Assembly: GCA_002269645.1 (NCBI GenBank) | Contig: NIVC01001049.1 | Coordinates: forward strand, 186,001 to 250,000 | Direction of reading: 5' to 3' | Length of the DNA stretch: 64,000 nucleotides | Source of the DNA: Macrostomum lignano | Taxonomy: Eukaryota | Part shown: piece after piece, positions 1 through 64,000 of the stretch | How the letters are laid out: every line of letters begins with the position of its first letter | Position numbering within the stretch: position 1 is the first letter of the stretch | Position numbers and translations under genes: made by a program | Notes under the pieces: model-generated | What the model was told of the DNA's origin: nothing | Database searches by the model: none | What the model saw: only the letters and a program-made list of their open reading frames with translations

Positions 1-296
1 GCAGGAAACGCCCTTTAAAGCCTTTTGTTTGGCAGCCGGTTTTTGCGACTGCTGAGCCCCAGTTCAAGCACCCAGGCACCGGCCGTTAAAAGAGTGAGAA
101 TTAGAAAGTACGCTCTGTGCTTTGATGCCGCGCCAGACAACAGGATAGGGGAAGTCGGGCGGAGCGAGACAACACAATGACTCATTTATCGGTCCAACTA
201 ATTTCATCTGAATCCAGCCCTGCTCTGCGGTTTGCCATTCAGATTCGCGTGTCTCAGCCTCGCTTATCGACCCATCTTGCTGTCTGCTTATTTAAG

Positions 297-608
297 CTCC
301 TCTCTCCTCTCCTCCCTCTCCTCTCCTCTCCTCTCTCTCTCTCTCTCCTCTCCTCTCCTCTCCTCTCCTCTCTCTCTCTCTCTCCTCTCCTCTCTCTCCT
401 CTCCTCTCTCTCTCTCTCTCTCCTCTCCTCTCCTCTCTCTCCTCTCCTCTCCTCTCTCCTCCCTCTCTTTCCTCTCTCTCTCTCTCTCTCTCCTCTCTCT
501 CCTCTCCTCTCTCCTCTCTCTCCTCTCTCTCTCCTCTCTCTCCTCTCCTCTCTCCTCTCCTCTCCTCTCCTCTCTCTCCTCCTCCTCTCTCTCCTCTCCT
601 CTCCTCTC

Positions 609-642
<34 letters not shown>

Positions 643-1182
643 CTCTCTCTCCTCTCCTCTCTCTCCTCTCTCTCCTCTCCTCTCTCTCTCTCTCCTCTCC
701 TCTCCTCTCCTCTCCTCTCTTTCCTCTCTCTCCTCTCCTCTCTCTCCTCTCTCTCCTCTCCTCTCTCTCCTCTCCTCTCCTCTCCTCTCCTCTCCTCTCT
801 CCTCTCCTCTCCTCTCCTCTCTCTCCTCTCCTCTCTCTCCTCTCCTCTCTCTCCTCTCTCTCCTCTCCTCTCCTCTCCTCTCCTCTCTTTCCTCTCTCTC
901 CTCTCCTCTCTCTCCTCTCCTCTCCTCTCTCTCCTCTCCTCTCTCTCCTCTCTCTCCTCTCCTCTCCTCTCTCTCTCTCCTCTCCCTCTCTCTCTCTCTC
1001 CTCTCCTCTCCTCTCCTCTCCTCTCCTCTCCTCTCTCTCCTCTCTCTCCTCTCCTCTCCTCTCCTCTCCTCTCCTCTCCTCTCTCTCTCTCCTCTCTCTC
1101 CTCTCCTCTCCTCTCCTCTCCTCTTTCTCCTCTCCTCTCTCTCCTCTCCTCTCTCTCCTCTCCTCTCTCTCCTCTCCTCTCT
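297..1182. repeat. CT/CTC polypyrimidine low-complexity tract
   Basis: About 890 bp made almost only of C and T; the overlapping S/L/P and R/E/G ORFs are by-products. Confidence 0.97.
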
Positions 1183-1384
1183 ATCTGATCCTGCCTATAG
1201 CGCTTTCTATCTGATGACACGTGCATCAAGCTCGTGGTGACTCAAACCTCACTACGATGTGTAAAAATCATGCAGTGCACTCGTGTAATTTGTAAAGTTA
1301 TTTTGCATTTGTAGCTCGTAGCCAAGCTTCGCAAAGAGATCTAAATTCCAATTTTTAATCAATTAGAAATGCTTATGCTGCCTA

Positions 1385-1686
1385 GTTATTACTCATTATT
1401 ACTAATTATTACTCATTATTACTCATTATTACTCATTATTACTCATTATTACTAATTATTACTCATTATTACTAATTATTACTCATTATTACTCATTATT
1501 ACTCATTATTACTCATTATTACTAATTATTACTCATTATTACTCATTATTACTCATTATTACTCATTATTACTCATTATTACTCATTATTACTCATTATT
1601 ACTAATTATTACTCATTATTACTAATTATTACTCATTATTACTCATTATTACTAATTATTACTCATTATTACTAATTATTACTAAT
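1385..1686. repeat. 10-bp tandem repeat (TTATTACTCA/TTATTACTAA)
   Basis: About 30 units visible directly. Confidence 0.96.
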
Positions 1687-2334
1687 CTCTCAACACTGTC
1701 CGGATTGGAAATTTCGCACCAATTTTTCTACTAATCTTTTATTGGGCCTGTCAGCATAATTTTCATGTTTCACTTCACTCCTCACCTCAGCCTCTTGAGC
1801 TCCGGCAGAGCTGGAAACTCTGAGAATTACTTTTGGCTAAGAATTGTGAGCACGGGTTAATCTCAGCTTCCAAATCTGCTGCTGCCGCATCAGCCGCAGC
1901 GTCCCGGCTCAGATTGACTCACAATGCCGGCGCACGGCACAAGGACCCAAGGCGGCACTCTTTGATCTAGTCAATAAAACATTTTGCGTCTCTATTGCCC
2001 ACCAGCCGCCCTTGGTGTGAAGTTTGGCCCGTCTGGCTTGGCTTGTAGTAGCGAGGCTGCGCTGCACACGATGGAGCTGCGGGCCTCCCAGCCTCCGCCC
2101 CCATATGCTTTATATTGTCCGTCATTATCTGTGCTATTTACTGCTCAGTGAAAACTCTTTCTCGAGCGCCCTCTTGCAGTCTGGCCGCTGCTGCTTGCTG
2201 GCTGTGCAACCCACCAATTATGGCTGCTAAAGTGCCCCGGGTTGTAAAGCATTGCAGCCTCCGCTTCATCTGATTAATGGGCCTGAGGCGTGACTGCGAT
2301 TGCGTGCGGTCTGTCTGCCGATCTGCCTGCTTGT

Positions 2335-2511
<177 letters not shown>

Positions 2512-3299
2512 AGACAAATTTCACATCATCACTTGACTCAAATACTGAAGTAGCAGTCAATAGTAGTGTCTGTCTGTCTGTCTGCCTGCTGCACTCTGTC
2601 TCTGTCCCCTGCACTAAAGCCAGCAAGCGATCGCTGCGCAGAGGCCGAATGTCAGCTGGCTGCAGAGAGAGGACCGCCCACTAGCCGGCGCCCCCCGCCT
2701 TATCGAACGGCGGAGAGGGTTTGGGAGGAGGCGTGGAGGCTCTCAGCAACTGCAGCCGAGCTCATATCGGATTAAGAGTGCGCGGAGCCCTCAAAGATTT
2801 GTCGGGAGTAGCAGACAGCTCCAGTGCTGGGACTGGGAGGGACTCGTGTCACTAAGTGGGGCAGGATGGGCCAAGGACAAAGAGCTGCCGGCTGAGGGGA
2901 AGCGCCAAGGCAGCTGCTTAGGACTTGTTTACCAGTCTGTCTGGCTGGTCTCGCCCGCCGCACAGACTGAGGCCTCAGCCCGCAGTGTACTTTTACAATC
3001 TGGCGCTTTGTCTCAATCGATGCGGGGCCAGGGGGTTGCAGGACAGGCTGCCACTCAAACACCGAGCAACTCTCTCCATCTCTGTGTTCACGAGGAGACG
3101 AGAGTGCGGCAACGATAGGATTCCATTGGTGCTTTGCACTACTGACTTGCCGAGAAAAACAAGTAGCATGTTACGCAAAACTGTTTTAACTGCAAAACTG
3201 CAAAATGTGTTTGCTTTTAGTGAATTTATTAATTGCTTTTAATTTGGTATTGTTGACATCTCAAGAAGGCGTTCAAGGAGGAGCTCAAGGGGGCTCTGG

Positions 3300-6200
3300 A
3301 AAGTGCAGGGCGTCACTTCAGCTGAGGCGCCGGTGGCCGGCGGCCCATCCGCGGCGGCGGTCGGAGCCGCTCGAAGCGGACAGTCTCGGCCACCAGGAGG
3401 GCCATCTCGGCCAGGCGCTGGGCGAAGAACACGGGCACCGGGGCGGACACCGCGCCGGATGAGGCGGAGACGGCGCCGGGGTCCGGGTACAGGAAGTCCG
3501 GAGGGGACGCCGAGGCCGCCAGAAGGCCCGGCGGGGACTCCGGCACCGAAGCGGCCGAGCAGCGGCTGGGGCCGGCGACGGCTGCGGCTGCAGGTGCTGG
3601 CGGGTTTCGGCGCTGATGCTGCGGTGGCGCTGCAGGCGCCGCTGCTCCGGGACTCCGCCTGCGCCTGGACTGCCGCTCCGCCTGCGGCTGCGGCTGGGAA
3701 GTCGCTGCTAATGATTCTACCGCCTGCTGCTGCTGCTGCTGCGTGGCCGGTGGCGCCGCTGGCGGCAGCAGGCCGGCAATGGAGAATGCTGGGCCGCTGT
3801 CAGCCGCTGAGGCTGGAAAAGGCAAAGTACAAATTGTACTTTTGTATTTCGGACATGGGCTATTGGAGCACAGGGCTGTCTGGTTATTGAGTTACACAGC
3901 TGCAGGTGGGTCACAGAGGTGCAGGTGGGTCACAGAGGTGCAGATGGGTCACAGAGGTGCAGATGGGTCACAGAAGTGCAGGTGGGTCACAGAGGTGCAG
4001 GTGGGTCACAGAGGTGCAGGTGGGTCACAGAGGTGCAGGTGGGTCACAGAGGTGCAGCCGTGCAGGTGGGTCACAGAGGTGCAGGTGGGTCACAGAGGTG
4101 CAGGTGGGTCACAGAGGTGCAGATGGGTCACAGAGGTGCAGATGGGTCACAGAGGTGCAGGTAGGTCACAGGTGGGTGGGTCACAGGCGGGTGGGTCACT
4201 CACAATTCCTGCCCACAGTGGAGATGCAGGGCGCCAGGCCAGATTTTCCCGCCTGTCCCGAGGCCTCCAGCTCGGCTCCGCGGCCCCTCGGCAAAATCAG
4301 CGACTGGGTGGTGCGGATCTCCAGCTCGGCGGCCGCTTGCAGCTGCTGGGCGACCGGCATCTCCTGCTGCTTGAGCTGCTGAAGCCGGCGAAGCTGGCGC
4401 TGCTGCCTGCCGCCGCTCCAGTCGGGGGTGTCGCCCAGCTGACTGGCCGCCAGCAGCCGCCGCTCCCTGCGCCGCTCCCTGGAGGTCGGGCGTCCGCCGC
4501 CGACATCGTCTGGAATGTCGCCGCCGCTGACGCCACCAAAGGACGGCCGGGAGGCGGCCGGTTGAGTGATGCCGCTTCTGTGTGTAAATTGAAATCAATT
4601 GTTAATTACTCCAGTCATGTCCAAACAGTCTACTGACTAGATACCACTGTCAGTAGTGCAAAAGTACAAATTAGCTTTATTAGAGCTCATTTCTTATGGG
4701 TAGAGCCATAGACACTTAGGGATCTAGTGCCTGATTGTGCATAAGAGAGAGAGCCGTAAAACCGTCCAGTTTAGCGGTCCATGTCCTTGCTACGTATCTA
4801 GCAGTCCATGGAAGAATCCCCAGATAACGCGGAGGCTGCTTGGTGTTGAGAGAAACTTAAAGATCACCTAGCCTCTCCCTTTAGTTACCCGACAGTCTGT
4901 TACTTTGTCCCTTCTTCTGCTTCTGGTGCTCCTGCTGCTGCTTCTGCCTGATCGGCCCCCGCACTCACCTGGGCCGCTCCTGCATCCTCAGTGCCAGGCT
5001 CGCCATGGGAATCGCTTTGGATGAGGAGTGAAACAGCTGCGGGATCCGAGACTGAGCCTGGGAGCTCAGCCCTTTACCTTCAGCTGTTTCACGGTGGGGC
5101 CAATGACCGCCCGCTCAATGAGCGGCAAAGCTCCTGTCACACTGGCCTTACCTGCGCATCCCTACCTGTTCTCCCTTTGCTTTACCCGGGGCAACTGCGG
5201 AGTTAATTAATTATTAATTAGCTTAGACGCGGCCGGGCCTGAGAAGCTGAGCTGCCTCATCAGGCCGGACAACATTGTCTCGGAATCGGGCCCGCAGAAA
5301 TCGATCGCCAAAGACGTCAGCGCATCACTGTGGACACAGTGATACAGTGCTGCTGTTCATGAGACACAGAGGGTGCGCGTGTCTAACGATAAGTAACTCA
5401 GGGGGCCGGCCCCGCTTTACCCGCCTCACCCTCCCCTGAAGCCGCAGATCTCCGGCAGGTTGGCGGCGTCGGGGATCGGCGGCGCTAAGCTGGAGTTCCA
5501 GAACCGGTAAAAGTACACATTGCTCTGCACCCGGTTGGACCACAGGCTGGCGGGCGGCAGGTAGGGCAGGGCGGCTGCTGACTCGCTTGGTGCCAGCCGG
5601 TCTGACATGGCGACTCGGGTTTGCGCAGGGTTCAGGCTTGTGCAGGGTTCAGTCTTGTGCAGGGTTCAGTCTTGTGCAAGGTTCAGTCTTGTGCAAGGTT
5701 CAGGCTTGTGCAGGGTTCAGTCTTGTGCAAGGTTCAGGCTTGTGCAGGGTTCAGTCTTGTGCAAGGTTCAGGCTTGTGCAAGGTTCAGTCTTGTGCAGGG
5801 TTCAGGCTTGTGCAGGGTTCAGGCTTGTGCAGGGTTCAGTCTTGTGCAGGGTTCAGGCTTGTGCAGGGTTCAGGCTTGTGCAGGGTTCAGTCTTGTGCAA
5901 GGTTCAGGCTTGTGCAGGGTTCAGTCTTGTGCAAGGTTCAGGCTTGTGCAAGGTTCAGTCTTGTGCAGGGTTCAGGCTTGTGCAGGGTTCAGTCTTGTGC
6001 AAGGTTCAGTCTTGTGCAAGGTTCAGGCTTGTGCAGGGTTCAGTCTTGTGCAAGGTTCAGGCTTGTGCAAGGTTCAGTCTTGTGCAGGGTTCAGGCTTGT
6101 GCAGGGTTCAGGCTTGTGCAGGGTTCAGTCTTGTGCAGGGTTCAGGCTTGTGCAGGGTTCAGGCTTGTGCAGGGTTCAGTCTTGTGCAAGGTTCAGGCTT

Positions 6201-9200
6201 GTGCAGGGTTCAGTCTTGTGCAAGGTTCAGGCTTGTGCAGGGTTCAGGCTTGTGCAGGGTTCAGTCTTGTGCAAGGTTCAGGCTTGTGCAGGGTTCAGTC
6301 TTTTTCAGGGTTCAGGCCTGTGCAGGGTTCAGGCTGTTGCGCTAAGCTCAGCAGACTTTGGCAGCTTTCTTTTCTTTAAAGCAGAAATTGCAAAAGCCAA
6401 ATCGTTGCTGGTAGGCTGCGGAGACTGTGTTTGAGAAGCGAGACTGCAGCAAACAAAGCCACGAAAGAAGAAGTCTCTGAGGTGGAGCGGCCGGTGGTTT
6501 AAGTGCAGTGGCGTCTCCTCAAGTTCAGAACCAGCCGACCCAGTCAGTCACTTTCGCCGCTCTGCCAGCCCACTTGCTTCCAGCCTGGGCCCAATGCGCA
6601 GGAGACTCTCACTGTCCAGGGGGCAGGCAGGGTACAGGAAAACCCAGCGGGAGGTGCGGGACTGTCTCTCACCTCTCTCTCACCTCTCTCTCACCTCTCT
6701 CTCACCTCTCTCTCACCTCTCCCGGTCATTAAGCTGTCAAGCAAAAATTCGAGAGCCAATTGCTGCAATTAATTCACTCGCTCAATGTGGCGTAGCGTGC
6801 ATGCTAGCGGTGACACAGTAATTTTTATGACAAGTTTAATTATTAGCTGCGATTGGTAATTATAAATAATTGGTTTCTGCTGATGGACAGTTGGTAGTGG
6901 CGGGCTGAGTGGCACATAATAGCAGGTTGTAAATCACGGCATTGAATTAACTCTCCCAGGTGGGGCTGTGATTGCAAAGTCAATCAATTGTTAACATAGC
7001 ACGCGACAGGCTCGCATGGCTACTCATAGTAGGTGGCTGGCATCCCAGCGCGCCATGAATGGTAGTCACCAGAGTTTTGCCTACTTTACATTATTAGCGG
7101 GCAGCACTTTATAGGTTTGTAAAAAGGTGATTCGTAACAGAGAATCTCACGACAACCCCACGGTCAGTTTTCGCGCACAGCCCCAAATGAGTTTGGCCGC
7201 GCATGGAACCGAGCCAGGGGTCGCGGGGCGAGAGTCAGGCACGTTTTTCACTGAGCCGCTCTGTCCCACTAACTGTCACACCACAGAGTCACACCCGGTG
7301 TCATTCACGCCACTAGAGCCACTAGAAAGCTTCGCACGACAGAGTCACATCAGACAGTCACATCATTGAGAGTCACACCAGAGATAGACAAACCAGAGAG
7401 AGTCACACCAGAGAGAGTCTCACCAGAGAGAGTCACACCACAGAGAGTCACATCAGAAAGAGTCACACCAGAGAGAATCACGCCAGAGAGAATCACGCCA
7501 GAGAGAATCACATCAGAAAGAGTCACACCAGCGAGAGTCACACCAGAGACAGTCACATCATTGAGAGTCACACCAGAGAGAGTCACACCAGAGGGAGTCA
7601 CACCAGAGAGAGTCACACCAGAGGGAGGCACATCAGAGAGAGTCACACCAGAGAGTAACACCAGAAAGTCAAACCAAAGAGAGTCGCACCAGAGGGAGGC
7701 ACATCAGAGAGAGTAACACCAGAAAGAGTCACACCAGAGATAGACAAACCAGAGAGAGTCACACTAGAGAGAGTCTCACCAGAGAGAGTCACACCACAGA
7801 GAGTCACATCAGAAAGAGTCACACCAGAGAGAATCACGCCAGAGAGAATCACGCCAGAGAGAGTCACACCAGAGAGAGTCACACCAGAGAGAGTCACACC
7901 AGAGAGAGTCACACGAGAGAGAGTCACACCAGAGGGAGTCACGCCAGAGAGAGTCACCCCAGAGAGAGTCACACCACAGTGAGACACACCAGAGAGAGTC
8001 ACACCAGAGGGAGTCACGCCAGAGAGAGTCACCCCAGAGAGAGTCACACCACAGTGAGACACACCAGAGAGAGTCACACCACAGTGAGACACACCAGAGA
8101 GAGTCACACCACAGTGAGACACACCAGAGAGAGTCACACCACAGTGAGACACACCAGAGAGAGTCACACCACAGTGAGACACACCAGAGAGAGTCACCCC
8201 AGAGAGAGTCACACCACAGTGAGACACACCAGAGAGAGTCACACCACAGTGAGACACACCAGAGAGAGTCACCCCAGAGAGAGTCACACCACAGTGAGAC
8301 ACACCAGAGAGAGTCACACCACAGTGAGACACACCAGAGAGAGTCACAGCACAGTGAGACACACCAGAGAGAGTAACACCACAGTGAGACACACCAGAGA
8401 GAGTCACACCACAGTGAGACACACCAGAGAGAGTCACCCCAGACAGAGTCACACCACAGTGAGACACACCAGAGAGAGTCACACCAGAGGGAGTCACATC
8501 AGAGAGAATCACGCCAGAGAGAGTCACCCCAGAGAGAGTCACACCACAGTGAGACACACCAGAGAGAGTCACACCACAGTGAGACACACCAGAGAGAGTC
8601 ACACCACAGTGAGACACACCAGAGAGAGTCACACCACAGTGAGACACACCAGAGAGAGTCACTCACTGGCACAGGGACAGCCGGTAGCTGAATGCCTGCT
8701 CCCCAGGCGTCGGTGTCTGCCTGAAGTCCAGCCTGGCGCTGTCATACGGCATGTTCACCCAGCCGGCCAGCCAGGCCGCCCGCTGCTGCTGGCCCAGCAG
8801 GGCGGGCAGCTTTCTCTTCGGGCTGCCAGACTCCGGACTGCGCGGTCAGCTCAGTGCGGATCAGAGCTGCTCATGAGCTGCTGAAGCAGCGGGACTTTGG
8901 AGGGCCTGAATCCGCCGGTGGGGAGAGACAGCTGCTGGGAAATTTCTGTGCTGGGAGTTGGGATTTTATCCCACTGGGAGGCTGCTAAAACAATGTCAGC
9001 TAAGGGTTTTGCGACGTGAGGAGCCTCCAGGAGACGGGGGAGGGAGAGGCGATGAAGGGGGAGAGGCTGGGATTGCGACCGGGAGGCGCCTGAGCCCATG
9101 GCAACAGGCGGTGGCGGGGGCGGCGATGCGGCCTCAGCGGAGCGGGGAGACCAGCTGGGGAAATAGAAAAACTGAAATTCTGAGCTCCCCCAGGGTACGG

Positions 9201-10263
9201 GCAGCAGGAAATGGAAAGTTGGCCGGGAAAGAGGTGCCGCTCTTCACGGACACAGCTGCTTGGGAAATCTCAGTGGGAGCTGGCACAGGTGCTCTGTACC
9301 TGGGGTAGCTGATATCACAGGAGCTGGCACAGGTGCTCTGTACCTGGGGTAGCTGATATCACAGGAGCTGGCACAGGTGCTCTGTACCTGGGGTAACTGA
9401 TATCACAGGAGCTGGCACAGGTGCTCTGTACCTGGGGTAGCTGATATCACAGGAGCTGGCACAGGTGCTCTGTACCTGGGGTAGCTGATATCACAGGGAG
9501 CTGGCACAGGTGCTCTGTACCTGGGGTAGCTGATATCACAGGAGCTGGCACAGGTGCTCTGTACCTGGGGTAGCTGATATCACAGGGAGCTGGCACAGGT
9601 GCTCTGTACCTGGGGTAGCTGATATCACAGGAGCTGGCACAGGTGCTCTGTACCTGGGGTAACTGATATCACAGGAGCTGGCACAGGTTCTCTGTACCCA
9701 TTGGGGTCACTCCCGGCTCACTCACATGCACACACACTGGGATCACTCCCGGCTCACTCACATGCACACACACTGGAGTCACTCCCGGCTCACTCACATG
9801 CACACACATTGGGGTCACTCCCGGCTCACTCACATGCACACACACTGGAGTCACTCCCGGCTCACTCACATGCACACACATTGGGGTCACTCCCGGCTCA
9901 CTCACATGCACACACTGTGGTCACTCCCGGCTCACTCACATGCACACACTGTGGTCACTCCCGGCTCACTCACATGCACACACACTGGGGTCACTCCCGG
10001 CTCACTCACATGCACACACACTGGGGTCACTCCCGGCTCACTCACATGCACACACACTGGGGTCACTCCCGGCTCACTCACATGCACACACACTGGGGTC
10101 ACTCCCGGCTCACTCACATGCACACACATTGGGGTCACTCCCGGCTCACATGCACAGCTCGGGATCTGCAGCGGTGACTTTTTGAACTCCGGGCAGGTGG
10201 CCCAGAGGCCGACTCGTCAGGATCCTGACCTGGGGAGCGGATGAAACCCCAGAGTGCTTGCTC

Positions 10264-10297
<34 letters not shown>

Positions 10298-10450
10298 TCC
10301 CCTGCTGATGGCAGGTGTGCACCAGGGCTGAGGGCCACAGGCAGTCCAGGTCGACGGCGCGGCAGGTGGTGGCGGAGCGAAACCGCTGCTGCTGCTGTGA
10401 GGTCCCCACTTTAGCCAGCATTGGAGGATCTCAACTTGAGATGCAGCTGG
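3300..10450 (-). CDS. Unidentified multi-exon gene(s); exon candidates near 10450-10150, 8842-8665, 5600-5430, 5040-4969, 4560-4204, 3812-3300
   Basis: GC-rich unique blocks bounded by minus-strand GTGAG donors (~10150, ~8664, 5429, ~4968, ~4203) and pyrimidine-CAG acceptors, separated by repeat arrays. Peptides such as LPYLPPASLWSNRVQSNVYFYRFWNSSL and WLAGWVNMPYDSARLDFRQTPTPGEQAFSYRLSLC look coding. No family recognised and the exon chain was not resolved. Confidence 0.5.
3901..4200. repeat. 19-bp minisatellite (GCAGGTGGGTCACAGAGGT)
   Basis: About 15 units; intronic. Confidence 0.95.
5617..6335. repeat. 17-bp minisatellite (TGCAGGGTTCAGGCTTG variants)
   Basis: About 42 units with G/A and G/T variant positions. 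Confidence 0.96.
7270..8662. repeat. 15-bp minisatellite (GAGAGTCACACCAGA) grading into a 30-bp dimeric unit
   Basis: Visible directly; the long repetitive ORFs here are artefacts. Confidence 0.95.
9285..9697. repeat. 44-bp minisatellite (GGAGCTGGCACAGGTGCTCTGTACCTGGGGTAGCTGATATCACA)
   Basis: About 9 near-identical units. Confidence 0.95.
9700..10150. repeat. 36-bp minisatellite (GGGGTCACTCCCGGCTCACTCACATGCACACACACT)
   Basis: About 12 units abutting the 44-bp array. Confidence 0.95.
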
Positions 10451-10544
10451 GGACAAGAGGAGAATGCAACAAGAGGGTCTTGTTGGATAGCCAGGGATGA
10501 GACTCGATGAGCTCGCTGCTGACTGAACACCTGGCATGATCCGC

Positions 10545-11000
10545 TGACTCATTCTATGACTACATGACCTGGATCTACTGACTCATTCTATGACCACATG
10601 ACCTGGATCTACTGACTCATTCTATGACCACATGACCTGGACCCATTGACTCATTCTATGACCACATGACCTGGACCCATTGACTCATTCTATGACCACA
10701 AGACCTGGACCCATTGACTCATTCTATGACCACATGACCTGGACCCATTGACTCATTCTATGACTACATGACCCGGATCCTCTAATTCATTGTATGACCA
10801 CATGACCCAGATTCTATAACTTTCTATGACTCAGATTATATGACCACATGACTTATTCTATGACTTCAAGACCTAGATCTACTGACTCATTCTGTGACTG
10901 TGTGACCCGGAGCTACTGACTCATTCTATGAAATCATTCTATGACCTGGATCTACTGACTCATTCTATGACATGACCTGGTTTGACAGACTCATTCTATA
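10545..11000. repeat. ~34-bp degenerate minisatellite (CTGACTCATTCTATGACCACATGACCTGGATCTA)
   Basis: Units decay toward the right end. Confidence 0.9.
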
Positions 11001-11744
11001 TTTCCCCAGCTAAGTCAGAACAATGGTGAAGTGAGCACACAGTTGAGATGCGCACAAACAATGACAGGCAGCTGCAAAGAAGCTCCCGCACTCACCAGCC
11101 GGTTGCAAATCAGTCAAGAATGGGACAGACGGCCGGGCAGTCAGGGAGTTACAAATTCAATCGGAGAAGTAGGAGAGAGTTGCCAAGCTGGTCCTCCAGA
11201 GCCGCGCGCAAAATTCTTCCACACAATGTCTTGACTCGCTCTTCTGAATAAAAAGTTTTCTGCGCTTAAAACCTGAGTCGGAGGAAGGGCCGGACAAGCC
11301 CCCCCCCTCCGTCTGGCAAAAATATTAGGGGATGTGGGAGGCGGGAGAGGCCTTCAGTTCAGGCAGAAGAGAGAGGAGAAATTGCTTCATGAAATCGTGT
11401 TCAACTCAGATGAGGAAGTTAATCCCAGAGAGCTCAGCTGAGCTCCCAACTGCCTCTCCCTTCGAATCCAGCTGACTGCGGAAAGCTTCACGCAGCGGGG
11501 AGGCAGCCGCCGGAGCAATGAGGCAACAATGAGCAGTGCTCAACTCAGGATGAAGTTCTTTCTCATTGATTGGGCTCTCAGATCCGCATCTCTTGCCCCA
11601 GACTCTCTACGTGTAGCTGCCAGCCTGCCTTGCCACTCTGCCGGCTAATAATAGTATTTTCAATGAGCACTGCAGCCATGGGTGTTGTACGGGATATTTC
11701 AATAGAAGTTTATATCAGTTTGCCTGGGTCTTGGTTGATAACAT

Positions 11745-12075
11745 ATATATACATGTACTGGTGTCTAGGTAACATATATATACATGTACTGGTGTCTAGG
11801 TATCTAGGTGTCTGTGTGCCTAGGTATCTAGGTGTCTGTGTGCCTAGGTATCTAGGTGTCTGTGTGCCTAGGTATCTAGGTGTCTGTGTGCCTAGGTATC
11901 TAGGTGTCTGTGTGCCTAGGTATCTAGGTGTCTGTGTGCCTAGGTATCTAGGTGTCTGTGTGCCTAGGTATCTAGGTGTATGTGTGCCTAGGTATCTAGG
12001 TGTCTGTGTGCCTAGGTATCTAGGTGTATGTGTGCCTAGGTATCTAGGTGTATGTGTGCCTAGGTATCTAGGTGT
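11745..12075. repeat. 24-bp minisatellite (CTAGGTATCTAGGTGTCTGTGTGC)
   Basis: About 13 units. Confidence 0.95.
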
Positions 12076-12786
12076 CAGCATGTCTCATTCAAATCGGCAC
12101 TTTTAATCTGTAGTTTATGGAAAAACTTACAGCGTTCACACTCTGGAGACGGAGAGGAGCGGAACAGGGCGGAGAGGGAGCGGAACAGGGCGGAGAGGGA
12201 GCGGAACAGGGCGGAGAGGGAGCGGAACAGGATGGAGAGGGACTGGAGCGGGTTGGCTTGTGAACGGACGCATTCGCATCATATTTCAAGTGCAGATGGT
12301 TCAGAAAATAACAAACAACTGGACGGAGCGCAAGTCAAAGAACTCAGCTTAGAAATCGTTGCAAGGCTCAGCAAAATTCTCATATTTTTAGCAAATCAAT
12401 CGTGATTGACTGAGAAGCGAGGCGAGCGAGCCATTTCACGTCGGAAGCTGGCTCAGAAAGTGGCTGAGATGATGGCGGTGCTGGGGCATCAGAGACACAG
12501 ATTAGCAGGCAGAGAGCGTCAGAACAAATTTCTGTTTCTGTGGCCGCCGAAGCAGCAAGCAAATTGGCTGGGGCGGGTTGGGGCAGATCAAGTGCTGGCT
12601 GGCATGTACAGTTAATCAATCCAATCACTGATGGGCATTCTGCGAGTGAGCAGGTTAAATAGCAAATCAGGCGATGACAAGGCAGCCAGGTTCGTTGGCG
12701 GGCGGTCTTTGCGTAAATAAACAGATTAAAGACATCGTAGTTTCATTTTAGACAAAATTGTTCAATATTTCACTGCAGAGTTCGGC

Positions 12787-15046
12787 TTAGAGATGAAGTT
12801 GAGATGAAGCTGGGGCGACCGAGGCCTCAGTCCTGCTTCCGGCAGTCCTCGCTTCTGGAAAATTTTGACAGCAGCTGCTGAGAAATCATGCGGATCAGGG
12901 AAAGATTACTGAAGCCTTGCTGAAGGCAATGCCTTCCCGGCGTTGGGAAGATGCATATCCATGTTCAAACCTATTCAAACATGTACATATCCAAACCTGA
13001 AAACATTCAAGAGACATCCTGAAGACATCCTAAATCAACCTGAAGACATCCTGAAGACATCCTAAATGCATCCTGAAGACATCCTGAAGACATCATAAAT
13101 GCATCCTAGGTATACCTGACATCCTGACTACGGTAGACATCCTGAAGACATCCTAAATGCATCCTGAAGACATCCTAAATGCATCCTGAAGACATCATAA
13201 ATATATCCTGAAGACATCCCTGAAGACATCCTAAATGCATCCTGAAGACATCCTAAATGCATCCTGAAGACATCCTAAATGCATCCTGAAGACATACTGA
13301 AGTCATCCTGAATACACCCTGAAAAGCCATCAGGCGCTCACCTCTGCTCCTTGCTCTCGAAGGCGGGCCTGGCGTTGGCGTCCATGTGCCGGTGGAAGTG
13401 CTCGATGAGGCTCTCAGCGTCCTCGCTGCGGTGGAACTCCACCTGGGCGGAGCGCTTGTCGGGGTCCACGCGAGCCCGCCTGATGGGGTCCCTGGCGCCG
13501 CAGCCGGGCAGAACGAAGGTGCGGATGTACTGGCACAGCGCGTCCTTGGCCAGCAGGAAGTACGGCAGCGAGGTGATGTACACGTTGTGCTTTGAGTAGG
13601 TCTTCGGGTTGCACCAGCACGGAGCCAGGGCGCCAACCCGCTGCGCGCTGTCCAGGTACAGCTGGGCGTCGCTGCGGTCTCGGAAGTAGATGTGGATGAA
13701 CTCTGAGGGGCGTGGAGTGAGGGGTGAGACTAGATGGACTCGGGAAGAGACTAGATGGACTCGAGATGAGACTAGATGGACTCGGGATGAGACTAGATGG
13801 TCTCAGGGTGAGGGTTTGAAACGAGAGTACGCGTATATAAAGAAACTATGTCGAAAGATCCCGCAGTCCCAGATCCCGCAGTCCCAGATCCCGCAGTCCC
13901 AGATCCCGCAGTCCCAGATCCCGCAGTCCCAGATCCCGCAGTACCAGATCCCGCAGTCCCAGATCCCGCAGTACCAGATCCCGCAGTCCCAGATCCCGCA
14001 GTCCCAGATCCCGCAGTCCCAGATCCCGCAGTCCCAGATCCCGCAGTACCAGATCCCGCAGTCCCAGATCTCGCAGTCACAGATCCCGGAGTCCCAGATC
14101 CCACAGTCCCAGATCCCGCGGTCCCAGATCCGCAGGCCCAGATCCCGCAGGCTGCTCACTGGCCAGCTCGCCCTCCTTGCTTCTGTTCAGCTTGATGAAG
14201 ACATTCTCGTGCACCGGGTAGTCGGGGCCGAACACCTGCCTGAGCACCAAGTACTCCGCCAGGATGGTGTTGAACTCGGCATCGGCGGACAGCACCATGC
14301 TGTGCAGGCGGCGGTCGATCTCCCGCATCTTGTACAGGCAGGCCACCCGCCCGTCCAGCACGAAGGGCGGCTTCTCGCTGTACCACTTCACCAGCTGCGG
14401 GAGAGCGGGCAGGGCGGGGCCTTCCAGCTCAGCATCCATACTCTACCGATACTACTGCCGATTCCATAAGTAGTCTAAATGAATTCAGTTAATTGCAGCG
14501 TCACTCACGTCGAAGCCGGGCATCAGGCAGAGCTGCTGGCACGATGCCGCCGCAGCCGCCGCCGCCGCCGCCGCCTGCTGCTCGCCGAGCATGTCGCCGA
14601 ACAGGCCGGAGGCGGCGGCGGCTGCAGCGGCGGCCGCTCCGCCACCACCGGCGGCGCCAGCGGCAGGTGCTGCCAGTGGGCGGCCGCCGCCGCCTGCAGT
14701 TGCGCCTGCTGCGGCTGCAGGAGGTGCAGCGGGTAGGTCTGCGCCAGCAGCCCCGGCGCCATGGCCAGCGGCCCCGGGCCAGCAGCGGCCCGCCCGGGTA
14801 CAGGCAGTGCGCCGCGCCTCCACCGCTACCGCCACCGCCACCGCCGCTGCCGCCAGTCCCACCGGCTCCGCCTCCGCCGGCCCCGGTGGCAGCCGAGATG
14901 ACCGGCGCTGGCAGCTGCGGCTCCCAGAGGCTGCTGGCCGCTGCCGCCGCCGCAGCCGCAGCCGCCGCCACGGCCGCCTCGGCGGAGGCCTCGTGATGGC
15001 AGAGCGGCGACGCGGAGTGCTGAATGGCCGGATGGTGGCAGTTCAT
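12787..15046 (-). CDS. Protein with low-complexity Ala/Gly/Gln N-terminus and two divergent RRM-like domains; exons 15046-14509, 14442-14160, 13702-13342, putative 12877-12787
   Basis: Splice phases fit (0,1,2) with GTGAG donors. RRM-like segments: KFIHIYFRDRSDAQLYL and HNVYITSLP...IRRARVDPDKRSAQVEFHRSEDAESLI. Exon 1 needs two single-base insertions (538+2=540 nt) to stay in frame. The terminal exon is tentative. Confidence 0.7.
13005..13320. repeat. 22-bp intronic minisatellite (CATCCTGAAGACATCCTAAATG)
   Basis: Visible directly. Confidence 0.92.
13725..14150. repeat. Intronic 21-bp (GAGACTAGATGGACTCGGGAT, 13725-13800) and 15-bp (CCAGATCCCGCAGTC, 13855-14150) arrays
   Basis: Visible directly. 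Confidence 0.93.
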
Positions 15047-16214
15047 CGCTGGTGCTGCTGGCTGGTGCTGGTGAAGTCTGCGACAGGAGAGGATGGAGGG
15101 CCGGCTGCAGGTTCAGTTCTATTCAAGCTCGGCCGCCACCCCAGTCAGAGTGGAGATACAGCCAGGCTGGCGGGTCGGGGGGGGAGACAGCAGTGGCGCG
15201 CTATTCGATATCAGCTCGAGCCGGGTTGGAGGGGTTAAAGGAGACAGTTGGAGCGCGAAAATATTATTATTGTTCAGTCGCGGGCTGCTACAGTGGCTGT
15301 GTGGGAACGGAGGCAGCCAGAGGACACCCCAGCATGTGGCAGATCTCGCTCACTGCGCACAGCTCCAGCCGAGTTCGAAAACTTCTCTTTTATTCGAAAC
15401 TTCTTCTAACTGAGGCGCGGAATTGGAATAAAAATCAGGCAGAATTTGCGCGGCCCCGAGCTTACCGTGGCTGGCTTTGGTTTGCCCCGAAGTTTCCAAC
15501 AGGATCGGCGCCGCCTTCGGTTGCGTGCGAATTCAGCTGGGAGAGCCGCAGAGTGGAGCAGCACGCAGAGAGAGAGAGAGAGATGACTTCCAGCGCATAA
15601 ATCCGAGTATTCGCAACTGCGACTGTTTAGACAGGGGAGGGGGGTGGCGGGGCAGCGGCCCAGATGCAGCTCTCCGATAAGCAGCACCAATGCAGCGGAT
15701 GCGTCAGCCTGACAACCCCCCAGTTATTACTTCTAACAACCGGCAGCGCCAGTGCTGAGAGATTCCAAACGCCCTGGCGGTGGCTCCGGAAGGGCGGAGT
15801 CACAGAGCCAGTGCAGCTGCACAGCCCCCGCCACCCCAGCCCAGATCGATGCAGGCCTGAGATAGCGGCGGCGCTGTGCTGACGGCCAGGGACAGCTGGG
15901 CACAGAGGTTGGAGCAGCAGGTCTTCACGAGTGTTTATTATGTATTACAGGAAGTGGCCGAATGCAGTTCGCGTCAAATTCGAAATATTCGATTTTATGT
16001 GCCCTCTGGATCTGGGTTTTACCGTCTAAATAAAAAACTGCCATCTGACATTGTTAGTGTAGAAAATTTGCCAGCCGTCAAGAAACTCATGAGTTTGGAA
16101 TTTTCATTGGGGTGCCAAGTACAATAGTTGCTGGGGAACTGCTGAAATTGGGATCAGGGCGTCAAAACAGTTGGCAAAGGGGTCCCATCGGTTTTACAGC
16201 CGATTGGGGCGCCC

Positions 16215-17015
16215 CCATGACCACCCTGGTTTATGTCCCCCATGACTCCCTCTAACTACGCTCCCATGACCCCCTCTGACTACGCCCCCATGACCCCTTC
16301 TGGCTCGCCCCCCATGACCCCTCTGGCTATGCCCTCACGACTCCCTCTGACTACGCCCCCATGTCCCATGACCCCCTCTGACTAAGCCCCATGACCCCCT
16401 CTGACTACGCCCCATGACCCCTCTGACCCCATCTGGCTCGCCCCCATGACCCCTCTGGCTATGCCCTCACGACTCCCTTTGACTACGCACCCCATGACCC
16501 CCTCTGACTACGCTCCCATGACCCCTTCTGGCTATGCCCTCATGACTCCTGGCTCGCCCCCCATGACCCCTCTGACCCCATCTGGCTCGCCCCCATGACC
16601 CCTCTGGCTATGCCCTCACGACTCCCTTTGACTACGCCCCCATGACCCCCTCTGACTAGGCCCCATGATCCCTTCTGGCTGCCCCCCATGACACCTGACT
16701 ACGCCTCGATGACCTACCCTCTCTGGCTGCCTTCCATGACCCTCTCTGGCTGCCTCCCATGACCCCCTCTGGCTGCCTCCCATGACCCCCTCTGGCTGCC
16801 TCCCATGACCCCCCTCTGGCTGCCTCCTATGACCCCGCTCTGGCTGCCTCCCATGACCCCCTCTGGCTGCCTCCCATGACCCCCCTCTGGCTGCCTCCCA
16901 TGACCCCCTCTGGCTGCCTCTCATGACCCCCTCTGGCTGCCTCCCATGACCCCCTCTGGCTGCCTCCCATGACCCCCCTCTGGCTGCCTCCCATGACCCC
17001 GCTCTGGCTACTCTG
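16215..17015. repeat. ~23-25-bp C-rich minisatellite (CCATGACCCCCTCTGGCTGCCTC)
   Basis: Degenerate on the left, homogeneous on the right. Confidence 0.93.
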
Positions 17016-17775
17016 GCTACGAATGAATGCATCGATGAACTGCCAGGTCCTGGACTCGAGCCGCACCTTTTGTAACAAAATCAGGCTTTTACTGCCAGTC
17101 CAGATGTTGGATTCCGATGTCCCTGGCCAGCCAAGCCTTCATCACCAAACTTAACTGTTCAGCCAGCTAACAGGCGAAAAGTTCTGCATCACGCTACCCC
17201 CCCTCGAGCCAGCGAATTCAGTTCGCTCGCAGCATCATCAACACTAACCAGGCAAGTAGCAAAGCTGCTGAAGACGCTGAAAGCAGCAGACTTGTATCCG
17301 AAAGCGCTTCAACAGGAAAAAGTGAGAAATTTTATTACAATAAAATGTCAAGGATTAGCTTAGCTCTGAAGTGTCTCCTACATGGTGCATATATTTGATT
17401 ATGAACTCCATCATTCACACCTGGCAAAGTGTTGGCCGATGAGCAGAAAATATCAGATAATAAAAGTTGAGCTGTCGGACTAAATACGGCACAGTGGCAC
17501 AATGTCTCGAGATAGCAAACAAAAATGAAATAAAAACAAAAATAGCCCGACTCAGTTCTGTGAATAATTAATTAAAGAAAGCATACGGATCGATGAGGCC
17601 TCGGAGACTGAGCAGGTTTGCAACATATTTACGGAATGTAATGGAAATCTTGTCTATACTGGAATGGCAGAGGGTGTGGCTGAGCAGCTTGGAAACAAAT
17701 AAACAGACACGCCAGCAGGCAGGGGGCGCTGCGGACTGGCGGACCAGAAAATGAAAGCAAAGAGGAACCAGCAGG

Positions 17776-20700
17776 TCAGCCGGGCTGCTGTTTGGCCTGG
17801 CGAGCCTTCAGCTGAGGGTCCACGGCGGCAGTCCGCGGTGTCCGAGGCGTCGCCGAGGCTGGCCGGCGGGGGCTGGCGGAGCCGCCTTGGGCCCGCTTTG
17901 CGGCTGCGGCGGCTGGCGAGGAGGCGGCGGGGGCAGCGGCGGTGCCCAGAGCCCGGGTGACCGCAATGGGACGGACTCGCATCTTCACCTGACAGGGTTT
18001 GATTGGGTGGGCGTGATGGAGTGAACAGTGAACTAGTGACTGTGAGGGAGACGGAGTGAACTGCCTAATCTATAGAGTGAACCCCAATCCACAGAGTGAA
18101 CTCCCCAATCTACAGAGTGAACTCCCCAATCCACAGAGTGAACTCCCCAATCCACAGAGTGAACTACCCAATCCACAGAGTGAACTCCCCAACCAACAGC
18201 TCACCTGGTGCACGTCCTGTCTCAGCCGGCCATTTCCCGGAAAGCCGTCCAGCCGCCGCAGCAAGTCGGTCCTGAGCTTGGCCGGCAGGGGGCAGCCGGT
18301 GTCCAGCAGCTGCTGCACAAAATAGTACAGCACGGTGCCGCCGGCGCTGTGCGGCAGCCTGCGGGTGAGGCTGGCCACCACGATGCGCTGCAGGCGGTCG
18401 TTCCACACGCGCACCAGCCAGTCCACCACCTGGCGGCTGGCGGTCTCCAGATCGGCGTCAGGCGGCGGCGTCGGGCAGTCGACCAGGAGCGCCGGGCCGA
18501 CCTGCTCCGTGGGCGACTCCGGACTGACCAGCGCCTGCAGCTGCTTGTTGAAGCGGTCGGGCAGGCCGGACAGCCAGTCCAGCAGGTCCTGCGCGCTGGG
18601 CGCCGGCTGCGACACCGAGCTGCCAGCCGCTGCTGCTGCTGCCGCACCGCGACCGGGGGAGGCTGGCGACAGCAGGGGGGGGGCAGGAAGAGGGCTTTTT
18701 ACTGTCTGGTGCTCGATTCCCCAGATCAGCACGTGAAACCCTTTCACAGTATGGTCTGCCTCCCTTCTGTCCCACACCCTCTCCTGATCTCTGACCTCCC
18801 CACCTTCCCTCCCTGACCTTCCCACCTGTCCCTCCCTGACCTCCCCACCTTCCCCTCCCTGACCTCCCCACCTTCCGCTCCCTGACCTTCCTACCTGTCC
18901 CTCCCTGACCTTCCCACCTGTCCCTCCCTGACCTTCCTACCTGTCCCTCCCTGACCTTCCCACCTGTCCCACCCTGACCTTCCCACCTGTCCCTCCCTGA
19001 CCTCCCCACCTTCCCCTCCCTGACCTCCCCACCTTCCTCTCCCTGACCTCCCCACCTTCCTCTCCCTGACCTCCCCACCTTCCTCTCCCTGACCTCCCTA
19101 ACTTCCTCTCCCTGACCTCCCCACCTGTCCCTCCCTGACCTCCCCACCTTCCCCTCTCTGACCTCCCCACCTTCCCCTCCCTGACCTCCCCACCTTCCCC
19201 TCTCTGACCTTCCCACCTGTCCCTCCCTGACCTCCCCACCTGTCCCTCCCTGACCTCCCCACCTTCCCCTCCCTGACCTCCCCACCTTCCTCTCCCTGAC
19301 CTCCCCACCTTCCTCTCCCTGACCTCCCTAACTTCCTCTCCCTGACCTCCCCACCTGTCCCTCCCTGACCTCCCCACCTTCCCCTCTCTGACCTCCCCAC
19401 CTTCCCCTCCCTGACCTCCCCACCTTCCCCTCTCTGACCTTCCCACCTGTCCCTCCCTGACCTCCCCACCTGTCCCTCCCTGACCTCCCCACCTTCCCCT
19501 CCCTGACCTCCCCACCTGTCCCTCCCTGACCTCCCCACCTGTCCCTCCCTGACCTCCCCACCTGTCCCTCCCTGACCTCCATAAAACTCACCCGAAGCCG
19601 CGCTCGCACCCCGAGCGCTTCGTTTTGCCGTTGCCGCAGCGCCATTTTTGCTGGCAGCGGAGGGCTTCTGTTCGCAGTTAGAAAGAGATCGGAGGGGGGG
19701 AGGTGCAAGCGATTAAGCAGCAGAAATGCCCAGCTTCACTCACTCTCCGCTTTACTGCAAACATCTCACCTGCTGAGCCTTCTGAAGCTGCTGCTGCTGC
19801 TGAGCCGGCGGTCCGCGGTTCGCCGGCCGAGCGGCGGCAGACGCCGGCGAGGAGCTCAAAGGCCGCCGGTCGGTCCGCTTCGACCCCGCTGACGCAGCCG
19901 CAGCTGAAGCCGAAGACGCAGTCACAGCTGCCGCCGGCTCGGCAGCGGTTGAGGCGGACGGAGCTGCAGCGGCTGCTGGGGCGGCGGGCTCAGCAGCGGC
20001 GTCGTTGGCGGCCAGCAGCAGCTGCAGCCGCTTGACCTCCTGCGCGAGCCGCTCCGCGTTGCGCCGCTCTAAACGAAGGGTGGCGGCGCATTCCGCCGAC
20101 TTGCAGCTGCCCGGCGTCTGCAGTGGGAACCAGTGCGAATCGACCCTAGCAACCAGTCCCATAGCAAAAAATATATCCATAGCAACCAGTTTAATCCTAG
20201 CAACCGTAGCAAGCCTTGGATATCCGTATCGACGTTGATCAACGAAATAAAAAATCGCCATAGCAACCATATGGTCTCCACAACAACTCTTTGATCGCCA
20301 TAGCAACCATATGGTCTCCACAATAACTCTTTGATCGCCATAGCAACCATATGGTCTCCAAAGCAACTCTTTGATCTCCATAGCAACTATTTTATCTCCA
20401 TAGCAACCATTGATCTCCATAGCAACTCTTTGATCTTCACAGCAACCATATGGTCTTCATAGCAACTACATGATCTTCATAGCAACTCTAGGATACCATA
20501 GCAACCGTAGGGTCACCATAGCAACTCTAGGATCCCATAGCAACTCTAGGATCCCATAGCAACTCTAGGATTCCATAGCAACTCTAGGATCTCATAGCAA
20601 CCGTAGGATCACCATAGCAACTCTAGGATCTCATAGCAACCGTAGGATCACCATAGCAACTCTAGGATTTCATAGCAACCGTAGGATCACCATAACAACT

Positions 20701-22230
20701 ACATGGTCTTTATATCAACTCTTGGAGCCCATAGAAATTCTAGGATTTTCATATTAACTCTGGGAATATCGAAGCAACCGTAGGATCGCCATAGCAACCG
20801 TAGGAGCGCCATAGCAACCGTAGGAGCGCCATAGCAACCGTAGGAGCGCCATAGCAACCGTAGGAGCGCCATAGCAACCGTAGGAGCGCCATAGCAACCG
20901 TAGGAGCGCCATAGTAAAAGTAGGAGCGCCATAGCAATCGTAGGATCACAATAGCAACGCCAGTAAAATCTTAACAAGCATAACTTCCCAATCCCCGATC
21001 TGACACTGGAGCAGTTCACAGTTCGCTCACAGCAGCTTCGCCGCTGGCTGCCCGCAGCCGCCTGATCTCCTGCAGCATCTTAACGATGATCCGCTTGAGC
21101 CTCTCCGGCTCCTCCCCGGCTGGCAGGCGCCGCTCCTCCAGCTGAGCGCAGCGGGTGCGCAGAGCCTCCAGCCTGCGGAGGGTGCAGTCGGTCAGCACCC
21201 GCTGCTGCTGGGCGTCGGCGCGGGCCTCCGCCAAGGCGACCGCGGCAGCTGCCGCCTCCTGCGTCAGGCAGCGGCTGCGGTGGCGCTCGCGACTGAGCTG
21301 GGACCGAGGGAAGGAGGAAAACAGAATGATAAAATGAGAATTCTTGGTTGAAAGGAGTCAAAACTTAACAATGCTACTATTAGTAGGCCAAATCTGACTT
21401 TTATTTTGCCTTACCTCATCTTGCAAGGCCTCCAATTCCTGTGGTTTGCCGTCATCCAAGGCTGCTGCGGTTCGCCTCTGACGTTCCGATTGAAGCTCTG
21501 AGGAAACCTGTGGGTAAAGAGAGGGATGGGCCGGTTTGAGGGAGACTGGAGGGGTGCAGGGGTTAAGCTAGGGTGCAGGGGTTAAGCTGGGGTGCAGGGG
21601 TTAAGCTAGGGTGCAGGGTTGCAGGGGTTAAGATGGGGTGCAGGGGTGCAGGGGTTAAGCTGGGGTGCAGGGGTTAAGCTGGGGTGCAGGGGTTAAGCTG
21701 GGGTGCAGGGGTTAAGATGGGGTGCAGGGTTGCAGGGGTTAAGATGGGGTGCAGGGGTTAAGATGGGGTGCAGGGGTTAAGCTGGGGTGCAGGGGTTAAG
21801 TTGGGGTGCAGGGGTTAAGCTGGGGTGCAGGGGTTAAGCTGGGGTGCAGGGGTTAAGCTGGGGTGCAGGGGTTAAGCTGGGGTGCAGGGGTTAAGCTGGG
21901 GTGCAGGGATTAAGCCAGGGTTGCAGGGACACAGCCGAGACTCGAACCTTCAAATACTGATCCTGCAGATTGTCAAGCTGGTCCTGCATTTTCTGTCTCG
22001 CCAGCCGCTGGGCTTCGATGAGGGCGTCGAGCGCGGCCATTTGTTCGTCGGGGCCGTCAGCGGCAGCAGCGGTGGCAGCGGGTTCACAGTAGGCATCGTC
22101 GGAGCGCAGCGCAGCGAACGGATCGCCGTCCCCGCACGGCCGGCGGTGCGCCTGCAGGCGGTGCTCCATCAATGGGTCGCGCGCATCGGCACACGGGGAG
22201 TCAGAGTGCGCTGCACTGCTGCCAAGTCTG
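17776..22230 (-). CDS. CTTNBP2: Cortactin-binding protein 2-like; exons ~22230-21948, 21507-21415, 21297-21031, 20117-19770, 19667-19592, 18662-18205, 17988-17776
   Basis: All six introns are GT-AG with compatible phases (0,0,0,0,1,0). N-terminal ADARDPLMEHRLQAHRR...DPFAALRSD...LDALIEAQRLARQKMQDQL resembles the CortBP2 coiled-coil motif. The exon VVDWLVRVWNDRLQRIV...LLDTGCPLP resembles the CTTNBP2/NAV C-terminal helical region. The start codon is uncertain. Confidence 0.72.
18075..18195. repeat. 21-bp intronic repeat (CAGAGTGAACTCCCCAATCCA)
   Basis: About 6 units. Confidence 0.9.
18790..19580. repeat. ~21-22-bp pyrimidine-rich intronic minisatellite (CCCTGACCTCCCCACCTT/GTCCCT)
   Basis: Visible directly. 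Confidence 0.94.
20145..20960. repeat. CCATAGCAAC-core intronic minisatellite (20-31-bp units)
   Basis: Visible directly. Confidence 0.92.
21550..21925. repeat. 19-bp intronic minisatellite (GGGGTTAAGCTGGGGTGCA)
   Basis: Visible directly. Confidence 0.94.
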
Positions 22231-23221
22231 CTGAAAGGCGTCGCTGGCAGATGCGGTCATTTGGAACAATTGGAGGTCGACAGACTACTTTAAGGCTTAG
22301 AAAAATATTATATTAGAAATATTAGACTTGTATTAAATATCAATGTTAACATAGCAGAGTATGATTGTGGAAAGCACTTTTTATCTTGAATACTTTAAAA
22401 AGTCAATTACCTGATCTAATCAGAGACAATCTTTTGTTTAATAATTTGTTAATAATAGAGAATCAAAAGCCAACTACTAATTAATATCCAATCAAGTTTT
22501 TATTGTCTCAAAAATTTAATTATTTAAAAAAATTAGTGAGATTATATACAAATAATGAATGCACAATATGCATAAATATGCATCATAGGTATAGTTAAAT
22601 GCTAGCAATAAATCTTATTTTTTAATAATAATATAGCCTATCTATTAAGGTGGCCCATAGCTCAATGAGTGAAAATACTGCAGTCTACCTTTACTTATAT
22701 TCCCTTTATCATAGTAGTTCATATACCAAATAATAGTATAATTGAAAAATATTTAGAGGTGCCACAAAAGACTAAATTAGGTAATATAACTAAGCTTTTA
22801 GGTTTTGCATTTTTCTTAAAAAATGCTGTCTTAGGCCTATTGCAATACCACTAAAACTTTAAAATTCATAGATTATGGAGGCAATGGAAATGACTGAAAG
22901 AACAGGGGCAAGGACAGCTACTTTTCTTCCAAAAAGTGACTTTTGACCACCCTGATATACATTCAACCTATATATAATAAAGTTATTTGTAATTATTTCA
23001 GGCTTAAGAAATATAATAAAAATAGAGGTTATTTAAATTATTACAATGTTACTTTATATTGGTTGATCTATCAAGGGCTAGGTCTATACTTAAAGTCAAT
23101 TATATATTATACACATTTATCAATTTGCATAAAAAAATTCTATATAGTCCAAAACTCCTAAGGGTAGATCAGAGGCAGATTGTTAAAAATTTAAATATTA
23201 TAAACAGATGTTTTTAGGTAC

Positions 23222-26200
23222 TGTTGTGTATGGCTTGTATGCCGGTTAGGGTTCTTGCGTTCTGATTGGCTGGGGGGTTTTGTCTGTTTGCCCAGACCGG
23301 CCTAGGCCGGGTAGGGGGTTTGCTGAATCATGCTGGATGGTAGGTAAATTATAATATAAGTGCGCACCGGCCTTTCAAGCCTTTGTTACTTTTCTACCCT
23401 GCAATCGCTTCTCGCATCGTATTCATTTGGCCATGAAAGTACAACATGGCGACGAGTCTGAGCATTTCCGAGCCACGCGTGTTTCTCGCCCACCCAGGAA
23501 AGCCACACACGCCTTGGAATCGTTGGATCGAAGGATTCAAGATTTACCTGGAGGCCTTGGATCTAAATGAAGCATCGGATGCACGCAAGAAGGCGATTCT
23601 CATTCATCTGCTAGGCGAGGAGGGCCAGAGAGTCTACGCGCTGAGGAATCTGCCCACAACGAGCGTTGATACGTTTGACAAGCTGGTGGCTGCACTGAAA
23701 ACGATCTTCGGTCAGTCGCACAGCACGATCAGCAACCGCTACAAGTTCAAGTCGCGCGCCCAGATGCCAGGCGAGCCAGTCAGCCAGTTCGTCGACGCCC
23801 TTCGAGAACTCGCGGCAGACTGCGAATATGGCGCTCTCCGTGACCAGATGAACCGGGACCAGATCATCGAGAAGACCCATTCGCCGCGCATCCGAGAGCG
23901 ACTGCTCATGGAGAAGGAGCTCGAGCTGGATAGGGCGATGACATTGGCGGTTCAGGTCAAATCTGCAATCAACGACGCCAAGAAGCTGCGCGACAGCAAG
24001 AGCGACAAGGATGAGTCCCGCATCCAGAAGGTCAGCCAGCGTATGCCATCACGCAAGGGACCCAAGCATGCGGCACCGCAGAAATCCGGCACAGAGACAC
24101 GGTGCGGCAACTGCGGGAGGGCCGGGCACGCTGCCCGCGCCTTAGAGTGTCCAGCGAAAGACAAGACCTGCTTGCACTGCCACAAGGTCGGACACTTCAA
24201 AGCTTGCTGCCGACAGCGACGCCAGGTTTGCACCGTAAAGGACGAAGACGACAAGCCATTCATAGTATCTGCAGTAGAATATGAAGCATTGTTCCTTAAC
24301 TTCGCGACGTGCAGCATCGCTGACATTGACGTCAGGCTCCTATTGGACACAGGCTCAAGAGTCAACATCATCAACGAGAAGACCATGAAACGCCTGCTGA
24401 AGCAACCGGTCATCACGCCGACTCCGAAGCAGCTGTTCTCGTACACAGGCTCTGCGATTGACGTGCTCAGGACCGCAGAGCTGTGCGTTGTGCACCGCGG
24501 CAAGTCCGCCATCTGCCGCTTCTTCATTGCACGACGAGGTGCCAACATCCTTGGTCTGGACAGCATGGACAAGCTGGGATTCTCAATCCGAGTCAACGCA
24601 ATCAACAACATCGATGATATCGCTGGAGAGTTCCCGGGAATCTTCGACGGCATCGGTATGGCCAAGAAGTTTTGCCATCGACCATAGCTGCGCTAGGATG
24701 CGACACTGACAGTTCAGCCGCTGCGCCGGGTGCCGCTGGCACTTCAGGACCGCGTGAAGGACGAGCTAAGCAAGATGGAGGCCGCAGGTGTCATCGAGAA
24801 GATTGATGCCTCTCCCTGGGTGTCCAATCTAGTCGTATCCAAGAAGAAGAATGGCGACCTGCGACTGTGCGTTGATCTGCGCAACTGCAACCAAGCGATC
24901 AACCCGGATAAGTTTCCCGTGCCGACCCAGGAGGAGCTGGCCGCAGAGTTTGCAGATGCGCAGATCTTCAGCAAGCTGGACCTGAAGCAAAGCTACCTGC
25001 AGATACCACTGCACCCCGGCAGTAGGCAGCTGACCGCGTTCATCACTCACTGCGGGCTCTACCAGTTCACGAGGGTCCCGTTTGGCATGTCCAGTTCTGG
25101 TGCCTGTTTTCAGAAAATCCTGTCAACCGTTCTGGCCGACATCAAGGGTGTCCGGCACTCAGTGGACGACATTGTCATTCACGGCGTCAACTCTGACGAG
25201 CACGGCAAGCGGCTTCAGACAGTACTCGAACGTCTCAGCGAAAACGGGCTGACGCTGAACAAGGAGAAATGCCAGATCGGCGTCCCGGAGATCGTGTTCT
25301 TGGGCTGCAGGATCTCAGCCGATGGAGTTCGACCGTCCAAGTCTAACATCGAAGATGTGCTCCGCATCCTGGCACTGACGACAGCACGGGGCGTCTCGTC
25401 ATTCCTGGCAACCGTCAACTACTTTGCCAAGTTCATACCTGACTTCGCCAAGACGGCGAGACCACTGCGAGAGCTGCTCAAGAAAGACACTGTCTTCCAA
25501 TGGACGAGCGAATGCAACGCTGCTTTCGCCAAGCTCAAGCAACAGCTGACGAGTCCGCCGGTGCAAAGCCACTTCGACTGCAACGCTGACACCATCGTCG
25601 AGTGCGACGCGTCTGATTTTGCGCTTGGCGCGGTGCTGCTTCAACGCGTAGGCTAGTCAGAGAAGCCGGTGGCCTACGCCTTGCGAGCACTGATGCCAAC
25701 GGAGTCCAGATACTCAGCTAGCGAGAAAGAGGCCCTGCGTGCATCTGGGCTCTCGAGCGTTGGCACATCTACACCTACGGCAAACGGCTGACTTTGCGCA
25801 CTGACCATTTGGCTCTCAAGGCACTGTTGTGTACCCAAGGCACCGGGCACAAGCCGCTGCGCATCCACCGATGGAATGACCGGCTCCTGCAGTACAACTT
25901 CAGCATCGAGTATAAGCCTGGAAAGGACAACGTTGTGCCAGACTTCCTGTCCCGTTTCGAGCAACCACCCGAGTCGACAGACAGCGACGATGACGACGAC
26001 GAGATCGCCGACATCCACCAGGTGCTAGACGGGATTCTATCGGCCGAGCTGCTGGACAAGCACTCGCAGGCCGATCCGCTCATTCGCAGTGTCTCCGCAA
26101 AGCTTCAAGCCAACTGGAAGGAGCCGCCAACAGATGAGGAGAAGATCTTCTTCAAGCTCCGAGACGAGATGTCAACGGTCGGCAACTTCCTGGTTCGCGG

Positions 26201-27663
26201 CAATTGCGCTGTCGTGCCTGAGAGTCTGCGCGCCACTGCACTAGCGCTGATCCACCAGGGACATTGCGGCATCGTCAAGATGAAGCACCGAGCTCGCGAT
26301 ACCATCTGGTGGCCGGGAATCGACGCCCAACTGGAGGATCTGGCCAAGTCCTGCATCAGCTGCTGCTTGGCGGAGAAGTGGAAGCGACCCGCTGCTCCAT
26401 CGCAGACGACCGAGTGGCCCAAAGAGCCGTGGCACACGATTCAGCTTGACATCTTCGGCGAGATCCACGAAGCGCTTGCCAGCAGCCGATTCGCAATCGT
26501 TGCCATTGACCTGCACTCCAAGTGGCCAGAGATTCGGACTACGGCTTTGGTGACAGCCGAGGTTATCGCCGACTTCCTCAAGGACCTGTTCGCTCGATGG
26601 GGACTGCCAGGCAAGATCGTGACTGACAACGGGCCGCAGTTCACCAGCCACGCCTTCAAGGAATTTCTAGCCAGCCACAGTGTTCAGCATGCAAAAACCT
26701 CGCTGTACCATCCGCAGTCAAACTCGAATGTCAAGCGCCTCAACTGCACCCTGAAGGAGTCGCTGAAGGCGCACCTCAAGGACGGCATCAGCTTCAAGGA
26801 GGCAATCCGCGAGTTCCTGCAATGCTACCGGTCGACAGCAAATGCAACCACGGGCCTGACACCAGCTGAGCTGATGGTCGGTCGGCCGTTTCGAGGACCT
26901 CTGAGCCAGTGGAGTCGAGGCATCCGCCCCCTGAGTCCAACGGTGCCATCGGGGACCGAGCGTCGAGTCCAGGCCAACAAGGAGAAGGCCAGGCTGGCCA
27001 CCGACTGGCGCCGAGGAGCCCGACCCTCGAGACTGCAGGCTGGCGACTCCGTGCGCGTCCGCAGGCCACAGACGGCCAACAAGCTGGCGACAAGGCTTGG
27101 CGAGACTCGAAGGATCACCCGGCGGCTGGGCCCGGAGTCCTGGCTGCTAGACAACGGCACGCGATGGCACTCTGACAACCTGGTTCGCGTTTCGAGTACA
27201 CTGTCAGCGGATAGCGACACAACTGATGCCGGACTCGGTGCTCTGATGGCGCCAACACCAGCGCCAGCGCTAGCGCCGCCGGCAAGGGCGCCGACCAACG
27301 AGACGCCACCGACTCTGCCGAGACGAAGCGGCCGAACCAGAAGAGCTCCGGTCCGGTTCAGCCCGAATTGATTTGCGAACTGAATAACTTTTGACTGTGC
27401 ATTGCTTCTGTTTGCTTTTTTGAGGGGGTGATGTTGTGTACGGCTTGTACGCCGGTTAGGGTTCTTGCGTTCTGATTGGCTGGGGGGTTTTGTCTGTTTG
27501 CCCAGACCGGCCTAGGCCGGGTGGGGGGTTTGCTGAATCATGCTGGATGGTAGGTAAATTATAATATAAGTGCGCACTGGCCTTTCAAGCCTTTGTTACT
27601 TTTCTACCCTGCAATCGCTTCTCGCATCGTATTCATTTGGCCATGCTGCCTCAAAGTACAACA
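23222..27663 (+). mobile_element. Full-length, inactivated Ty3/Gypsy (Mag-like) LTR retrotransposon
   Basis: LTRs 23222-23446 (225 bp) and 27432-27663 (232 bp) with TGTTG...CAACA ends. TSD GGTAC (23217-23221 and 27664-27668). PBS TGGCGACGAG (tRNA-Ser-like). PPT GAGGGGGTGA. Domain order gag-PR-RT-RH-IN. Confidence 0.97.
23446..27371 (+). pseudogene. pol: Disrupted gag-pol of the Mag-like element
   Basis: Two zinc knuckles (CGNCGRAGH...C, CLHCHKVGHFKAC), PR LLDTGS, RT SVDD, RNaseH VECDAS, IN HQGH..CISC / IVTDNG. TAG stops at 24685-7 and 25654-6, a frameshift near 25737, and the third DDE acidic residue appears to be K (SNVKRLN). Confidence 0.92.
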
Positions 27664-29559
27664 GGTACGGTATGCTCTGTACCTTCACATAGAAAACCTA
27701 GAGTATATATGCATGACTAGACTACACGATATAATATAATATGCATTATTTAGCATAAAGCATAAAGTGTGTTTGCCAAGTAAAGCAATCTTCTTTATCA
27801 GTCACATCTATATTTCCTTATTTTTTTATCAATGTACAGTTGGAACCTACTATGTTCAGTGAGGATTAAGAAAAGGCAAGAAATAAAACTATACTTTGTT
27901 CCTAAATAGGAAACTAAAAGTTTAGAGATATATTCATATAATCAAGAAAAACCTACCTCTTAGAGTTTTGTCTTCATAATTTATACCCATGCATAACAAG
28001 AATAGCATGGCCTATTGCACTGTGAATTTGCTATAAATGAGACTTGGTTCTTGGTTTTTTGGTATGCATTAATTAAAAAAAGTCAAAAGCTAATAATTAT
28101 TTTGCTAATATATTGCATGAATGTTATTGAGAACAAAGAAATATATGTTCTTATTGTATATTTTGCCTAATATATATATTTTTAAAAAGTAGAATTTTAT
28201 TTATATAATAGATTGCCTATGTCTATACTATTTATTTTATTTCAGTATTAACATTTTATTGATGGCTTATTCAATTGGAGTGCCTATTGGCCCAATGAAG
28301 AAGAAGAATTCTTATTAGATAGGTAGCAGCATAGCCATGATTTTTAGAAGAGTCTATCTAATATATTAAAAAGCATTGATCTAAAAAATATCAAAGGAAA
28401 TATATAGCAATATTATTAAAAAACACAAAAAAAACAAAAAATTAAACCAGATTTTTATTTTAATAAAATGGTTCTGCAAAAAAATTACATAATGATACCA
28501 AAATTAAAATCTAGTTTTAATTATCCAAATCTTCTATAGCCTACCTATGCACCTATGTAGAATCAATTCATTTGAATAAGAGCTCTATTCAAGCAAATAG
28601 TTTCAAAACGCATTTTATACAAGGTTGATCTTGTTTACTATGAATCTAGATTAATCTAGCATGATCTAGACAATGAATAGACTGTACTCTAATACTCAGA
28701 TCAGGTGGCCTGTACGCCGAACTACAAATTGGCGTACACTCGGCGTACATTTGTGCATGCAAATAAACAATTTGGCATTAAAACCAGTAGCAGCTTGATG
28801 CTGGAGTTATAATTAAGCATCATACGCCATTTACCACTTGCCAGTTGCCATTAGGAAAGTGAACACGAAAACTACAGCTTATATTAAAAATTCCGACTCG
28901 TCGTTCAAGTTGAATTTCAGTTGTATAATTAATTGCGCGATCATTAAAATGATTATTTACTTTTTTGCCATATTTTGTGTGTATCATGTTTAGGAAAGTG
29001 TGTTTTAAATATTTTTATAACCTTTTTGTAGGACGCTTCTAAAACTTGTGTGTAATTGAATTTTTGCCGCATTCGCTTGACAATTACAGAGTGGTTCCTG
29101 GCAGGCGCGGATCCAGAAAATCTTGAACCGATGCACATTACTAAGTTATTAAAAGCATACGAATTTCATATACACAAAACACAATTTCAAGTGTTTAAGC
29201 CAAGGACCACTATATAGCTATATGGCTATGGCTATATATGGCTATATATAGTTATATACAGTGGTCCTTGGTTTAAGCTAGTGTGCAAAAACTAAGACAC
29301 TTGCACACCAGGGCCAGAAATCATTGTCTTCATTCATAAAAACTCTGCCATTCATAAGCACCTGCTTGATGTGATGAGTTGTTAGTGTGAGCCAATTTAT
29401 TTAAATATTTAACATTATTGATCGTCGCAACTTTGACTTTAAACTGACCATTCTCGAAGCTCGCTCCGTAGTAAACAAATTTTAATTAAACACATCAGAA
29501 CAACAATAACAAAATACGCGGTCTGCATCACAAGGGGTGCCACATGGCCGGATCGCAAA

Positions 29560-30330
29560 AGAACGCCACGCCGCCGACCGAATCCGGGGCGCCGGCGTCA
29601 GCCAGCAGACAGTCGATGAAACGCCGAGTGCGGGCCTGCCGCCCCCGGTAGGGTGCCGGCAGCGTTAGCAGCAGCACCTACTGCATCAGTTGTGGGCAGT
29701 TGGTCTCAGTGTGGATGATGTGACTTGCCAGCTGAAGTCGCCGACGGCGCAGCAGGTCTCTTGGACGGACCAGGCCGGCGCGGTGATACAATGCCGCGTT
29801 GGTCTACTCGCTCGTAACCGATCTTGAAAGCGCAGGCCAGTGTGAGCCGCGTCAACAAAGAGAAACTGCTGACAACTCGATAGCTCCGTCGCCTGTCCAT
29901 CAGCGCTTCGGCACACGAAATCGCAGAGCACAACGGTTTTCTGAGCGTTGACCACCAGGCCGACGCTCGCCGCAACAGCAACCAGCTTATCCCTGCAGTT
30001 GTCGCTGGGCGCCCTCGACAGTTAAGGACAGCAGGGCGAGATCGTCGGCGTAGCCAAGCACGCTGAGCCGTCTCTCCGGTGGACGTCGACACACGCGTCG
30101 CCGAAACAGAGAGCCGTCGCCGTTGGTAGGAAGAGCGGTCCGCAGCGCCCAGTCAAGCACCAGAACAAACAGGAACGGCGCAAGCGTATCTCCGTGAAGC
30201 ACCCCGGATGATGTCTCAAAGAAGTCCGATAGGCCGTCCAATGTTGAAACATCAACTCCCGTATCTCCTCTGCCGGCAACGACATCTCCGGCGGCAGCGT
30301 CTAATTGTCTGGCAGCGGGGGGTGGCGGCG
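29560..30330 (-). mobile_element. 5'-truncated, decayed non-LTR (LINE) reverse transcriptase fragment
   Basis: GVLHGDTLAPFLFVLVLDW...LGYADDLALL, matching the LINE RT QG-x-LSPxLF and YADD motifs; frameshifted downstream. Confidence 0.85.
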
Positions 30331-30659
30331 GCGGTCGCGACAGATCGCGACGGATCATTATATTCTGCTCATTAACACGCAATTTCAACGACGCAAAGCA
30401 ATATTAATCAATCACATCCCAACAGCAAAAGAGACGAACAGCAGGCAAGCAAACGTCTATGGCCGAAGCAGCGCGAGAGGTGGGAAAAGCGACTCCAACC
30501 CCGAAAAAGGAGGAGAAAGGAGAGAACAGGGGGGATATAAGCAAGGAGGCAGTCAAGGTTGCAAAGCCAGGCCACGAACGCCAAGGTAAAACGCCAAAGG
30601 GCCAATACAACGAGCGAGTAAGCAGTCAAGAGGCCAGGCAGGCGGGCAAAGGACGCCTC

Positions 30660-31007
30660 ATCAGAGAAATACCGAAAGACGCAGTCTGAACGCCAGTCGC
30701 CCATGCAACGGAAGTCGGCGATTGAGAGGCCTGACTGAAAGGCAGCGCTGGCCCCGCCTCTACGCAGGCTGTGACCCGAGAAGCCGCACTCGCCAAAGCC
30801 GCACAGAGACATGCCCCGCTTTAGGAGCCGGATGAACATAGCGGCAGACAAGCGAGTCCGGCCGCGGCTGTCTAGGACAGAAAACAGGGGCTGCTGCGAC
30901 GCGTAGATTTGATTCTCGCGCAGATGAGTTGCTAGTGCGGAAGCGGGGCAGATAAGCCGGCATTCGGAGGCCTGTGGCAGAAAAACTTTTAGTTGCCTCC
31001 CCAACAA
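30660..31007 (-). mobile_element. Tyrosine recombinase C-terminal fragment (DIRS/Ngaro/Crypton-type)
   Basis: CPASAL...PLF...FSGHSLRRGGASAAF...MGDWRSDCVFRY, containing the HxxR motif and the catalytic Tyr box. Confidence 0.8.
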
Positions 31008-31740
31008 TTAAAGTCTGGAAAGATAAGTGAGGCAAATCTGCCCTAATTATAATCTGTATAATAAATTCTATTTTTCTTTATTTAAAATATTTTACAGTTA
31101 ACTATCCATTCAAATGAACATATTCACAGATACGAGTAAATATGCACACACAGAAAGTCGCAAAGTCGTAACAATCAACGTTCGTGATGAATATTTTTGA
31201 AAGCATCAATAGAAAACGCCAATATACACTCGTACATTTTCAATATTGTTACACAACAATGTACCTACATTTGTATGCTATAATACACATAATTACAGAA
31301 TCGATTTTTACATTAGTTCGGTATTAATTATTTACAACAAAGAAAGACAAGTGAAGAAACGCGAAAGACGAAAAGACAAAGTAAAGAAACGAAAGACAAG
31401 TCAAGAGAATTTCTTTCATGTATTTCAAACATTGTTAGTCGTTTTGTCTTGGCCCTCCGTTGCCAGTTTCTTTAGCTTCAGCAGCTTCTGTGTAGCGCCA
31501 TCGATAATAAAATCGATAACAAGACTTTCCCGTGAACGGCAACTTCCTGTTCGAAATCGCGAACTCCTGCTGATGATTTCGTTGGCTTCAAAGAAAAGAA
31601 GTTGCATCTGGGTGCCTGTTGCTTTCTGCTTGATTGCAAGGCACTTTGACTTCTTTGGTCAATTCAAAGCAGAATATTCAGCAGAGTGCTGCCAGACACT
31701 GCTCAGTTGAAGCAGTTGCTTAACTCCAATGTGAAATTAC

Positions 31741-33429
31741 TCAGAATTTTCGCTCCGACCGGCGCTCCCGAGTGCTGCCCGTCCTGCGCTCCTTGATTTC
31801 CACCTGCAGGAAGCAGCTGTTCTCCTTGACGCACCTTTCCCTGAATTCGTCCAGCGTAGCCAGCTTCGGCTCCCCGCAGCAAACCAGGAAGTCGCCCTCT
31901 GCAGCCGTAGGCCGCTGCTTGCCTGTCGTGTCAATCGGCAAAGTCTTCACAAAGTCGTGCCGGCGGTCTTTCAGGTTGACCAGTCTGATCATGACTTCAC
32001 CGACGATCGGCCAGTCGCGGGGGTCGTCCACCTGGCTGGCGATGTGCACAATGTACACCGACAGATGGCTGTTGAAGCCAGTCTCCCAGCCGTTCAAGTA
32101 CAGCTGGATTCGGAAAGTTGGACCGAACCGGCGGAGAAAGAAAGGCACCGAGCATTCGGGAGTCAGAGACTCTCGCTGCTTTGAAGTCAGGTCCTTCAGC
32201 CTCCAGGTCAGACTGCCGTCATAGCTAGTGGATTCCAGGTCCAGCAGTCGGGTTTCCAGTTTCGCCAATTGCTGCAGCAGCGGCTGCTGAAGTGCATCCC
32301 GATTCGGCAGCACCGAGCTTGACGTCGGTGATGCATCGTTTTCCCGACCCGTCCTCCGGTGTTCAAGCTGGCGAGCTCTGTCGCCAAAGTTCTGCAGCGA
32401 CTGGCGCATCTGGGATATACCTCCGAACCTGTCAGCCACCTGCTCGAATTCAAGCATCGTGTGGGCCCAGTTAGCAACGCTTATCTGCATCTTCTTGAAT
32501 GCTTCGTGTATGCACTCCGTTTTCCGTTTCAGCTCAGAGAGCTCTTGAGCTGAATGAGGCAGTTCCTCTAAGCCGCTACGAGTAGTACGCATCGGTGGCA
32601 TCGGTGGCCCAGGAATCGCAGCGGCAGATCCAAGTTGCCGAAGCTTCTCATCTAAGAGAGTGATGTGCGCGTCCGAATCCTCCTTGTAGTGCCTCTCCAG
32701 ATCGGACCTGCGCACCATCGCCCTGCAGCCCAGGTGAGAGTACTTGCACTCTACCGGTCTCTCGGGACACTCCGACAGGTGAGAAACGTAGGCACGTCTA
32801 TCCAGCTTCTTTCTACTGTTACAGTGAGGACAGCGAGCTGAGAATCTCGGACAGCACACATCGGACTGCAGATTCCTGTGACTGGTCTCCATCTCGCTGT
32901 GTGTGACCAGCTGAGAGCACAGGTCGCAGGTCTCCTTCCTGTGGCGACACTCGCTGCTGGTGTGTCGCTGCATGTCCTTCTTCAGGATGAGCTCTTTGCA
33001 CTGCTCACAGCGGAGTGAGTGCCAGTCGCAGCTCTGTTGCACATGCTGGTCCATGCGAGCCCATTCGAGTTGGACAGAGCAGCCGGCGTCGCAGTTCGGA
33101 CAGCGGACTCGCAGCTTGGCGACCTCGCGTCTCGTCGCCATGTCGGGAAAGCAGGTAGCCTGGCTCACCTCGGTCTCGACCTCGCCGCCGCCAGCGTCCT
33201 CCTCCGAGTGGTGGTCTCTGAGTGTGCAGGCCTCGGTGTGTCCGGGACAGGGCCGCTTCTCCACCTCGTGCAGCAGGCCGGTGACGCAGGCGTGGCACAG
33301 GCGGCACCCGTGCGGAGTCTGTCGGGCGTTGAAGAGCGGCTTGTAGCAGCTGCTGCACTGCAGGTGAGCCGGCAGATTGGAGACCGGCCTCGCTGCCGAC
33401 ACTCTTTGTGGAAGTTCCAGCTGGGACAT
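31741..33429 (-). CDS. TRAF-like protein, copy A (RING, TRAF zinc fingers, coiled coil, MATH/TRAF-C), 562 aa, intronless
   Basis: RING CSSC...QTPHGCRLCHAC, TRAF-type zinc fingers (CPNCDAGC...H...C; CEQC...H...C), coiled coil, and MATH SYDGSLTWRL...LYLNG...HLSVYI...DWP...VKENSCFLQVEI. Confidence 0.93.
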   Translation of the reverse strand: MSQLELPQRVSAARPVSNLPAHLQCSSCYKPLFNARQTPHGCRLCHACVTGLLHEVEKRPCPGHTEACTLRDHHSEEDAGGGEVETEVSQATCFPDMATRREVAKLRVRCPNCDAGCSVQLEWARMDQHVQQSCDWHSLRCEQCKELILKKDMQRHTSSECRHRKETCDLCSQLVTHSEMETSHRNLQSDVCCPRFSARCPHCNSRKKLDRRAYVSHLSECPERPVECKYSHLGCRAMVRRSDLERHYKEDSDAHITLLDEKLRQLGSAAAIPGPPMPPMRTTRSGLEELPHSAQELSELKRKTECIHEAFKKMQISVANWAHTMLEFEQVADRFGGISQMRQSLQNFGDRARQLEHRRTGRENDASPTSSSVLPNRDALQQPLLQQLAKLETRLLDLESTSYDGSLTWRLKDLTSKQRESLTPECSVPFFLRRFGPTFRIQLYLNGWETGFNSHLSVYIVHIASQVDDPRDWPIVGEVMIRLVNLKDRRHDFVKTLPIDTTGKQRPTAAEGDFLVCCGEPKLATLDEFRERCVKENSCFLQVEIKERRTGSTRERRSERKF

Positions 33430-34837
33430 GGCTTACAGAGAGTGGGCTCAGTGTTTATGATAAAATTTATATAAACTTTGATGATATTGTTAGATTTCTT
33501 TTAAGTTTTAACGCTTAAAATGTCATTTGATGTAGTTCTAAACGTACTTATAAATTTTCCTTGTGCTGAAAAAAGTGTTGAGTCATTTAATATAATACGT
33601 TAAGTTTGGGGTAGTACAATTTTCGATGCAGGCAGCCAAGTAGAATCTTCCTCGAGGGTAAATGCTATTGGTGGGTCATTGGTGGGACACGAACAGCGAC
33701 AAAATATACTACCTCATGGCTGAGGTAATTTTTCGCATTGCGCCGACCAAGACGGTACTACTCAGCTGGGATGTCTTCAGGAGACTAGCCAGCAATGGCG
33801 TACTTGTTTTCCTCTCCGAGGCTATTTAGCTTGTCGTATTGTCGTATATTTTTGTATTGCATGACTCAGCGAGTGAGTCCACTCGCTGTATTACGAGCTC
33901 GTATTTTTATTGATTTATTGACCATTGTGCGTAGTGACTTATTCTCTCTTCGTGTGTGCATTCTTTTAAACCTGTAGCGCTCTTAAGCGTCTCGTGCAGC
34001 GTACGTGTTTTAGGTCTAATGGCGCTGATTAATTTTTCATAAGTTTCGTATTTGTCGTACTCAACAAACTTCAGAGTTGTTTTAGTAATAAAATTTTAAA
34101 ATTGACGCGTTCCCTGTTGTTAGGAGAGCAGGGGCTACATGACACAACCTTCGGAAACAAAGTGTTGCCGATATTGCACTTAAATATAGCTGGGAAAATT
34201 TTTTATGCCAGCTCAGTGTAAAGCAACACTTCACGGTCTTAACTTGACAAGAAAGACAAAATTAAACACCAAGTTTTCTATTTAGTTTTTATAATAGCAA
34301 TCGCCTCGAATTTTTCCTTCAAATTACCAGCTATATTTTCAGCAGGCTGTACCTCGTTACCTAAAAACTATAGCATCCTGCCTTTCTAAAGCGTTTCTTT
34401 TGTTAGCCAGTCGCTACTATAGAATAATAATTCTTCACCTCATGCCCAGTCTTATAGTATCCGTGAAGCTAAAGAGCTCAGTTGCCATTGTTGTAACTCA
34501 CTAAATATATTTAGGAGCACGTCAGATTCAAGCTAAGATTCATTCTGCTTGTACCTACTACATGTATGCCTGGTGGTTACGTGCCGTGTACTATTTTTAT
34601 CACGGCGTGTGATCTATTTTTAGCATCACCAAACAGCTCTCGGTAGGTGAACTGCACATGTGTTTGTATTTTTGCGCTTTGCCCAATAGGCATTCCAACA
34701 GCCAGCTTTAAAGTACAAATCATGAATAGTACAGAGATTCTGAGGCAATATAGAAAAAGGCCATGGCTATCCCTCCGTTGTCATGATGCGACCAGTTTTT
34801 GAATATTCTACCTATACATTGACTTTCTTACATGCTC

Positions 34838-36086
34838 TCAATCTAAGAAAACTGCAAAGGATGAAGCTGGAGCTCGCACATGGGTAGCACCGGTGTGGAG
34901 TAGAGTCGCACAGGAGAGTCGGCTGTTTGCAGCTCGGACAGCTGAAAAGACAGCGTGGGCCGTTTTTTAGAAATCAAAGACAGACCATTTTTAGTATATA
35001 GGATATTCAACATAAAAACTGCATGCAAAACTGCAACCCACCGAATAAAGCAGCTGATCAACAGACACTGCGGCACTGGTGATGGAATCCTGAGCCGATG
35101 TGACTAAATAGCGATGGGACCGCTGCGGACTCTCATCAGCTGATGGTTCTAGAATCAATGTAGCAGCGCAGCGATTGGGTACACACTGTAGTACTATGAA
35201 GAGTCGAAATAGACTAATAAATTCCTAAAGCAGACACTTTATTACTCCCAACAGAAAACTCACCATGAGACCGAAGTATGAAGATACGAAAGACAATGAA
35301 CTGCATAAACGAGTCCATGAGCTCAAGGTGAGAGTCCACGCTGTCCTTGCAGTGCCTCTCCAGATCGGACCTGCGCACCATCGCCCTGCAGCCCAGGTGA
35401 GAGTACTTGCACTCTACCGGTCTCTCGGGGCACTCCGACAGGTGAGCAACATATCCCCGCCTGTCCATCGGTGTGCTCCGCTCCGAGCAGTGAGGACAGC
35501 GAGCTGAGAATCTCGGACAGCACACATCGGACTGCAGATTCCTGTGACTGGTCTCCATCTCGCTGTGTGTGACCAGCTGAGAGCACAGGTCGCAGGTCTC
35601 CTTCCTGTGGCGACACTCGCTGCTGGTGTGTCGCTGCATGTCCTTCTTCAGAATGAGCTCTTTGCACTGCTCACAGCGGAGTGAGTGCCAGTCGCAGCTA
35701 TGTTGCACATGCTGGTCCATGCGAGCCCATTCGAGTTGGACAGAGCAGCCGGCGTCGCAGTTCGGACAGCGGACTCGCAGCTTGGCGACCTCGCGTCTCG
35801 TCGCCATGTCGGGAAAGCAGGTAGCCTGGCTCACGTCGATCTCGACCTCGCCGCCAGCGTCCTCCTCCGAGTGGTGGTCTTTGCAGGCCTCGGTGTGTCC
35901 GGGACAGGGCCGCTTCTCCACCTCGTGCAGCAGGCCGGTGACGCAGGCCTGACACAGGCGGCACCCGTGCGGAGTCTGTCGGGCGTTGAAGAGCGGCTTG
36001 GAGCAGCTGCTGCACTGCAGGTGAGCCAGCAGATCGGAGACCGGCCTGGCGGCCGACACTCTTTGTGGAAGTTCCAGCTGGGACAT
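34838..36086 (-). CDS. TRAF-like copy B (RING + zinc fingers, short unrelated tail, no MATH); exons 36086-35264 and putative 34941-34838
   Basis: Near-identical to the copy A N-terminal half. Phase-1 donor CATG|GTGAGT at 35263 and an in-frame acceptor TCTTTTCAG at 34942. Confidence 0.75.
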
Positions 36087-38049
36087 GTCTCACAGACACA
36101 GAGAGGGTTTAATGTTTCTGATAAAATAAATAAGCTGTTGCAATGATACTGCCGGATTTTTGAACAAAATTTGTCAGTTTATGTTTGAATTTCCTGTTTG
36201 ATGCTGTTCCGTACAGGTCTGAAGCAAGCTCTGAATTACTAATTATGTGCATTCTTGAATTGTGTGCATGATGTGGGCACTTTTCACTATGCGAGGCAGT
36301 TTGTCGTGTTATAAAAAATATATATGATTTTTTGTCAGTTCTGGTTTCTGCTTTTTTAATAATAGAAAGTTAGAGAGTGCTCTGGGCAGGGATTTCCCTG
36401 TTCTATTTTTAGACTTTGAACTACGCAGCTCTACGAGCTGCTGAAAGACGAACAAGTGGATTCGGGAATTGTTTTGTGCAATTCGCAGTTCATTTTCGGT
36501 GAGGGCTGCGTAAATTTGACGACTTTCGCATTGAACTAAATTTCAGAGTGAATAGTTGAACCGTTTGCTGCAAGTGAAAGTGAACCAAAAGTTAGAATGA
36601 CACTGCCGCCTTCAGATCTGAGAGCCAATATAAAAACTGAAATTCCAATGCACTCGATTGATAAATTCGTAAAAATTAAATTAGTAAATAATTGCACATT
36701 CAACTGCACTCGTAGCATTGAGAACCACCATAACGAATGTTTCTTTTTATAAGCGTTTTGTTTTCCGCATAAAATTCTACCTAATTTGTTAAAAAATGTT
36801 TAATTTTAGCTATTGCGTGTGAATTTAAAATAAAACAAGGTTTATTTTTACTCTTCAATAGTAGCTTCAATGCAGGCCGGTAGTTTAACATTCTTTTTTG
36901 TCCAATGCGTCAGACTGTTTTATGATTTTTATAAGTTTTTTATGCTTTGTTGCTCTTCTTTTAAAAAACAGATTTTGTTCGCTCGTGCGTTCGCTTCGAT
37001 AGGAATACATGTTCAAGTATCACAGGCCTCAATCCATTTGTCATGCTGGCTGTTTGCAGCACAACCTGCCTGCTACTTTTGAGACAAATCAAATGGGATC
37101 ACTTGTCTCTGGCTCAGAAAAATCATCCCACTGTTATTAGAAACTATAATTGCCATATTTATGCCAGAATAAGGAATGCGAGTATACGAGTATAATATGA
37201 GCAGAGTTACAAACTTGTTCTACTGGCACTGTAGTTACAGTCAGAAGTACCTTGACGCGCTATTTCGGGGAACTGCGTGGGGTTCTATTTCTGTGCAAAC
37301 CATGAGCGAGTTTGTTTTTAATATTCTGCCTTAAGGACATTTAGTCTGTCTTGGTATTACGAATTGGGGAAACGCCCCGACTTTCGCATGCAGAGCTTTC
37401 ATGAGAAAAATAGCAGCACTAATTGGGTTGCTCAAATTGGAAAGTCATGTAAGAAACCAACGCTTAAAACTTTAATATCTAAGTTTTTCTTAGCAGAATC
37501 GATTTGCAGTTTTACCAATTAATTTTGCTGCTTTGGCTTTGTGCTTTGGCTCAAATCTCAGCTCAAATGGGCATTACTGTTTTCTCATTTGGTCAGAGCA
37601 ACACCTCTCGTACTGACAGCAGAAACGAAAACTGTCGGCAAATTTGATAAAATTATGGATGGCATGGTTGAACCGAAATAAAACAAGGTACTACTCGTAG
37701 TAGCTTTCAGCGTCGCAAGTGCTTTGAAAATGAAAACGCCATTGAACATTGGTTTAGGGATCTCCTGTCGTTAAGCAAACAAGAATACCGATTTAGAACC
37801 CACGTCTTCCATAAAAATAAGAGCTATAGTACCATTTTTTAGTCCCAGTACACTCGTATCTATTTTGTATATCATTTTATTGAACTGCATGACTCAGACC
37901 AACTGCAAATTAATCTGAACAGACAGCACTTGAGCCGTCTAAAATTAAACATGACGTTGGAGCTAACTTTGAACAACTCCCAAGCTGTTTGACAGCTGCT
38001 TCTTGCCGTTCTTCTCGGTAAAAACTATGAAGTCTGCTGAAACACTCAG

Positions 38050-38478
38050 CAGAGCCACTCACGGGTAGAAAGAGTTGCAGAGCCACTCACAGGTAGAAAG
38101 AGTTGCAGAGCCACTCACAGGTAGAAAGATTTGCAGAGCCACTCACAGGTAGAAAGAGTTGCAGAGCCACTCACAGGTAGAAAGATTTGCAGAGCCACTC
38201 ACAGGTAGAAAGATTTGCAGAGCCACTCACAGGTAGAAAGAGTTGCAGAGCCACTCACAGGTAGAAAGAGTTGCAGAGCCACTCACAGGTAGAAAGATTT
38301 TCAGAGCCACTCACAGGTAGAAAGATTTGCAGAGCCACTCACAGGTAGAAAGAGTTGCAGAGCCACTCACAGGTAGAAAGAGTTGCAGAGCCACTCACAG
38401 GTAGAAAGATTTGCAGAGCCACTCACAGGTAGAAAGATTTGCAGAGCCACTCACAGGTAGAAAGATTTGCAGAGCCAC
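38050..38478. repeat. 28-bp minisatellite (GCAGAGCCACTCACAGGTAGAAAGAGTT)
   Basis: About 15 units. Confidence 0.95.
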
Positions 38479-38769
38479 CTACCACTTGATACCCAAGATT
38501 AGGAAAAGACAAAACTGAATCCGCAGAAAACTTTAGGCAAAATCTTTGTAAGCAGATGGAAAAGGTTTGCTTCATTTGAAGAAAACCACTTTGAATACAA
38601 AAAGTCAGTTCAACAAAAAATCCGTGGAAACAATGAAACTTGTTCCTCCGTATACTTTTATCTCCAAGGTCCCTCAATTCTTCCACAATAGCCATAAAAA
38701 ACTCACTGCAGAACTGCTAAACAACTGGATCGAACAAAAGGAAATCAATCGAATAGACCTTATAATTGC

Positions 38770-38890
38770 TGTTCACTGCTCCAACCACCCTACATTTGTA
38801 TATCCACTCTGCACCAAGCCGCTCTTCAACTTACAAGAGACTCCGCATAGGTGCCGCCTGCGCCAGACCTGCGTCACCAGCCTGCTGCTC
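38770..38890 (+). pseudogene. Decayed TRAF RING fragment (copy F)
   Basis: CTKPLFNLQETPHRCRLRQTCVTSLL, preceded by GTTCACTGCTCCAACC, which matches the 5' leader of copies D/E. Confidence 0.7.
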
Positions 38891-39093
38891 TCCTCGCAGT
38901 CATTTCATTGTTTTTCTAAAAATACATTATTCGCTATTCTTAGCATTTCTGACCGGACAAACTAGCAACTACATTGTACATGTACATTGTGAAATGAAAC
39001 TAACTCTATAAATTCCTGATCCCACTGGCTCTGCTTCAAGTTCCGCTCTGAAGATTTTCGAATTAAATTAGATTGTCTGCATCAACTTCAACC

Positions 39094-39921
39094 ATGTCCG
39101 AGCTGCCTTCGAGTGTGTCGGAAGCCCGGCCGGTCTCCGATCTGCCGGCTCACCTGCAGTGCAGCTGCTGCTCCAACGCCCAGTTCAACGCCTTCAACTC
39201 TTCAACGCCCGACAGACTCCGCATGGGTGCCGCCTGTGCCAGGCCTGCGTCACCGGCCTGCTGCACGAGGTGGAGAAGCGGCCCTGTCCCGGACACACCG
39301 AGGCCTGCACACTCAGAGACCACCACTCGGAGGAGGACGCTGGCGGCGAGGTCGAGATCGAGGTGAGCCAGGCTACCTGCTTTCCCGACATGGCGACGAG
39401 ACGCGAGGTCGCCAAGCTGCGAGTCCGCTGTCCGAACTGCGACGCCGGCTGCTCTGTCCAACTCGAATGGGCTCGCATGGACCAGCATGTGCAACAGAGC
39501 TGCGACTGGCACTCACTCCGCTGTGAGCAGTGCAAAGAGCTCATTCTGAAGAAGGACATGCAGCGACACACCAGCAGCGAGTGTCGCCACAGGAAGGAGA
39601 CCTGCGACCTGTGCTCTCAGCTGGTCACACACAGCGAGATGGAGACCAGTCACAGGAATCTGCAGTCCGATGTGTGCTGTCCGAGATACTCTGCTCGCTG
39701 TCCTCACTGCAACAGTAGAAAAAAACTGGATTGACGTGCTTACGTTGCTCACCTGTCGGAGTGTCCCGAGAGACCGGTAGAGTGCAAGTACTCTCACCTG
39801 GGCTGCAGGGCGATGGTGCGCAGGTCCGATCTGGAGAGGCACCACATCGACAGCGTGGACTCTCACCTTGCGCTCATGGACTCGAGGCTCTGACAGGCCG
39901 TGATAGCTCAGCGGAGTACAG
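39094..39921 (+). pseudogene. TRAF-like pseudogene, copy C
   Basis: Net +17-nt micro-duplication (TTCAACGCC repeats, 39177-39197) shifts the frame; AGA>TGA stop at 39732-4; second TGA near 39891; a homologous phase-1 donor is retained at 39922. Confidence 0.88.
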
Positions 39922-40059
39922 GTAAATAAGAACTTTTTTATAATAAAAAATATTTTAGACTTTCATTACAACAGCCCCAAGGTATGTCGTTGAGTTCAAG
40001 TGAGTCTTTGTTGCAGAAGATGAGGCAGGCCGACTTCCCTAATGTTTTTTAAACTGAGA

Positions 40060-43000
40060 TTTTATAATGCGGAAAAGTTTTTTAATCATTTGTCAGCGTC
40101 TGTGAGGACTGTAGCGGCTTTCCAGAGTCTTGAACAATTTCGAAATTGCCCACGTGGCGCCAGGATCGAGTCACCTGCCGAACAGCTAGTAATTCTTGTG
40201 AGCCTTCAAATTTTTATGTTCTAGTGAGTTGTTAAACGCTTCTTAAAAGTAGAGAGGCATTACCATTTTTCAGCTACTCGAACAGCGGAACTCTGAGCCA
40301 GTGGATTCTGCTGCCTGAACTTGGTGACCGATTTGGCCAGCTTATCTAGTTACTTTGAGCCTTTCTGTCGTTAATACAATGATATTATTACTCGTGCTTC
40401 CTAATATTAAGCCTATTACGAGCTGCGATGGTTGTAAAATCGCCAAATCAAGCGTTCGAATTTTTGCTGTTTCTGCATGCTGATTGATTTATGTCTCAGT
40501 TGTTGTGAAATTTATCCAATATTCTTCGCTCTGAAAGCATCACCAAAAGTACACAGAATTCGGGTACAGGTCATCACAACACATGACTATAACGAGGAAC
40601 GACTTGTTCGGTACTGCCTTGTAGCCTTCCTGTATTTCTTTACTAGAATGAAATGTTGACTCACCACTGCTAAAATTATAACTTTCCACAGTACTTAATG
40701 CAGTTCCGTTCTACATGGAAAAGCTACAAGGTACTACAGCTGCACTTTATTAAAAGCCTATGCACTTTAAATAGTACGCACTAAAAGTTAAAACTTTTCG
40801 TCTGACAAGTTTCATTGGTATCGAGGAAAACTTCTGCGATTTGGCTGGACTCGAGGACGATTCAATGGTTCATCAGTGTAACTAAAAACGGTTTGCTTCG
40901 AGCGCTTTTATTATGATTAATTAAAATCGACATCGAAAATTCACTTCTACTCTCAGCTCCTCAACGGGCCGTTCCCGATAAAAACTGTACCAAGGCTAAG
41001 AAGCGCCCCAGAGCCACGCCCCAAAGTTGTTTCAGAGTCTTTGCAGGTAACACAGGTAAAATAGGAAAGAGGTGACTCTAAATGACTCTAAAACGGTGAG
41101 AATTCACCGCCGAAAATTCGCCGAAAAGTCATCAAAGAGTCAAAGTCGTCTACGACCCTGAAATTCCTTTAGTGTGTGATGCAAGTGACTGTGTGGCGCT
41201 TTTATACTGAATCTGGTGCCGGCGCATCTGCGGTACTTTATGATCTGCGATACATTTTGCGTTTATAAAAAAACTCTGTTTAGTCTACTTGAGTTGGTAA
41301 TAAGTTACGTGAATACGACTCTTGGACAACTTTTGCGCGACTCATATGATTATACAACTCACTTGATGCGCTCGAGACTCAAGAGTCTCCTCTAAGCCGC
41401 ATTGCAGTCGCTTGAGTCGTTACAAGAGTCGCTCCTGAGTTGCTCGAGTAATTTTTGCTACAACTCCTGCTAAACGATAGCGATTCTTGTCCAAGACTTT
41501 GACGTTTTCAGCGTGTGTCCAATCGCCAATAGAACAAATCAAAAAGACGGAACCTACACTTGAAGCTATCCTCGGCTGAAGGTGGCAAGTTTCACGGATG
41601 CAGCAACTGCCACTGGGCGGTCTGACGACTCGGACTCACGAACTGGCTGCATGTTGAACAAAATGCTGTTGTAACTGAAATTTGACTCACCTCCACTACA
41701 TTCCCAGTTCCGAAAAGCTAACACAGTGTACTTGCTAAGCTAACACAGTGTACTTGCTAAGCTAACTCAGTGTACATGCTAAGCTAACTCAGTGTACATG
41801 CTAAGCTAACTCAGTGTACATGCTGTTGCGACTTCCCTAGTCATTTCTTAGTTCACCTTCACTTGTCTCTGTTTACTCTGTTTTCTCTCTCTCTCTCTCT
41901 CTGTCTAGCTCAATCGTGTTATTCTTATCTCTCTCTCTCCCTTGCTGCCTTCTGATTGGTTCTCCATTCTCGCCTCTCTATTTAGTCGCGCACTCCACCC
42001 CTCTCTTTATTATCTGCAATTCAAACCGCCTAAGTTAATGTCTGGTATAAATATACTTGTTTGGGCCTTACTGGTTTATCTTAAATTCAATTTAACTCTA
42101 ATTTAAATATCTCATAATTCAATCGTTACTAGTATTTTCTCTACATAATACCTGTTCGGGCGCCATGTACATGTAGAGAAAATACTAAGATTTTATAATT
42201 CAGAAAAGTTTTCCATTGAACGAGCTACATTCTTCAGCGTCGGAAGCTGCTGTGAGGTTTGCAGCAGCTTTTCAGAGTCTTGAACAATTTCAACAGCGGG
42301 TACGGGGCGCCAGGATCGAGTCATCTACCGAACAGCTGGTCATTTAGTAATTTGCTAAACGAATTCAAAATGTTTCTCCCATTTTAGCTACTCGAATTGC
42401 GTCATTCTGAGGCAGTCGGTTCTGCTTCCTGAACATGGTGACCGATCTGGCAAGCTTATCGAATTACTTCGAGCTTTTTCTGTACTTGATACTTTCTTAC
42501 TCATATTTCTTAATATCATGCCTATCAAAAGCGCCAAATCAAACGTTCGAACTTTGGAAGTTTTCTTGTATGCTGATGGATCGAGAATTCTTCGCTACAG
42601 AAGCATCAACAGAAAGTGCACTGAAGGTCAGAAGTGGCTTGCAGGTCATGGAAAAATAACAATAATGAGAAACGTGACATTTCTAAGGCTTATTCGGTAC
42701 TACCTTGTAGCCATGCTGCGTTGCACGACGAGAATAAGTTTGTGATTCAGTGCTATAATTATAACTTCGGACAGCAAATAATGCTGCTCTGTTTTTGAAA
42801 ATCCTTGAAAAGCTATACAAGGTACTACAGCTGCATCTCAATAACTTACTATGCACTTTAAATAGTACACACTAGATGGTAAAACTTTTCGTCTGTCTGA
42901 CCATTCTTTTGTACGCAGGAAAACTGCTCAACTATTTATTGGCAAGACTAAAGCGCTTTTCAATGCGCACTTCTGGGATTCACTCTGACTACCCCATATT

Positions 43001-43800
43001 GACAACAATCTTCACTAAGCGCTCCTTAAAGCAATTAGGTTGTTTATTTTCTAGGGGAAATACCAGATGACTAAAAACCGTTTGATTCGAGCACTTTTAT
43101 GATTAAAATCGATATAGAAATCTTACTTCTACTCTTAGATCCTCAACGGGCCCTTCCCAATGAAAACGGTGCTCGTACTAAGGACAAGAAGCGTCCCAGA
43201 GTCACTTGTGTCGCCCCAGAGTTGTTTTGGAGTCGTTGCAGGTAACACAGGTAAAATAGGAAAGAAGCGACTCTAGACGACTTTGAAACGACGAGAAGTC
43301 ACGCGGTGAAAGTCGCCGAAAAGTCGTCAAAGGGTCGCCTAAGCGTCAATTCATTGTCTGCGACTCTGAAACGCCTCCGGCAAGTGACTCTGTGGTACTT
43401 CTATTGTAAGGTATAATGACTCTGCTGCCGATGCATGCTAGAGTTGCTTTAGAATCACTGAGTTGCGTCTACAGAATCTGTGTCACTTGATGAATTAGAA
43501 TCGCATTTCGAACTTATAAGAACTCTATTCAGTCTACTCGAGTTAGTATGAAACTATGCGTGAATATATCGACTATTACACAACTTTTTTGCGACTCATA
43601 CGATTCTACGACTTAAAAGTCGCTTCTAAGCCGCATTACAGTCACTTGAGTTGGTAAAACGTCACAAGAGTCGCCCCAGAGCTGCTATAGTAATCTTTGG
43701 TATGACTCTAGCGATTCTTGTCCCGCTACGTAACGTTTTCAATGTGTTTCAACTTGCTAATATAACAAATAACAAAGACAGAACTAACAATTGAAGCTTT
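40060..43800. repeat. Diverged direct segmental duplication (~40060-41570 vs ~42200-43800)
   Basis: Colinear shared anchors, e.g. CAGAGTCTTGAACAATTTC, GGCGCCAGGATCGAGTCA, CTCAACGGGCC, GCAGGTAACACAGGTAAAATAGGAAAGA, TTGAAGCT. Confidence 0.85.
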
Positions 43801-44596
43801 TAATTTAGCAAAAAATCGAAAGATGGAAAACTGAGGCAAGAGCCAGACTATAATTAGAAGTAATAAAACTGGACCTCATCGTTCGACACGCGACTATTTT
43901 TTTAATTGCTTTAAAAAGCCCGTGCACACAAAACGCAAAAAAATAAAACGACCTATTTGGGGCCGCCATATACGCAAAATTATACGGACGAGATAGAAAA
44001 AAAATTTTATTGGCAATTTTGTTTGTGCAAAAATCTGACAACCTACTTTAGAATTTCCCATGGAGCTGCATTTATCGGGACACAAATATCAAACCTCGGG
44101 AGAGACTTATGCACGAGAAACATTATAGAGATCCCTAATGCCTACTGTTCGCTGTAAAATAAATGAAAAATAAAAGAGCTGAGCGTCTCGCGTGTACGCA
44201 TTCTTTCAAGTCCGCTAACCCATAAATACAGGCATTCGAATCGGCAACTCACAGTCGAAAGCACAGTTGACCTGATTGAACGGAGAACCACTGGTCCGAA
44301 ATAATAGCAAAGTAAACAAAAAGGCAATGTGTACTTTTTCACGCACTAAAAGTACGCAGCGGAGCAATTTCAGATATCGTATGAGTATTCATAAACAATT
44401 CTCCCGAGCTATTTTAAAATCCAACAAGTCAAGCCATTCCGTGAGTGGAAAAATCAATCAAAGACAAGGAGACATGTAAGAAGCAAAATTATGATTTTAA
44501 GTAATCACGAGCTTGTAAAGAAATGGGTAGAATAACTGCAGATGCCTTTGCAATGCATGTTTTACGCTAAGTTTAAAATGCATTGAAAAGTGAATA

Positions 44597-47063
44597 TTAC
44601 AAGCTTGAACCAACTGGCAACTTCAGGCAGAAAACGTTGCCCGAGCATCTCCGACAAGCAGATGCAGCTGAGCATCGAATGACAGCAGCTTCATCGTAGT
44701 AACTTCGCAGCTGTGCTTGAAGTGCGACACCTGCAAAAATTGCAGGGTTCGAAATATTCTGATAATAAAAAACACAATGCGATAGAAGCTCATGAGGGAG
44801 ATTTTAAGCCGCACCTCAGCGAGCTGGTTCAGTGCAGCTCCGGCCTGCATGCGCCAGACGCTGACTTCCCCGCCGGCCGAGGCCGTGGCGAGGAACGGCA
44901 GGGCGCCGCTCAGATCGTCCGTCAGCCGGCAGAGGGCGGTGATTGGCTGCGCGTGGCACTGCAACGGGCGGTGAGCACAGTGCGATCAAATATTTCTTCT
45001 GAGGTCAGATTTTCAAGACGTTGAAATTCTCTGCAGCTGTTCAAAAAGCTTACCAGAAATCTGCTGACCACTGGGCAGAGCTGCATGTTGGAGTCCACTC
45101 TGAGCACCGAGATCCGCCCGGGTATCCCACAAGGGAATATCAGACAGGCTTCTCCGGGCAAGTCGCCGGCAGCGAATGCCTGCAGCAAGGCCGCAGCTTC
45201 GTCCAGCAAGTCGAGTCGGTCTGAAGCTCGCCAGCCTCCAACAATGGCAGGACCCGGCAACGCGGTGCGCAGCGTCGCCAAGTAAAGCCTGGGGTTGCCG
45301 AGCTGCAAGCAGAGCATGTAGCCCGGCTCCACGATCCGCAGAAGCACCGGCGGCCCAGCCGTCGCATCCAGGTCGCCGGCACTTTGGTGCCGAAGGGCGA
45401 CGAAACTGCCCTGCGCTGCCACCAAAGCCAAAGTGGAATCTTCAAAGCCTACGACTGCCGCGTGATTCTCAGGGATGGGGCAGAGGGCTGTCACGGGCGA
45501 GTGGCTGTCCAGCAGCTCTGCGACTCCGGCATTCAACATGTCACGCAGAAGCGACTCAATGCCTTGAAGTAGGAGCTGCCCACAGCGGATTCTGACCAGG
45601 CCTGTCCGCTGCTGCCAGCTGAGCAACAGAAGGCTACCCGTCGGCGAGTTCAGATGGGTCACGGCTCCCCAAGCTGATGGCGCCAGCATTCGATGCTGCA
45701 GACACATGGAGTCCAGGTGCCACAGCAGCACGGACCCGTCCGCGCCGCCAGTGGCAACAAAAGAAATGTTTCCAAGACGGCAGACTGCGGCGACTCGACT
45801 GCTGTGACCTCGGCTGAAGCCCAGCTCAGCGGGTGGCAAGTTTGAAGGATGCAGCAACTGCACTGGGCGGTCAGACGACTCGGGGTCGCGAACGGGCTGC
45901 AAGTTGAAGGCGAAAAAGCTAACACACTGCACTTGCTAAGCTAACAAACTACACTTGCTAAGCTAACACAGTGTACTTGCTAAGCTAACACAATGTACTG
46001 GCTAAGCTACGAACACAGTGTACTTGCAAGTCTTACAACATGCACTTGTTCGGCTCCACCAAAAGGAAGAGGAAAATGTTGCGTCGCAATCGACCCGCCG
46101 GTTGCAATAAAATTCGCTGAAGGCGCTGCTGGATCCTGGACAGGCTCCTGCGGCGAATCAGTCAGCCTTTCGTCAAACAAAATTCTGCTGCTGTCCGTGG
46201 CGGAGTCACGCGCTGGTCGGCTCCCAGAGTTGCCTGAGAATCCGTGAAGTTGAATAGTTTGCTACTTTTCAGAAAATTGAAGCCAGAAACACACATGACA
46301 TAAATTTGTATTTAAAAATGTTTCACTTACCAATAGCTCGCTGCAGCCGTTGAGAAGAGGCAATTTGGCGCTGAGGTGCGATCGAAGCGCCACGAGGTCT
46401 CTCGGGACACTCCGACAGGTGAGCAACATATCCCCGCCTGTCCATCGGTGTGCTCCGCTCCGAGCAGTGAGGACAGCGAGCTGAGAATCTCGGACAGCAC
46501 ACATCGGACTGCAGATTCCTGTGACTGGTCTCCATCTCGCTGTGTGTGACCAGCTGAGAGCACAGGTCGCAGGTCTCCTTCCTGTGGCGACACTCGCTGC
46601 TGGTGTGTCGCTGCATGTCCTTCTTCAGGATGAGCTCTTTGCACTGCTCACAGCGGAGTGAGTGCCAGTCGCAGCTCTGTTGCACATGCTGGTCCATGCG
46701 AGCCCATTCGAGTTGGACAGAGCAGCCGGCGTCGCAGTTCGGACAGCGGACTCGCAGCTTGGCGACCTCGCGTCTCGTCGCCATGTCGGGAAAGCAGGTA
46801 GCCTGGCTCACCTCGACCTCGACCTCGCCGCCAGCGTCCTCCTCCGAGTGGTGGTCTCTGAGTGTGCAGGCCTCGGTGTTTCCGGGACAGGGACGCTTTT
46901 CCACCTCGTGCAGCAGGCCGGTGACGCAGGCGTGGCACAGGCGGCACCCGTGCGGAGTCTGTCGGGCGTTGAAGAGCGGCTTGGAGCAGCTGCTGCACTG
47001 CAGGTGGGCCGGCAGATCGGAGACCGGCCGTGCGGCCGTCACACTCGAAGGCAGCTCGGACAT
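44597..47063 (-). CDS. TRAF-like RING/zinc-finger module fused to WD40 repeats (copy D); exons 47063-46331, 46233-46037, 45896-45054, 44958-44815, 44730-44623 (44597 if one G is restored)
   Basis: All four introns are GT-AG (97, 140, 95, 84 bp) with compatible phases 1,0,0,0, giving ~674-683 aa. WD-like units: RGHSSRVAAV...FVATGGADGSVLLWHL; SHSPVTALC...VVGFEDSTL; CHAQPITAL...FLATASAGGEVSVWRM. Confidence 0.72.
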
Positions 47064-47324
47064 GGCGGTTGAAGCAGTGAACTGTTTTCAAACGTTTTTA
47101 ATTGTCAGTTCTAAATAGGCTGCCTTCACTTTACTAGGGTTACTGCTAATGCCACAGGGTTCTACCTGAACTCTTCAGTACTGTCTACTGTACTGCAGTT
47201 ATTTCCTCTTATAAGGTTGTTCATATGGCGTGCGTTGCTTCCTTGATAAAGGCTGCCTGTGATTCTGTTTATAGGCGTTTTCATTTTAGATGAAGTTTTC
47301 CTTATTTACAAAACGTCTAAAATT

Positions 47325-47465
47325 AAATGTACTGCGGTGCTGCGAGTACACTATTAGCTACAGTGATGGAAATGCACTGCGGTGTCGTGAGTACACTATT
47401 AGCTACAGTGATGCAAATGTACTGCGGTGTCGTGAGTACACTATTAGCTACAGTGATGGAAATGT
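47325..47465. repeat. Three copies of a 45-bp unit; the surrounding 47245-47545 block is duplicated at 48535-48760
   Basis: Unit AAATGTACTGCGGTG...TACAGTGATGG; the second block has one unit and the same flanks. Confidence 0.85.
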
Positions 47466-49094
47466 AAATTTCCTTCGCTTTCTTCACTTTGAACAGATTC
47501 GAGCGTATATCTGCTTAAAACATGATCAGGTACAACCTATGACATTTCACGGACTACTTAAGTAGACGATATAAACGACAATTAAGTAGTCCGTGAATAT
47601 GATTTGGCAAATAGCACTCTTTAATATTGGCATCAAATCAAAAGATTGACAAAACTTAAGACATTTTTATGGCTCGCAATTCAGGCCACCCATTCGCAAT
47701 TGAGGTGACATGTTTTCGTCAGGAAGAGGTCAAAAATCATGATCAAATTTCTTCAACTTTAACTCAGTGTGCAAAATTATACTCAACTCACAGTAGTGGT
47801 GCGTACTCGTAGGCACAATTAGAAGCCACCGATGTGCTTGGGAACCAGATTTTTAAGCTGTTGATATTTTAAGCGGCTTTCCACGGATAATCCTTAATAT
47901 CTCATCGCAAGCGGCAAGTCCAAGTGAAGCCCATAGCAATTCCGTGGATTCTCCAGCAGTGAAGAACGCATTCAATACTCGTACGAGGCTATTCTACGGC
48001 TTTTCCGGCTAAATCAGAATGGTAATGTTTCAAAGAAAAGAACTTCAAAGAAAACGTGAGTACAGTGCATGCGCACACAGTTGCCGCCCAGTTAAAAGGC
48101 GAAATGCAGACTCTACTTAGCTCGCAGTAGAGTGAAACATGGTGTACGCCACAAAGTGTTTTTGTATTGCACATTGCAACTAAGTACAGTCAACACTGCA
48201 CGTTTAAAAGGGAACTTGTTTTTTGCGCTTGGCATTGTACGCAAAGTTAGTACACTAAGTTTTTCGCAACCAAGCGATGGAGTTTTGCTGCTTTATAAAC
48301 GCGTATAGGTTTCTCAGCATTGTGTCAACAAAAAATTAAGCAACACCTCAAAAGAGGCCCAGAACTTCTAAAGAAATCCCGCAAGAATTGCTGGCTAGTT
48401 TTATGAAATGATTGATGTGATCTGATTTGGATAATTGCATTACTGATATCAGAATAACTATATGATTACTAAACCCTGTATCTGTTAAACTGCAAGTAAT
48501 GAGGTGCAGAGTAAGTATTTGTACGATGTCTTCCTTGTTAAAGGCTGCCTGCATGCATCTATTTATAGGCTTTATTCATTTTGGATGAAGTTCTACTTTT
48601 TATGTACGTCTAAAATTAAATGTACTGCGGTGCTGTAAGTACACTATCAGCTACCGTGATAGAAATGTACACTTCCTTCGCTTTCTTAACTTTTGAACAG
48701 ATATAAAAACACATTTATATATCTGCTTAAAACATGATCAGATACGAGTACAATCTATGACGTTTTTGCATACAGCTGGTAAATAGGTATGAAAGGCTCA
48801 TTGTGTATTATTGAAATATCACTAAAGAGTAATGTGAAAGATATTAGAAAAATAACGTTACTATCTTTTATGCTTCTACACTTCTGTAAACAGAACTTAA
48901 AAATTCATAGGTAATAGCTACTTGTTTAGGTATTCTCAATCCCAGCTAAATATTCATGAATATCCGAGTGTTAAAGGGATAAAACTATGAAATTGACAAT
49001 AGAAAAATTCTAACAAAAGCAGAATTTGTCATCTGTTGCCTGATAATTCTTTGCCTTCATTTTTTGTCTTTAATTTTGCCCAGACAAGAATTCA

Positions 49095-49412
49095 GTACTA
49101 GAATTCATAGACTACTAGAATAGGTTACTAGAATTCATTTCCAGAGTTCATAGACTACTCGAATAGGTTTCTAGAATTAATTAATAGAGCTCATAGACTA
49201 CTAGAATAGGTTACTAGAGCTCATAGACTACTAGAATAGGTTACTAGAGCTCATAGACTACTAGAATAGGTTACTAGAGCTCATAGACTACTAGAATAGG
49301 TTACTAGAGCTCATAGACTACTAGAATAGGTTACTAGAGCTCATAGACTACTAGAATAGGTTACTAGAATTCATTACTAGAGCTCATAGACTACTAGAAT
49401 AGGTTACTAGAA
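49095..49412. repeat. 30-bp minisatellite (CTAGAGCTCATAGACTACTAGAATAGGTTA), left part
   Basis: Array is interrupted by the LTR element and continues at 58062-58290. Confidence 0.93.
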
Positions 49413-50359
49413 TTAATTATGTTGTGTCTCGGCCTAATGGCCGCTGGACGGGTCAAGGTTCGGGCCCTCCCCGCCTGAGACACCCCTGTCCCAGCCCTCA
49501 CCCCGGCTATTCCTACCCTGTCTCGCTCGGTTCGGCGAGAGTTCGCCTGACCGAACACCCTGGGATCGGCGAGAGTTCACCGTTCCCAGGTCCCTGCAGA
49601 TCCCGGCCCCACGCGGCAACCCAGAAGAACGAAAGCTCGAGCTCACCTCCTCTTGATATATCGAGTTACTAACGAAGCGTTTATTGGCCCGAAGCAGTTA
49701 TTGGCACGCGAAGGCAGAGGTACGCCGATGAACGCAAAAACAGTAAGAACGAAGCGGACACCAATAGAGAGCAAACGTGGAGCGCAGCCCGCTCAGGGCT
49801 AGCATTTAAATAATACACAAAAAAGGGGGAGGGGTGGGGCAGAATGGAGACGGCGAGCCAAACCCTGGGGCCCAGCCGGCTTATCAGCCAGCCAGCCAAT
49901 ACGAGCAGCCCCAGGGTGAGGCGGGCAACGAGGGAGGGGGGGGGCACCCAGATTGGACAGAGATTGGGCCGGGGCTGGGTGCAAAGGGCTAGGCCAGGGT
50001 TGAGACTTACGCCTCTCACAAACCCTGGCCCGGGCGCGAGACGGGGGACGGGGCGGGGTGGCATGAAAACTGAAAACAAAAGTACGAGTACATACACACT
50101 GGAAGGGCGCAGCCCAACATCCTCCCCCTCCACGAAAAAGAAGAGGAGAAAGGGGATGTCAAGCAAAAAGCAACGCATGAACAAGCAAGTCTGAAAAAAA
50201 GTTAATTCAAAAAACGACGGCCGAAAAATAACAGAAAAACTTTGACGCGACGCGTGGATATCGCCGGCATTACAAAAAACAAAAACGAAAAAATGAAAAC
50301 GGGACACAAACTATTGCGTACGCAAAAATTGAAAACGGGCTTAAGAACGCAATTCTACT

Positions 50360-52034
50360 CTACAATCGGCCAAAAAATCTACTACAGTTGGTCGCAAACA
50401 GTCGAGTCCAGTACCTGCGATCACATTCACTGTCCGCTAGGGCTTCCGGCACGAACTTGATGGCTGTCGGGTCCTTGGGGTCTCCACCAAACGGTGCGGC
50501 CGATGTCACTAGCAGGCGCTGCCGCGGGAGACGCTTAGCCCGTTGGACCGCTCGCGGGGATCCTCGGCACCGAGCGGACACCTCGAAGAAGACCCCGTGG
50601 CACTTGCTCACCAGCGCGGCCTCGACGGCCTCCGGCAAGTCCAGGTCCTCGGCCAGCATGACGCTCATCGTTTGAAACTCCGGCTGCCGGAGGAATCCTA
50701 GGGCGACCGCCCAGGCAGGTTCGCCGCCTTCAACTCGGAACAAAACCGGCAGGCCGAACTCCTTGGCAAGCAAGAACTGCTCCATCGCCGCCGTTAACTG
50801 GTCCTGGCGCTGCGACCTCTCAGCGTCCCAATTGAGCTCGACTTCGCCGACCGCCACGACACGCGGCCAGCTACCCGCTAGAAATCGTCGTACATCGTCT
50901 CGCAGCGATGGCCACCACGGTGCAGCACTGGCCTTCAGGCCCAGGGCGAACACGATCCGTCGGTCTTGCAGCAGTGGTCGGACAACGGGACATTCTAGAC
51001 GCAGGCAGTACGGCGAGTTTACAGCCGCTAGACATCGACGCACGCCACGAAGGTCCTCGGGCTGAATCGACCGGCCCAGCCTCGTTAGGTATGCCTTTGC
51101 ATCGACGAGACGCTTAGCCGAGCTGACCTTGCGCTGATTCGGGTCGTCACGGGGGAGACCTCCTGGACCGTGTCGGCCGGTCGTACTTGCTCGGGGTCGA
51201 CACCCGTTAACTCTTCGGTCGCCAAGTCGCGCTGGGCCGTCAGCGGAGTCTGCGAAAGGTGCGGCCCGTCACTCCCCTCCTCCGGGCGCCGCGCGAGGCC
51301 AGGATCCACTAAGAGAGACAGACCCCGGAGCCTCCCCAACAAGGGACCCCCCAACTCACACAGCTCAAAACCCCGCACAGCCAACAACACGCACTCAAAC
51401 GCCGCCTGCAGCACCGAAGGCGGGACCCTCCGACACCTCCCGGAGCCACCACCAGAACCTCTCTTCCGCCCATACTGATTGCACAGAAACGACACAGACA
51501 CTGCTAAGAATCTAGACAACTGCTCAGGCACACTCACACCAGCCCCATCAAGAAACCTCGCCACCTCCTGAACCACCAGGCAAGCTCCTTCACTATCCCC
51601 AGCCCTCAACCGCGCCAGCAGCGCACCCCTCAGCCGCCTACACTCAGCAAGCGCAGCCGGAGCCAATAACTCGGCTGGGATCTCCGCGTGAACTGGAGCT
51701 TCCCCTGCGGCGCTTCCCTTAAGACTAGCCAAAGCTAACCTGACCTGCTCGGGCAACTCAACGTCAGGGGGAGGATTGAAAAAGTAGGCGTACTTTAACA
51801 CCCCTTGACACGCTGCCTCCCAACCCGATCGTATACTTCCCGAAACACTGGGTCAGATAAAACGCACATCGCCATCACGTCTCGCTGAGACTCCGGAGAC
51901 TCTACCTCGGCAGGACAGACGCGGGGCCGCTTTGAGTACAGACGACTACACGCTGCCTCAATCTCCGCAGAGTTAGCAGTCCGACCCACGCCTAACACGC
52001 CATACAAATCAGTCGGTGTCGTTGGCGACGACAT
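50360..52034 (-). CDS. Cargo ORF: J-like domain + helical region + TatD-like domain (558 aa if two single-base gaps are restored)
   Basis: Three consecutive ORF pieces, each offset by -1. J-like: DLYGVLGVGRTANSAEIEAA...VLSDPVFREVYDRVG. TatD-like: LVDAKAYL...IVFALGLKA...VVAVGEVELNW...AKEFGLPVLF...LPRQRLLVTSAAPF...NCSRFF. Confidence 0.7.
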
Positions 52035-52371
52035 GGTCCTCCTGCAATGATGACATTTAAACCCAATCACTACCTATGCCTTGCGGACTAGCAACTGTGA
52101 CCCTGACCTGACCCATCCTATGACATGTTTATTTTACAATACGATTGAGAACGCTTCTTGCCTAGCATACTTTGTAATTTTAATACATTTAATGTTTTTT
52201 ACGTGCTTTCCATGCGTTCCATTTTATGATTTTTTTGTGCTTTGGGGTTGTATCATTTTTTTCATTTTAGGTTATTTTAGGCTTTCTACCATAGACAACA
52301 GCGTGGAGGCATTAATACAAGTGCATATTAAAAATCAATTTATGACGACCGCCTTGTGAGCCCACTGCGAA

Positions 52372-55300
52372 TTAACGATACAATACCGGATTCCCGTAAT
52401 ACGCTGGGGGCACACCCCGACGCTCGCGCAGTCTGCGCGGAGACACGGCTGGCGCCGCTGGAGCCACCGGTGCGCATGGCGCAACTGGCGTTCCCGGCCC
52501 TACTATCCCATGCCGAGGCCCAACGGCAACTGGTGGCACCACATACGAGTAAAACTCCTCCTCCTCCTCAAGTTCCGGCTCTTTAGTCGCCGGCCCCGCG
52601 GGCTCCTGTCTGCACCCTGCCGGCTCAGGCGGATGCGCCGACCGGCGCTGCACTGCCGTATGCCTATTCATCAACCTGAACTGCTCAGGCCGCTCGGGTA
52701 CTTTTCGCAAATTATTATAATGCACTATTTTGCTCTTTCCCCTATTGGCGTGCTTTACCCGGTAATTCAAATCGGATATCTTCTCTAACACCTTCGCCGG
52801 CCCCTTCCAATTGCAATGGAACTTGGCTGCCTCCCCTGCCTGCAGCGCAGGCGAGTATTCTAGGACGGCATCCCCACTTCTATGGCCGGGCCTCGCACCC
52901 TTGAGTCGTACAGCACTTTCTGTTTCCTCTGGTACTGCTGCAGGTTGGTCCGCACCTGCGAATGAGCCTCAGCCAGACTATTACCTAATGACTGAACATA
53001 CGCCGGAGCACTGGCAGGAATGGACTCAGGCAAGGTTCCGATGTCCACTGGAAGCCGCATCTCCCTGGCGTACAGCATGTAGTACGGGGTGTACCCCGTG
53101 CCTCTGTGAACGCTGCTACGGTACGCCATGAGAGACGGGTGGATCAGATCCTCCCAGTCTCCTTCGCCCACCGACTCACTCATCCTGCACTTGATCATTG
53201 ACTTCAACGTCTTATTGAAACTCTCAGCCTGACCATCAGCCATCGGGTGATAGGAGGACGTTCTGCATTTCTTAACGGCAAGCAACCGACACAACTGCTT
53301 CATCAAAGCCGACTCAAAATTGGTGCCCTTATCGGTGACTAGAAATTCAGGACAACCAAAGTGCGCAATCCAGTGATCAAAAATCGCTCGCGCCACCGTC
53401 GGGGCTCGCTGATTGGACAAGGGCACCGCCACCGGCCACTTAGTAAAAGAATCCTGGATTGTCAGCACGAATCGATTGCCACCTCTGGACTTGGGCAACG
53501 GCCCGACAATGTCACTCATGATCCTCTGGAAAGCTCCTTCCGAGCAGATTGGCTGCAAAGGCGCCCGGTTGCTGCGCCCAGGCTTCGCCTTCGCACAGTG
53601 GACACAGCTCCGGCAATACTCTTCCACGGAACGACTCAGCCCCGGCCACCAGTATCTCGCCTTCACTTTCTCTTGTGTCTTCCTAACCCCAAGGTGCCCT
53701 CCTGCAACCCCATCATGAAGCTCACTGAGCACTTTCGGCAGCAAAGCCGGCGGCAGCAAGATCTTTTTCTGGCACCCACTCCCGGGACTCTGAAAATACA
53801 ACAGATCAGACTCTACTCTTATCAGCTGCCGTTGTGCCCACAGCACACGCTCCTCCCACGACATCACTCTAGGCGCACTGGGGTTCGAACCCGGGTCCAG
53901 GGCATAGGAGCGGACAGCTGCAAGCTTCTTCTCGGCCACTTGCGCCTGCTGGACTTCCTTCGAAGACAGCCCACTGCCAAACACCGCGTTCACTACTGGC
54001 ACATTCTCGCTAAACTGGCAGCTAGGGCAGCTCTCATGGCCAGCGTGTTTTCGGTACTTGCGAGACAGCGAATCAGCGTTGCCGTGCTCCTTGCCTGGCC
54101 TGTGAATGATCTCAAAGTCGAAGTTCTGGAGCGACTCAAGCCACCTTGCGCACTGACCCTCTACGTCCTTCAGACTGGCTAGCCACTGCAAAGCTTTGTG
54201 GTCTGAACGAACAGTGAACTTTCTACCTAACAAATAGTACCTATACTTTTTGACGAAGTGCACGACGGCAAGCAACTCTAACCTGGTGGTGCAATAATTT
54301 TTCTCCGCCGCATGAATCATCCTAGACCCGTAAGCGATCACCTTCTCACGGCCATCTGCTTGACGCTGTGACAGGACGGCTCCCAGCCCGACGCGCGAAC
54401 TGGCGTCCGTGTCGAGGATGAACTCCCCGGCACCAGGCGAAAAATCCGGGAATGCCATCACATTCGGTGAACACAAAGCGTCTTTCAGCCTGCAAAACGA
54501 GCTCTCCTCTTCACTACCCCACTCAAACTTCACTCCGTCTGCGGTTAACCTATACAGCGGCGCTGCAATCTCTGAAAACTGCGGGATAAATGACTGATAG
54601 TAGGCGCACGTACCCAGGAATGCCTGCACCTTCTTGGCGCTACATGGCCTCGGCCAATTCTGGATCTCCTCGCACTTGCTCGGATCCGTTGCGATCCCCT
54701 CCTGAGAGACGATGTGGCCCAGAAACTTCACCCGCTCTGCGAGGAACACACACTTGGCGGGCTTCAGCTTGACATTGGCATCCCTCAGGCACTGGAAAAC
54801 ATGCTTCAATCGCTCGAGATGCTGACCCACCGACTTGGCGAACACGACTATATCGTCAAAGTACACCAGGCACTCCTTCCAGTTAACCTCAGACAGGGCC
54901 ATAGACATTAGCCTGGCGAACGTAGCGGGAGCATTGCGCAAGCCAAAACTCATGCACTTCCAGGCGAACTGACCCCTGTTGGGTACCACGAACGCCGTTT
55001 TCAACTGGTCCTTCGGCTCAATCGGGCACTGATGATAGCCGGAGGCCAGATCCATCGTCGAGAAAACACAGTTCCCTCCTAGCGCATCAAGCGTCTCGTC
55101 CATCCGCGGCGGTGGGTAAGGATCTGGCACTGTGACCTCGTTAAGGCGCCGATAGTCTAGACACAACCTCAAGCTACCGTCGGCCTTTTTAACCGGCACG
55201 ATCGGGCTCGCCCACGGAGAGTAGCAGGGATAGATGCGATCCTGCTGCAACAACTCATCAACCTGCTTATCAATTTCCTCCTTCCAGCGCGGTGGAATCC

Positions 55301-56309
55301 TACGCGCGGGCTGACTTACTGGCTTGGCGTTGCCGGTGTCAATCTCATGCGCCATCAAGTGTGACTGTCCCAACTCCGAGCTATCCCTGGCAAAGACATC
55401 ACGATTCCGAGCCATCAGGCGCTCAAACTCGTGCTTCTCATCGCCCGTCAGGCCACATCCTCCCCACTCCTTGACATCGCTGAGGGGGTTCCAGTCGTCT
55501 CGGACACTCTCCACCGAGTTCACCTGCCACCCAGCTGGCTGCTGGGCCGCCACTGGGGAGAACCAACCAATTCGGCTTCCCTTCCTTAATGACAGACTGC
55601 ATCCTGACGTGTTCAACACCCTGACAGCCAAGCGACCGTCCCCGTCAGGCATCTGTACCGATCTGGCCACCATCTGCTCGTTACTCACTCTCCTCTCAGA
55701 CTCCACAATGCCTAGGAACTGAACCCCAGAGGGAACCCTTCTCTGCAACCTGACGTGCACCACCTTCTCTTGACCTGCATTGAACTGCTCAGGCTGACTC
55801 AGCACCAGACGGCAAAGACGCGGCTTATCTGCTGATAAGCGAAACGGATACACACAGGATGCAGTCTGCAAGCAATTCCTAGCAAAGTCAATCGCCATCC
55901 CGTGTCTCACGAAAAAGTCAGTGCCCAGAATACATGCCACAGCCAGTTCCTCGACCACAGCGAACTCGTGCAAAAACTCGGTGTCCCCAACAGAAAACTT
56001 CATCGTCACCATTCCATGTACAGCAATCGGTTCCCCATTGGCAGCGAAAACGGAAAAATTCGGCAAATTCGGCAATAAGTCAATGTCGGCTTTTTTAGAC
56101 TTCAGGAAACGGTTGCTTAACAACGACACGGTGGCCCCGCTGTCAAGCAGACATGCAATCGGGGGCCCAAACCTAAACTGTGCATCCACATAGCCCAGTC
56201 CCTGCCGACTCAGCACACTCTGGGACAAGGCCGCGGCCCCCGATGCACCCGGATTCACTGACGCTGGGGCCCGGACGGGTGCCCCGGCCGAGCCCCCAAT
56301 CCGTTTCCC
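52372..56309 (-). CDS. pol: pol (PR-RT-RNaseH-IN), expressed by -1 frameshift from gag
   Basis: LLDSGAT, YFDDIVV, ILDTDAS, HDGVAGGH...CVHC, SDIVGP/VTDKG/AESFN. The C-terminal WKGPAKV (GPY/F-like) segment is joined by restoring one G at 52872-75. Confidence 0.93.
56245..56309 (-). promoter_or_regulatory. -1 programmed ribosomal frameshift signal (G GGA AAC + H-type pseudoknot)
   Basis: Slippery heptamer 56309-56303 in the gag frame; stem 1 GGGGCUCGG/CCGGGCCCC; stem 2 GCACCCG/CGGGUGC; pol lies in the -1 frame. Confidence 0.85.
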
Positions 56310-57234
56310 GAACCCGACTGGTCCCACCGACGATAGCAGCGGTTGCGCATGTGCCCTGACTGGCCACACTCCCGGCAGACCACTGCATTACGGCACCGAG
56401 CCGTAGTATGCCCTGTCTGCAGGCACCGACCACACTGCCTCTGCTGCTGACTCTGCTCAGGGGCTCGATGCTGCAAGCTCACTTTTGGCTGCTCAGACCT
56501 TGCTGTCGCCATCGGCGCAGTGGGCGCTGCAGCACTTGCTTTTAGCTGAGCCACTTCCGCTTTCAGAGCTGCTATCTCGGCGGCTGCCCTGGACTCCTGG
56601 CTGTTGCCAGCCGCTGCGGCCTGACCCCCACCATGTGCACAGCTCGCTTGCCCTCGGGCTCCATCAGAGCCAACGATGCCCTCACTTGACGCACCCGCCT
56701 AATAGCGTCCTGGAGCGTCTCTGGCGCTTGCAGCAGCACGCTCTCCAGCACCCGGGCTGGCACCCGAATCCCCTTCAAAAACCTGTCTTTCACCAACTCT
56801 TCTCGCTGGGCCGCTGGCAGCATTGGGTACGATTTTCTCATAAGCTCCTTGAGCACGTCTGCATATTCTTCAATGGGCTCGCCATCTTTCTGATTCCTAC
56901 TCTGGAACTCGGTCTTGTAATCTTGAGCAGTCCTATTCTCATCAAACCTAGCCTCTAGCTGCTCAACAAACTCATCATACGGCAAATCATCGGCCAACTC
57001 AAGATTCGCAACAGCCTTAAAAGCAGTATTAAAGTCAAGCAGACTGAGCAGCGCCTGCTTGCGCTGATCCCCTAGAATATGAGCCGCCTCACAATACCCT
57101 GTGAATTGTTGCATCCAAAGGGCAAAGTCCTGTGTGGGCACGTACTTATTTGGCCTCGGCACCCGCTGTGCCACATTAAGTTCGTTTTGCAGACGCGCCG
57201 TCAGGGCGTCAATCAGATCGTCTAAATTGGCCAT
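56255..57234 (-). CDS. gag: gag with two CCHC zinc knuckles
   Basis: ATG at 57234 (MANLDDL); capsid-like helical region; CGRCLQTGHTTARC and CRECGQSGHMRNRC. The two ORF halves join by restoring one G at 56625-29. Confidence 0.88.
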
Positions 57235-58061
57235 GGCTACAAAAACACAGAGACAACCGAAGCAAACAACACACAAATAAACTAGGCAACACACACAACC
57301 CTAAACACACGGCAGGACAGCAGGGGAGAGGACCGCTGATCCTGGTCACGGCACCACTTGTTGTGTCTCGGCCTAATGGCCGCTGGACGGGTCAAGGTTC
57401 GGGCCCTCCCCGCCTGAGACACCCCTGTCCCAGCCCTCACCCCGGCTATTCCTACCCTGTCTCGCTCGGTTCGGCGAGAGTTCGCCTGACCGAACACCCT
57501 GGGATCGGCGAGAGTTCACCGTTCCCAGGTCCCTGCAGATCCCGGCCCCACGCGGCAACCCAGAAGAACGAAAGCTCGAGCTCACCTCCTCTTGATATAT
57601 CGAGTTACTAACGAAGCGTTTATTGGCCCGAAGCAGTTATTGGCACGCGAAGGCAGAGGTACGCCGATGAACGCAAAAACAGTAAGAACGAAGCGGACAC
57701 CAATAGAGAGCAAACGTGGAGCGCAGCCCGCTCAGGGCTAGCATTTAAATAATACACAAAAAAGGGGGAGGGGTGGGGCAGAATGGAGACGGCGAGCCAA
57801 ACCCTGGGGCCCAGCCGGCTTATCAGCCAGCCAGCCAATACGAGCAGCCCCAGGGTGAGGCGGGCAACGAGGGAGGGGGGGGGGGCACCCAGATTGGACA
57901 GAGATTGGGCCGGGGGCTGGGTGCAAAGGGCTAGGCCAGGGTTGAGACTTACGCCTCTCACAAACCCTGGCCCGGGCGCGAGACGGGGGACGGGGCGGGG
58001 TGGCATGAAAACTGAAAACAAAAGTACGAGTACATACACACTGGAAGGGCGCAGCCCAACA

Positions 58062-58290
58062 ATTACTAGAGCTTATAGACTACTAGAATAGGTTACTAGA
58101 ATTCATTTCCAGAGTTCATAGACTACTAGAATAGGTTACTAGAATTCATTTCCAGAGTTCATAGACTACTAGAATAGGTTACTAGAATTCATTTCCAGAG
58201 TTCATAGACTACTAGAATAGGTTACTAGAATTCATTTCCAGAGTTCATAGACTACTAGAATAGGTTACTAGAATTCATTACTAGAATTCA
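58062..58290. repeat. Continuation of the 30/41-bp minisatellite to the right of the LTR element
   Basis: Same CATAGACTACTAGAATAGGTTACTAG core. Confidence 0.92.
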
Positions 58291-58828
58291 CTACGTTTTA
58301 CCTTCAAGCCGTTTATAAAAATTGCCTGAGCTATTTATAGAAATTACAATGAGATGCTCAATCTCAAAAAAAACTATCAGAAGCTGAGTGAGTACATGGC
58401 CAACAAATGCATCGCACTGCTCACGCTACTCAGTGTACATCAGCAACGTAAAAGAAGCGAAATTGATCAAAGTTCTTCCTGAAACATGAAACCTTCTACT
58501 TAAAACTAAAGCTTTCTTCTACACTAACGGTGAGTAGTCAGTGATGTGTGAGTAAATTGAAAAATGAAAAACGAAAATTGAGTAATAGTAATAAAACGAG
58601 AACCGTAACTCATAAAGCCTATAAACAGAATCACAGAAGCCTTTAACAAGGAAGCAACGCACGCGATATGAACAACCTTATTCAGAGGAAGAGCTGCAGT
58701 ACAGTAGACAGTACTGAAGAGTTTAGGTAGAACCCTGTGGCATTAGCAGTAACCCTAGTAAAGTGAAGGCAACATATTTAAGACTGACAATTGAAAACGT
58801 TTGAAAACAGTTCACTGCTTCAACCGCC

Positions 58829-60049
58829 ATGTCCGAGCTGCCTTCGAGTGTCGTGGCTGCCCGGCCGGTCTCCGATCTGCCGGCTCACCTGCAGTGCAGC
58901 AGCTGCTCCAAGCCGCTCTTCAACGCCCGACAGACTCCGCACGGGTGCCGCCTGTGCCAGGCCTGCGTCACCGGCCTGCTGCACGAGGTGGAGAAGCGGC
59001 CCTGTCCCGGACACACCGAGGCCTGTACACTCAGAGACCACCACTCGGAGGAGGACGCTAGCGGCCAGGTCGAGGTCGAGGTGAGCCAGGCTACCTGCTT
59101 TCCCGACATGGCGACGAGACGCGAGGTCGCCAAGCTGCGAGTCCGCTGTCCGAACTGCGACGCCGGCTGCTCTGTCCAACTCGAATGGGCTCGCATGGAC
59201 CAGCATGTTCAACAGAGCTGCGACTGGCACTCACTCCGCTGTGAGCAGTGCAAAGAGCTCATCCTGAAGAAGGACATGCAGCGACACACCAGCAGCGAGT
59301 GTCGCCACAGGAAGGAGACCTGTGACCTGTGCTCTCAGCTGGTCACACACAGCGAAATGGAGACCAGTCACAGGAATCTGCAGTCCGATGTGTGCTGTCC
59401 GAGATTCTCAGCTCGCTGTCCTCACTGCTCGGAGCGGAGCACGCCGATGGACAGGCGGGGATATGTTGCTCACCTGTCGGAGTGTCCCGAGAGACCGGTA
59501 GAGTGCAAGTACTCTCACCTGGGCTGCAGGGCGATGGTGCGCAGGTCCGATCTGGAGAGGCACTACAGAGAAAGCATGGACTCTCACCTTGAGCTCATGG
59601 ACTCGAAACTGAAGCAGGCAGCGATAGCTCAGCAGAGTCCTGGTGAGATTTGCTTTCCAAATCAGTAAATTGGTTAACCAGAAAAAGCTGCTACGAGCGT
59701 ATTTTCGGATATTAAAAAAAAATTTATACTTTTAGTATCTGCGGTCCCGCAGTCTTCTGTCGGTGCCGGAGCTCTTGCCGCCACAGCCACCGATGGACGC
59801 GATGTGGTCGACGTGAAGCGGCGAGTCGGCAGCGTCTTCGAGCAGTTCAAGAAGCTGCAGGTCAACGTGGCGAACTGGGCTCACAGCACCATGGAGCTCG
59901 AGCAGCTGGCTGACAGGTTCGGAGGCGTCTCGCAGCTGCGGACTCTGCTGAGCGGACTGGACGAGCGGACGAGGAGCGTCGAGCAGCTGCAGCAGCAGGT
60001 GCAGGAGCTCCAGCAGCAGGTGCAGCAGCTGCAGCGACATCGAGCCTGA
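58829..60049 (+). CDS. TRAF-like copy E (RING + zinc fingers + coiled coil, no MATH), 375 aa; exons 58829-59642 and 59736-60049
   Basis: 93-bp phase-1 GT-AG intron. Exon 2 (FEQFKKLQVNVANWAHSTMELEQLADRFGGVSQLR) is homologous to the copy A coiled coil and then stops. Confidence 0.88.
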
Positions 60050-60681
60050 TGAATAAAACTAATACGCTCGTATTTTACTGTGTATGACTCAGTTCCTTGT
60101 TCAGTCCCTGGATTCACTTCCTAGAACCGCTGCAATGTGGAATGACGAAGTATATCCCATTGCTAAATTGTTCACTAGAAAATTCATGCTTTATGCTTCA
60201 TATATGATTTTCATATCCAGAATCAGTTCGTACGCTCAAATGACGACCAAAGGAGAGCTGCCAGTCTTTGCGCAAAGTTCGGCTGTTTTGGCTGACTAAA
60301 TTAATTTTTTGTTCGGAACACATCCGGAGGTCAGTCCAATTGCTAGTAGAACAAATACACGAACACGGAACTAAATGACTAGCACGGACCCATCAGCGTG
60401 TGAGCGAGGCTATATTTAGAAAATGGACTGGACCTCTTTGTGAGACCAAATTGTCGATCGTGCAACTATTTAATAGGACATGCCACATACACAAACACAA
60501 GTAAAAAAGATCAGACGGTCCAATGGGGGCCACCAACACTCAAAACTACACAGACGAAATAGGAAAAGGAACGATTATTGTCTGTTTTTATTCATAAATC
60601 TGGAAACTGTGGACTTGGCTGGGTGGAATGCTCCGTAGTGCCTGTCAGGAAAATTTGTAGAGGACCAGGTAACTGATTAAA

Positions 60682-61242
60682 TGATTACCTGCTGAATTGA
60701 TTACCTGCTGAATTGATTACCTGCTGAATTGATTACCTGCTGAATTGACTACCTGCTGAATTGACTACCTGCTGAATTGATTACCTGCTGAATTGATTAC
60801 CTGCTGAATTGATTACCTGCTGAATTGACTACCTGCTGAATTGACTACCTGCTGAATTGATTACCTGCTGAATTGATTACCTGCTGAATTGATTATCTGC
60901 TGAATTGATTACCTGCTGAATTGATTACCTGCTGAATTGATTACCTGCTGAATTGATTATCTGCTGAATTGATTACCTGTTGAATTGACTACCTGCTGAA
61001 TTGACTACCTGCTGAATTGATTACCTGCTGAATTGACTACCTGCTGAATTGATTACCTGCTGAATTGATTACCTGCTGAATTGACTACCTGTTTAATTGA
61101 TTACCTGCTGAATTGACTACCTGCTGAATTGACTACCTGTTTAATTGATTACCTGCTGAATTGATTACCTGCTGAATTGACTACCTGCTGAATTGATTAC
61201 CTGCTGAATTGATTACCTGCTGAATTGACTACCTGCTGAATT
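60682..61242. repeat. 16-bp minisatellite (TTGATTACCTGCTGAA)
   Basis: About 35 units. Confidence 0.96.
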
Positions 61243-61986
61243 TGAGCACTCCATCTCTTCCTTCGCTTCCTGGATCGCGAATTCGTCCAGCTAGACCGGC
61301 TGCGCAATCCCGAGAGGGTTGAATCAGTGCAACATCTGCGTATTCGATCGATGCTTCCACGTTTGCTTCCCTTTATTTCGCGGCAGACGAGCAGTCGATG
61401 ATCGGACTACAGGTAATGCGCGGAATTCGACAACCCGATGTCCAGTTCCGAGACAAGGACTACTTAAGTAGATCTTCTTAAGTAGATGTAACGTAATCTT
61501 CCAGTGGTCCTTGTCACGAAAATGCGCCAGCGCATGCAATGCTCGAGCTGTGCTTGCCTTCAGGTTGCATTCTGTCCCAAATCGCAGAGGTCGAATGCAA
61601 GACCGCTCGATGACTTGTGACACCATGTCCTGCTTCTCTTGAGAATTAGCGTTCAAATAGAACCATGCTCTAAGATGTCTTGAGTCAAATCAGAGCCGCT
61701 TCAAATCAAACCCCACTGAAACAATGAGCAATGAGCAATGATGCAACCGAGCCAAGGGATTTTTGCACTTCACTGGGAGCCGAAATGCTGTCGAAAGACA
61801 AACTCATTCGAATACACTTCAGAAACAGTTGGTTTACTTCACTACTGTTGCATCTCAATGTAAAGCAGAGCGGTCAATCAAAGCACTAAGTGTCGTTGGA
61901 GACTTTAATCTTTTATGTGATCAATAAAATGTGACCTTAGTTGTACCTTGTTTTTAGATAAAATTTAGTATATAGGATATTTTTTA

Positions 61987-62056
61987 GGGGCCGCAGTCCC
62001 GTGGTCTAGCGCGACGTTCTGATGTGCTCGAAGACACAGGCTCGATTTCAAGTGCA
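61987..62056 (+). other. Degenerate tRNA-like / SINE head
   Basis: GGGGCCGCAG...GTGGTCTAGCGCG (A-box-like) and GGCTCGATTTC (B-box-like) at tRNA spacing; does not fold as an intact tRNA. Confidence 0.3.
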
Positions 62057-63094
62057 GTCACAGTATTTCGGGGCTGAATTGGAAATTGGAATCTTGGTTT
62101 GCATCTGCTGGTGCAATAAACGACCTTGAGGGCCAACCCCCAAGGCACAGTGAAGTAACATTCATAAAGTTAGGGCCGCTGTACACTCCTGTGTGAATGC
62201 ATGCCTATGCGCATGACTGCAAACGTATCCGCGCGCTTGTGTGCCTTCTCAAGGGAGTCGACGGAATGGACAGTAGTGCCTCTCGCCGGTTGTGTGACAA
62301 TGTCGCTGAAAGTGCACCAGGGTGCACACAGCCCTCTGCCTCTAACAAAAAAGTAGTTTTCAGAGCAAATCTTATTAAAATGAATTTAAATGAGGCTTGC
62401 ACCGCAAAAGTGCCGAACACATCACTGCGTTCTCTTTAAGCAGTCTTTCATAGCACGTTTGTGTATAATTATAATGTTTTGTATATTTTGTATTTTGTAA
62501 TATTTTGTATTTTGTGCAAGCCCATCCCACTCCTTGGTTCGGTAGCTCCCCCTCTCTCTGTTAACTTTTTTTAAGCGAGCTGCGCTTCCAGACTTTGCCT
62601 AAGCCAGGTTTTGAATTGTTTTGAATTAACCAGGCATGCACGAGCTGGGCGTCTGCAAATTTGCGTCTCTGCTGTGGTGGAACGGCTGTTCGTGTTATCC
62701 GAAACGTCAACAGGCTTTTTAACAGAGTCATGCTCAGCTCAGCTCAACTCATTCCTCGTCAACTTTCCTCTACGCTTGTACCGACCTGCCTGTGGTTTGT
62801 GTCGCTTGCAACGCTTGGCTGGGATTCTCTCCGTTGCATTGCGTATTTTTCAGGATCTGTTTTAGCCAGCAGTCTTCTTGCTATAAAAAAGCTGCTTTCA
62901 ATTCAAAAAGTTCGGCAAGCGGAACTTCCCATTCTGCTCGACACGCGGCTTCTACAGTTTGGAATGGGGAAGTCAACAGATCGGCGTTGGGATCAGAATG
63001 CCTGCTGAGTTAAAAAAAGCAGCTGCAGTTGCGAAACCATATCTGATTCACAACAGGATGACGGTTGAGCTTGATGTCAAAATACTCCTTGCAT

Positions 63095-63522
63095 AGCAGA
63101 GAGACAGCAGAAAGCAGAAAGACAGCAGAGAGACAGCAGAGAGACAGCAGAGAGACAACAGAGAGACAGCAGAGAGACACCAGAGAGACAACAGAGAGAC
63201 AGCAGAGAGAGAGAGAGCAGAGAGACAGCAGAGAGACAGCAGAGAGACAGCAGAGAGACAGCAGAGAGACACCAGAGAGACAGCAGAGAGACAGCAGAGA
63301 GACAGCAGAGAGACAGCAGAGAGACAACAGAGAGACAGCAGAGAGACAACAGAGAGACAGCAGAGAGACAACAGAGAGACAGCAGAGAGACAGCAGAGAG
63401 ACAGCAGAGAGACAGCAGAGAGACAACAAAGAGACAGCACAGAGACAGCACAGAGACAGCAGAGAGACAGCAGAGAGACAGCAGAGAGACAGCAGAGAGA
63501 CAGCAGAGAGACAGCAGAGAGA
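63095..63522. repeat. 11-bp minisatellite (GAGAGACAGCA)
   Basis: About 38 units. Confidence 0.96.
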
Positions 63523-63714
63523 CGGTGGATCCGCCTATCGAAGAGCTCAAGCGCAGACGTGGTAGACAGCCAATGAGAAATTGCTAAGCGATAAATATAA
63601 ACTGCTCACTGTCTCCATGCAACGGAAGATGAACAGCGGAAGAGCAAATTTCCACTGCCTCGCCTACATGAGCGGCAGCCTGAGATTTCTGAGGAATTTC
63701 TACGAGCTCTGAAA

Positions 63715-64000
63715 ATGTTATTCGGAATCATGTCACTTCTCTGCTGCACCGCCCACGGTAAGTGCAACGCCGAATGTCAATTCTAAGCCCTGAATAGTCG
63801 CAGTTTCAACTCGCATTTCGAATCGATGGCTTGACTGACTCACTTCATGATTTGAGAGACTAAAGCTCAATACTTTCGACTTAAACTGAAATTTCACAGG
63901 CTTGCAGCCAGAAATTTCCAGCCGCTTCTTCGCCTTGGACACCGGACCCGTCCTGATCGGCAACGCCTCCAGCAGCGAACTCGTCAACCTGACCGGCGTC
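63715..64000 (+). CDS. 5' end of a probable secreted or membrane protein; exons 63715-63757 and 63900 to beyond the window
   Basis: Signal-peptide-like MLFGIMSLLCCTAHG; donor G|GTAAGT and acceptor TTTCACAG give in-frame LQPEISSRFFALDTGPVLIGNASSSELVNLTGV with two N-glycosylation sequons. Confidence 0.5.

What the first reader, a model, noticed from the sequence alone, without database searches (positions are those of the whole stretch)
31741..60049. TRAF cluster behaving as an exon-shuffling cassette: one RING-ZF module, different C-termini
Seen: five near-identical RING-ZF modules plus a fragment. Copies B, C, D and E all end the module in a phase-1 donor (CATG|GT, ACAG|GT, ATTG|GT, CCTG|GT) and join respectively a short tail, nothing functional, WD40 repeats and a coiled coil. 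Copy A is intronless and carries coiled coil + MATH. Inference: a self-contained promoter + ATG + E3 module with a phase-1 donor can capture any downstream phase-1 exon, generating a diversified immune or stress-signalling ubiquitin-ligase repertoire by birth-and-death evolution.
Basis: partly seen in the sequence, partly recalled or inferred. Interest (0 to 1): 0.75.

Follow-up and report, generated by a model that had tools for sequence, protein, structure and literature searches.

The report
Flatworm TRAF gene cluster, gene-converted
This is a cluster of five copies of a TRAF-like signalling gene in the flatworm Macrostomum lignano whose shared first part is kept almost identical by copying between copies; one copy is probably fused to an unrelated WD40-like gene, and the rest is ordinary gene-family turnover.

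Summary
Window 31741-60049 contains five copies (91-96% nt identity) of a roughly 670-830 nt RING-like plus TRAF zinc-finger coding module, and an 80-nt fragment. The four named donors exist and all are phase 1. The organism is Macrostomum lignano: spliced E is 100% identical to UniRef A0A1I8GNY0.

The "exon-shuffling cassette" reading is only partly supported.
- The phase-1 intron of C and E is inherited. At least nine E-type copies, in the window and two other M. lignano loci, share it.
- E's coiled-coil exon is homologous to A's coiled coil, so it was not captured.
- No upstream sequence is common to all copies.
- In D the homology breaks inside the exon, 65 nt before the donor. That donor probably belongs to a pre-existing WD40-like gene.

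The near-identity is mosaic. Of 1081 informative site pairs, 404 fail the four-gamete test (Rmin 12). The core differs by 2.6% between copies, while flanks and introns are largely unalignable. I read this as gene conversion plus purifying selection.

Copy by copy: A is a full TRAF. E is the common type without a MATH domain. B is truncated. C is a pseudogene. D is a candidate in-frame five-exon TRAF-WD40 chimera (674 aa) without transcript evidence.

Interest is moderate to low.

The parts
31741..33429 (-). Copy A: intronless 562-aa ORF with a RING-like region, TRAF zinc fingers, a helical/coiled-coil region and a MATH (TRAF-C) domain. It is the only full-length TRAF in the cluster.
   Evidence: ORF. 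Pfam zf-TRAF 45.4 bits (cut-off 27) and MATH_2 45.2 bits (cut-off 32). Fish TRAF5 proteins align over 84-94% of its length.
35264..36086 (-). Copy B exon 1 (823 nt, phase 1, donor CATG|GTGAGT at 35264|35263). Homology to the other copies ends at 35310. After that comes AT-rich sequence and a short tail. The product is 290 aa unspliced, or about 308 aa if spliced to 34941.
   Evidence: No coiled-coil or MATH remnant downstream. GC falls from 0.61 to 0.43 after the exon.
38809..38888 (+). Fragment of the RING-coding part of the module, about 200 nt upstream of copy C.
   Evidence: 86% nt identity over 80 nt to module positions 290-369, E = 1.6e-21. tblastn hits at 38810-38887.
39086..39923 (+). 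Copy C: pseudogene. It has a 17-nt insertion after codon 30, AGA>TGA in zinc finger 3 and a further TGA near the 3' end. Its donor ACAG|GTAAAT is homologous to E's. No downstream exon was found.
   Evidence: Alignment. The ORF is broken. C versus E in the last 37 nt of the exon: score 15 against a shuffle mean of -5, 0 of 2000 shuffles reaching it. No coiled-coil motif within 700 nt.
46396..47279 (-). The block of copy D that is homologous to E: 215 nt of upstream sequence plus the first 668 nt of coding sequence (RING-like region and zinc fingers 1-3). It is truncated between fingers 3 and 4.
   Evidence: 96.3% identity over 885 nt to 58614-59496. Both edges are sharp.
46331..47063 (-). Copy D exon 1 (733 nt, phase 1). 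Its last 65 nt (46395-46331) are unique sequence ending in ATTG|GTAAGT.
   Evidence: Joining the two flanks of the block gives ATG AAT CGT GGC ... in the same frame as the unique tail.
46037..46233 (-). D exon 2 (197 nt, phase 1 to phase 0). It is open only in the required frame.
   Evidence: The other two frames contain stops. GC is 0.56, against 0.31 and 0.42 in the flanking introns.
45054..45896 (-). D exon 3 (843 nt): the main part of the WD40-like region, including the best WD40 repeat.
   Evidence: WD40 26.0 bits, cut-off 27; 254 proteins at E <= 0.001, and the M. lignano paralogue P0026 at E = 2e-43.
44815..44958 (-). D exon 4 (144 nt): a second recognisable WD40-like repeat (...LATASAGGEVSVWRM...).
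   Evidence: The exon 3/4 and 4/5 junctions are contiguous in paralogues P0026 and P0176.
44623..44730 (-). D exon 5 (108 nt including the stop codon).
58614..59642 (+). Copy E: 215 nt of upstream sequence shared with D, plus exon 1 (58829-59642, 814 nt, phase 1, donor CCTG|GTGAGA).
   Evidence: The product is identical to UniRef A0A1I8GNY0.
59736..60049 (+). Copy E exon 2: linker plus a long helical (coiled-coil-like) region, a stop codon, and AATAAA directly after the stop. There is no MATH domain.
   Evidence: AlphaFold2 helices at 292-332 and 336-374. Homologous to the coiled-coil region of A.

Best explanation
The region is a lineage-specific cluster of TRAF-like paralogues of Macrostomum lignano. 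The family evolves by tandem and inverted duplication, partial duplication and decay. Its RING-like/zinc-finger coding exon is kept nearly identical across copies by gene conversion or unequal recombination, together with purifying selection.

What each copy is:
- A is the complete, intronless TRAF (RING-like region, four zinc fingers, coiled coil, MATH).
- E is the common subfamily form. It has the same module, a roughly 93-nt phase-1 intron lying in a disordered linker, and one exon encoding the coiled coil followed by a stop. It has no MATH domain.
- C is an E-type pseudogene.
- B is a mosaic, A-like at its 5' end and E-like after that. It lost everything beyond the zinc fingers.
- D arose when an 884-bp 5' piece of an E-like gene (215 nt upstream plus 668 nt of coding sequence) was pasted in frame just after the start codon of a pre-existing WD40-like gene. 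The result is a five-exon, 674-aa open reading frame: RING-like region, zinc fingers 1-3, WD40-like region.

How the products would work (inferred). From the TRAF6 RING-zinc-finger structures, the module would be an E2-binding, dimerising ubiquitin-ligase unit. The coiled coil would oligomerise. MATH would dock A on receptors. The E-type proteins without MATH would act as co-oligomerising modulators or as receptor-independent ligases. D would aim the ligase unit at whatever its WD40-like part binds.

Shown here: the anatomy, the reading frames, the homologies and the recombination mosaic. Inferred: transcription of the window's own copies, ligase activity and any immune role.
For: Species and family.
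- One search gives M. lignano TRAF-type proteins as the best hits.
- Spliced E is 100% identical to P0181 over 313 aa.
- The module aligns to the TRAF6 RING-zinc-finger structure 3HCS (residues 22-183, E = 2e-10).

The family is multi-copy elsewhere. L001 holds five modules and L002 three. For six of these eight a coiled-coil motif was found within 700 nt of the module; none was found for L1d, and L2b has only a distant, about 71%-identical match.

Gene conversion.
- The core is 96-100% identical in every pair, pseudogene C included. The groupings change along the module: A,B against C,D,E at the 5' end, and A,C against B,D,E in a 40-nt patch.
- Across 13 copies there are 47 informative sites. 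404 of 1081 site pairs are four-gamete incompatible, and Rmin is 12.
- Mean pairwise difference is 16.6% in the 5' 90 nt, 2.6% in the core, 17% in the patch (maximum 41%) and 0.6% after the patch.
- Introns and upstream regions of the same copies are largely unalignable.
- A versus E beyond the module is only 78% nt over 100 nt and 37-47% aa.

Selection. In codons 88-190 the changes are mostly synonymous.

Intron history. P0004 (49% identical, with MATH) is intronless. The E-type donor position is shared by at least nine copies.

Copy D.
- All five exons are in frame with GT-AG sites. Introns measure 84-140 nt, against 93 nt in E.
- Exon GC is 0.53-0.72 against 0.31-0.44 in the introns, and exon 2 is open only in the required frame.
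- The WD40-like part has M. lignano paralogues at 45-47% identity that run contiguously across the exon 3/4/5 junctions.
- The joined flanks give an in-frame ATG.

E-type paralogues at other loci are transcribed. The BOX15 gene models come from an RNA-seq-guided transcriptome assembly (PMC5730564).
Against: - There is no transcript evidence for the window's own A, B or D. The ORFs of A and D are not on record in the assembly collection, and no database protein contains D's exon 3.
- The left junction of the D block lies in a run of A and is ambiguous by up to 3 nt. An in-frame ATG within the eight open codons upstream would arise by chance in roughly 12-35% of cases (my estimate). No target-site duplication was seen.
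- The known WD40-like paralogues are N-terminally incomplete models, so the ancestral first exon cannot be checked.
- WD40 scores just under the Pfam cut-off, and the AlphaFold2 model of that part is uninformative (pLDDT 37.8).
- D and L2b carry H62N at the position aligned with the last RING ligand of TRAF6. This may weaken zinc binding.
- Very recent duplications combined with strong selection could mimic part of the core-versus-flank contrast.
Confidence: 0.7

Rival explanations
1. The module (promoter + ATG + RING-zinc-finger exon + its own phase-1 donor) is a mobile exon-shuffling cassette. It lands upstream of unrelated phase-1 exons and captures them, producing a diversified ligase repertoire.
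For: All four donors are phase 1. The C-termini differ. D does read in frame into a WD40-like gene. D and E share 215 nt of upstream sequence that could carry a promoter.
Against: The C and E donor is one inherited intron position, shared by at least nine E-type copies. E's partner exon is homologous to A's coiled coil. D's homology ends 65 nt before its donor, inside the exon, and that donor most likely belongs to the recipient gene. No upstream sequence is shared by all copies. In 13 sampled copies only one foreign partner (D) is seen.
Confidence: 0.1
2. There was a very recent burst of duplication without gene conversion. The copies are near-identical simply because they are young, and the different flanks reflect the small size of the duplicated unit.
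For: The core is 98-100% identical even in pseudogene C. Homology starts close to the ATG in most copies.
Against: 404 of 1081 site pairs are four-gamete incompatible and Rmin is 12. Segment groupings conflict (A,B against C,D,E versus A,C against B,D,E). A and E share a diverged coiled-coil region (78% nt, 37-47% aa) next to a 98-100% identical core. E-type copies share an intron position but have diverged introns.
Confidence: 0.1
3. B, C and D are all dead partial duplicates. D's in-frame chain to the WD40-like exons is an untranscribed coincidence, or the WD40-like gene was killed by the insertion.
For: No transcript or database protein exists for D. D has H62N at a putative RING ligand. 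C is clearly dead and B has no partner. An in-frame junction has a one-in-three prior.
Against: About 430 codons in D exons 2-5 remain open, with four intact GT-AG introns. This holds even though the D block differs from E by about 7% in the shared non-coding 215 nt. Exon 2 is open only in the frame set by exon 1. No other in-frame ATG can start exons 2-5 upstream of exon 3 (read from the sequence).
Confidence: 0.3
4. The copies are haplotype or assembly redundancy, that is, mis-assembled alleles or homeologues of this neopolyploid genome.
For: The DV1 line's Mlig_3_7 assembly has 180 Mb in non-repetitive duplicated blocks at >= 95% identity (PMC5730564).
Against: The five copies lie on one contiguous sequence, in both orientations, with unrelated flanks, copy-specific indels and different 3' ends. 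The Mlig_3_7 assembly shows comparable multi-copy clusters on two other contigs. E matches a separately deposited protein model exactly.
Confidence: 0.03

Closest known systems
Lineage-specific TRAF expansions in invertebrates (planarian Schmidtea mediterranea, PMC6109357; Pacific oyster, PMC4346834)
   Same: Many TRAF-like paralogues, partly in tandem pairs or clusters, presumed to act in immune or stress signalling. The RING/zinc-finger region is homologous to TRAF6 and TRAF5, and copy A has MATH.
   Different: Those expansions were counted through the MATH domain. Here most copies lack MATH, and the N-terminal exon is homogenised between copies. Nothing was found in the literature held here on the Macrostomum family.
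TRAF7 (RING + TRAF zinc finger + coiled coil + 4-7 WD40 repeats; PMC7179693)
   Same: Copy D's conceptual product has the same order of parts: a TRAF-type RING-like region and zinc fingers followed by a WD40-like C-terminus instead of MATH.
   Different: It is not an orthologue. D's module is 96-97% identical to its neighbours. Its WD40-like part has specific relatives only in M. lignano and only weak PDB matches, to Elp2 and a RACK1-like protein. It has no coiled coil. If real, the architecture arose independently.
Concerted evolution by gene conversion in tandem multigene families
   Same: A homogenised tract with sharp edges, diverged flanks, a mosaic of shared variants, and homogenisation of a pseudogene.
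   Different: The tract covers only the 5' coding exon. It contains a 40-nt patch with three very different haplotypes and a variable acidic linker.
Chimeric genes formed by partial gene duplication (the jingwei type of Drosophila; named from my own knowledge)
   Same: In D, a 5' fragment of a parent gene, with some upstream sequence, is joined in frame to another gene, with breakpoints inside an exon.
   Different: DNA-based: there is no poly(A) tract or spliced-leader remnant. Expression has not been shown.
Classical exon shuffling of phase 1-1 modules (Patthy; named from my own knowledge)
   Same: A phase-1 boundary lies at the 3' end of the module.
   Different: The module is a first exon with no 5' intron. 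The breakpoints in D are exonic. The usual partner exon is ancestral.

Membership tests
TRAF family (TRAF1-6 type) | N-terminal RING finger (C3HC3D) | tested here: inconclusive
   phmmer aligns residues 22-183 to the TRAF6 RING-zinc-finger structure 3HCS (E = 2e-10). The AlphaFold2 pLDDT is 76-82 over residues 11-60. However, no Pfam RING model hits, and ligands 3 and 4 read QTPHGCRLC against TRAF6's QTPCGHRFC. Zinc binding was not tested.
TRAF family (TRAF1-6 type) | TRAF-type zinc fingers (PF02176) | tested here: met
   A 45.4, B 41.8 and E 44.5 bits against a cut-off of 27. C (23.0) and D (22.5) fall below the cut-off as separate ORFs because they are truncated or broken.
TRAF family (TRAF1-6 type) | Coiled coil (TRAF-N) | tested here: inconclusive
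   AlphaFold2 predicts long helices at 292-332 and 336-374 of E (pLDDT 64-81). Heptad a/d occupancy reaches 7 of 8, but 17% of shuffles reach 7. Oligomerisation was not tested. B, C and D have no such region.
TRAF family (TRAF1-6 type) | C-terminal TRAF-C/MATH domain | tested here: not met
   Present only in A (MATH_2 45.2 bits, cut-off 32). tblastn with A's MATH finds nothing else in the window. E ends at a stop followed by AATAAA. So A is a member, and B-E are TRAF-derived proteins without MATH.
TRAF7-like (RING, zinc finger, WD40) | One polypeptide joining a TRAF RING/zinc finger to WD40 repeats | tested here: inconclusive
   The five-exon conceptual splice of D is in frame (674 aa). There is no transcript or database protein.
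TRAF7-like (RING, zinc finger, WD40) | WD40 domain above the curated threshold | tested here: not met
   PF00400 scores 26.0 bits against a cut-off of 27. 254 proteins match at E <= 0.001, but the generic WD40 hits lie mostly on the first repeat. The structure model is uninformative (pLDDT 37.8).
TRAF7-like (RING, zinc finger, WD40) | Orthology to TRAF7 | tested here: not met
   D's module is a copy of the local family (96-97% nt). Its WD40-like part has specific relatives only in M. lignano, and no TRAF7 appears among the PDB matches.
Exon-shuffling module | Module bounded by introns of the same phase on both sides | tested here: not met
   The module begins at the start codon of the first exon. 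Homology among all copies starts at the ATG.
Exon-shuffling module | Duplication breakpoints fall in introns, so the donor travels with the module | tested here: not met
   D's breakpoint at 46396 lies inside the exon, 65 nt before the donor. B's homology ends at 35310, 46 nt before its donor, and the donor's own homology is doubtful (p about 0.05). C and E share the donor by descent.
Concerted evolution / gene conversion | Recombination mosaic among paralogues | tested here: met
   404 of 1081 informative site pairs show four gametes, and Rmin is 12. Segment groupings conflict.
Concerted evolution / gene conversion | Homogenised tract next to diverged homologous flanks | tested here: met
   The core differs by 2.6% on average. 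In contrast, the A/E coiled-coil region is 78% nt and 37-47% aa identical, and introns of E-type copies are largely unalignable.
Processed retrogene (for copy A) | Poly(A) tract, target-site duplication or spliced-leader remnant; intron-bearing parent gene | tested here: not met
   There is no poly(A) tract after A's 3' end and no spliced-leader-like sequence near any copy (the leader sequence was recalled from memory). The outgroup paralogue P0004 is also intronless, so the intronless state is probably ancestral.
Chimeric gene by partial duplication (for copy D) | The recipient gene exists independently, and the empty site restores its reading frame | tested here: inconclusive
   Independent WD40-like paralogues exist (P0026 and P0176), but they lack N-termini. 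Joining the flanks gives ATG AAT CGT... in frame, but the junction is ambiguous by up to 3 nt.

The most novel reading that the evidence does not exclude
Copy D is a functional, independently evolved TRAF7-like ubiquitin ligase. It was created by pasting the promoter-proximal 884 bp of a TRAF gene in frame behind the start codon of a WD40-like gene. More broadly, the family may combine a conversion-homogenised ligase core with a few hypervariable patches (the acidic linker, and a 40-nt patch in zinc finger 3 with three haplotypes) and interchangeable C-termini. That would make it a recombination-driven signalling repertoire in a flatworm.
Probability: 0.25. Interest if true: 0.6.

Novelty: new member of a known kind. 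Interest (0 to 1): 0.35.

Why it matters
TRAF expansions are reported in planarians and molluscs, but how they diversify is little studied. This cluster shows in one 28-kb stretch the whole life cycle of such a family: a complete gene, a common derivative without MATH, a truncated copy, a pseudogene and a candidate chimera. It also shows that the shared ligase-coding exon is held together by recombination between copies.

There are practical consequences for work on M. lignano. Short RNA-seq reads cannot be assigned to individual copies across the roughly 560-nt near-identical core. RNAi or knock-outs aimed at the module will hit the whole family. Existing gene models already merge tandem copies (P0001, P0005).

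If D is expressed, it would be a dated, mechanistically transparent example of a TRAF7-like architecture arising a second time.

Tried and rejected
1. A as a processed retrocopy: no poly(A) tract, and the outgroup P0004 is also intronless. Rejected.
2. Spread by retroposition of trans-spliced mRNA: no spliced-leader-like sequence near any copy (the leader was recalled from memory, so this is a weak test).
3. A word-indexed protein search with the unspliced WD40 ORF found nothing. The exhaustive HMMER search was needed to find P0026.
4. AlphaFold2 on the WD40-like part gave pLDDT 37.8 and was unusable, so no fold search was run.
5. Exact-protein look-ups of the A and D ORFs were not on record. 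The paralogous WD40-like locus therefore could not be examined.
6. A RING-like remnant downstream of B (34946-34830) scored E = 0.55 and is not significant.
7. Homology of B's donor to E's is borderline (p about 0.05 for the exon end, 0.11 for the intron start). Left open.
8. L001 and L002 contain no WD40-like homologue, so TRAF/WD40 adjacency is not a general feature of the family's loci.
9. The closeness of UniProt accession numbers for a TRAF-like and a WD40-like M. lignano protein (A0A1I8G627 and G632) hints at neighbouring genes elsewhere. It is not evidence and was not used.

Full report
OBSERVATION.

A self-comparison of the window and a five-way alignment confirm five copies of one module:
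- A 32681-33497(-)
- B 35310-36159(-)
- C 39086-39923(+)
- D 46396-47279(-)
- E 58614-59644(+)

They are 91-96% identical in pairs. An 80-nt fragment lies at 38809-38888, 86% identical to the RING-coding part.

The first exons of B, D and E measure 823, 733 and 814 nt, so all are phase 1.

Copy A (31741-33429, minus strand) is a single 562-aa ORF. It has TRAF zinc fingers (45.4 bits, cut-off 27) and a MATH domain (45.2 bits, cut-off 32).

ORGANISM AND FAMILY.

The best protein hits are "TRAF-type domain-containing" proteins of the flatworm Macrostomum lignano. Fish TRAF5 proteins follow at 23-27% identity.

Spliced E (58829-59642 + 59736-60049, 375 aa) is 100% identical over 313 residues to UniRef A0A1I8GNY0 (P0181), and the match includes the exon junction. 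The window is therefore M. lignano, and E's splice is the one already used in a deposited gene model.

The module aligns to the crystallised RING-zinc-finger part of TRAF6 (3HCS, residues 22-183, E = 2e-10). The RING is unusual. No Pfam RING model hits. The third and fourth metal ligands read H-x-C (QTPHGCRLC) where TRAF6 has C-x-H (QTPCGHRFC). The distant paralogue P0004 has the same swap.

An AlphaFold2 model of E (pLDDT 65.6) shows a confident N-terminal region and a disordered linker at 269-293. The intron falls in this linker. Two long helices follow at 292-374.

THE FAMILY ELSEWHERE.

Two other loci of the Mlig_3_7 assembly were fetched: L001 (contig NIVC01000672.1) and L002 (NIVC01002933.1). 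They carry five and three further modules. For six of these eight a coiled-coil motif lies within 700 nt of the module. None was found for L1d, and L2b has only a distant, about 71%-identical match. Their flanks do not match the window.

The GenBank gene models at those loci derive from an RNA-seq-guided transcriptome assembly (PMC5730564). E-type genes are therefore transcribed and spliced at this junction somewhere in the genome.

Seven E-type copies align at the phase-1 donor position, with introns of about 85-120 nt whose sequences have diverged into several groups. L1d and L2b carry a GTAAGT donor at what looks like the same position. C's donor is clearly homologous to E's: 0 of 2000 shuffles reach its alignment score. 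B's is doubtful (p about 0.05).

WHY THE MODULES ARE NEAR-IDENTICAL.

Identity is not uniform along the module.
- A roughly 560-nt core is 96-100% identical in every pair, pseudogene C included.
- The first 90 nt split the copies into A,B against C,D,E.
- A 40-nt patch in zinc finger 3 splits them into A,C against B,D,E, with only about 62% identity between the groups.
- L1e and L2c carry a third patch haplotype.

Across 13 copies there are 47 biallelic informative sites. Of 1081 site pairs, 404 show all four gametes, and Rmin is 12. Mean pairwise difference is 16.6% in the 5' end, 2.6% in the core, 17% in the patch (maximum 41%) and 0.6% after the patch.

Beyond the module, A and E are still homologous but old: 78% nt over only 100 nt, and 37-47% aa. 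Upstream regions and introns are largely unalignable.

This is the signature of gene conversion or unequal recombination between long-standing paralogues. In codons 88-190 the few changes are mostly synonymous, so purifying selection acts as well.

COPY BY COPY.

A is the complete TRAF. It shows no poly(A) tract. P0004, the only other MATH-bearing M. lignano relative found (49% identity), is encoded by an uninterrupted 1890-bp gene. The intronless state is therefore probably ancestral, and the phase-1 intron is a derived feature of the subfamily without MATH.

E ends with a stop followed at once by AATAAA.

C has an intact ATG, a 17-nt frameshifting insertion, AGA>TGA in zinc finger 3 and a further TGA. 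It has no downstream exon.

B is A-like at its 5' end, sharing about 70 nt upstream, and E-like afterwards. Its homology stops at 35310. AT-rich sequence follows, and it either reads through to a stop (290 aa) or could splice to a 34-codon tail. No coiled-coil or MATH remnant follows.

COPY D.

D shares 215 nt of upstream sequence and 668 nt of coding sequence with E (96.3% identity). It breaks off sharply after ...CCCGAGAGACC, between zinc fingers 3 and 4. This point is 65 nt before its donor.

From there a chain of exons stays in frame:
- 46395-46331, the unique tail of exon 1, ending in GTAAGT
- 46233-46037
- 45896-45054
- 44958-44815
- 44730-44623

The chain gives a 674-aa product. All introns are GT-AG and measure 84-140 nt. 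Exon GC is 0.53-0.72 against 0.31-0.44 in the introns, and exon 2 is open only in the required frame.

The C-terminal 364 residues match one WD40 repeat just under the Pfam cut-off (26.0 against 27 bits). They also match 254 proteins at E <= 0.001, generic WD40 proteins whose best matches lie mostly on the first repeat. One specific relative was found there, P0026 of M. lignano (E = 2e-43, 47% identity). A second, P0176, was found. Both run contiguously across D's exon 3/4 and 4/5 junctions, which supports those splices.

Joining the two flanks of the E-homologous block gives ...TCTAAAATGAA|TCGTGGCGC..., that is ATG AAT CGT GGC in the very frame of D's unique tail. The simplest reading has three parts:
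- A WD40-like gene with a short first exon and its own phase-1 donor already existed.
- An 884-bp 5' piece of an E-like gene was pasted in frame behind its start codon.
- The donor D uses is therefore the recipient's, not the module's.

This step is inferred. The left junction lies in a run of A and is ambiguous by up to 3 nt. The paralogues lack N-termini. No transcript or database protein for D exists. The structure model of the WD40-like part is useless (pLDDT 37.8).

VERDICT ON THE INTERPRETATION.

"One module, different C-termini" is correct. "Exon-shuffling cassette" is not the best description, for five reasons:
- The intron position of C and E is inherited.
- E's partner exon is ancestral TRAF sequence.
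- No common promoter is part of the module.
- D's breakpoints are exonic.
- Among 13 sampled copies only D has a foreign partner.

Assembly redundancy is unlikely. The copies differ in orientation, flanks, indels and 3' ends, and the Mlig_3_7 assembly shows similar clusters on other contigs. Read depth could not be checked.

COMPARISON WITH WHAT IS KNOWN.

TRAF expansions are described in planarians (PMC6109357) and oysters (PMC4346834). TRAF7 is the known TRAF with WD40 repeats in place of MATH (PMC7179693).

A is a TRAF by all domain tests except the atypical RING. B-E are TRAF-derived proteins without MATH. D is not a TRAF7 orthologue. If real, it is an independent invention of the same layout.

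The mechanisms involved are all known kinds: tandem and inverted duplication, gene conversion, and partial duplication giving a chimera. I found nothing in the literature held here on this Macrostomum family.

SCORES.

This is a new member of a known kind, with interest 0.35. The most novel reading still open is a functional, convergently evolved TRAF7-like ligase inside a recombination-driven repertoire. I give it a probability of about 0.25, and it would deserve an interest of about 0.6.

Noticed in passing
window 49420-58061: A young LTR retrotransposon on the minus strand lies between D and E. Its LTRs (49420-50119 and 57359-58061) are 99.6% identical. It has gag (56572-57294) and pol in the order protease, RT, RNase H, integrase (52860-56369), which is the Ty3/gypsy arrangement. 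Without it, the D-E head-to-head spacer would be about 2.7 kb, similar to the 2.9-kb B-C spacer.
   Followed up: partly
window 50360-51801 (-): Two extra ORFs (238 and 227 aa) sit between pol and the 3' LTR of that element. One has a TatD-like DNase match just under the Pfam cut-off (26.1 against 27 bits). They may be a captured or accessory gene of the retrotransposon.
   Followed up: no
window 49087-49413 and 58068-58290: The same roughly 43-nt satellite abuts both ends of the LTR element. The element therefore appears to have inserted into a tandem-repeat array.
   Followed up: no
window 29706-31007 (-): Transposon debris lies next to A's 3' end. One ORF has a weak reverse-transcriptase match and a YADD motif. 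Another ORF has a ...GHSLRRGGA...GDWRS... motif that recalls tyrosine recombinases (from my own knowledge; no Pfam hit).
   Followed up: partly
window 38049-38478, 47325-47466, 60682-61242, 63095-63523, 297-1186: Tandem-repeat arrays flank the TRAF copies: a 28-mer x15, a 45-mer x3 and a 16-mer x35. The 11-mer array at 63095-63523 has an inverted, 71-74% identical counterpart at 297-1186, where GC skew reaches -0.63. Such arrays might favour the recombination seen between copies.
   Followed up: no
window 45916-46046 and 41715-41824: A 22-nt tandem repeat fills most of D's intron 2 and recurs 4 kb away. Degenerate repeats of 64-67% identity also link 40053-41567 with 42184-43798. No ORFs lie there.
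   Followed up: partly
module codons 69-87 and 192-210 (for example window 59033-59089 and 59402-59458 in E): Within the otherwise invariant module, changes cluster in two places. One is an acidic/Gly linker with indels. The other is a patch in zinc finger 3 with three haplotypes: SERSTPMDRRGYVAH, NSRKKLDRRAYVSH, and the L1e/L2c type. These are mostly amino-acid changes. Whether this reflects diversifying selection was not tested.
   Followed up: partly
L001 10001-23933 (gene of P0005); P0001: Deposited M. lignano gene models join several tandem modules. The gene of P0005 spans 13.9 kb over three modules and starts in a shifted frame. P0001 contains one and a half modules twice. This is either real read-through and splicing between tandem paralogues, or mis-assembly of multi-mapping reads.
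   Followed up: no
window 46878-46880 (D codon 62); also L2b: H62N (CAC>AAC) lies in CPGH, the position aligned with the last RING ligand (CPVD) of TRAF6. It could weaken the second zinc site in D.
   Followed up: no

What the first reader, a model, noticed from the sequence alone, without database searches (positions are those of the whole stretch)
44597..47063. In-frame TRAF RING/zinc-finger to WD40 chimeric gene
Seen: copy D breaks off after ...ECPERP, runs into unrelated sequence and ends at ATTG|GTAAGT. Four GT-AG introns with matching phases then link it through a 197-bp linker exon to three WD40-encoding exons, with no stop (~674-683 aa). Established: TRAF7 has a RING-ZF-WD40 architecture, whereas classical TRAF1-6 end in MATH. 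Inference: because the N-terminal module is nearly identical to the neighbouring MATH-type paralogs, this is a recent, independent origin of a TRAF7-like architecture by duplication of the TRAF module in front of a WD40 gene remnant, potentially a new E3 ligase with new substrate specificity.
Basis: partly seen in the sequence, partly recalled or inferred. Interest (0 to 1): 0.8.

Follow-up and report, generated by a model that had tools for sequence, protein, structure and literature searches.

The report
Candidate young TRAF–WD40 fusion gene
A recently copied front half of a flatworm TRAF (RING/zinc-finger) gene sits just upstream of an older, lineage-specific WD40-like gene that has no start codon of its own; consensus splice sites would join them in frame, but no transcript data could be reached, so the fusion protein remains a plausible candidate, not a demonstrated gene.

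Summary
The sequence observation holds. On the minus strand, five exons joined by four GT-AG introns give a stop-free 674-codon ORF. The window is Macrostomum lignano-like DNA.

Copy D is a young partial duplicate of its head-to-head neighbour E58 (96% identity over 885 bp, including 215 bp upstream). It is cut inside a TRAF zinc finger at codon 223.

The downstream part is not TRAF7-like. It is an orphan family with only two homologs, both M. lignano fragments (41-44% identity), and has one near-threshold WD40 repeat. It predates D, because an older deleted copy of the locus lies at 40881-41824.

For a fusion mRNA:
- The only two consensus donors in the interval are the ones the model uses.
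- No poly(A) hexamer lies between D and the WD gene.
- The WD frame has no ATG before Met374.

Against:
- The 87-codon linker has no coding signature (GC3 0.47).
- The flatworm spliced leader ends in ATG, and that ATG would be in frame at the exon-3 acceptor. The WD gene could therefore be expressed independently.
- D's only private amino-acid change removes a predicted RING zinc ligand.
- Three of the five TRAF copies here are truncated.

Verdict: a plausible nascent chimeric gene, unproven, of modest interest.

The parts
47064..47279 (-). 5' flank of copy D (putative promoter and 5'UTR) duplicated together with the coding fragment
   Evidence: 96% identical to the 5' flank of E58 (58614-58828) as part of an 885-bp match
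46396..47063 (-). TRAF-derived part of exon 1: ATG, RING-like domain and TRAF zinc fingers, codons 1-223
   Evidence: 92-97% nt identity to paralogs E58, C35, B33 and F39. The paralog sequence aligns to TRAF6 RING-ZF structures at E about 1e-10. Pfam zf-TRAF scores only 20.5 bits against a cutoff of 27 because the last finger is cut. The D-specific change H62N falls at the eighth RING ligand position.
46331..46395 (-). Post-breakpoint tail of exon 1: 65 nt of unrelated sequence ending at the GTAAGT donor
   Evidence: No match to any paralog or to the M. lignano loci L001-L003. GC 0.585. Reads RGASIAPQRQIASSQRLQRAIG in frame. Unspliced, the ORF stops at 46323.
46234..46330 (-). Predicted intron 1, 97 nt, GTAAGT...TCTCAG
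   Evidence: GC 0.31, a sharp dip between GC-rich flanks. The donor matches the M. lignano consensus GT[G/A]AG (PMC8629364).
46037..46233 (-). Predicted exon 2, the 197-nt linker
   Evidence: Open in the fusion frame, but GC3 of tail plus exon 2 is 0.47 against 0.69-0.85 for genuine exons. Codon log-odds is -14, no better than the other frames. No homolog anywhere. The last ~14 nt and the GTAAGA donor lie in a degenerate first unit of the 22-mer minisatellite.
45897..46036 (-). Predicted intron 2, 140 nt, made almost wholly of a 22-mer minisatellite; alternatively the outron of a trans-spliced WD gene
   Evidence: TRF array at 45916-46046. The same minisatellite precedes the acceptor in the older remnant copy (41715-41824). 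The acceptor TTGCAG fits the trans-splice motif [T/C]TNCAG (PMC8629364).
45054..45896 (-). Exon 3 of the WD40-like gene; contains the only near-canonical WD40 repeat (chimera aa 338-372) and the first in-frame ATG (Met374)
   Evidence: Pfam WD40 at 26 bits against a cutoff of 27. 309 local WD40-repeat matches pile up on this one repeat. Homologous to P0001 and P0157 from residue 69 of the exon onward. GC3 0.69.
44815..44958 (-). Exon 4 of the WD40-like gene
   Evidence: Both junctions are colinear with P0157 and P0001...FL|CHAQPI and NQLAE|VSHF. GC3 0.85.
44623..44730 (-). Exon 5 coding part with TGA stop (44625-44623); a 1-nt frame difference from the homologs near 44643 removes the last ~14 conserved residues
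   Evidence: The homologs read GDAGGNTFSLELPWLD. The window reads GDARATFSA* in frame, and G-NVFCLKLPVGSSL* in the shifted frame, ending at 44597.
44006..44011 (-). First AATAAA on the minus strand downstream of D's ATG
   Evidence: No AATAAA or ATTAAA lies between 47063 and 44011. E58 has AATAAA directly after its stop. D therefore has no canonical 3'-end hexamer of its own.
40881..41824 (-). Older, deleted copy of the WD locus: minisatellite, acceptor and first ~89 nt of exon 3, joined directly to the homolog of the 3' flank
   Evidence: 41667-41570 aligns to 45920-45808, and 41567-40881 aligns to 43798-43070. About 2.0 kb (45807-43799) is missing. Identity is 67-85%. This shows the WD locus predates D.
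58614..60049 (+). E58, the closest (parental-type) TRAF-like gene: RING, zf-TRAF, coiled coil, about 370 aa, one short intron, no MATH
   Evidence: It lies head-to-head with D.
49084..58290 (-). Young Ty3/gypsy LTR retrotransposon inserted between D and E58
   Evidence: The two LTR cores (49420-50119 and 57359-58061) are 99.6% identical over 703 bp. The 1169-aa pol ORF carries protease, RT, RNase H and integrase domains.

Best explanation
Copy D plus the WD40-like gene form one young, read-through transcription unit.

Origin. An inverted partial duplication copied 215 bp of 5' flank and the first 223 codons of an E58-type TRAF-like gene: the RING and the TRAF zinc fingers, cut inside the last finger. 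The copy now sits about 430 bp upstream of an older, Macrostomum-specific WD40-like gene, in the same orientation. That gene's reading frame has no ATG of its own before its first WD repeat.

Expected products. Transcripts started at D's promoter meet no poly(A) hexamer. The default cis-splicing path is GTAAGT at 46330 to the acceptor at 46234, then GTAAGA at 46036 to the acceptor at 45897. This joins RING-ZF, through an 87-residue linker recruited from formerly non-coding sequence, in frame to the 364-residue WD40-like domain (674 aa). The same exon-3 acceptor can probably also take the spliced leader, whose terminal AUG is in frame. The locus may therefore yield both a stand-alone WD protein (the ancestral mode) and the fusion.

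Function, if the fusion is translated. It would work like an RFWD/TRAF7-type or TRIMCyp-type ligase: the RING recruits an E2 and the propeller picks the partner. It would lack the coiled coil and MATH domains that make classical TRAFs trimerise and bind receptors.

Shown: the anatomy, the duplication, the breakpoint, the open frame, the age order, and the lack of an ATG and of a poly(A) hexamer.

Inferred: transcription, the splice choice, translation, and any ligase activity.
For: - The spliced ORF is intact and the phases match.
- The D/E58 homology includes the 5' flank and ends at codon 223.
- The only two consensus donors in the interval are the ones the model uses.
- Intron 1 is a sharp AT-rich dip (GC 0.31) between GC-rich segments (0.57-0.66), as at confirmed introns.
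- No AATAAA or ATTAAA lies between D's ATG and 44011, whereas E58 has AATAAA at its stop.
- The WD frame has no ATG before Met374, so its single good WD repeat can only be translated via D or via a leader AUG.
- The open 87-codon linker has a 4-15% chance expectation before the phase requirement.
- The WD locus is older than D: the remnant is 67-85% identical, against 96% for D/E58.
- Private changes in D are 3 synonymous and 1 non-synonymous, with no stops or frameshifts.
- Per Conrad et al., as cited in PMC8629364, an upstream cis donor favours cis- over trans-splicing.
Against: - There is no transcript, EST or protein evidence. No protein in the 5.8-billion collection contains the tail, the linker or the junctions. 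The locus is absent from the M. lignano scaffolds I could fetch.
- The linker has GC3 0.47 and negative codon log-odds, no better than the other frames.
- The exon-2 donor sits in a degenerate minisatellite unit.
- H62N removes the residue aligned to TRAF6 D108, the eighth RING ligand. That residue is His in all paralogs and in the 62%-identical Logan homolog.
- The last TRAF finger is cut in half, and zf-TRAF drops below the Pfam cutoff.
- The WD ORF has a frame change relative to its homologs that removes its conserved C-terminal strand.
- Three of the five TRAF copies in the window (D, C35, F39) are 3'-truncated, so truncated junk copies are the local norm.
Confidence: 0.42

Rival explanations
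1. There are two separate products and no fusion protein. D is just another truncated TRAF fragment: a 246-aa ORF ending GK* at 46323, or a non-functional transcript. The WD40-like gene is expressed as it was before D arrived. The spliced leader is trans-spliced onto the exon-3 acceptor at 45896, and its terminal AUG supplies the start codon (M-PVRDPESS..., about 365 aa, the size of a stand-alone propeller). 'Exon 2' is then outron or intergenic sequence whose open frame is chance.
For: - The M. lignano leader is CGGTCTCTTACTGCGAAGACTCAATTTATTGCATG, and about 30% of its genes are trans-spliced. The trans-acceptor motif is [T/C]TNCAG (PMC8629364). Exon 3 has TTGCAG and starts in phase 0, so the leader ATG is in frame.
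- The terminal AUG of flatworm leaders can initiate translation (Cheng et al. 2006, as cited in PMC12582326; PMC10468722).
- The WD frame lacks any ATG before Met374. The WD locus predates D, so it needed such a start before D arrived.
- The remnant copy keeps the minisatellite and acceptor but nothing resembling exon 2.
- The linker is not coding-like.
- 18% of M. lignano operons start with a non-trans-spliced gene, and intergenic distances are commonly below 1 kb (PMC8629364). Here the distance is about 430 nt.
Against: - D has no poly(A) hexamer before the WD gene, which an upstream operon gene would be expected to need.
- Two consensus cis donors lie upstream of the acceptor, which should favour cis-splicing.
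- The acceptor motif does not discriminate: the confirmed cis acceptors of exons 4 and 5 are also TTGCAG.
- This rival is not exclusive of the fusion. Shared cis/trans acceptors are reported as common in flatworms (PMC12582326).
Confidence: 0.36
2. Both halves are decaying relics in a fast-rearranging, repeat-rich TRAF cluster. D is a dead partial duplicate, and the WD gene lost its own 5' end or promoter and is drifting. The in-frame path is a coincidence with no product under selection.
For: - A RING ligand is lost in D, and its last zinc finger is cut.
- The WD ORF has a C-terminal frame change relative to its homologs.
- A sister copy of the WD locus has already been deleted.
- Truncated TRAF copies C35 and F39 and small fragments lie nearby, and similar ones occur in M. 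lignano scaffolds.
- The chance of the open path is about 1-5%, which is not negligible.
- Neither half appears among predicted proteins in the databases.
Against: - 674 codons are free of stops, and four splice-site pairs are intact.
- The WD exons keep strong codon bias, with GC3 0.69-0.85.
- The WD exons contain long blocks identical to the 41-44% homologs.
- D's private changes are mostly synonymous.
- D is so young (2.5% coding divergence) that intactness says little either way.
Confidence: 0.15
3. The join at 46395/46396 is an assembly artefact. Reads from a TRAF copy and from an unrelated locus were merged in a genome known for high duplication and repeats.
For: - M. lignano is a hidden polyploid with very high duplication (PMC10468722).
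- The TRAF copies are 90-97% identical to each other.
- The D-WD arrangement was not found in the GCA_002269645.1 regions fetched.
Against: - The break is not at a repeat edge. It lies inside unique coding sequence with unique sequence on the other side.
- D has private substitutions spread along its length.
- There are no Ns or coverage clues. This cannot be tested without reads.
Confidence: 0.04
4. It is an ordinary TRAF7 ortholog with old, shared RING-ZF-WD40 ancestry.
For: Only the order of domain types resembles TRAF7 (PMC10424150).
Against: - The N-terminal module is 96% identical in DNA to a neighbouring non-TRAF7 paralog, and the homology stops dead at codon 223.
- The WD part has one sub-threshold WD40 repeat and homologs only in Macrostomum.
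- TRAF7's WD40 domain has seven repeats and is 93% conserved from lamprey to human (PMC10424150).
- There is no coiled coil.
Confidence: 0.01

Closest known systems
TRAF7 (RFWD1) and the RING-finger/WD-repeat ligases COP1 (RFWD2) and RFWD3
   Same: The order of modules in the predicted product is the same: an N-terminal TRAF-type RING and zinc fingers, and a C-terminal WD40-type domain that would act as the partner-binding end (PMC10424150).
   Different: - There is no coiled coil.
- There is one near-threshold WD40 repeat instead of seven canonical ones.
- The WD part is unrelated by descent, with homologs only in Macrostomum.
- The RING-ZF half derives from a local TRAF-like paralog a few percent ago.
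- Expression is unproven.
Young chimeric genes made by partial duplication or juxtaposition (Drosophila jingwei and Sdic; primate TRIM5-CypA 'TRIMCyp'); cited from my own knowledge
   Same: - A duplicated 5' part with its promoter is fused to another gene's body.
- The breakpoint lies inside the parental coding sequence.
- Formerly non-coding sequence is recruited as a linker.
- In TRIMCyp, a RING E3 N-terminus acquires a new C-terminal recognition domain.
   Different: Those cases have transcript, protein and selection evidence. Here only the genomic anatomy is known. The downstream gene may still be expressed on its own via the spliced leader.
Spliced-leader trans-spliced genes and operon-like gene pairs of Macrostomum lignano (PMC8629364)
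   Same: - A same-strand gene pair lies about 430 nt apart.
- The downstream acceptor fits [T/C]TNCAG.
- The leader's terminal ATG would be in frame, and the downstream ORF lacks its own ATG.
   Different: - The upstream member has no poly(A) hexamer.
- The upstream member carries consensus cis donors.
- No leader-containing reads could be examined.
Tandemly expanded TRAF families of free-living flatworms (Schmidtea TRAF/MATH expansion, PMC6109357; M. lignano TRAF clusters on NIVC01000672.1 and NIVC01001049.1)
   Same: D belongs by descent to such a cluster. Copies are 90-97.5% identical, and partial and inverted copies are frequent.
   Different: D is the only copy seen here that runs in frame into a different gene.

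Membership tests
Classical TRAF (TRAF1-6 type) | N-terminal RING with eight zinc ligands | tested here: inconclusive
   The E58 sequence aligns to the TRAF6 RING as follows: C23/C70, C26/C73, H38/C85, C40/H87, C43/C90, C46/C93, C59/C105, H62/D108. D has N62 at the last position. No Pfam RING model hit at E<=1.
Classical TRAF (TRAF1-6 type) | TRAF-type zinc fingers (Pfam PF02176) | tested here: inconclusive
   D scores 20.5 bits against a cutoff of 27, because the best finger (residues 190-245 in E58) is cut at residue 223. The paralogs score 44-45 bits. Homology by descent is certain.
Classical TRAF (TRAF1-6 type) | Coiled coil (TRAF-N) and MATH/TRAF-C domain | tested here: not met
   D's homology ends before both. 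In the window only B33 has a MATH domain (PF22486, 45 bits; PDB TRAF5/1/2 at E about 1e-15).
TRAF7 / RFWD | Seven canonical WD40 repeats at the C-terminus | tested here: not met
   There is one repeat at 26 bits against a cutoff of 27. The rest is weak: Beta-prop_WDR36 at 23.6 bits against 80. PDB profile hits are only weak WD40 proteins, best E 5e-4. The AF2 model has pLDDT 37.
TRAF7 / RFWD | Orthology: WD domain highly conserved across animals | tested here: not met
   An exhaustive HMMER search of 1.84 billion representatives gave one true homolog (M. lignano). All other hits were repeat-level matches to the first blade. The profile search added only P0157, also M. lignano.
TRAF7 / RFWD | Coiled coil between the zinc fingers and the WD40 domain | tested here: not met
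   The coiled-coil exon of the paralogs (E58 59740-60049) has no counterpart in D. The linker is an S/A/P/Q-rich sequence with no homolog.
WD40 beta-propeller | Repeated WD40 blades forming a propeller | tested here: inconclusive
   The size (364 aa) fits about seven blades. The predicted secondary structure is mostly beta. All database similarity is to WD40 proteins, but it is sub-threshold and the model is unreliable.
Young chimeric gene by partial duplication | Identified parental gene, breakpoint inside its CDS, continuous ORF across the junction | tested here: met
Young chimeric gene by partial duplication | Chimeric transcript and protein exist | not testable with these tools
   No expression data could be reached. 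No database protein spans the junctions.
Young chimeric gene by partial duplication | Evidence of selection on the new gene | tested here: inconclusive
   There are only 4 private substitutions (3 synonymous, 1 non-synonymous). Gene conversion among paralogs is likely.
Spliced-leader trans-spliced gene using the leader AUG | Acceptor fitting the trans-splice motif, phase 0, no upstream in-frame ATG | tested here: met
   The acceptor is TTGCAG|CCC at 45897/45896. Exon 3 starts a codon. There is no in-frame ATG in the tail, in exon 2 or in exon 3 before Met374 (motif and leader from PMC8629364).
Spliced-leader trans-spliced gene using the leader AUG | Leader-containing reads at the acceptor | not testable with these tools
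   No read data are available. There is no leader RNA gene in the window.

The most novel reading that the evidence does not exclude
A functional E3 ligase was born within the last few percent of sequence divergence. This would be a convergent re-invention of the TRAF7/RFWD architecture. A duplicated TRAF RING-ZF module with its promoter captured a leader-dependent, lineage-specific WD40-like gene. An 87-residue linker would be translated de novo from non-coding sequence, and a splice donor would have been created inside a minisatellite unit. The same acceptor would serve both cis-splicing (fusion) and trans-splicing (stand-alone WD protein), giving two proteins from one locus.
Probability: 0.12. 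Interest if true: 0.6.

Novelty: new member of a known kind. Interest (0 to 1): 0.32.

Why it matters
If the fusion mRNA exists, this would be a very young, datable case of domain shuffling in a ubiquitin-ligase family. All the intermediates are still visible in one 20-kb stretch:
- the parental gene (E58);
- the partial copy (D);
- an older deleted sister of the captured gene;
- a linker caught in the act of becoming coding.

It would also show how spliced-leader trans-splicing can ease gene fusion. A gene that takes its AUG from the leader has a ready-made phase-0 acceptor at its very first codon, so any upstream exon ending in phase 0 can fuse to it in frame.

If the fusion is not expressed, the locus is one more truncated duplicate in a highly duplicated flatworm genome, and a warning for gene predictors that merge neighbouring genes.

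Tried and rejected
- Transcript or protein evidence. Word-indexed searches with the linker plus WD part, exon 1 plus linker and the WD profile found no protein spanning any junction.
- Exact look-ups. The 562-aa paralog and the 246-aa D ORF are not on record. P0001 has no contig on record.
- Finding the locus in M. lignano GCA_002269645.1. Three regions were fetched via P0153, P0154 and P0156 (about 80 kb). They contain many TRAF copies 90-97.5% identical to D, but no WD gene, no linker and no shared intergenic DNA.
- Structure. AlphaFold2 on the WD part with its one homolog gave pLDDT 36.8, so I ran no fold search.
- Parental gene for the tail and linker. There is no match in the window or the loci. 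Six-frame translation shows nothing recognisable.
- TRAF7 orthology. Rejected.
- WD body as an insertion or retrocopy. Rejected because it contains two homology-confirmed introns and the remnant keeps its first 89 nt. The remnant therefore carries a deletion.
- Selection test on D. Too few substitutions, and gene conversion is likely.
- Rfam scan and search for a leader RNA gene in the window. Nothing found.
Full report
SOURCE AND SETTING

The window is flatworm DNA of Macrostomum lignano or a very close relative. The TRAF-like reading frames are 91-96% identical to M. lignano UniRef/NCBI proteins. They are 90-97.5% identical in DNA to TRAF clusters on M. lignano scaffolds NIVC01000672.1 and NIVC01001049.1. 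The intergenic DNA does not match those scaffolds, so this is a different cluster, haplotype or strain.

The window is rich in minisatellites. It carries two Ty3/gypsy elements.

CHECK OF THE OBSERVATION

On the minus strand:
- Exon 1, 47063-46331, 733 nt.
- Exon 2, 46233-46037, 197 nt.
- Exon 3, 45896-45054, 843 nt.
- Exon 4, 44958-44815, 144 nt.
- Exon 5, 44730-44623.

The four introns are 97, 140, 95 and 84 nt. All are GT-AG. They leave a continuous 674-codon frame. Without splicing, exon 1 stops two codons past the donor, giving 246 aa. Skipping exon 2 breaks the frame.

Between the breakpoint and exon 3 there are only two donors that fit the M. lignano consensus GT[G/A]AG (PMC8629364). 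They are the two the model uses. Of five consensus-site paths, two are open.

An 87-codon open frame arises in 4-15% of composition-matched random sequences. With the phase requirement, the arrangement has roughly a 1-5% chance expectation.

The exon 3/4 and 4/5 junctions are confirmed by colinear alignment with two M. lignano proteins. The two junctions that create the fusion have no such support.

WHAT COPY D IS

Five TRAF-like copies lie in the window:
- B33 (33429-31741, minus strand) is an intronless 562-aa protein with RING, zf-TRAF, coiled coil and MATH.
- C35 (36086-, minus strand) and F39 (39086-, plus strand) end shortly after exon 1.
- D.
- E58 (58829-60049, plus strand) is RING, zf-TRAF and coiled coil, about 370 aa. 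It has no MATH, like M. lignano P0153 and P0154.

So the 'MATH-type neighbours' in the finding amount to one gene.

D is closest to E58, at 96.3% identity over 885 bp. That match includes 215 bp upstream of the ATG. The two lie head to head, now separated by a young LTR retrotransposon at 49084-58290 whose LTRs are 99.6% identical. D is therefore an inverted partial duplication of an E58-type gene.

Homology to every paralog stops at 46396, after codon 223. The paralogs continue ...ECPERP|VECKYSHLGCRAM.... The cut therefore falls in the middle of the best TRAF zinc finger, and the Pfam zf-TRAF score drops from 44-45 bits to 20.5.

D's private changes are three synonymous and one replacement, H62N. 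In the alignment to TRAF6 RING structures, H62 occupies the position of D108, the eighth zinc ligand. It is His in all paralogs and in a 62%-identical Logan homolog.

WHAT THE DOWNSTREAM PART IS

Exons 3-5 encode 364 residues. Pfam finds one WD40 repeat (chimera residues 339-369) at 26 bits against a cutoff of 27, plus faint propeller-family similarity near the C-terminus.

An exhaustive HMMER search of 1.84 billion representative proteins gave one real homolog, M. lignano P0001. All other hits were multi-repeat WD40 proteins matching that single blade. A profile search added P0157, which is also M. lignano. P0001 and P0157 are 41-44% identical to the window protein, and both are N-terminally incomplete.

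PDB profile hits are all WD40 proteins but weak. The AlphaFold2 model is unreliable, with pLDDT 37.

The part is thus a divergent, lineage-specific WD40-like protein. It is not TRAF7, whose seven-repeat domain is highly conserved (PMC10424150).

Relative to its homologs, it has a 1-nt frame change near 44643. This replaces the conserved ...GDAGGNTFSLELPW... with ...GDARATFSA*.

AGE ORDER

A second, older copy of the WD locus lies at 41824-40881 on the minus strand. It has the same 22-mer minisatellite, the acceptor, and the first 89 nt of exon 3. That segment carries 3 synonymous and 2 replacement differences in the first 12 codons, then indels. It is joined directly to the homolog of the 3' flank, and about 2.0 kb are missing.

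At 67-85% identity, this duplication is much older than D/E58. So the WD gene was here, and presumably expressed, before D arrived. The remnant has nothing resembling exon 2 upstream of the minisatellite.

THE LINKER

The 65-nt tail after the breakpoint and the 197-nt exon 2 match nothing in the window, the loci or the protein databases.

They are GC-rich (0.57), while intron 1 is strikingly AT-rich (0.31). The exon-intron-exon pattern therefore looks real.

In the fusion frame, however, GC3 is 0.47 against 0.69-0.85 in genuine exons. The codon log-odds are negative and no better than the other frames.

The end of exon 2 and its GTAAGA donor lie within a degenerate first unit of the minisatellite.

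If the linker is translated, it is essentially de novo coding sequence.

HOW THE LOCUS MOST LIKELY WORKS

Three facts point to a single transcription unit:
- D carries its parent's 5' flank.
- There is no AATAAA or ATTAAA on this strand from D's ATG to 44011, about 610 nt past the WD stop, whereas E58 has AATAAA at its stop.
- The WD frame has no ATG before Met374, which lies behind its only good WD repeat.

For transcripts from D's promoter, the consensus cis path gives the in-frame fusion.

Macrostomum, however, trans-splices about 30% of its genes. Its leader ends in ATG, and the acceptor motif is [T/C]TNCAG (PMC8629364; PMC10468722). The terminal AUG of flatworm leaders can initiate translation, and cis and trans acceptors are often shared (PMC12582326).

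Exon 3's acceptor is TTGCAG and is phase 0. Leader-ATG plus exon 3 therefore reads M-PVRDPESS... through the whole WD protein. The leader on exon 2's acceptor would stop after about 24 codons.

This is the most economical account of how the WD gene was expressed before D arrived. It is also the main rival to the fusion today. The two are not exclusive.

I give 0.42 to a fusion mRNA as a real, substantial product. I give 0.36 to separate products only, 0.15 to both halves being relics, and 0.04 to misassembly.

If translated, the protein would work like an RFWD/TRAF7- or TRIMCyp-type ligase, with a RING that recruits an E2 and a propeller that binds the partner. It lacks the coiled coil and MATH domains, and its RING may be weakened by H62N. 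All of this is inference.

COMPARISON, NOVELTY AND VERDICT

The architecture resembles TRAF7 only in domain order. The membership tests for TRAF7 fail: seven WD40 repeats, a coiled coil and orthology are all absent. The tests for classical TRAFs also fail on MATH and coiled coil.

The event belongs to a well-known class: chimeric genes formed by partial duplication next to another gene. Its credible new twist is that a gene relying on the leader for its AUG offers a phase-0 acceptor at codon 1, and is therefore easy to capture.

I classify it as a new member of a known kind. Interest is modest (0.32) until transcripts are checked.

Noticed in passing
window 49084-58290 (minus strand): A young, apparently intact Ty3/gypsy LTR retrotransposon. 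The LTR cores 49420-50119 and 57359-58061 are 99.6% identical, and each LTR carries a 30/43-mer tandem array. The 1169-aa pol ORF (52860-56369) has protease, RT, RNase H and integrase domains. ORFs at 49681-51801, one with a weak TatD-like hit, lie inside the element. It splits the head-to-head pair D/E58.
   Followed up: partly
window 23446-27371 (plus strand): A second gypsy-like element whose gag (PNMA-like), RT/RNase H and integrase lie in three separate ORFs. It is probably degraded.
   Followed up: no
window 40881-41824: An older copy of the WD-gene locus with a ~2.0-kb deletion. Only the minisatellite, the acceptor, 89 nt of exon 3 and the 3' flank are left. It is convergent with TRAF copy F39.
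   Followed up: yes
window 31741-33429 (minus strand): B33 is the only TRAF copy with a MATH domain, and it is a single uninterrupted 562-codon ORF. E58 has an intron after exon 1. B33 is possibly a retrocopy or a different subfamily. It also differs from the others in the block at residues 203-217.
   Followed up: partly
window 35214-36086, 39073-39925 and 38810-38887: C35 and F39 are 3'-truncated TRAF copies lacking the coiled-coil exon. F39 also has an insertion and frame break near the RING. A 78-bp RING-like fragment lies at 38810-38887. The central ~330 nt of all copies are almost identical, suggesting gene conversion.
   Followed up: partly
window 47238-47547 and 48530-48765; 47325-47466; 47546-47600: D's upstream region is partly repeated 1.2 kb further up without a gene. 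It contains a 45-mer tandem repeat (3.2 copies) and a near-perfect hairpin palindrome (TTCACGGACTACTTAA...TTAAGTAGTCCGTGAA).
   Followed up: no
window 1-22000: This stretch is almost wall-to-wall minisatellites, including (CT)n/CTCTC at 300-1186 and arrays of 10-47-nt units. ORFs there are translation artefacts. For example, the 'pentapeptide repeat' ORF at 7643-8662 is a 30-mer array.
   Followed up: partly
L003 16036-16307 / 16331-17500; L001 and L002 throughout: The published M. lignano scaffolds carry dense TRAF clusters, with at least 7 copies in about 48 kb. They include an inverted partial 5' fragment abutting a full copy. This is the same kind of rearrangement that produced D.
   Followed up: partly
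P0151 (UniRef A0A1I8GMY3) and P0156 (BOX15_Mlig006760g2): Some database gene models for this family look like mergers or mis-frames. P0151 contains the zinc-finger module twice. P0156 continues into the antisense translation of the coiled-coil exon. Gene predictions in these clusters should be treated with caution.
   Followed up: no
window 44641-44646: A 1-nt frame difference from P0001 and P0157 near the end of the WD ORF. It is either a real truncating change or a sequencing error.
   Followed up: partly

What the first reader, a model, noticed from the sequence alone, without database searches (positions are those of the whole stretch)
50360..52034. Young Gypsy retrotransposon carrying a J-like + TatD-like cargo protein in the env position
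Seen: between the pol stop (52372) and the 3' LTR (50119), on the same strand as gag-pol, lies a ~1.7-kb coding region. It starts with a DnaJ-like domain in which HPD is replaced by RPR. It ends with a TatD-like barrel: N-terminal DxHxH reads DAKAY, GIHP reads GLKA, GEIGL is kept as GEVEL, the two internal His positions read R and A, and ETD reads VTSA. Established: HPD is required for J-domains to stimulate Hsp70, and TatD nucleases need those metal ligands; extra ORFs in this slot of Ty3/Gypsy elements are usually env-like. Inference: the element has captured two host domains and keeps them as catalytically dead modules, possibly an Hsp70 decoy or adaptor plus a nucleic-acid-binding pseudo-nuclease acting against host defence or helping particle assembly. 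I do not know of a described element with this cargo. The near-identical LTRs imply the cargo travelled with a recently active element.
Basis: partly seen in the sequence, partly recalled or inferred. Interest (0 to 1): 0.9.

Follow-up and report, generated by a model that had tools for sequence, protein, structure and literature searches.

The report
Retrotransposon clade carrying J-domain accessory gene
A young flatworm Gypsy retrotransposon carries a conserved third gene (a chaperone J-domain, a five-helix bundle and a TatD nuclease fold that lacks most of its metal ligands), one variant of an accessory gene shared across a clade of elements whose other members keep the Hsp70-activating motif and likely borrow the host chaperone, possibly against silencing.

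Summary
Between pol and the 3' LTR of an 8.64-kb Gypsy element lies a third gene: J-like domain, hinge, five-helix bundle and TatD barrel. The window copy is broken at two places, but 10 of 19 full-length genomic matches hold it as one open frame. dN/dS is about 0.3, and there is no transmembrane segment, so it is not env.

The TatD fold is solid (Foldseek E 5e-12) and keeps 1 of 7 active-site residues. The HPD-less J-domain is the exception. Sister Gypsy families in this genome (Macrostomum lignano by UniRef names) carry the same ORF3 core with intact HPD (10 of 11 types) and usually a SUMO-interacting-like motif (9 of 11). One family adds a chromodomain; one subclade adds the dead TatD. ORF3 bearers form one RT branch (98/96); 0 of 20 other Gypsy loci carry it.

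Best reading, inferred: an Hsp70-recruiting counter-silencing adaptor, which in this family lost HPD, the helix-II charge and the SIM-like motifs and likely persists as a nucleic-acid-binding scaffold. The decoy idea is disfavoured. No paper on this cargo was found. Function and expression are untested.

The parts
57359..58061 (-). 5' LTR (TG...CA, 703 bp); TATA-like site at 57751, AATAAA at 57624, splice-donor-like AG|GTGAG at 57586/57585; no heat-shock element
58062..58065 (.). target-site duplication (TAAT read on the minus strand), 5' side
57339..57356 (-). primer-binding site beginning TGG (tRNA-His-like; tRNA identity recalled, not tested)
56255..57234 (-). gag (capsid plus zinc knuckles); broken once in this copy near 56620
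   Evidence: Retrotrans_gag E 1.5e-5, zf-CCHC E 0.008
52372..56387 (-). pol: protease, RT, RNase H, integrase with C-terminal domain; broken once in this copy near 52875
   Evidence: RVT_1 E 7e-33, RT_RNaseH E 2e-33, rve, Integrase_p58_C
52035..52371 (-). 337-bp AT-rich spacer (38% GC) ending in an acceptor-like CAG 7 nt before the ORF3 ATG
   Evidence: the automated UniRef model P0007 joins the LTR donor to this acceptor
50360..52034 (-). ORF3 accessory gene; 558 aa in naturally open copies; broken near 51820 and 51150 in this copy
51828..52010 (-). J-like domain (residues 9-69), RPR in place of HPD, reduced helix-II charge
51301..51651 (-). five-helix bundle (residues 129-245) shared by the J-type ORF3 proteins of the clade; no family or fold assigned
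50363..51109 (-). TatD-fold barrel (residues about 310-558); only the Glu of the GE motif is kept, with Lys, Lys and Arg at three His sites
50120..50131 (-). polypurine tract
49420..50119 (-). 3' LTR (700 bp)
49416..49419 (.). target-site duplication (TAAT read on the minus strand), 3' side; the element sits inside a tandem repeat

Best explanation
The stretch is the third gene of a young Gypsy family and a derived form of a clade-wide accessory protein that likely brings host Hsp70 to SUMO-marked or chromatin-bound complexes on the element; in this family it would instead act as an Hsp70-independent scaffold that binds nucleic acid. Shown: the core (J-domain, hinge, acidic stretch, five-helix bundle) sits in the same slot in six deep RT lineages, with optional add-ons (a chromodomain in one family, a dead TatD in one subclade), under purifying selection. 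Inferred: expression from a spliced subgenomic RNA. Inferred: HPD-intact versions work like the polyomavirus T-antigen J-domain, docking through the SIM-like motif, chromodomain or helical bundle while Hsp70 takes a repressive complex apart. Inferred: the window's family lost HPD, the helix-II basic face and both SIM-like motifs, and kept the bundle plus a metal-free TatD pocket lined with Lys and Arg, which would cap or shield the element's RNA or cDNA ends.
For: Same slot and core in families A-I. HPD in 10 of 11 types and a SIM-like motif in 9 of 11, none in A or F. Chromodomain PF00385 at E 1.4e-12 in family F. ORF3 bearers lie on one side of an RT branch (98/96), with the TatD bearers nested at 100/100. 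0 of 20 other Gypsy loci have a J, bundle or TatD hit. dN/dS is 0.29-0.34 within family A (upper bounds below 0.6), 0.06-0.14 between B and C, and 0.10-0.26 in J-only families. TatD fold with ligands gone (ligand roles from PMC10085689 passages). YAG lies directly before the ATG in 3 of 6 ATG-starting families and 7 nt before it here. SUMO-dependent transposon silencing is described in Drosophila (10.1101/533091 passages).
Against: No binding, expression or function was shown. The SIM pattern was written after I saw the motif, and it matches 3-23% of shuffles of the proteins that carry it; SUMO-dependent silencing in this worm is assumed. The helical bundle has no assigned fold. Family A, the actual finding, lacks the very features that point to the mechanism. 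Young elements with about 1.2 kb of ORF3 deleted occur at different sites with LTRs 99.6-99.9% identical, so ORF3 is not needed in cis. Per-domain dN/dS intervals in family A are wide and reach above 1 for J in one of three pairs and for TatD in two of three. Single origin of the J-domain is neither shown nor rejected (p-AU 0.34).
Confidence: 0.35

Rival explanations
1. Integration cofactor: ORF3 tethers the intasome to chromatin and, where HPD is intact, recruits Hsp70 to take the post-integration complex apart; the dead TatD holds gapped or flapped DNA ends.
For: Chromodomain in family F; TatD enzymes act on DNA ends and abasic sites (PMC10085689); basic pocket in the cargo barrel.
Against: The 3' flanks of 15 family A copies show no shared target sequence. 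ORF3-deleted elements inserted recently. No integrase-binding fold was listed for the bundle (inconclusive).
Confidence: 0.22
2. Particle chaperone: ORF3 helps Gag assembly, RNA packaging or export, or uncoating through Hsp70, and the TatD barrel is an RNA-binding packaging aid.
For: Viral J-domains recruit Hsp70 (reference titles in PMC13254874). An LTR-element accessory protein for genomic RNA export is known (Cer1 CERV, PMC10309623, abstract start only).
Against: The SIM-like motifs and the chromodomain suggest nuclear chromatin. Family A expanded recently without HPD.
Confidence: 0.2
3. One reading: the HPD-less J-domain is an Hsp70 decoy or a dominant-negative partner of active J-proteins (Pam16-like).
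For: The J-like domain is retained, with point dN/dS 0.19-0.46 in family A. HPD-less J-domains with functions exist (DNAJB13, Pam16; PMC13254874).
Against: Helix II, part of the Hsp70 contact face (PMC10410713), has 2 K/R versus 3-6 in sisters. HPD loss is confined to this family among intact types. Its J branch is the longest inner branch in the J tree (0.9).
Confidence: 0.1
4. Decaying passenger or env remnant with no present function.
For: The window copy and 8 other full-length copies are broken. All B and C copies seen carry a stop or frameshift. Deletion derivatives exist.
Against: dN/dS is well below 1 at every depth. Ten open copies exist. The highest 19-residue hydropathy is 1.49, so there is no transmembrane segment.
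Confidence: 0.05

Closest known systems
Non-env enzymatic ORF3 of bdelloid rotifer Vesta/Juno LTR elements (DEDDy exonuclease, GDSL esterase; PMC5408684, passages)
   Same: Captured enzyme fold in the ORF3 slot of animal LTR retrotransposons, family-specific and modular; DEDDy is a 3'-5' exonuclease like TatD.
   Different: Their catalytic residues are intact and no DnaJ is mentioned. Here the nuclease fold is dead and is fused to a J-domain and a helical bundle.
Polyomavirus T-antigen J-domain (reference titles in PMC13254874; mechanism otherwise recalled)
   Same: N-terminal J-domain on a parasite protein, followed by an acidic docking region; recruits Hsc70 to disrupt a repressive complex (Rb-E2F).
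   Different: Analogy only: no sequence relationship beyond the J fold was tested, there is no helicase, and the window's family lacks HPD.
TatD family, HxH class (YcfH, YjjV, TATDN2, TATDN3)
   Same: TIM-barrel fold, Foldseek E 4.6e-12, TM 0.76 to S. aureus YcfH; GE glutamate kept; DAHAF in sisters echoes DxHxH.
   Different: 6 of 7 active-site positions are changed in family A and 5 of 7 in B and C. The host's own TATDN1- and TATDN3-like genes are intact, intron-containing and score poorly against the cargo profile.
Pseudo-J proteins DNAJB13 and Pam16
   Same: J fold without HPD; DNAJB13 is the best PDB sequence hit (E 6e-5).
   Different: HPD loss here arose inside the element clade, so the match does not indicate descent from DNAJB13.
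VANC anti-silencing proteins of VANDAL transposons (PMC6719617, passages); ALKB-type and CERV accessory ORFs of Ty3/Gypsy (PMC9289625, PMC10309623, listing and abstract start only)
   Same: Element-encoded accessory proteins that counter or bypass host control.
   Different: Unrelated domains; none is described as Hsp70-recruiting in what I saw.

Membership tests
Ty3/Gypsy LTR retrotransposon | Paired TG...CA LTRs, PBS, PPT, target-site duplication | tested here: met
Ty3/Gypsy LTR retrotransposon | gag followed by pol in the order PR-RT-RH-IN | tested here: met
Gmr1/Osvaldo cluster | RT groups with reference Osvaldo/Gmr1 elements | not tested
   No named reference RTs were in the tree; a sub-threshold PNMA match and the 4-bp TSD are only leads
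HSE-bearing heat-induced families (PMC12801592) | Canonical heat-shock element in the LTR | tested here: not met
   No 3-unit HSE with at most 1 mismatch in 7 LTRs; Mlig-id38 has a 338-bp LTR of different sequence
env-like ORF3 | Transmembrane segment of a fusion glycoprotein | tested here: not met
   Highest 19-residue Kyte-Doolittle mean 1.49; only DnaJ and TatD Pfam hits
J-domain protein | Four-helix J-domain sequence | tested here: met
   PF00226 E 4.9e-5, below cut-off; PDB J-domain hits; sisters E 1e-12 to 1e-17
J-domain protein | HPD motif (window's family) | tested here: not met
   RPR in family A; HPD in 10 of 11 types
J-domain protein | Stimulates Hsp70 ATPase | not testable with these tools
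   Needs an assay
TatD nuclease | TatD TIM-barrel fold | tested here: met
   Model pLDDT 87.6, pTM 0.88 (the alignment included 8 other TatD-like rows); the first 14 listed Foldseek rows are TatD-family or uncharacterised TatD-like chains
TatD nuclease | Metal and phosphate ligands (HxH, His, Glu, His, His, Asp) | tested here: not met
   K, Y, K, E, R, A, A in family A; H, F, R, E, R/Q, V/T, S in B and C
SUMO-interacting motif protein | Hydrophobic core followed by acidic/Ser tail (consensus recalled) | tested here: inconclusive
   Present in 9 of 11 types, absent in A and F; post hoc pattern, 3-23% shuffle rate in carriers
LEDGF IBD / TFIIS-N-like bundle (recalled resemblance) | Structural match of the five-helix domain | tested here: inconclusive
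   Not among the listed rows; best Z 8.5 (rmsd 3.0, 87 aligned) to a B12-binding cap, within the noise for helical bundles

The most novel reading that the evidence does not exclude
A flatworm Gypsy clade encodes a T-antigen-like anti-silencing adaptor: a captured J-domain plus SUMO-interacting motif that aims host Hsp70 at SUMO-marked heterochromatin complexes on its own copies, retargeted by swappable readers (chromodomain, pseudo-TatD). The window's family shows the chaperone arm being dropped in favour of a pseudo-nuclease end-protector.
Probability: 0.25. Interest if true: 0.9.

Novelty: new variant of a known kind. Interest (0 to 1): 0.7.

Why it matters
Few element-encoded counter-silencing proteins are known, and the review passages I read name VANC as the most convincing case (PMC6719617). 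A retrotransposon clade that has kept its own Hsp70 co-chaperone domain under selection, and swapped chromatin- or nucleic-acid-reading modules onto it, would extend chaperone hijacking from viruses to retrotransposons. It sits in a tractable regeneration model with RNAi and transgenesis. The families form a natural series (HPD present or absent, SIM present or absent, chromodomain, dead TatD, internal deletion) that makes the function directly testable. The cargo is also an example of a TatD pseudo-enzyme under purifying selection.

Tried and rejected
Heat-shock link through an HSE: none found in 7 LTRs, and this is not the published HSE family.

LEDGF-IBD or TFIIS-N identity of the bundle (a recalled hunch): not listed in the Pfam, PDB-profile, Foldseek or VIA searches; inconclusive.

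Descent of the J-domain from DNAJB13: rejected because sisters keep HPD. The J-domain tree was unresolved (19 of 26 inner branches open, and the L054 row was cut at the wrong motif).

Donor of the TatD: not resolved. A cargo profile scores bacterial YcfH-type proteins at 46-53 bits and host exons at 6-13 bits, but the bacterial rows were chosen as hits and the host rows are exon fragments. No TATDN2-like host gene appeared among 28 and 34 scored candidates.

Relatives outside this species: none at E<=0.001, only ordinary DnaJ-type proteins, and none in the metagenome scan. One search gave automated models of this species, one unnamed 51%-identical TatD half (P0006) that also lacks the ligands, and weak TatD and DnaJ hits. 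These libraries cover animal transposons poorly.

Expression: no RNA holder listed. No splice joint at the acceptor was listed in contigs of 8 runs; the last 4 also showed no loose end, and the loose-end table of the first 4 was cut. Contigs cannot show absence.

A spliced-leader AUG (the SL ends in ATG, PMC8629364) as the start for families B and C: no consistent in-frame YAG was found.

Earlier scan notes: none returned.

Full report
Observation. The window holds an 8.64-kb LTR retrotransposon on the minus strand (49420-58061). Its LTRs differ only by three indel bases. It has a 4-bp target-site duplication, a PBS and a PPT, with gag and pol in Ty3/Gypsy order. After the pol stop (52372) and a 337-bp spacer comes a third coding region, 52034-50360, in three pieces. 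The first matches DnaJ (E 4.9e-5) and the last TatD (E 1.1e-5), both below cut-off; the middle piece has no Pfam match. A DNA search of the own genome gave 22 matches, 19 of them full length. Nine of the 19 read as one 558-aa frame and one as 562 aa; I used such natural copies for all whole-protein work. Contigs of 4 of 4 public runs differ in length from the window at the two break places, so the breaks are likely assembly errors. UniRef names for near-identical automated gene models give the species as Macrostomum lignano. That assembly is described as redundant (PMC12801592, parts 1-2 of 6 read), so match counts are not copy numbers.

Selection. Pairwise Nei-Gojobori dN/dS over the whole ORF is 0.29-0.34 among three family A subtypes, with bootstrap upper bounds of 0.50-0.59; pol gives 0.10-0.16. 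Per-domain intervals are wide and reach above 1 in some pairs. The highest hydropathy window is 1.49, which argues against env.

The wider system. Protein searches of the genome found the same cargo at 30-40% identity in other Gypsy families, in the same slot. In families B and C the J-domain has intact HPD and passes the Pfam cut-off; every B and C copy seen has a stop or frameshift. A search with the family B J-domain and one with the middle domain led to further multi-copy families (E, F, G, H, I and relatives). Their ORF3 is J-domain, hinge, acidic stretch and helical domain, without TatD. Family F inserts a chromodomain (PF00385, E 1.4e-12). HPD is present in 10 of 11 J-bearing types; only family A reads RPR. 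Some decayed sister copies read RPD or HTD. dN/dS is 0.06-0.14 between B and C and 0.10-0.26 in the J-only families, with synonymous sites near saturation in several pairs. Twenty Gypsy loci picked from the top RNase H hits had no J, bundle or TatD hit (0 of 20). In an RT tree of 41 rows (3 of 44 dropped for short coverage: L153, L189, L208), the 22 rows from ORF3-bearing loci lie on one side of a branch (98/96), and the TatD bearers form a nested group (100/100). The two sets were chosen by different routes, so I have not shown that every member of that branch has ORF3. With midpoint rooting, the reading is J plus bundle first, TatD once, and HPD loss last. A tree of the J-domains alone was unresolved.

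The domains. The middle domain folds confidently as five helices (pLDDT 91, pTM 0.82). It has no Foldseek match at E<=0.001, and its best VIA Z is 8.5, inside the noise for helical bundles. The C-terminal domain models as a TIM barrel (pLDDT 87.6) whose top Foldseek hits are TatD-family chains (E 4.6e-12, TM 0.76). At seven active-site columns family A has K, Y, K, E, R, A, A, and B and C have H, F, R, E, R/Q, V/T, S, against H, H, H, E, H, H, D in full-length bacterial rows. Human TATDN1 binds metals through Glu112, His149, His174 and Asp222 and phosphate through His77 (PMC10085689 passages). Metal catalysis is therefore unlikely, while Lys and Arg at His sites could hold phosphate (inference). 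The host keeps canonical, intron-containing TATDN1- and TATDN3-like genes. Family A's J-domain has also lost helix-II charge (2 K/R versus 3-6 in sisters); helix II-HPD-helix III is the Hsp70 interface (PMC10410713 passage). A hydrophobic-then-acidic motif (for example IVVISDDEDE, YILISDDDES), which I recall as the SUMO-interacting consensus, occurs in 9 of 11 types but not in A or F. The pattern was post hoc and matches 3-23% of shuffles of the proteins that carry it.

Expression route. YAG stands directly before the ATG in families F, G and I, 7 nt before it in A and 16 nt before it in E; B and C have no nearby ATG. The LTR has a donor-like site at 57586, with no ATG between 57743 and the donor, and the automated model P0007 joins exactly these sites. 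This is a prediction; no transcript was observed.

Results against. Elements with about 1.2 kb of ORF3 deleted sit at different sites with LTRs 99.6-99.9% identical, and L061 has unbroken gag and pol frames, so ORF3 is dispensable in cis. Family A is young and numerous without HPD or SIM-like motifs. No target preference is seen in 15 flanks. There is no HSE in the LTRs.

Mechanism. I commit at 0.35 to an accessory adaptor that likely aims Hsp70 at SUMO-marked or chromatin-bound repressors. This rests on analogy with T antigen (reference titles in PMC13254874) and on SUMO-dependent transposon silencing in flies (10.1101/533091 passages). In family A it is likely reduced to a nucleic-acid-binding scaffold. 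Rivals are an integration cofactor (0.22), a particle or RNA chaperone (0.2), an Hsp70 decoy (0.1) and a passenger (0.05). That the gene is a real, selected, clade-wide accessory gene I put at about 0.9.

Known versus new. Enzymatic non-env ORF3s are known in bdelloid LTR elements, with intact catalytic residues (PMC5408684 passages). Five searches aimed at this cargo listed no paper whose title or abstract start describes J- or TatD-bearing LTR elements; two searches returned 1 unrelated paper and 0 papers. The recent M. lignano LTR paper has 0 mentions of DnaJ, TatD or ORF in its main text. Its five supplements have no TatD, and DnaJ occurs only in the expression table. A survey of about 280,000 J-proteins has 0 mentions of transposons or retro-elements. 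I could not see the earlier classification paper cited there, Repbase entries, subscription journals or bioRxiv supplements, any of which may note this ORF. Verdict: a new variant of a known kind (captured ORF3), with cargo not found in print by these searches; interest 0.7.

Noticed in passing
L067:2033-3097 (-) and L066:7443-7832 (+): Downstream of a decayed integrase tail and J/bundle remnant lies an ORF with Walker A GPPGVGKT and a VMFIDE motif (weak AAA hits, best E 4e-4). It resembles a superfamily-3 helicase of small DNA viruses from recall; it could be another cargo or an independent insertion.
   Followed up: partly
L156:2403-3401 (-), family F: ORF3 with an HPD J-domain plus a chromodomain separate from integrase; the third aromatic cage position appears to be Val (cage positions recalled).
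   Followed up: partly
L061, L062, L063: Young elements that keep only the C-terminal half of the TatD domain. Their RT groups with family C while the ORF3 remnant is 94% identical to L052, which suggests recombination between families.
   Followed up: partly
L171:4664-7960 (-): A deletion fuses pol in frame to the J-domain ORF3 of family H (1099-aa open frame).
   Followed up: no
window 32400-59700 (five places, both strands): Five near-identical copies (94-99%) of a TRAF-type zinc-finger exon in alternating orientation, a local gene cluster around the insertion.
   Followed up: no
window 44922-45935 (-): WD40-repeat exon (E 1.8e-5).
   Followed up: no
L066:305-1498 (-): Host ORF whose C-terminal Ser/Thr-rich part resembles aerolysin-type pore-forming proteins (recalled resemblance, not tested).
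   Followed up: no
P0006 (unnamed record): A 166-aa protein 51% identical to the family A TatD half, also lacking the His and Asp ligands; a sign of further lineages outside this assembly.
   Followed up: partly
L057, L055, L062 versus L153, L163: TatD-bearing families share one PBS sequence with the window, while J-only families E and G share a different one.
   Followed up: no
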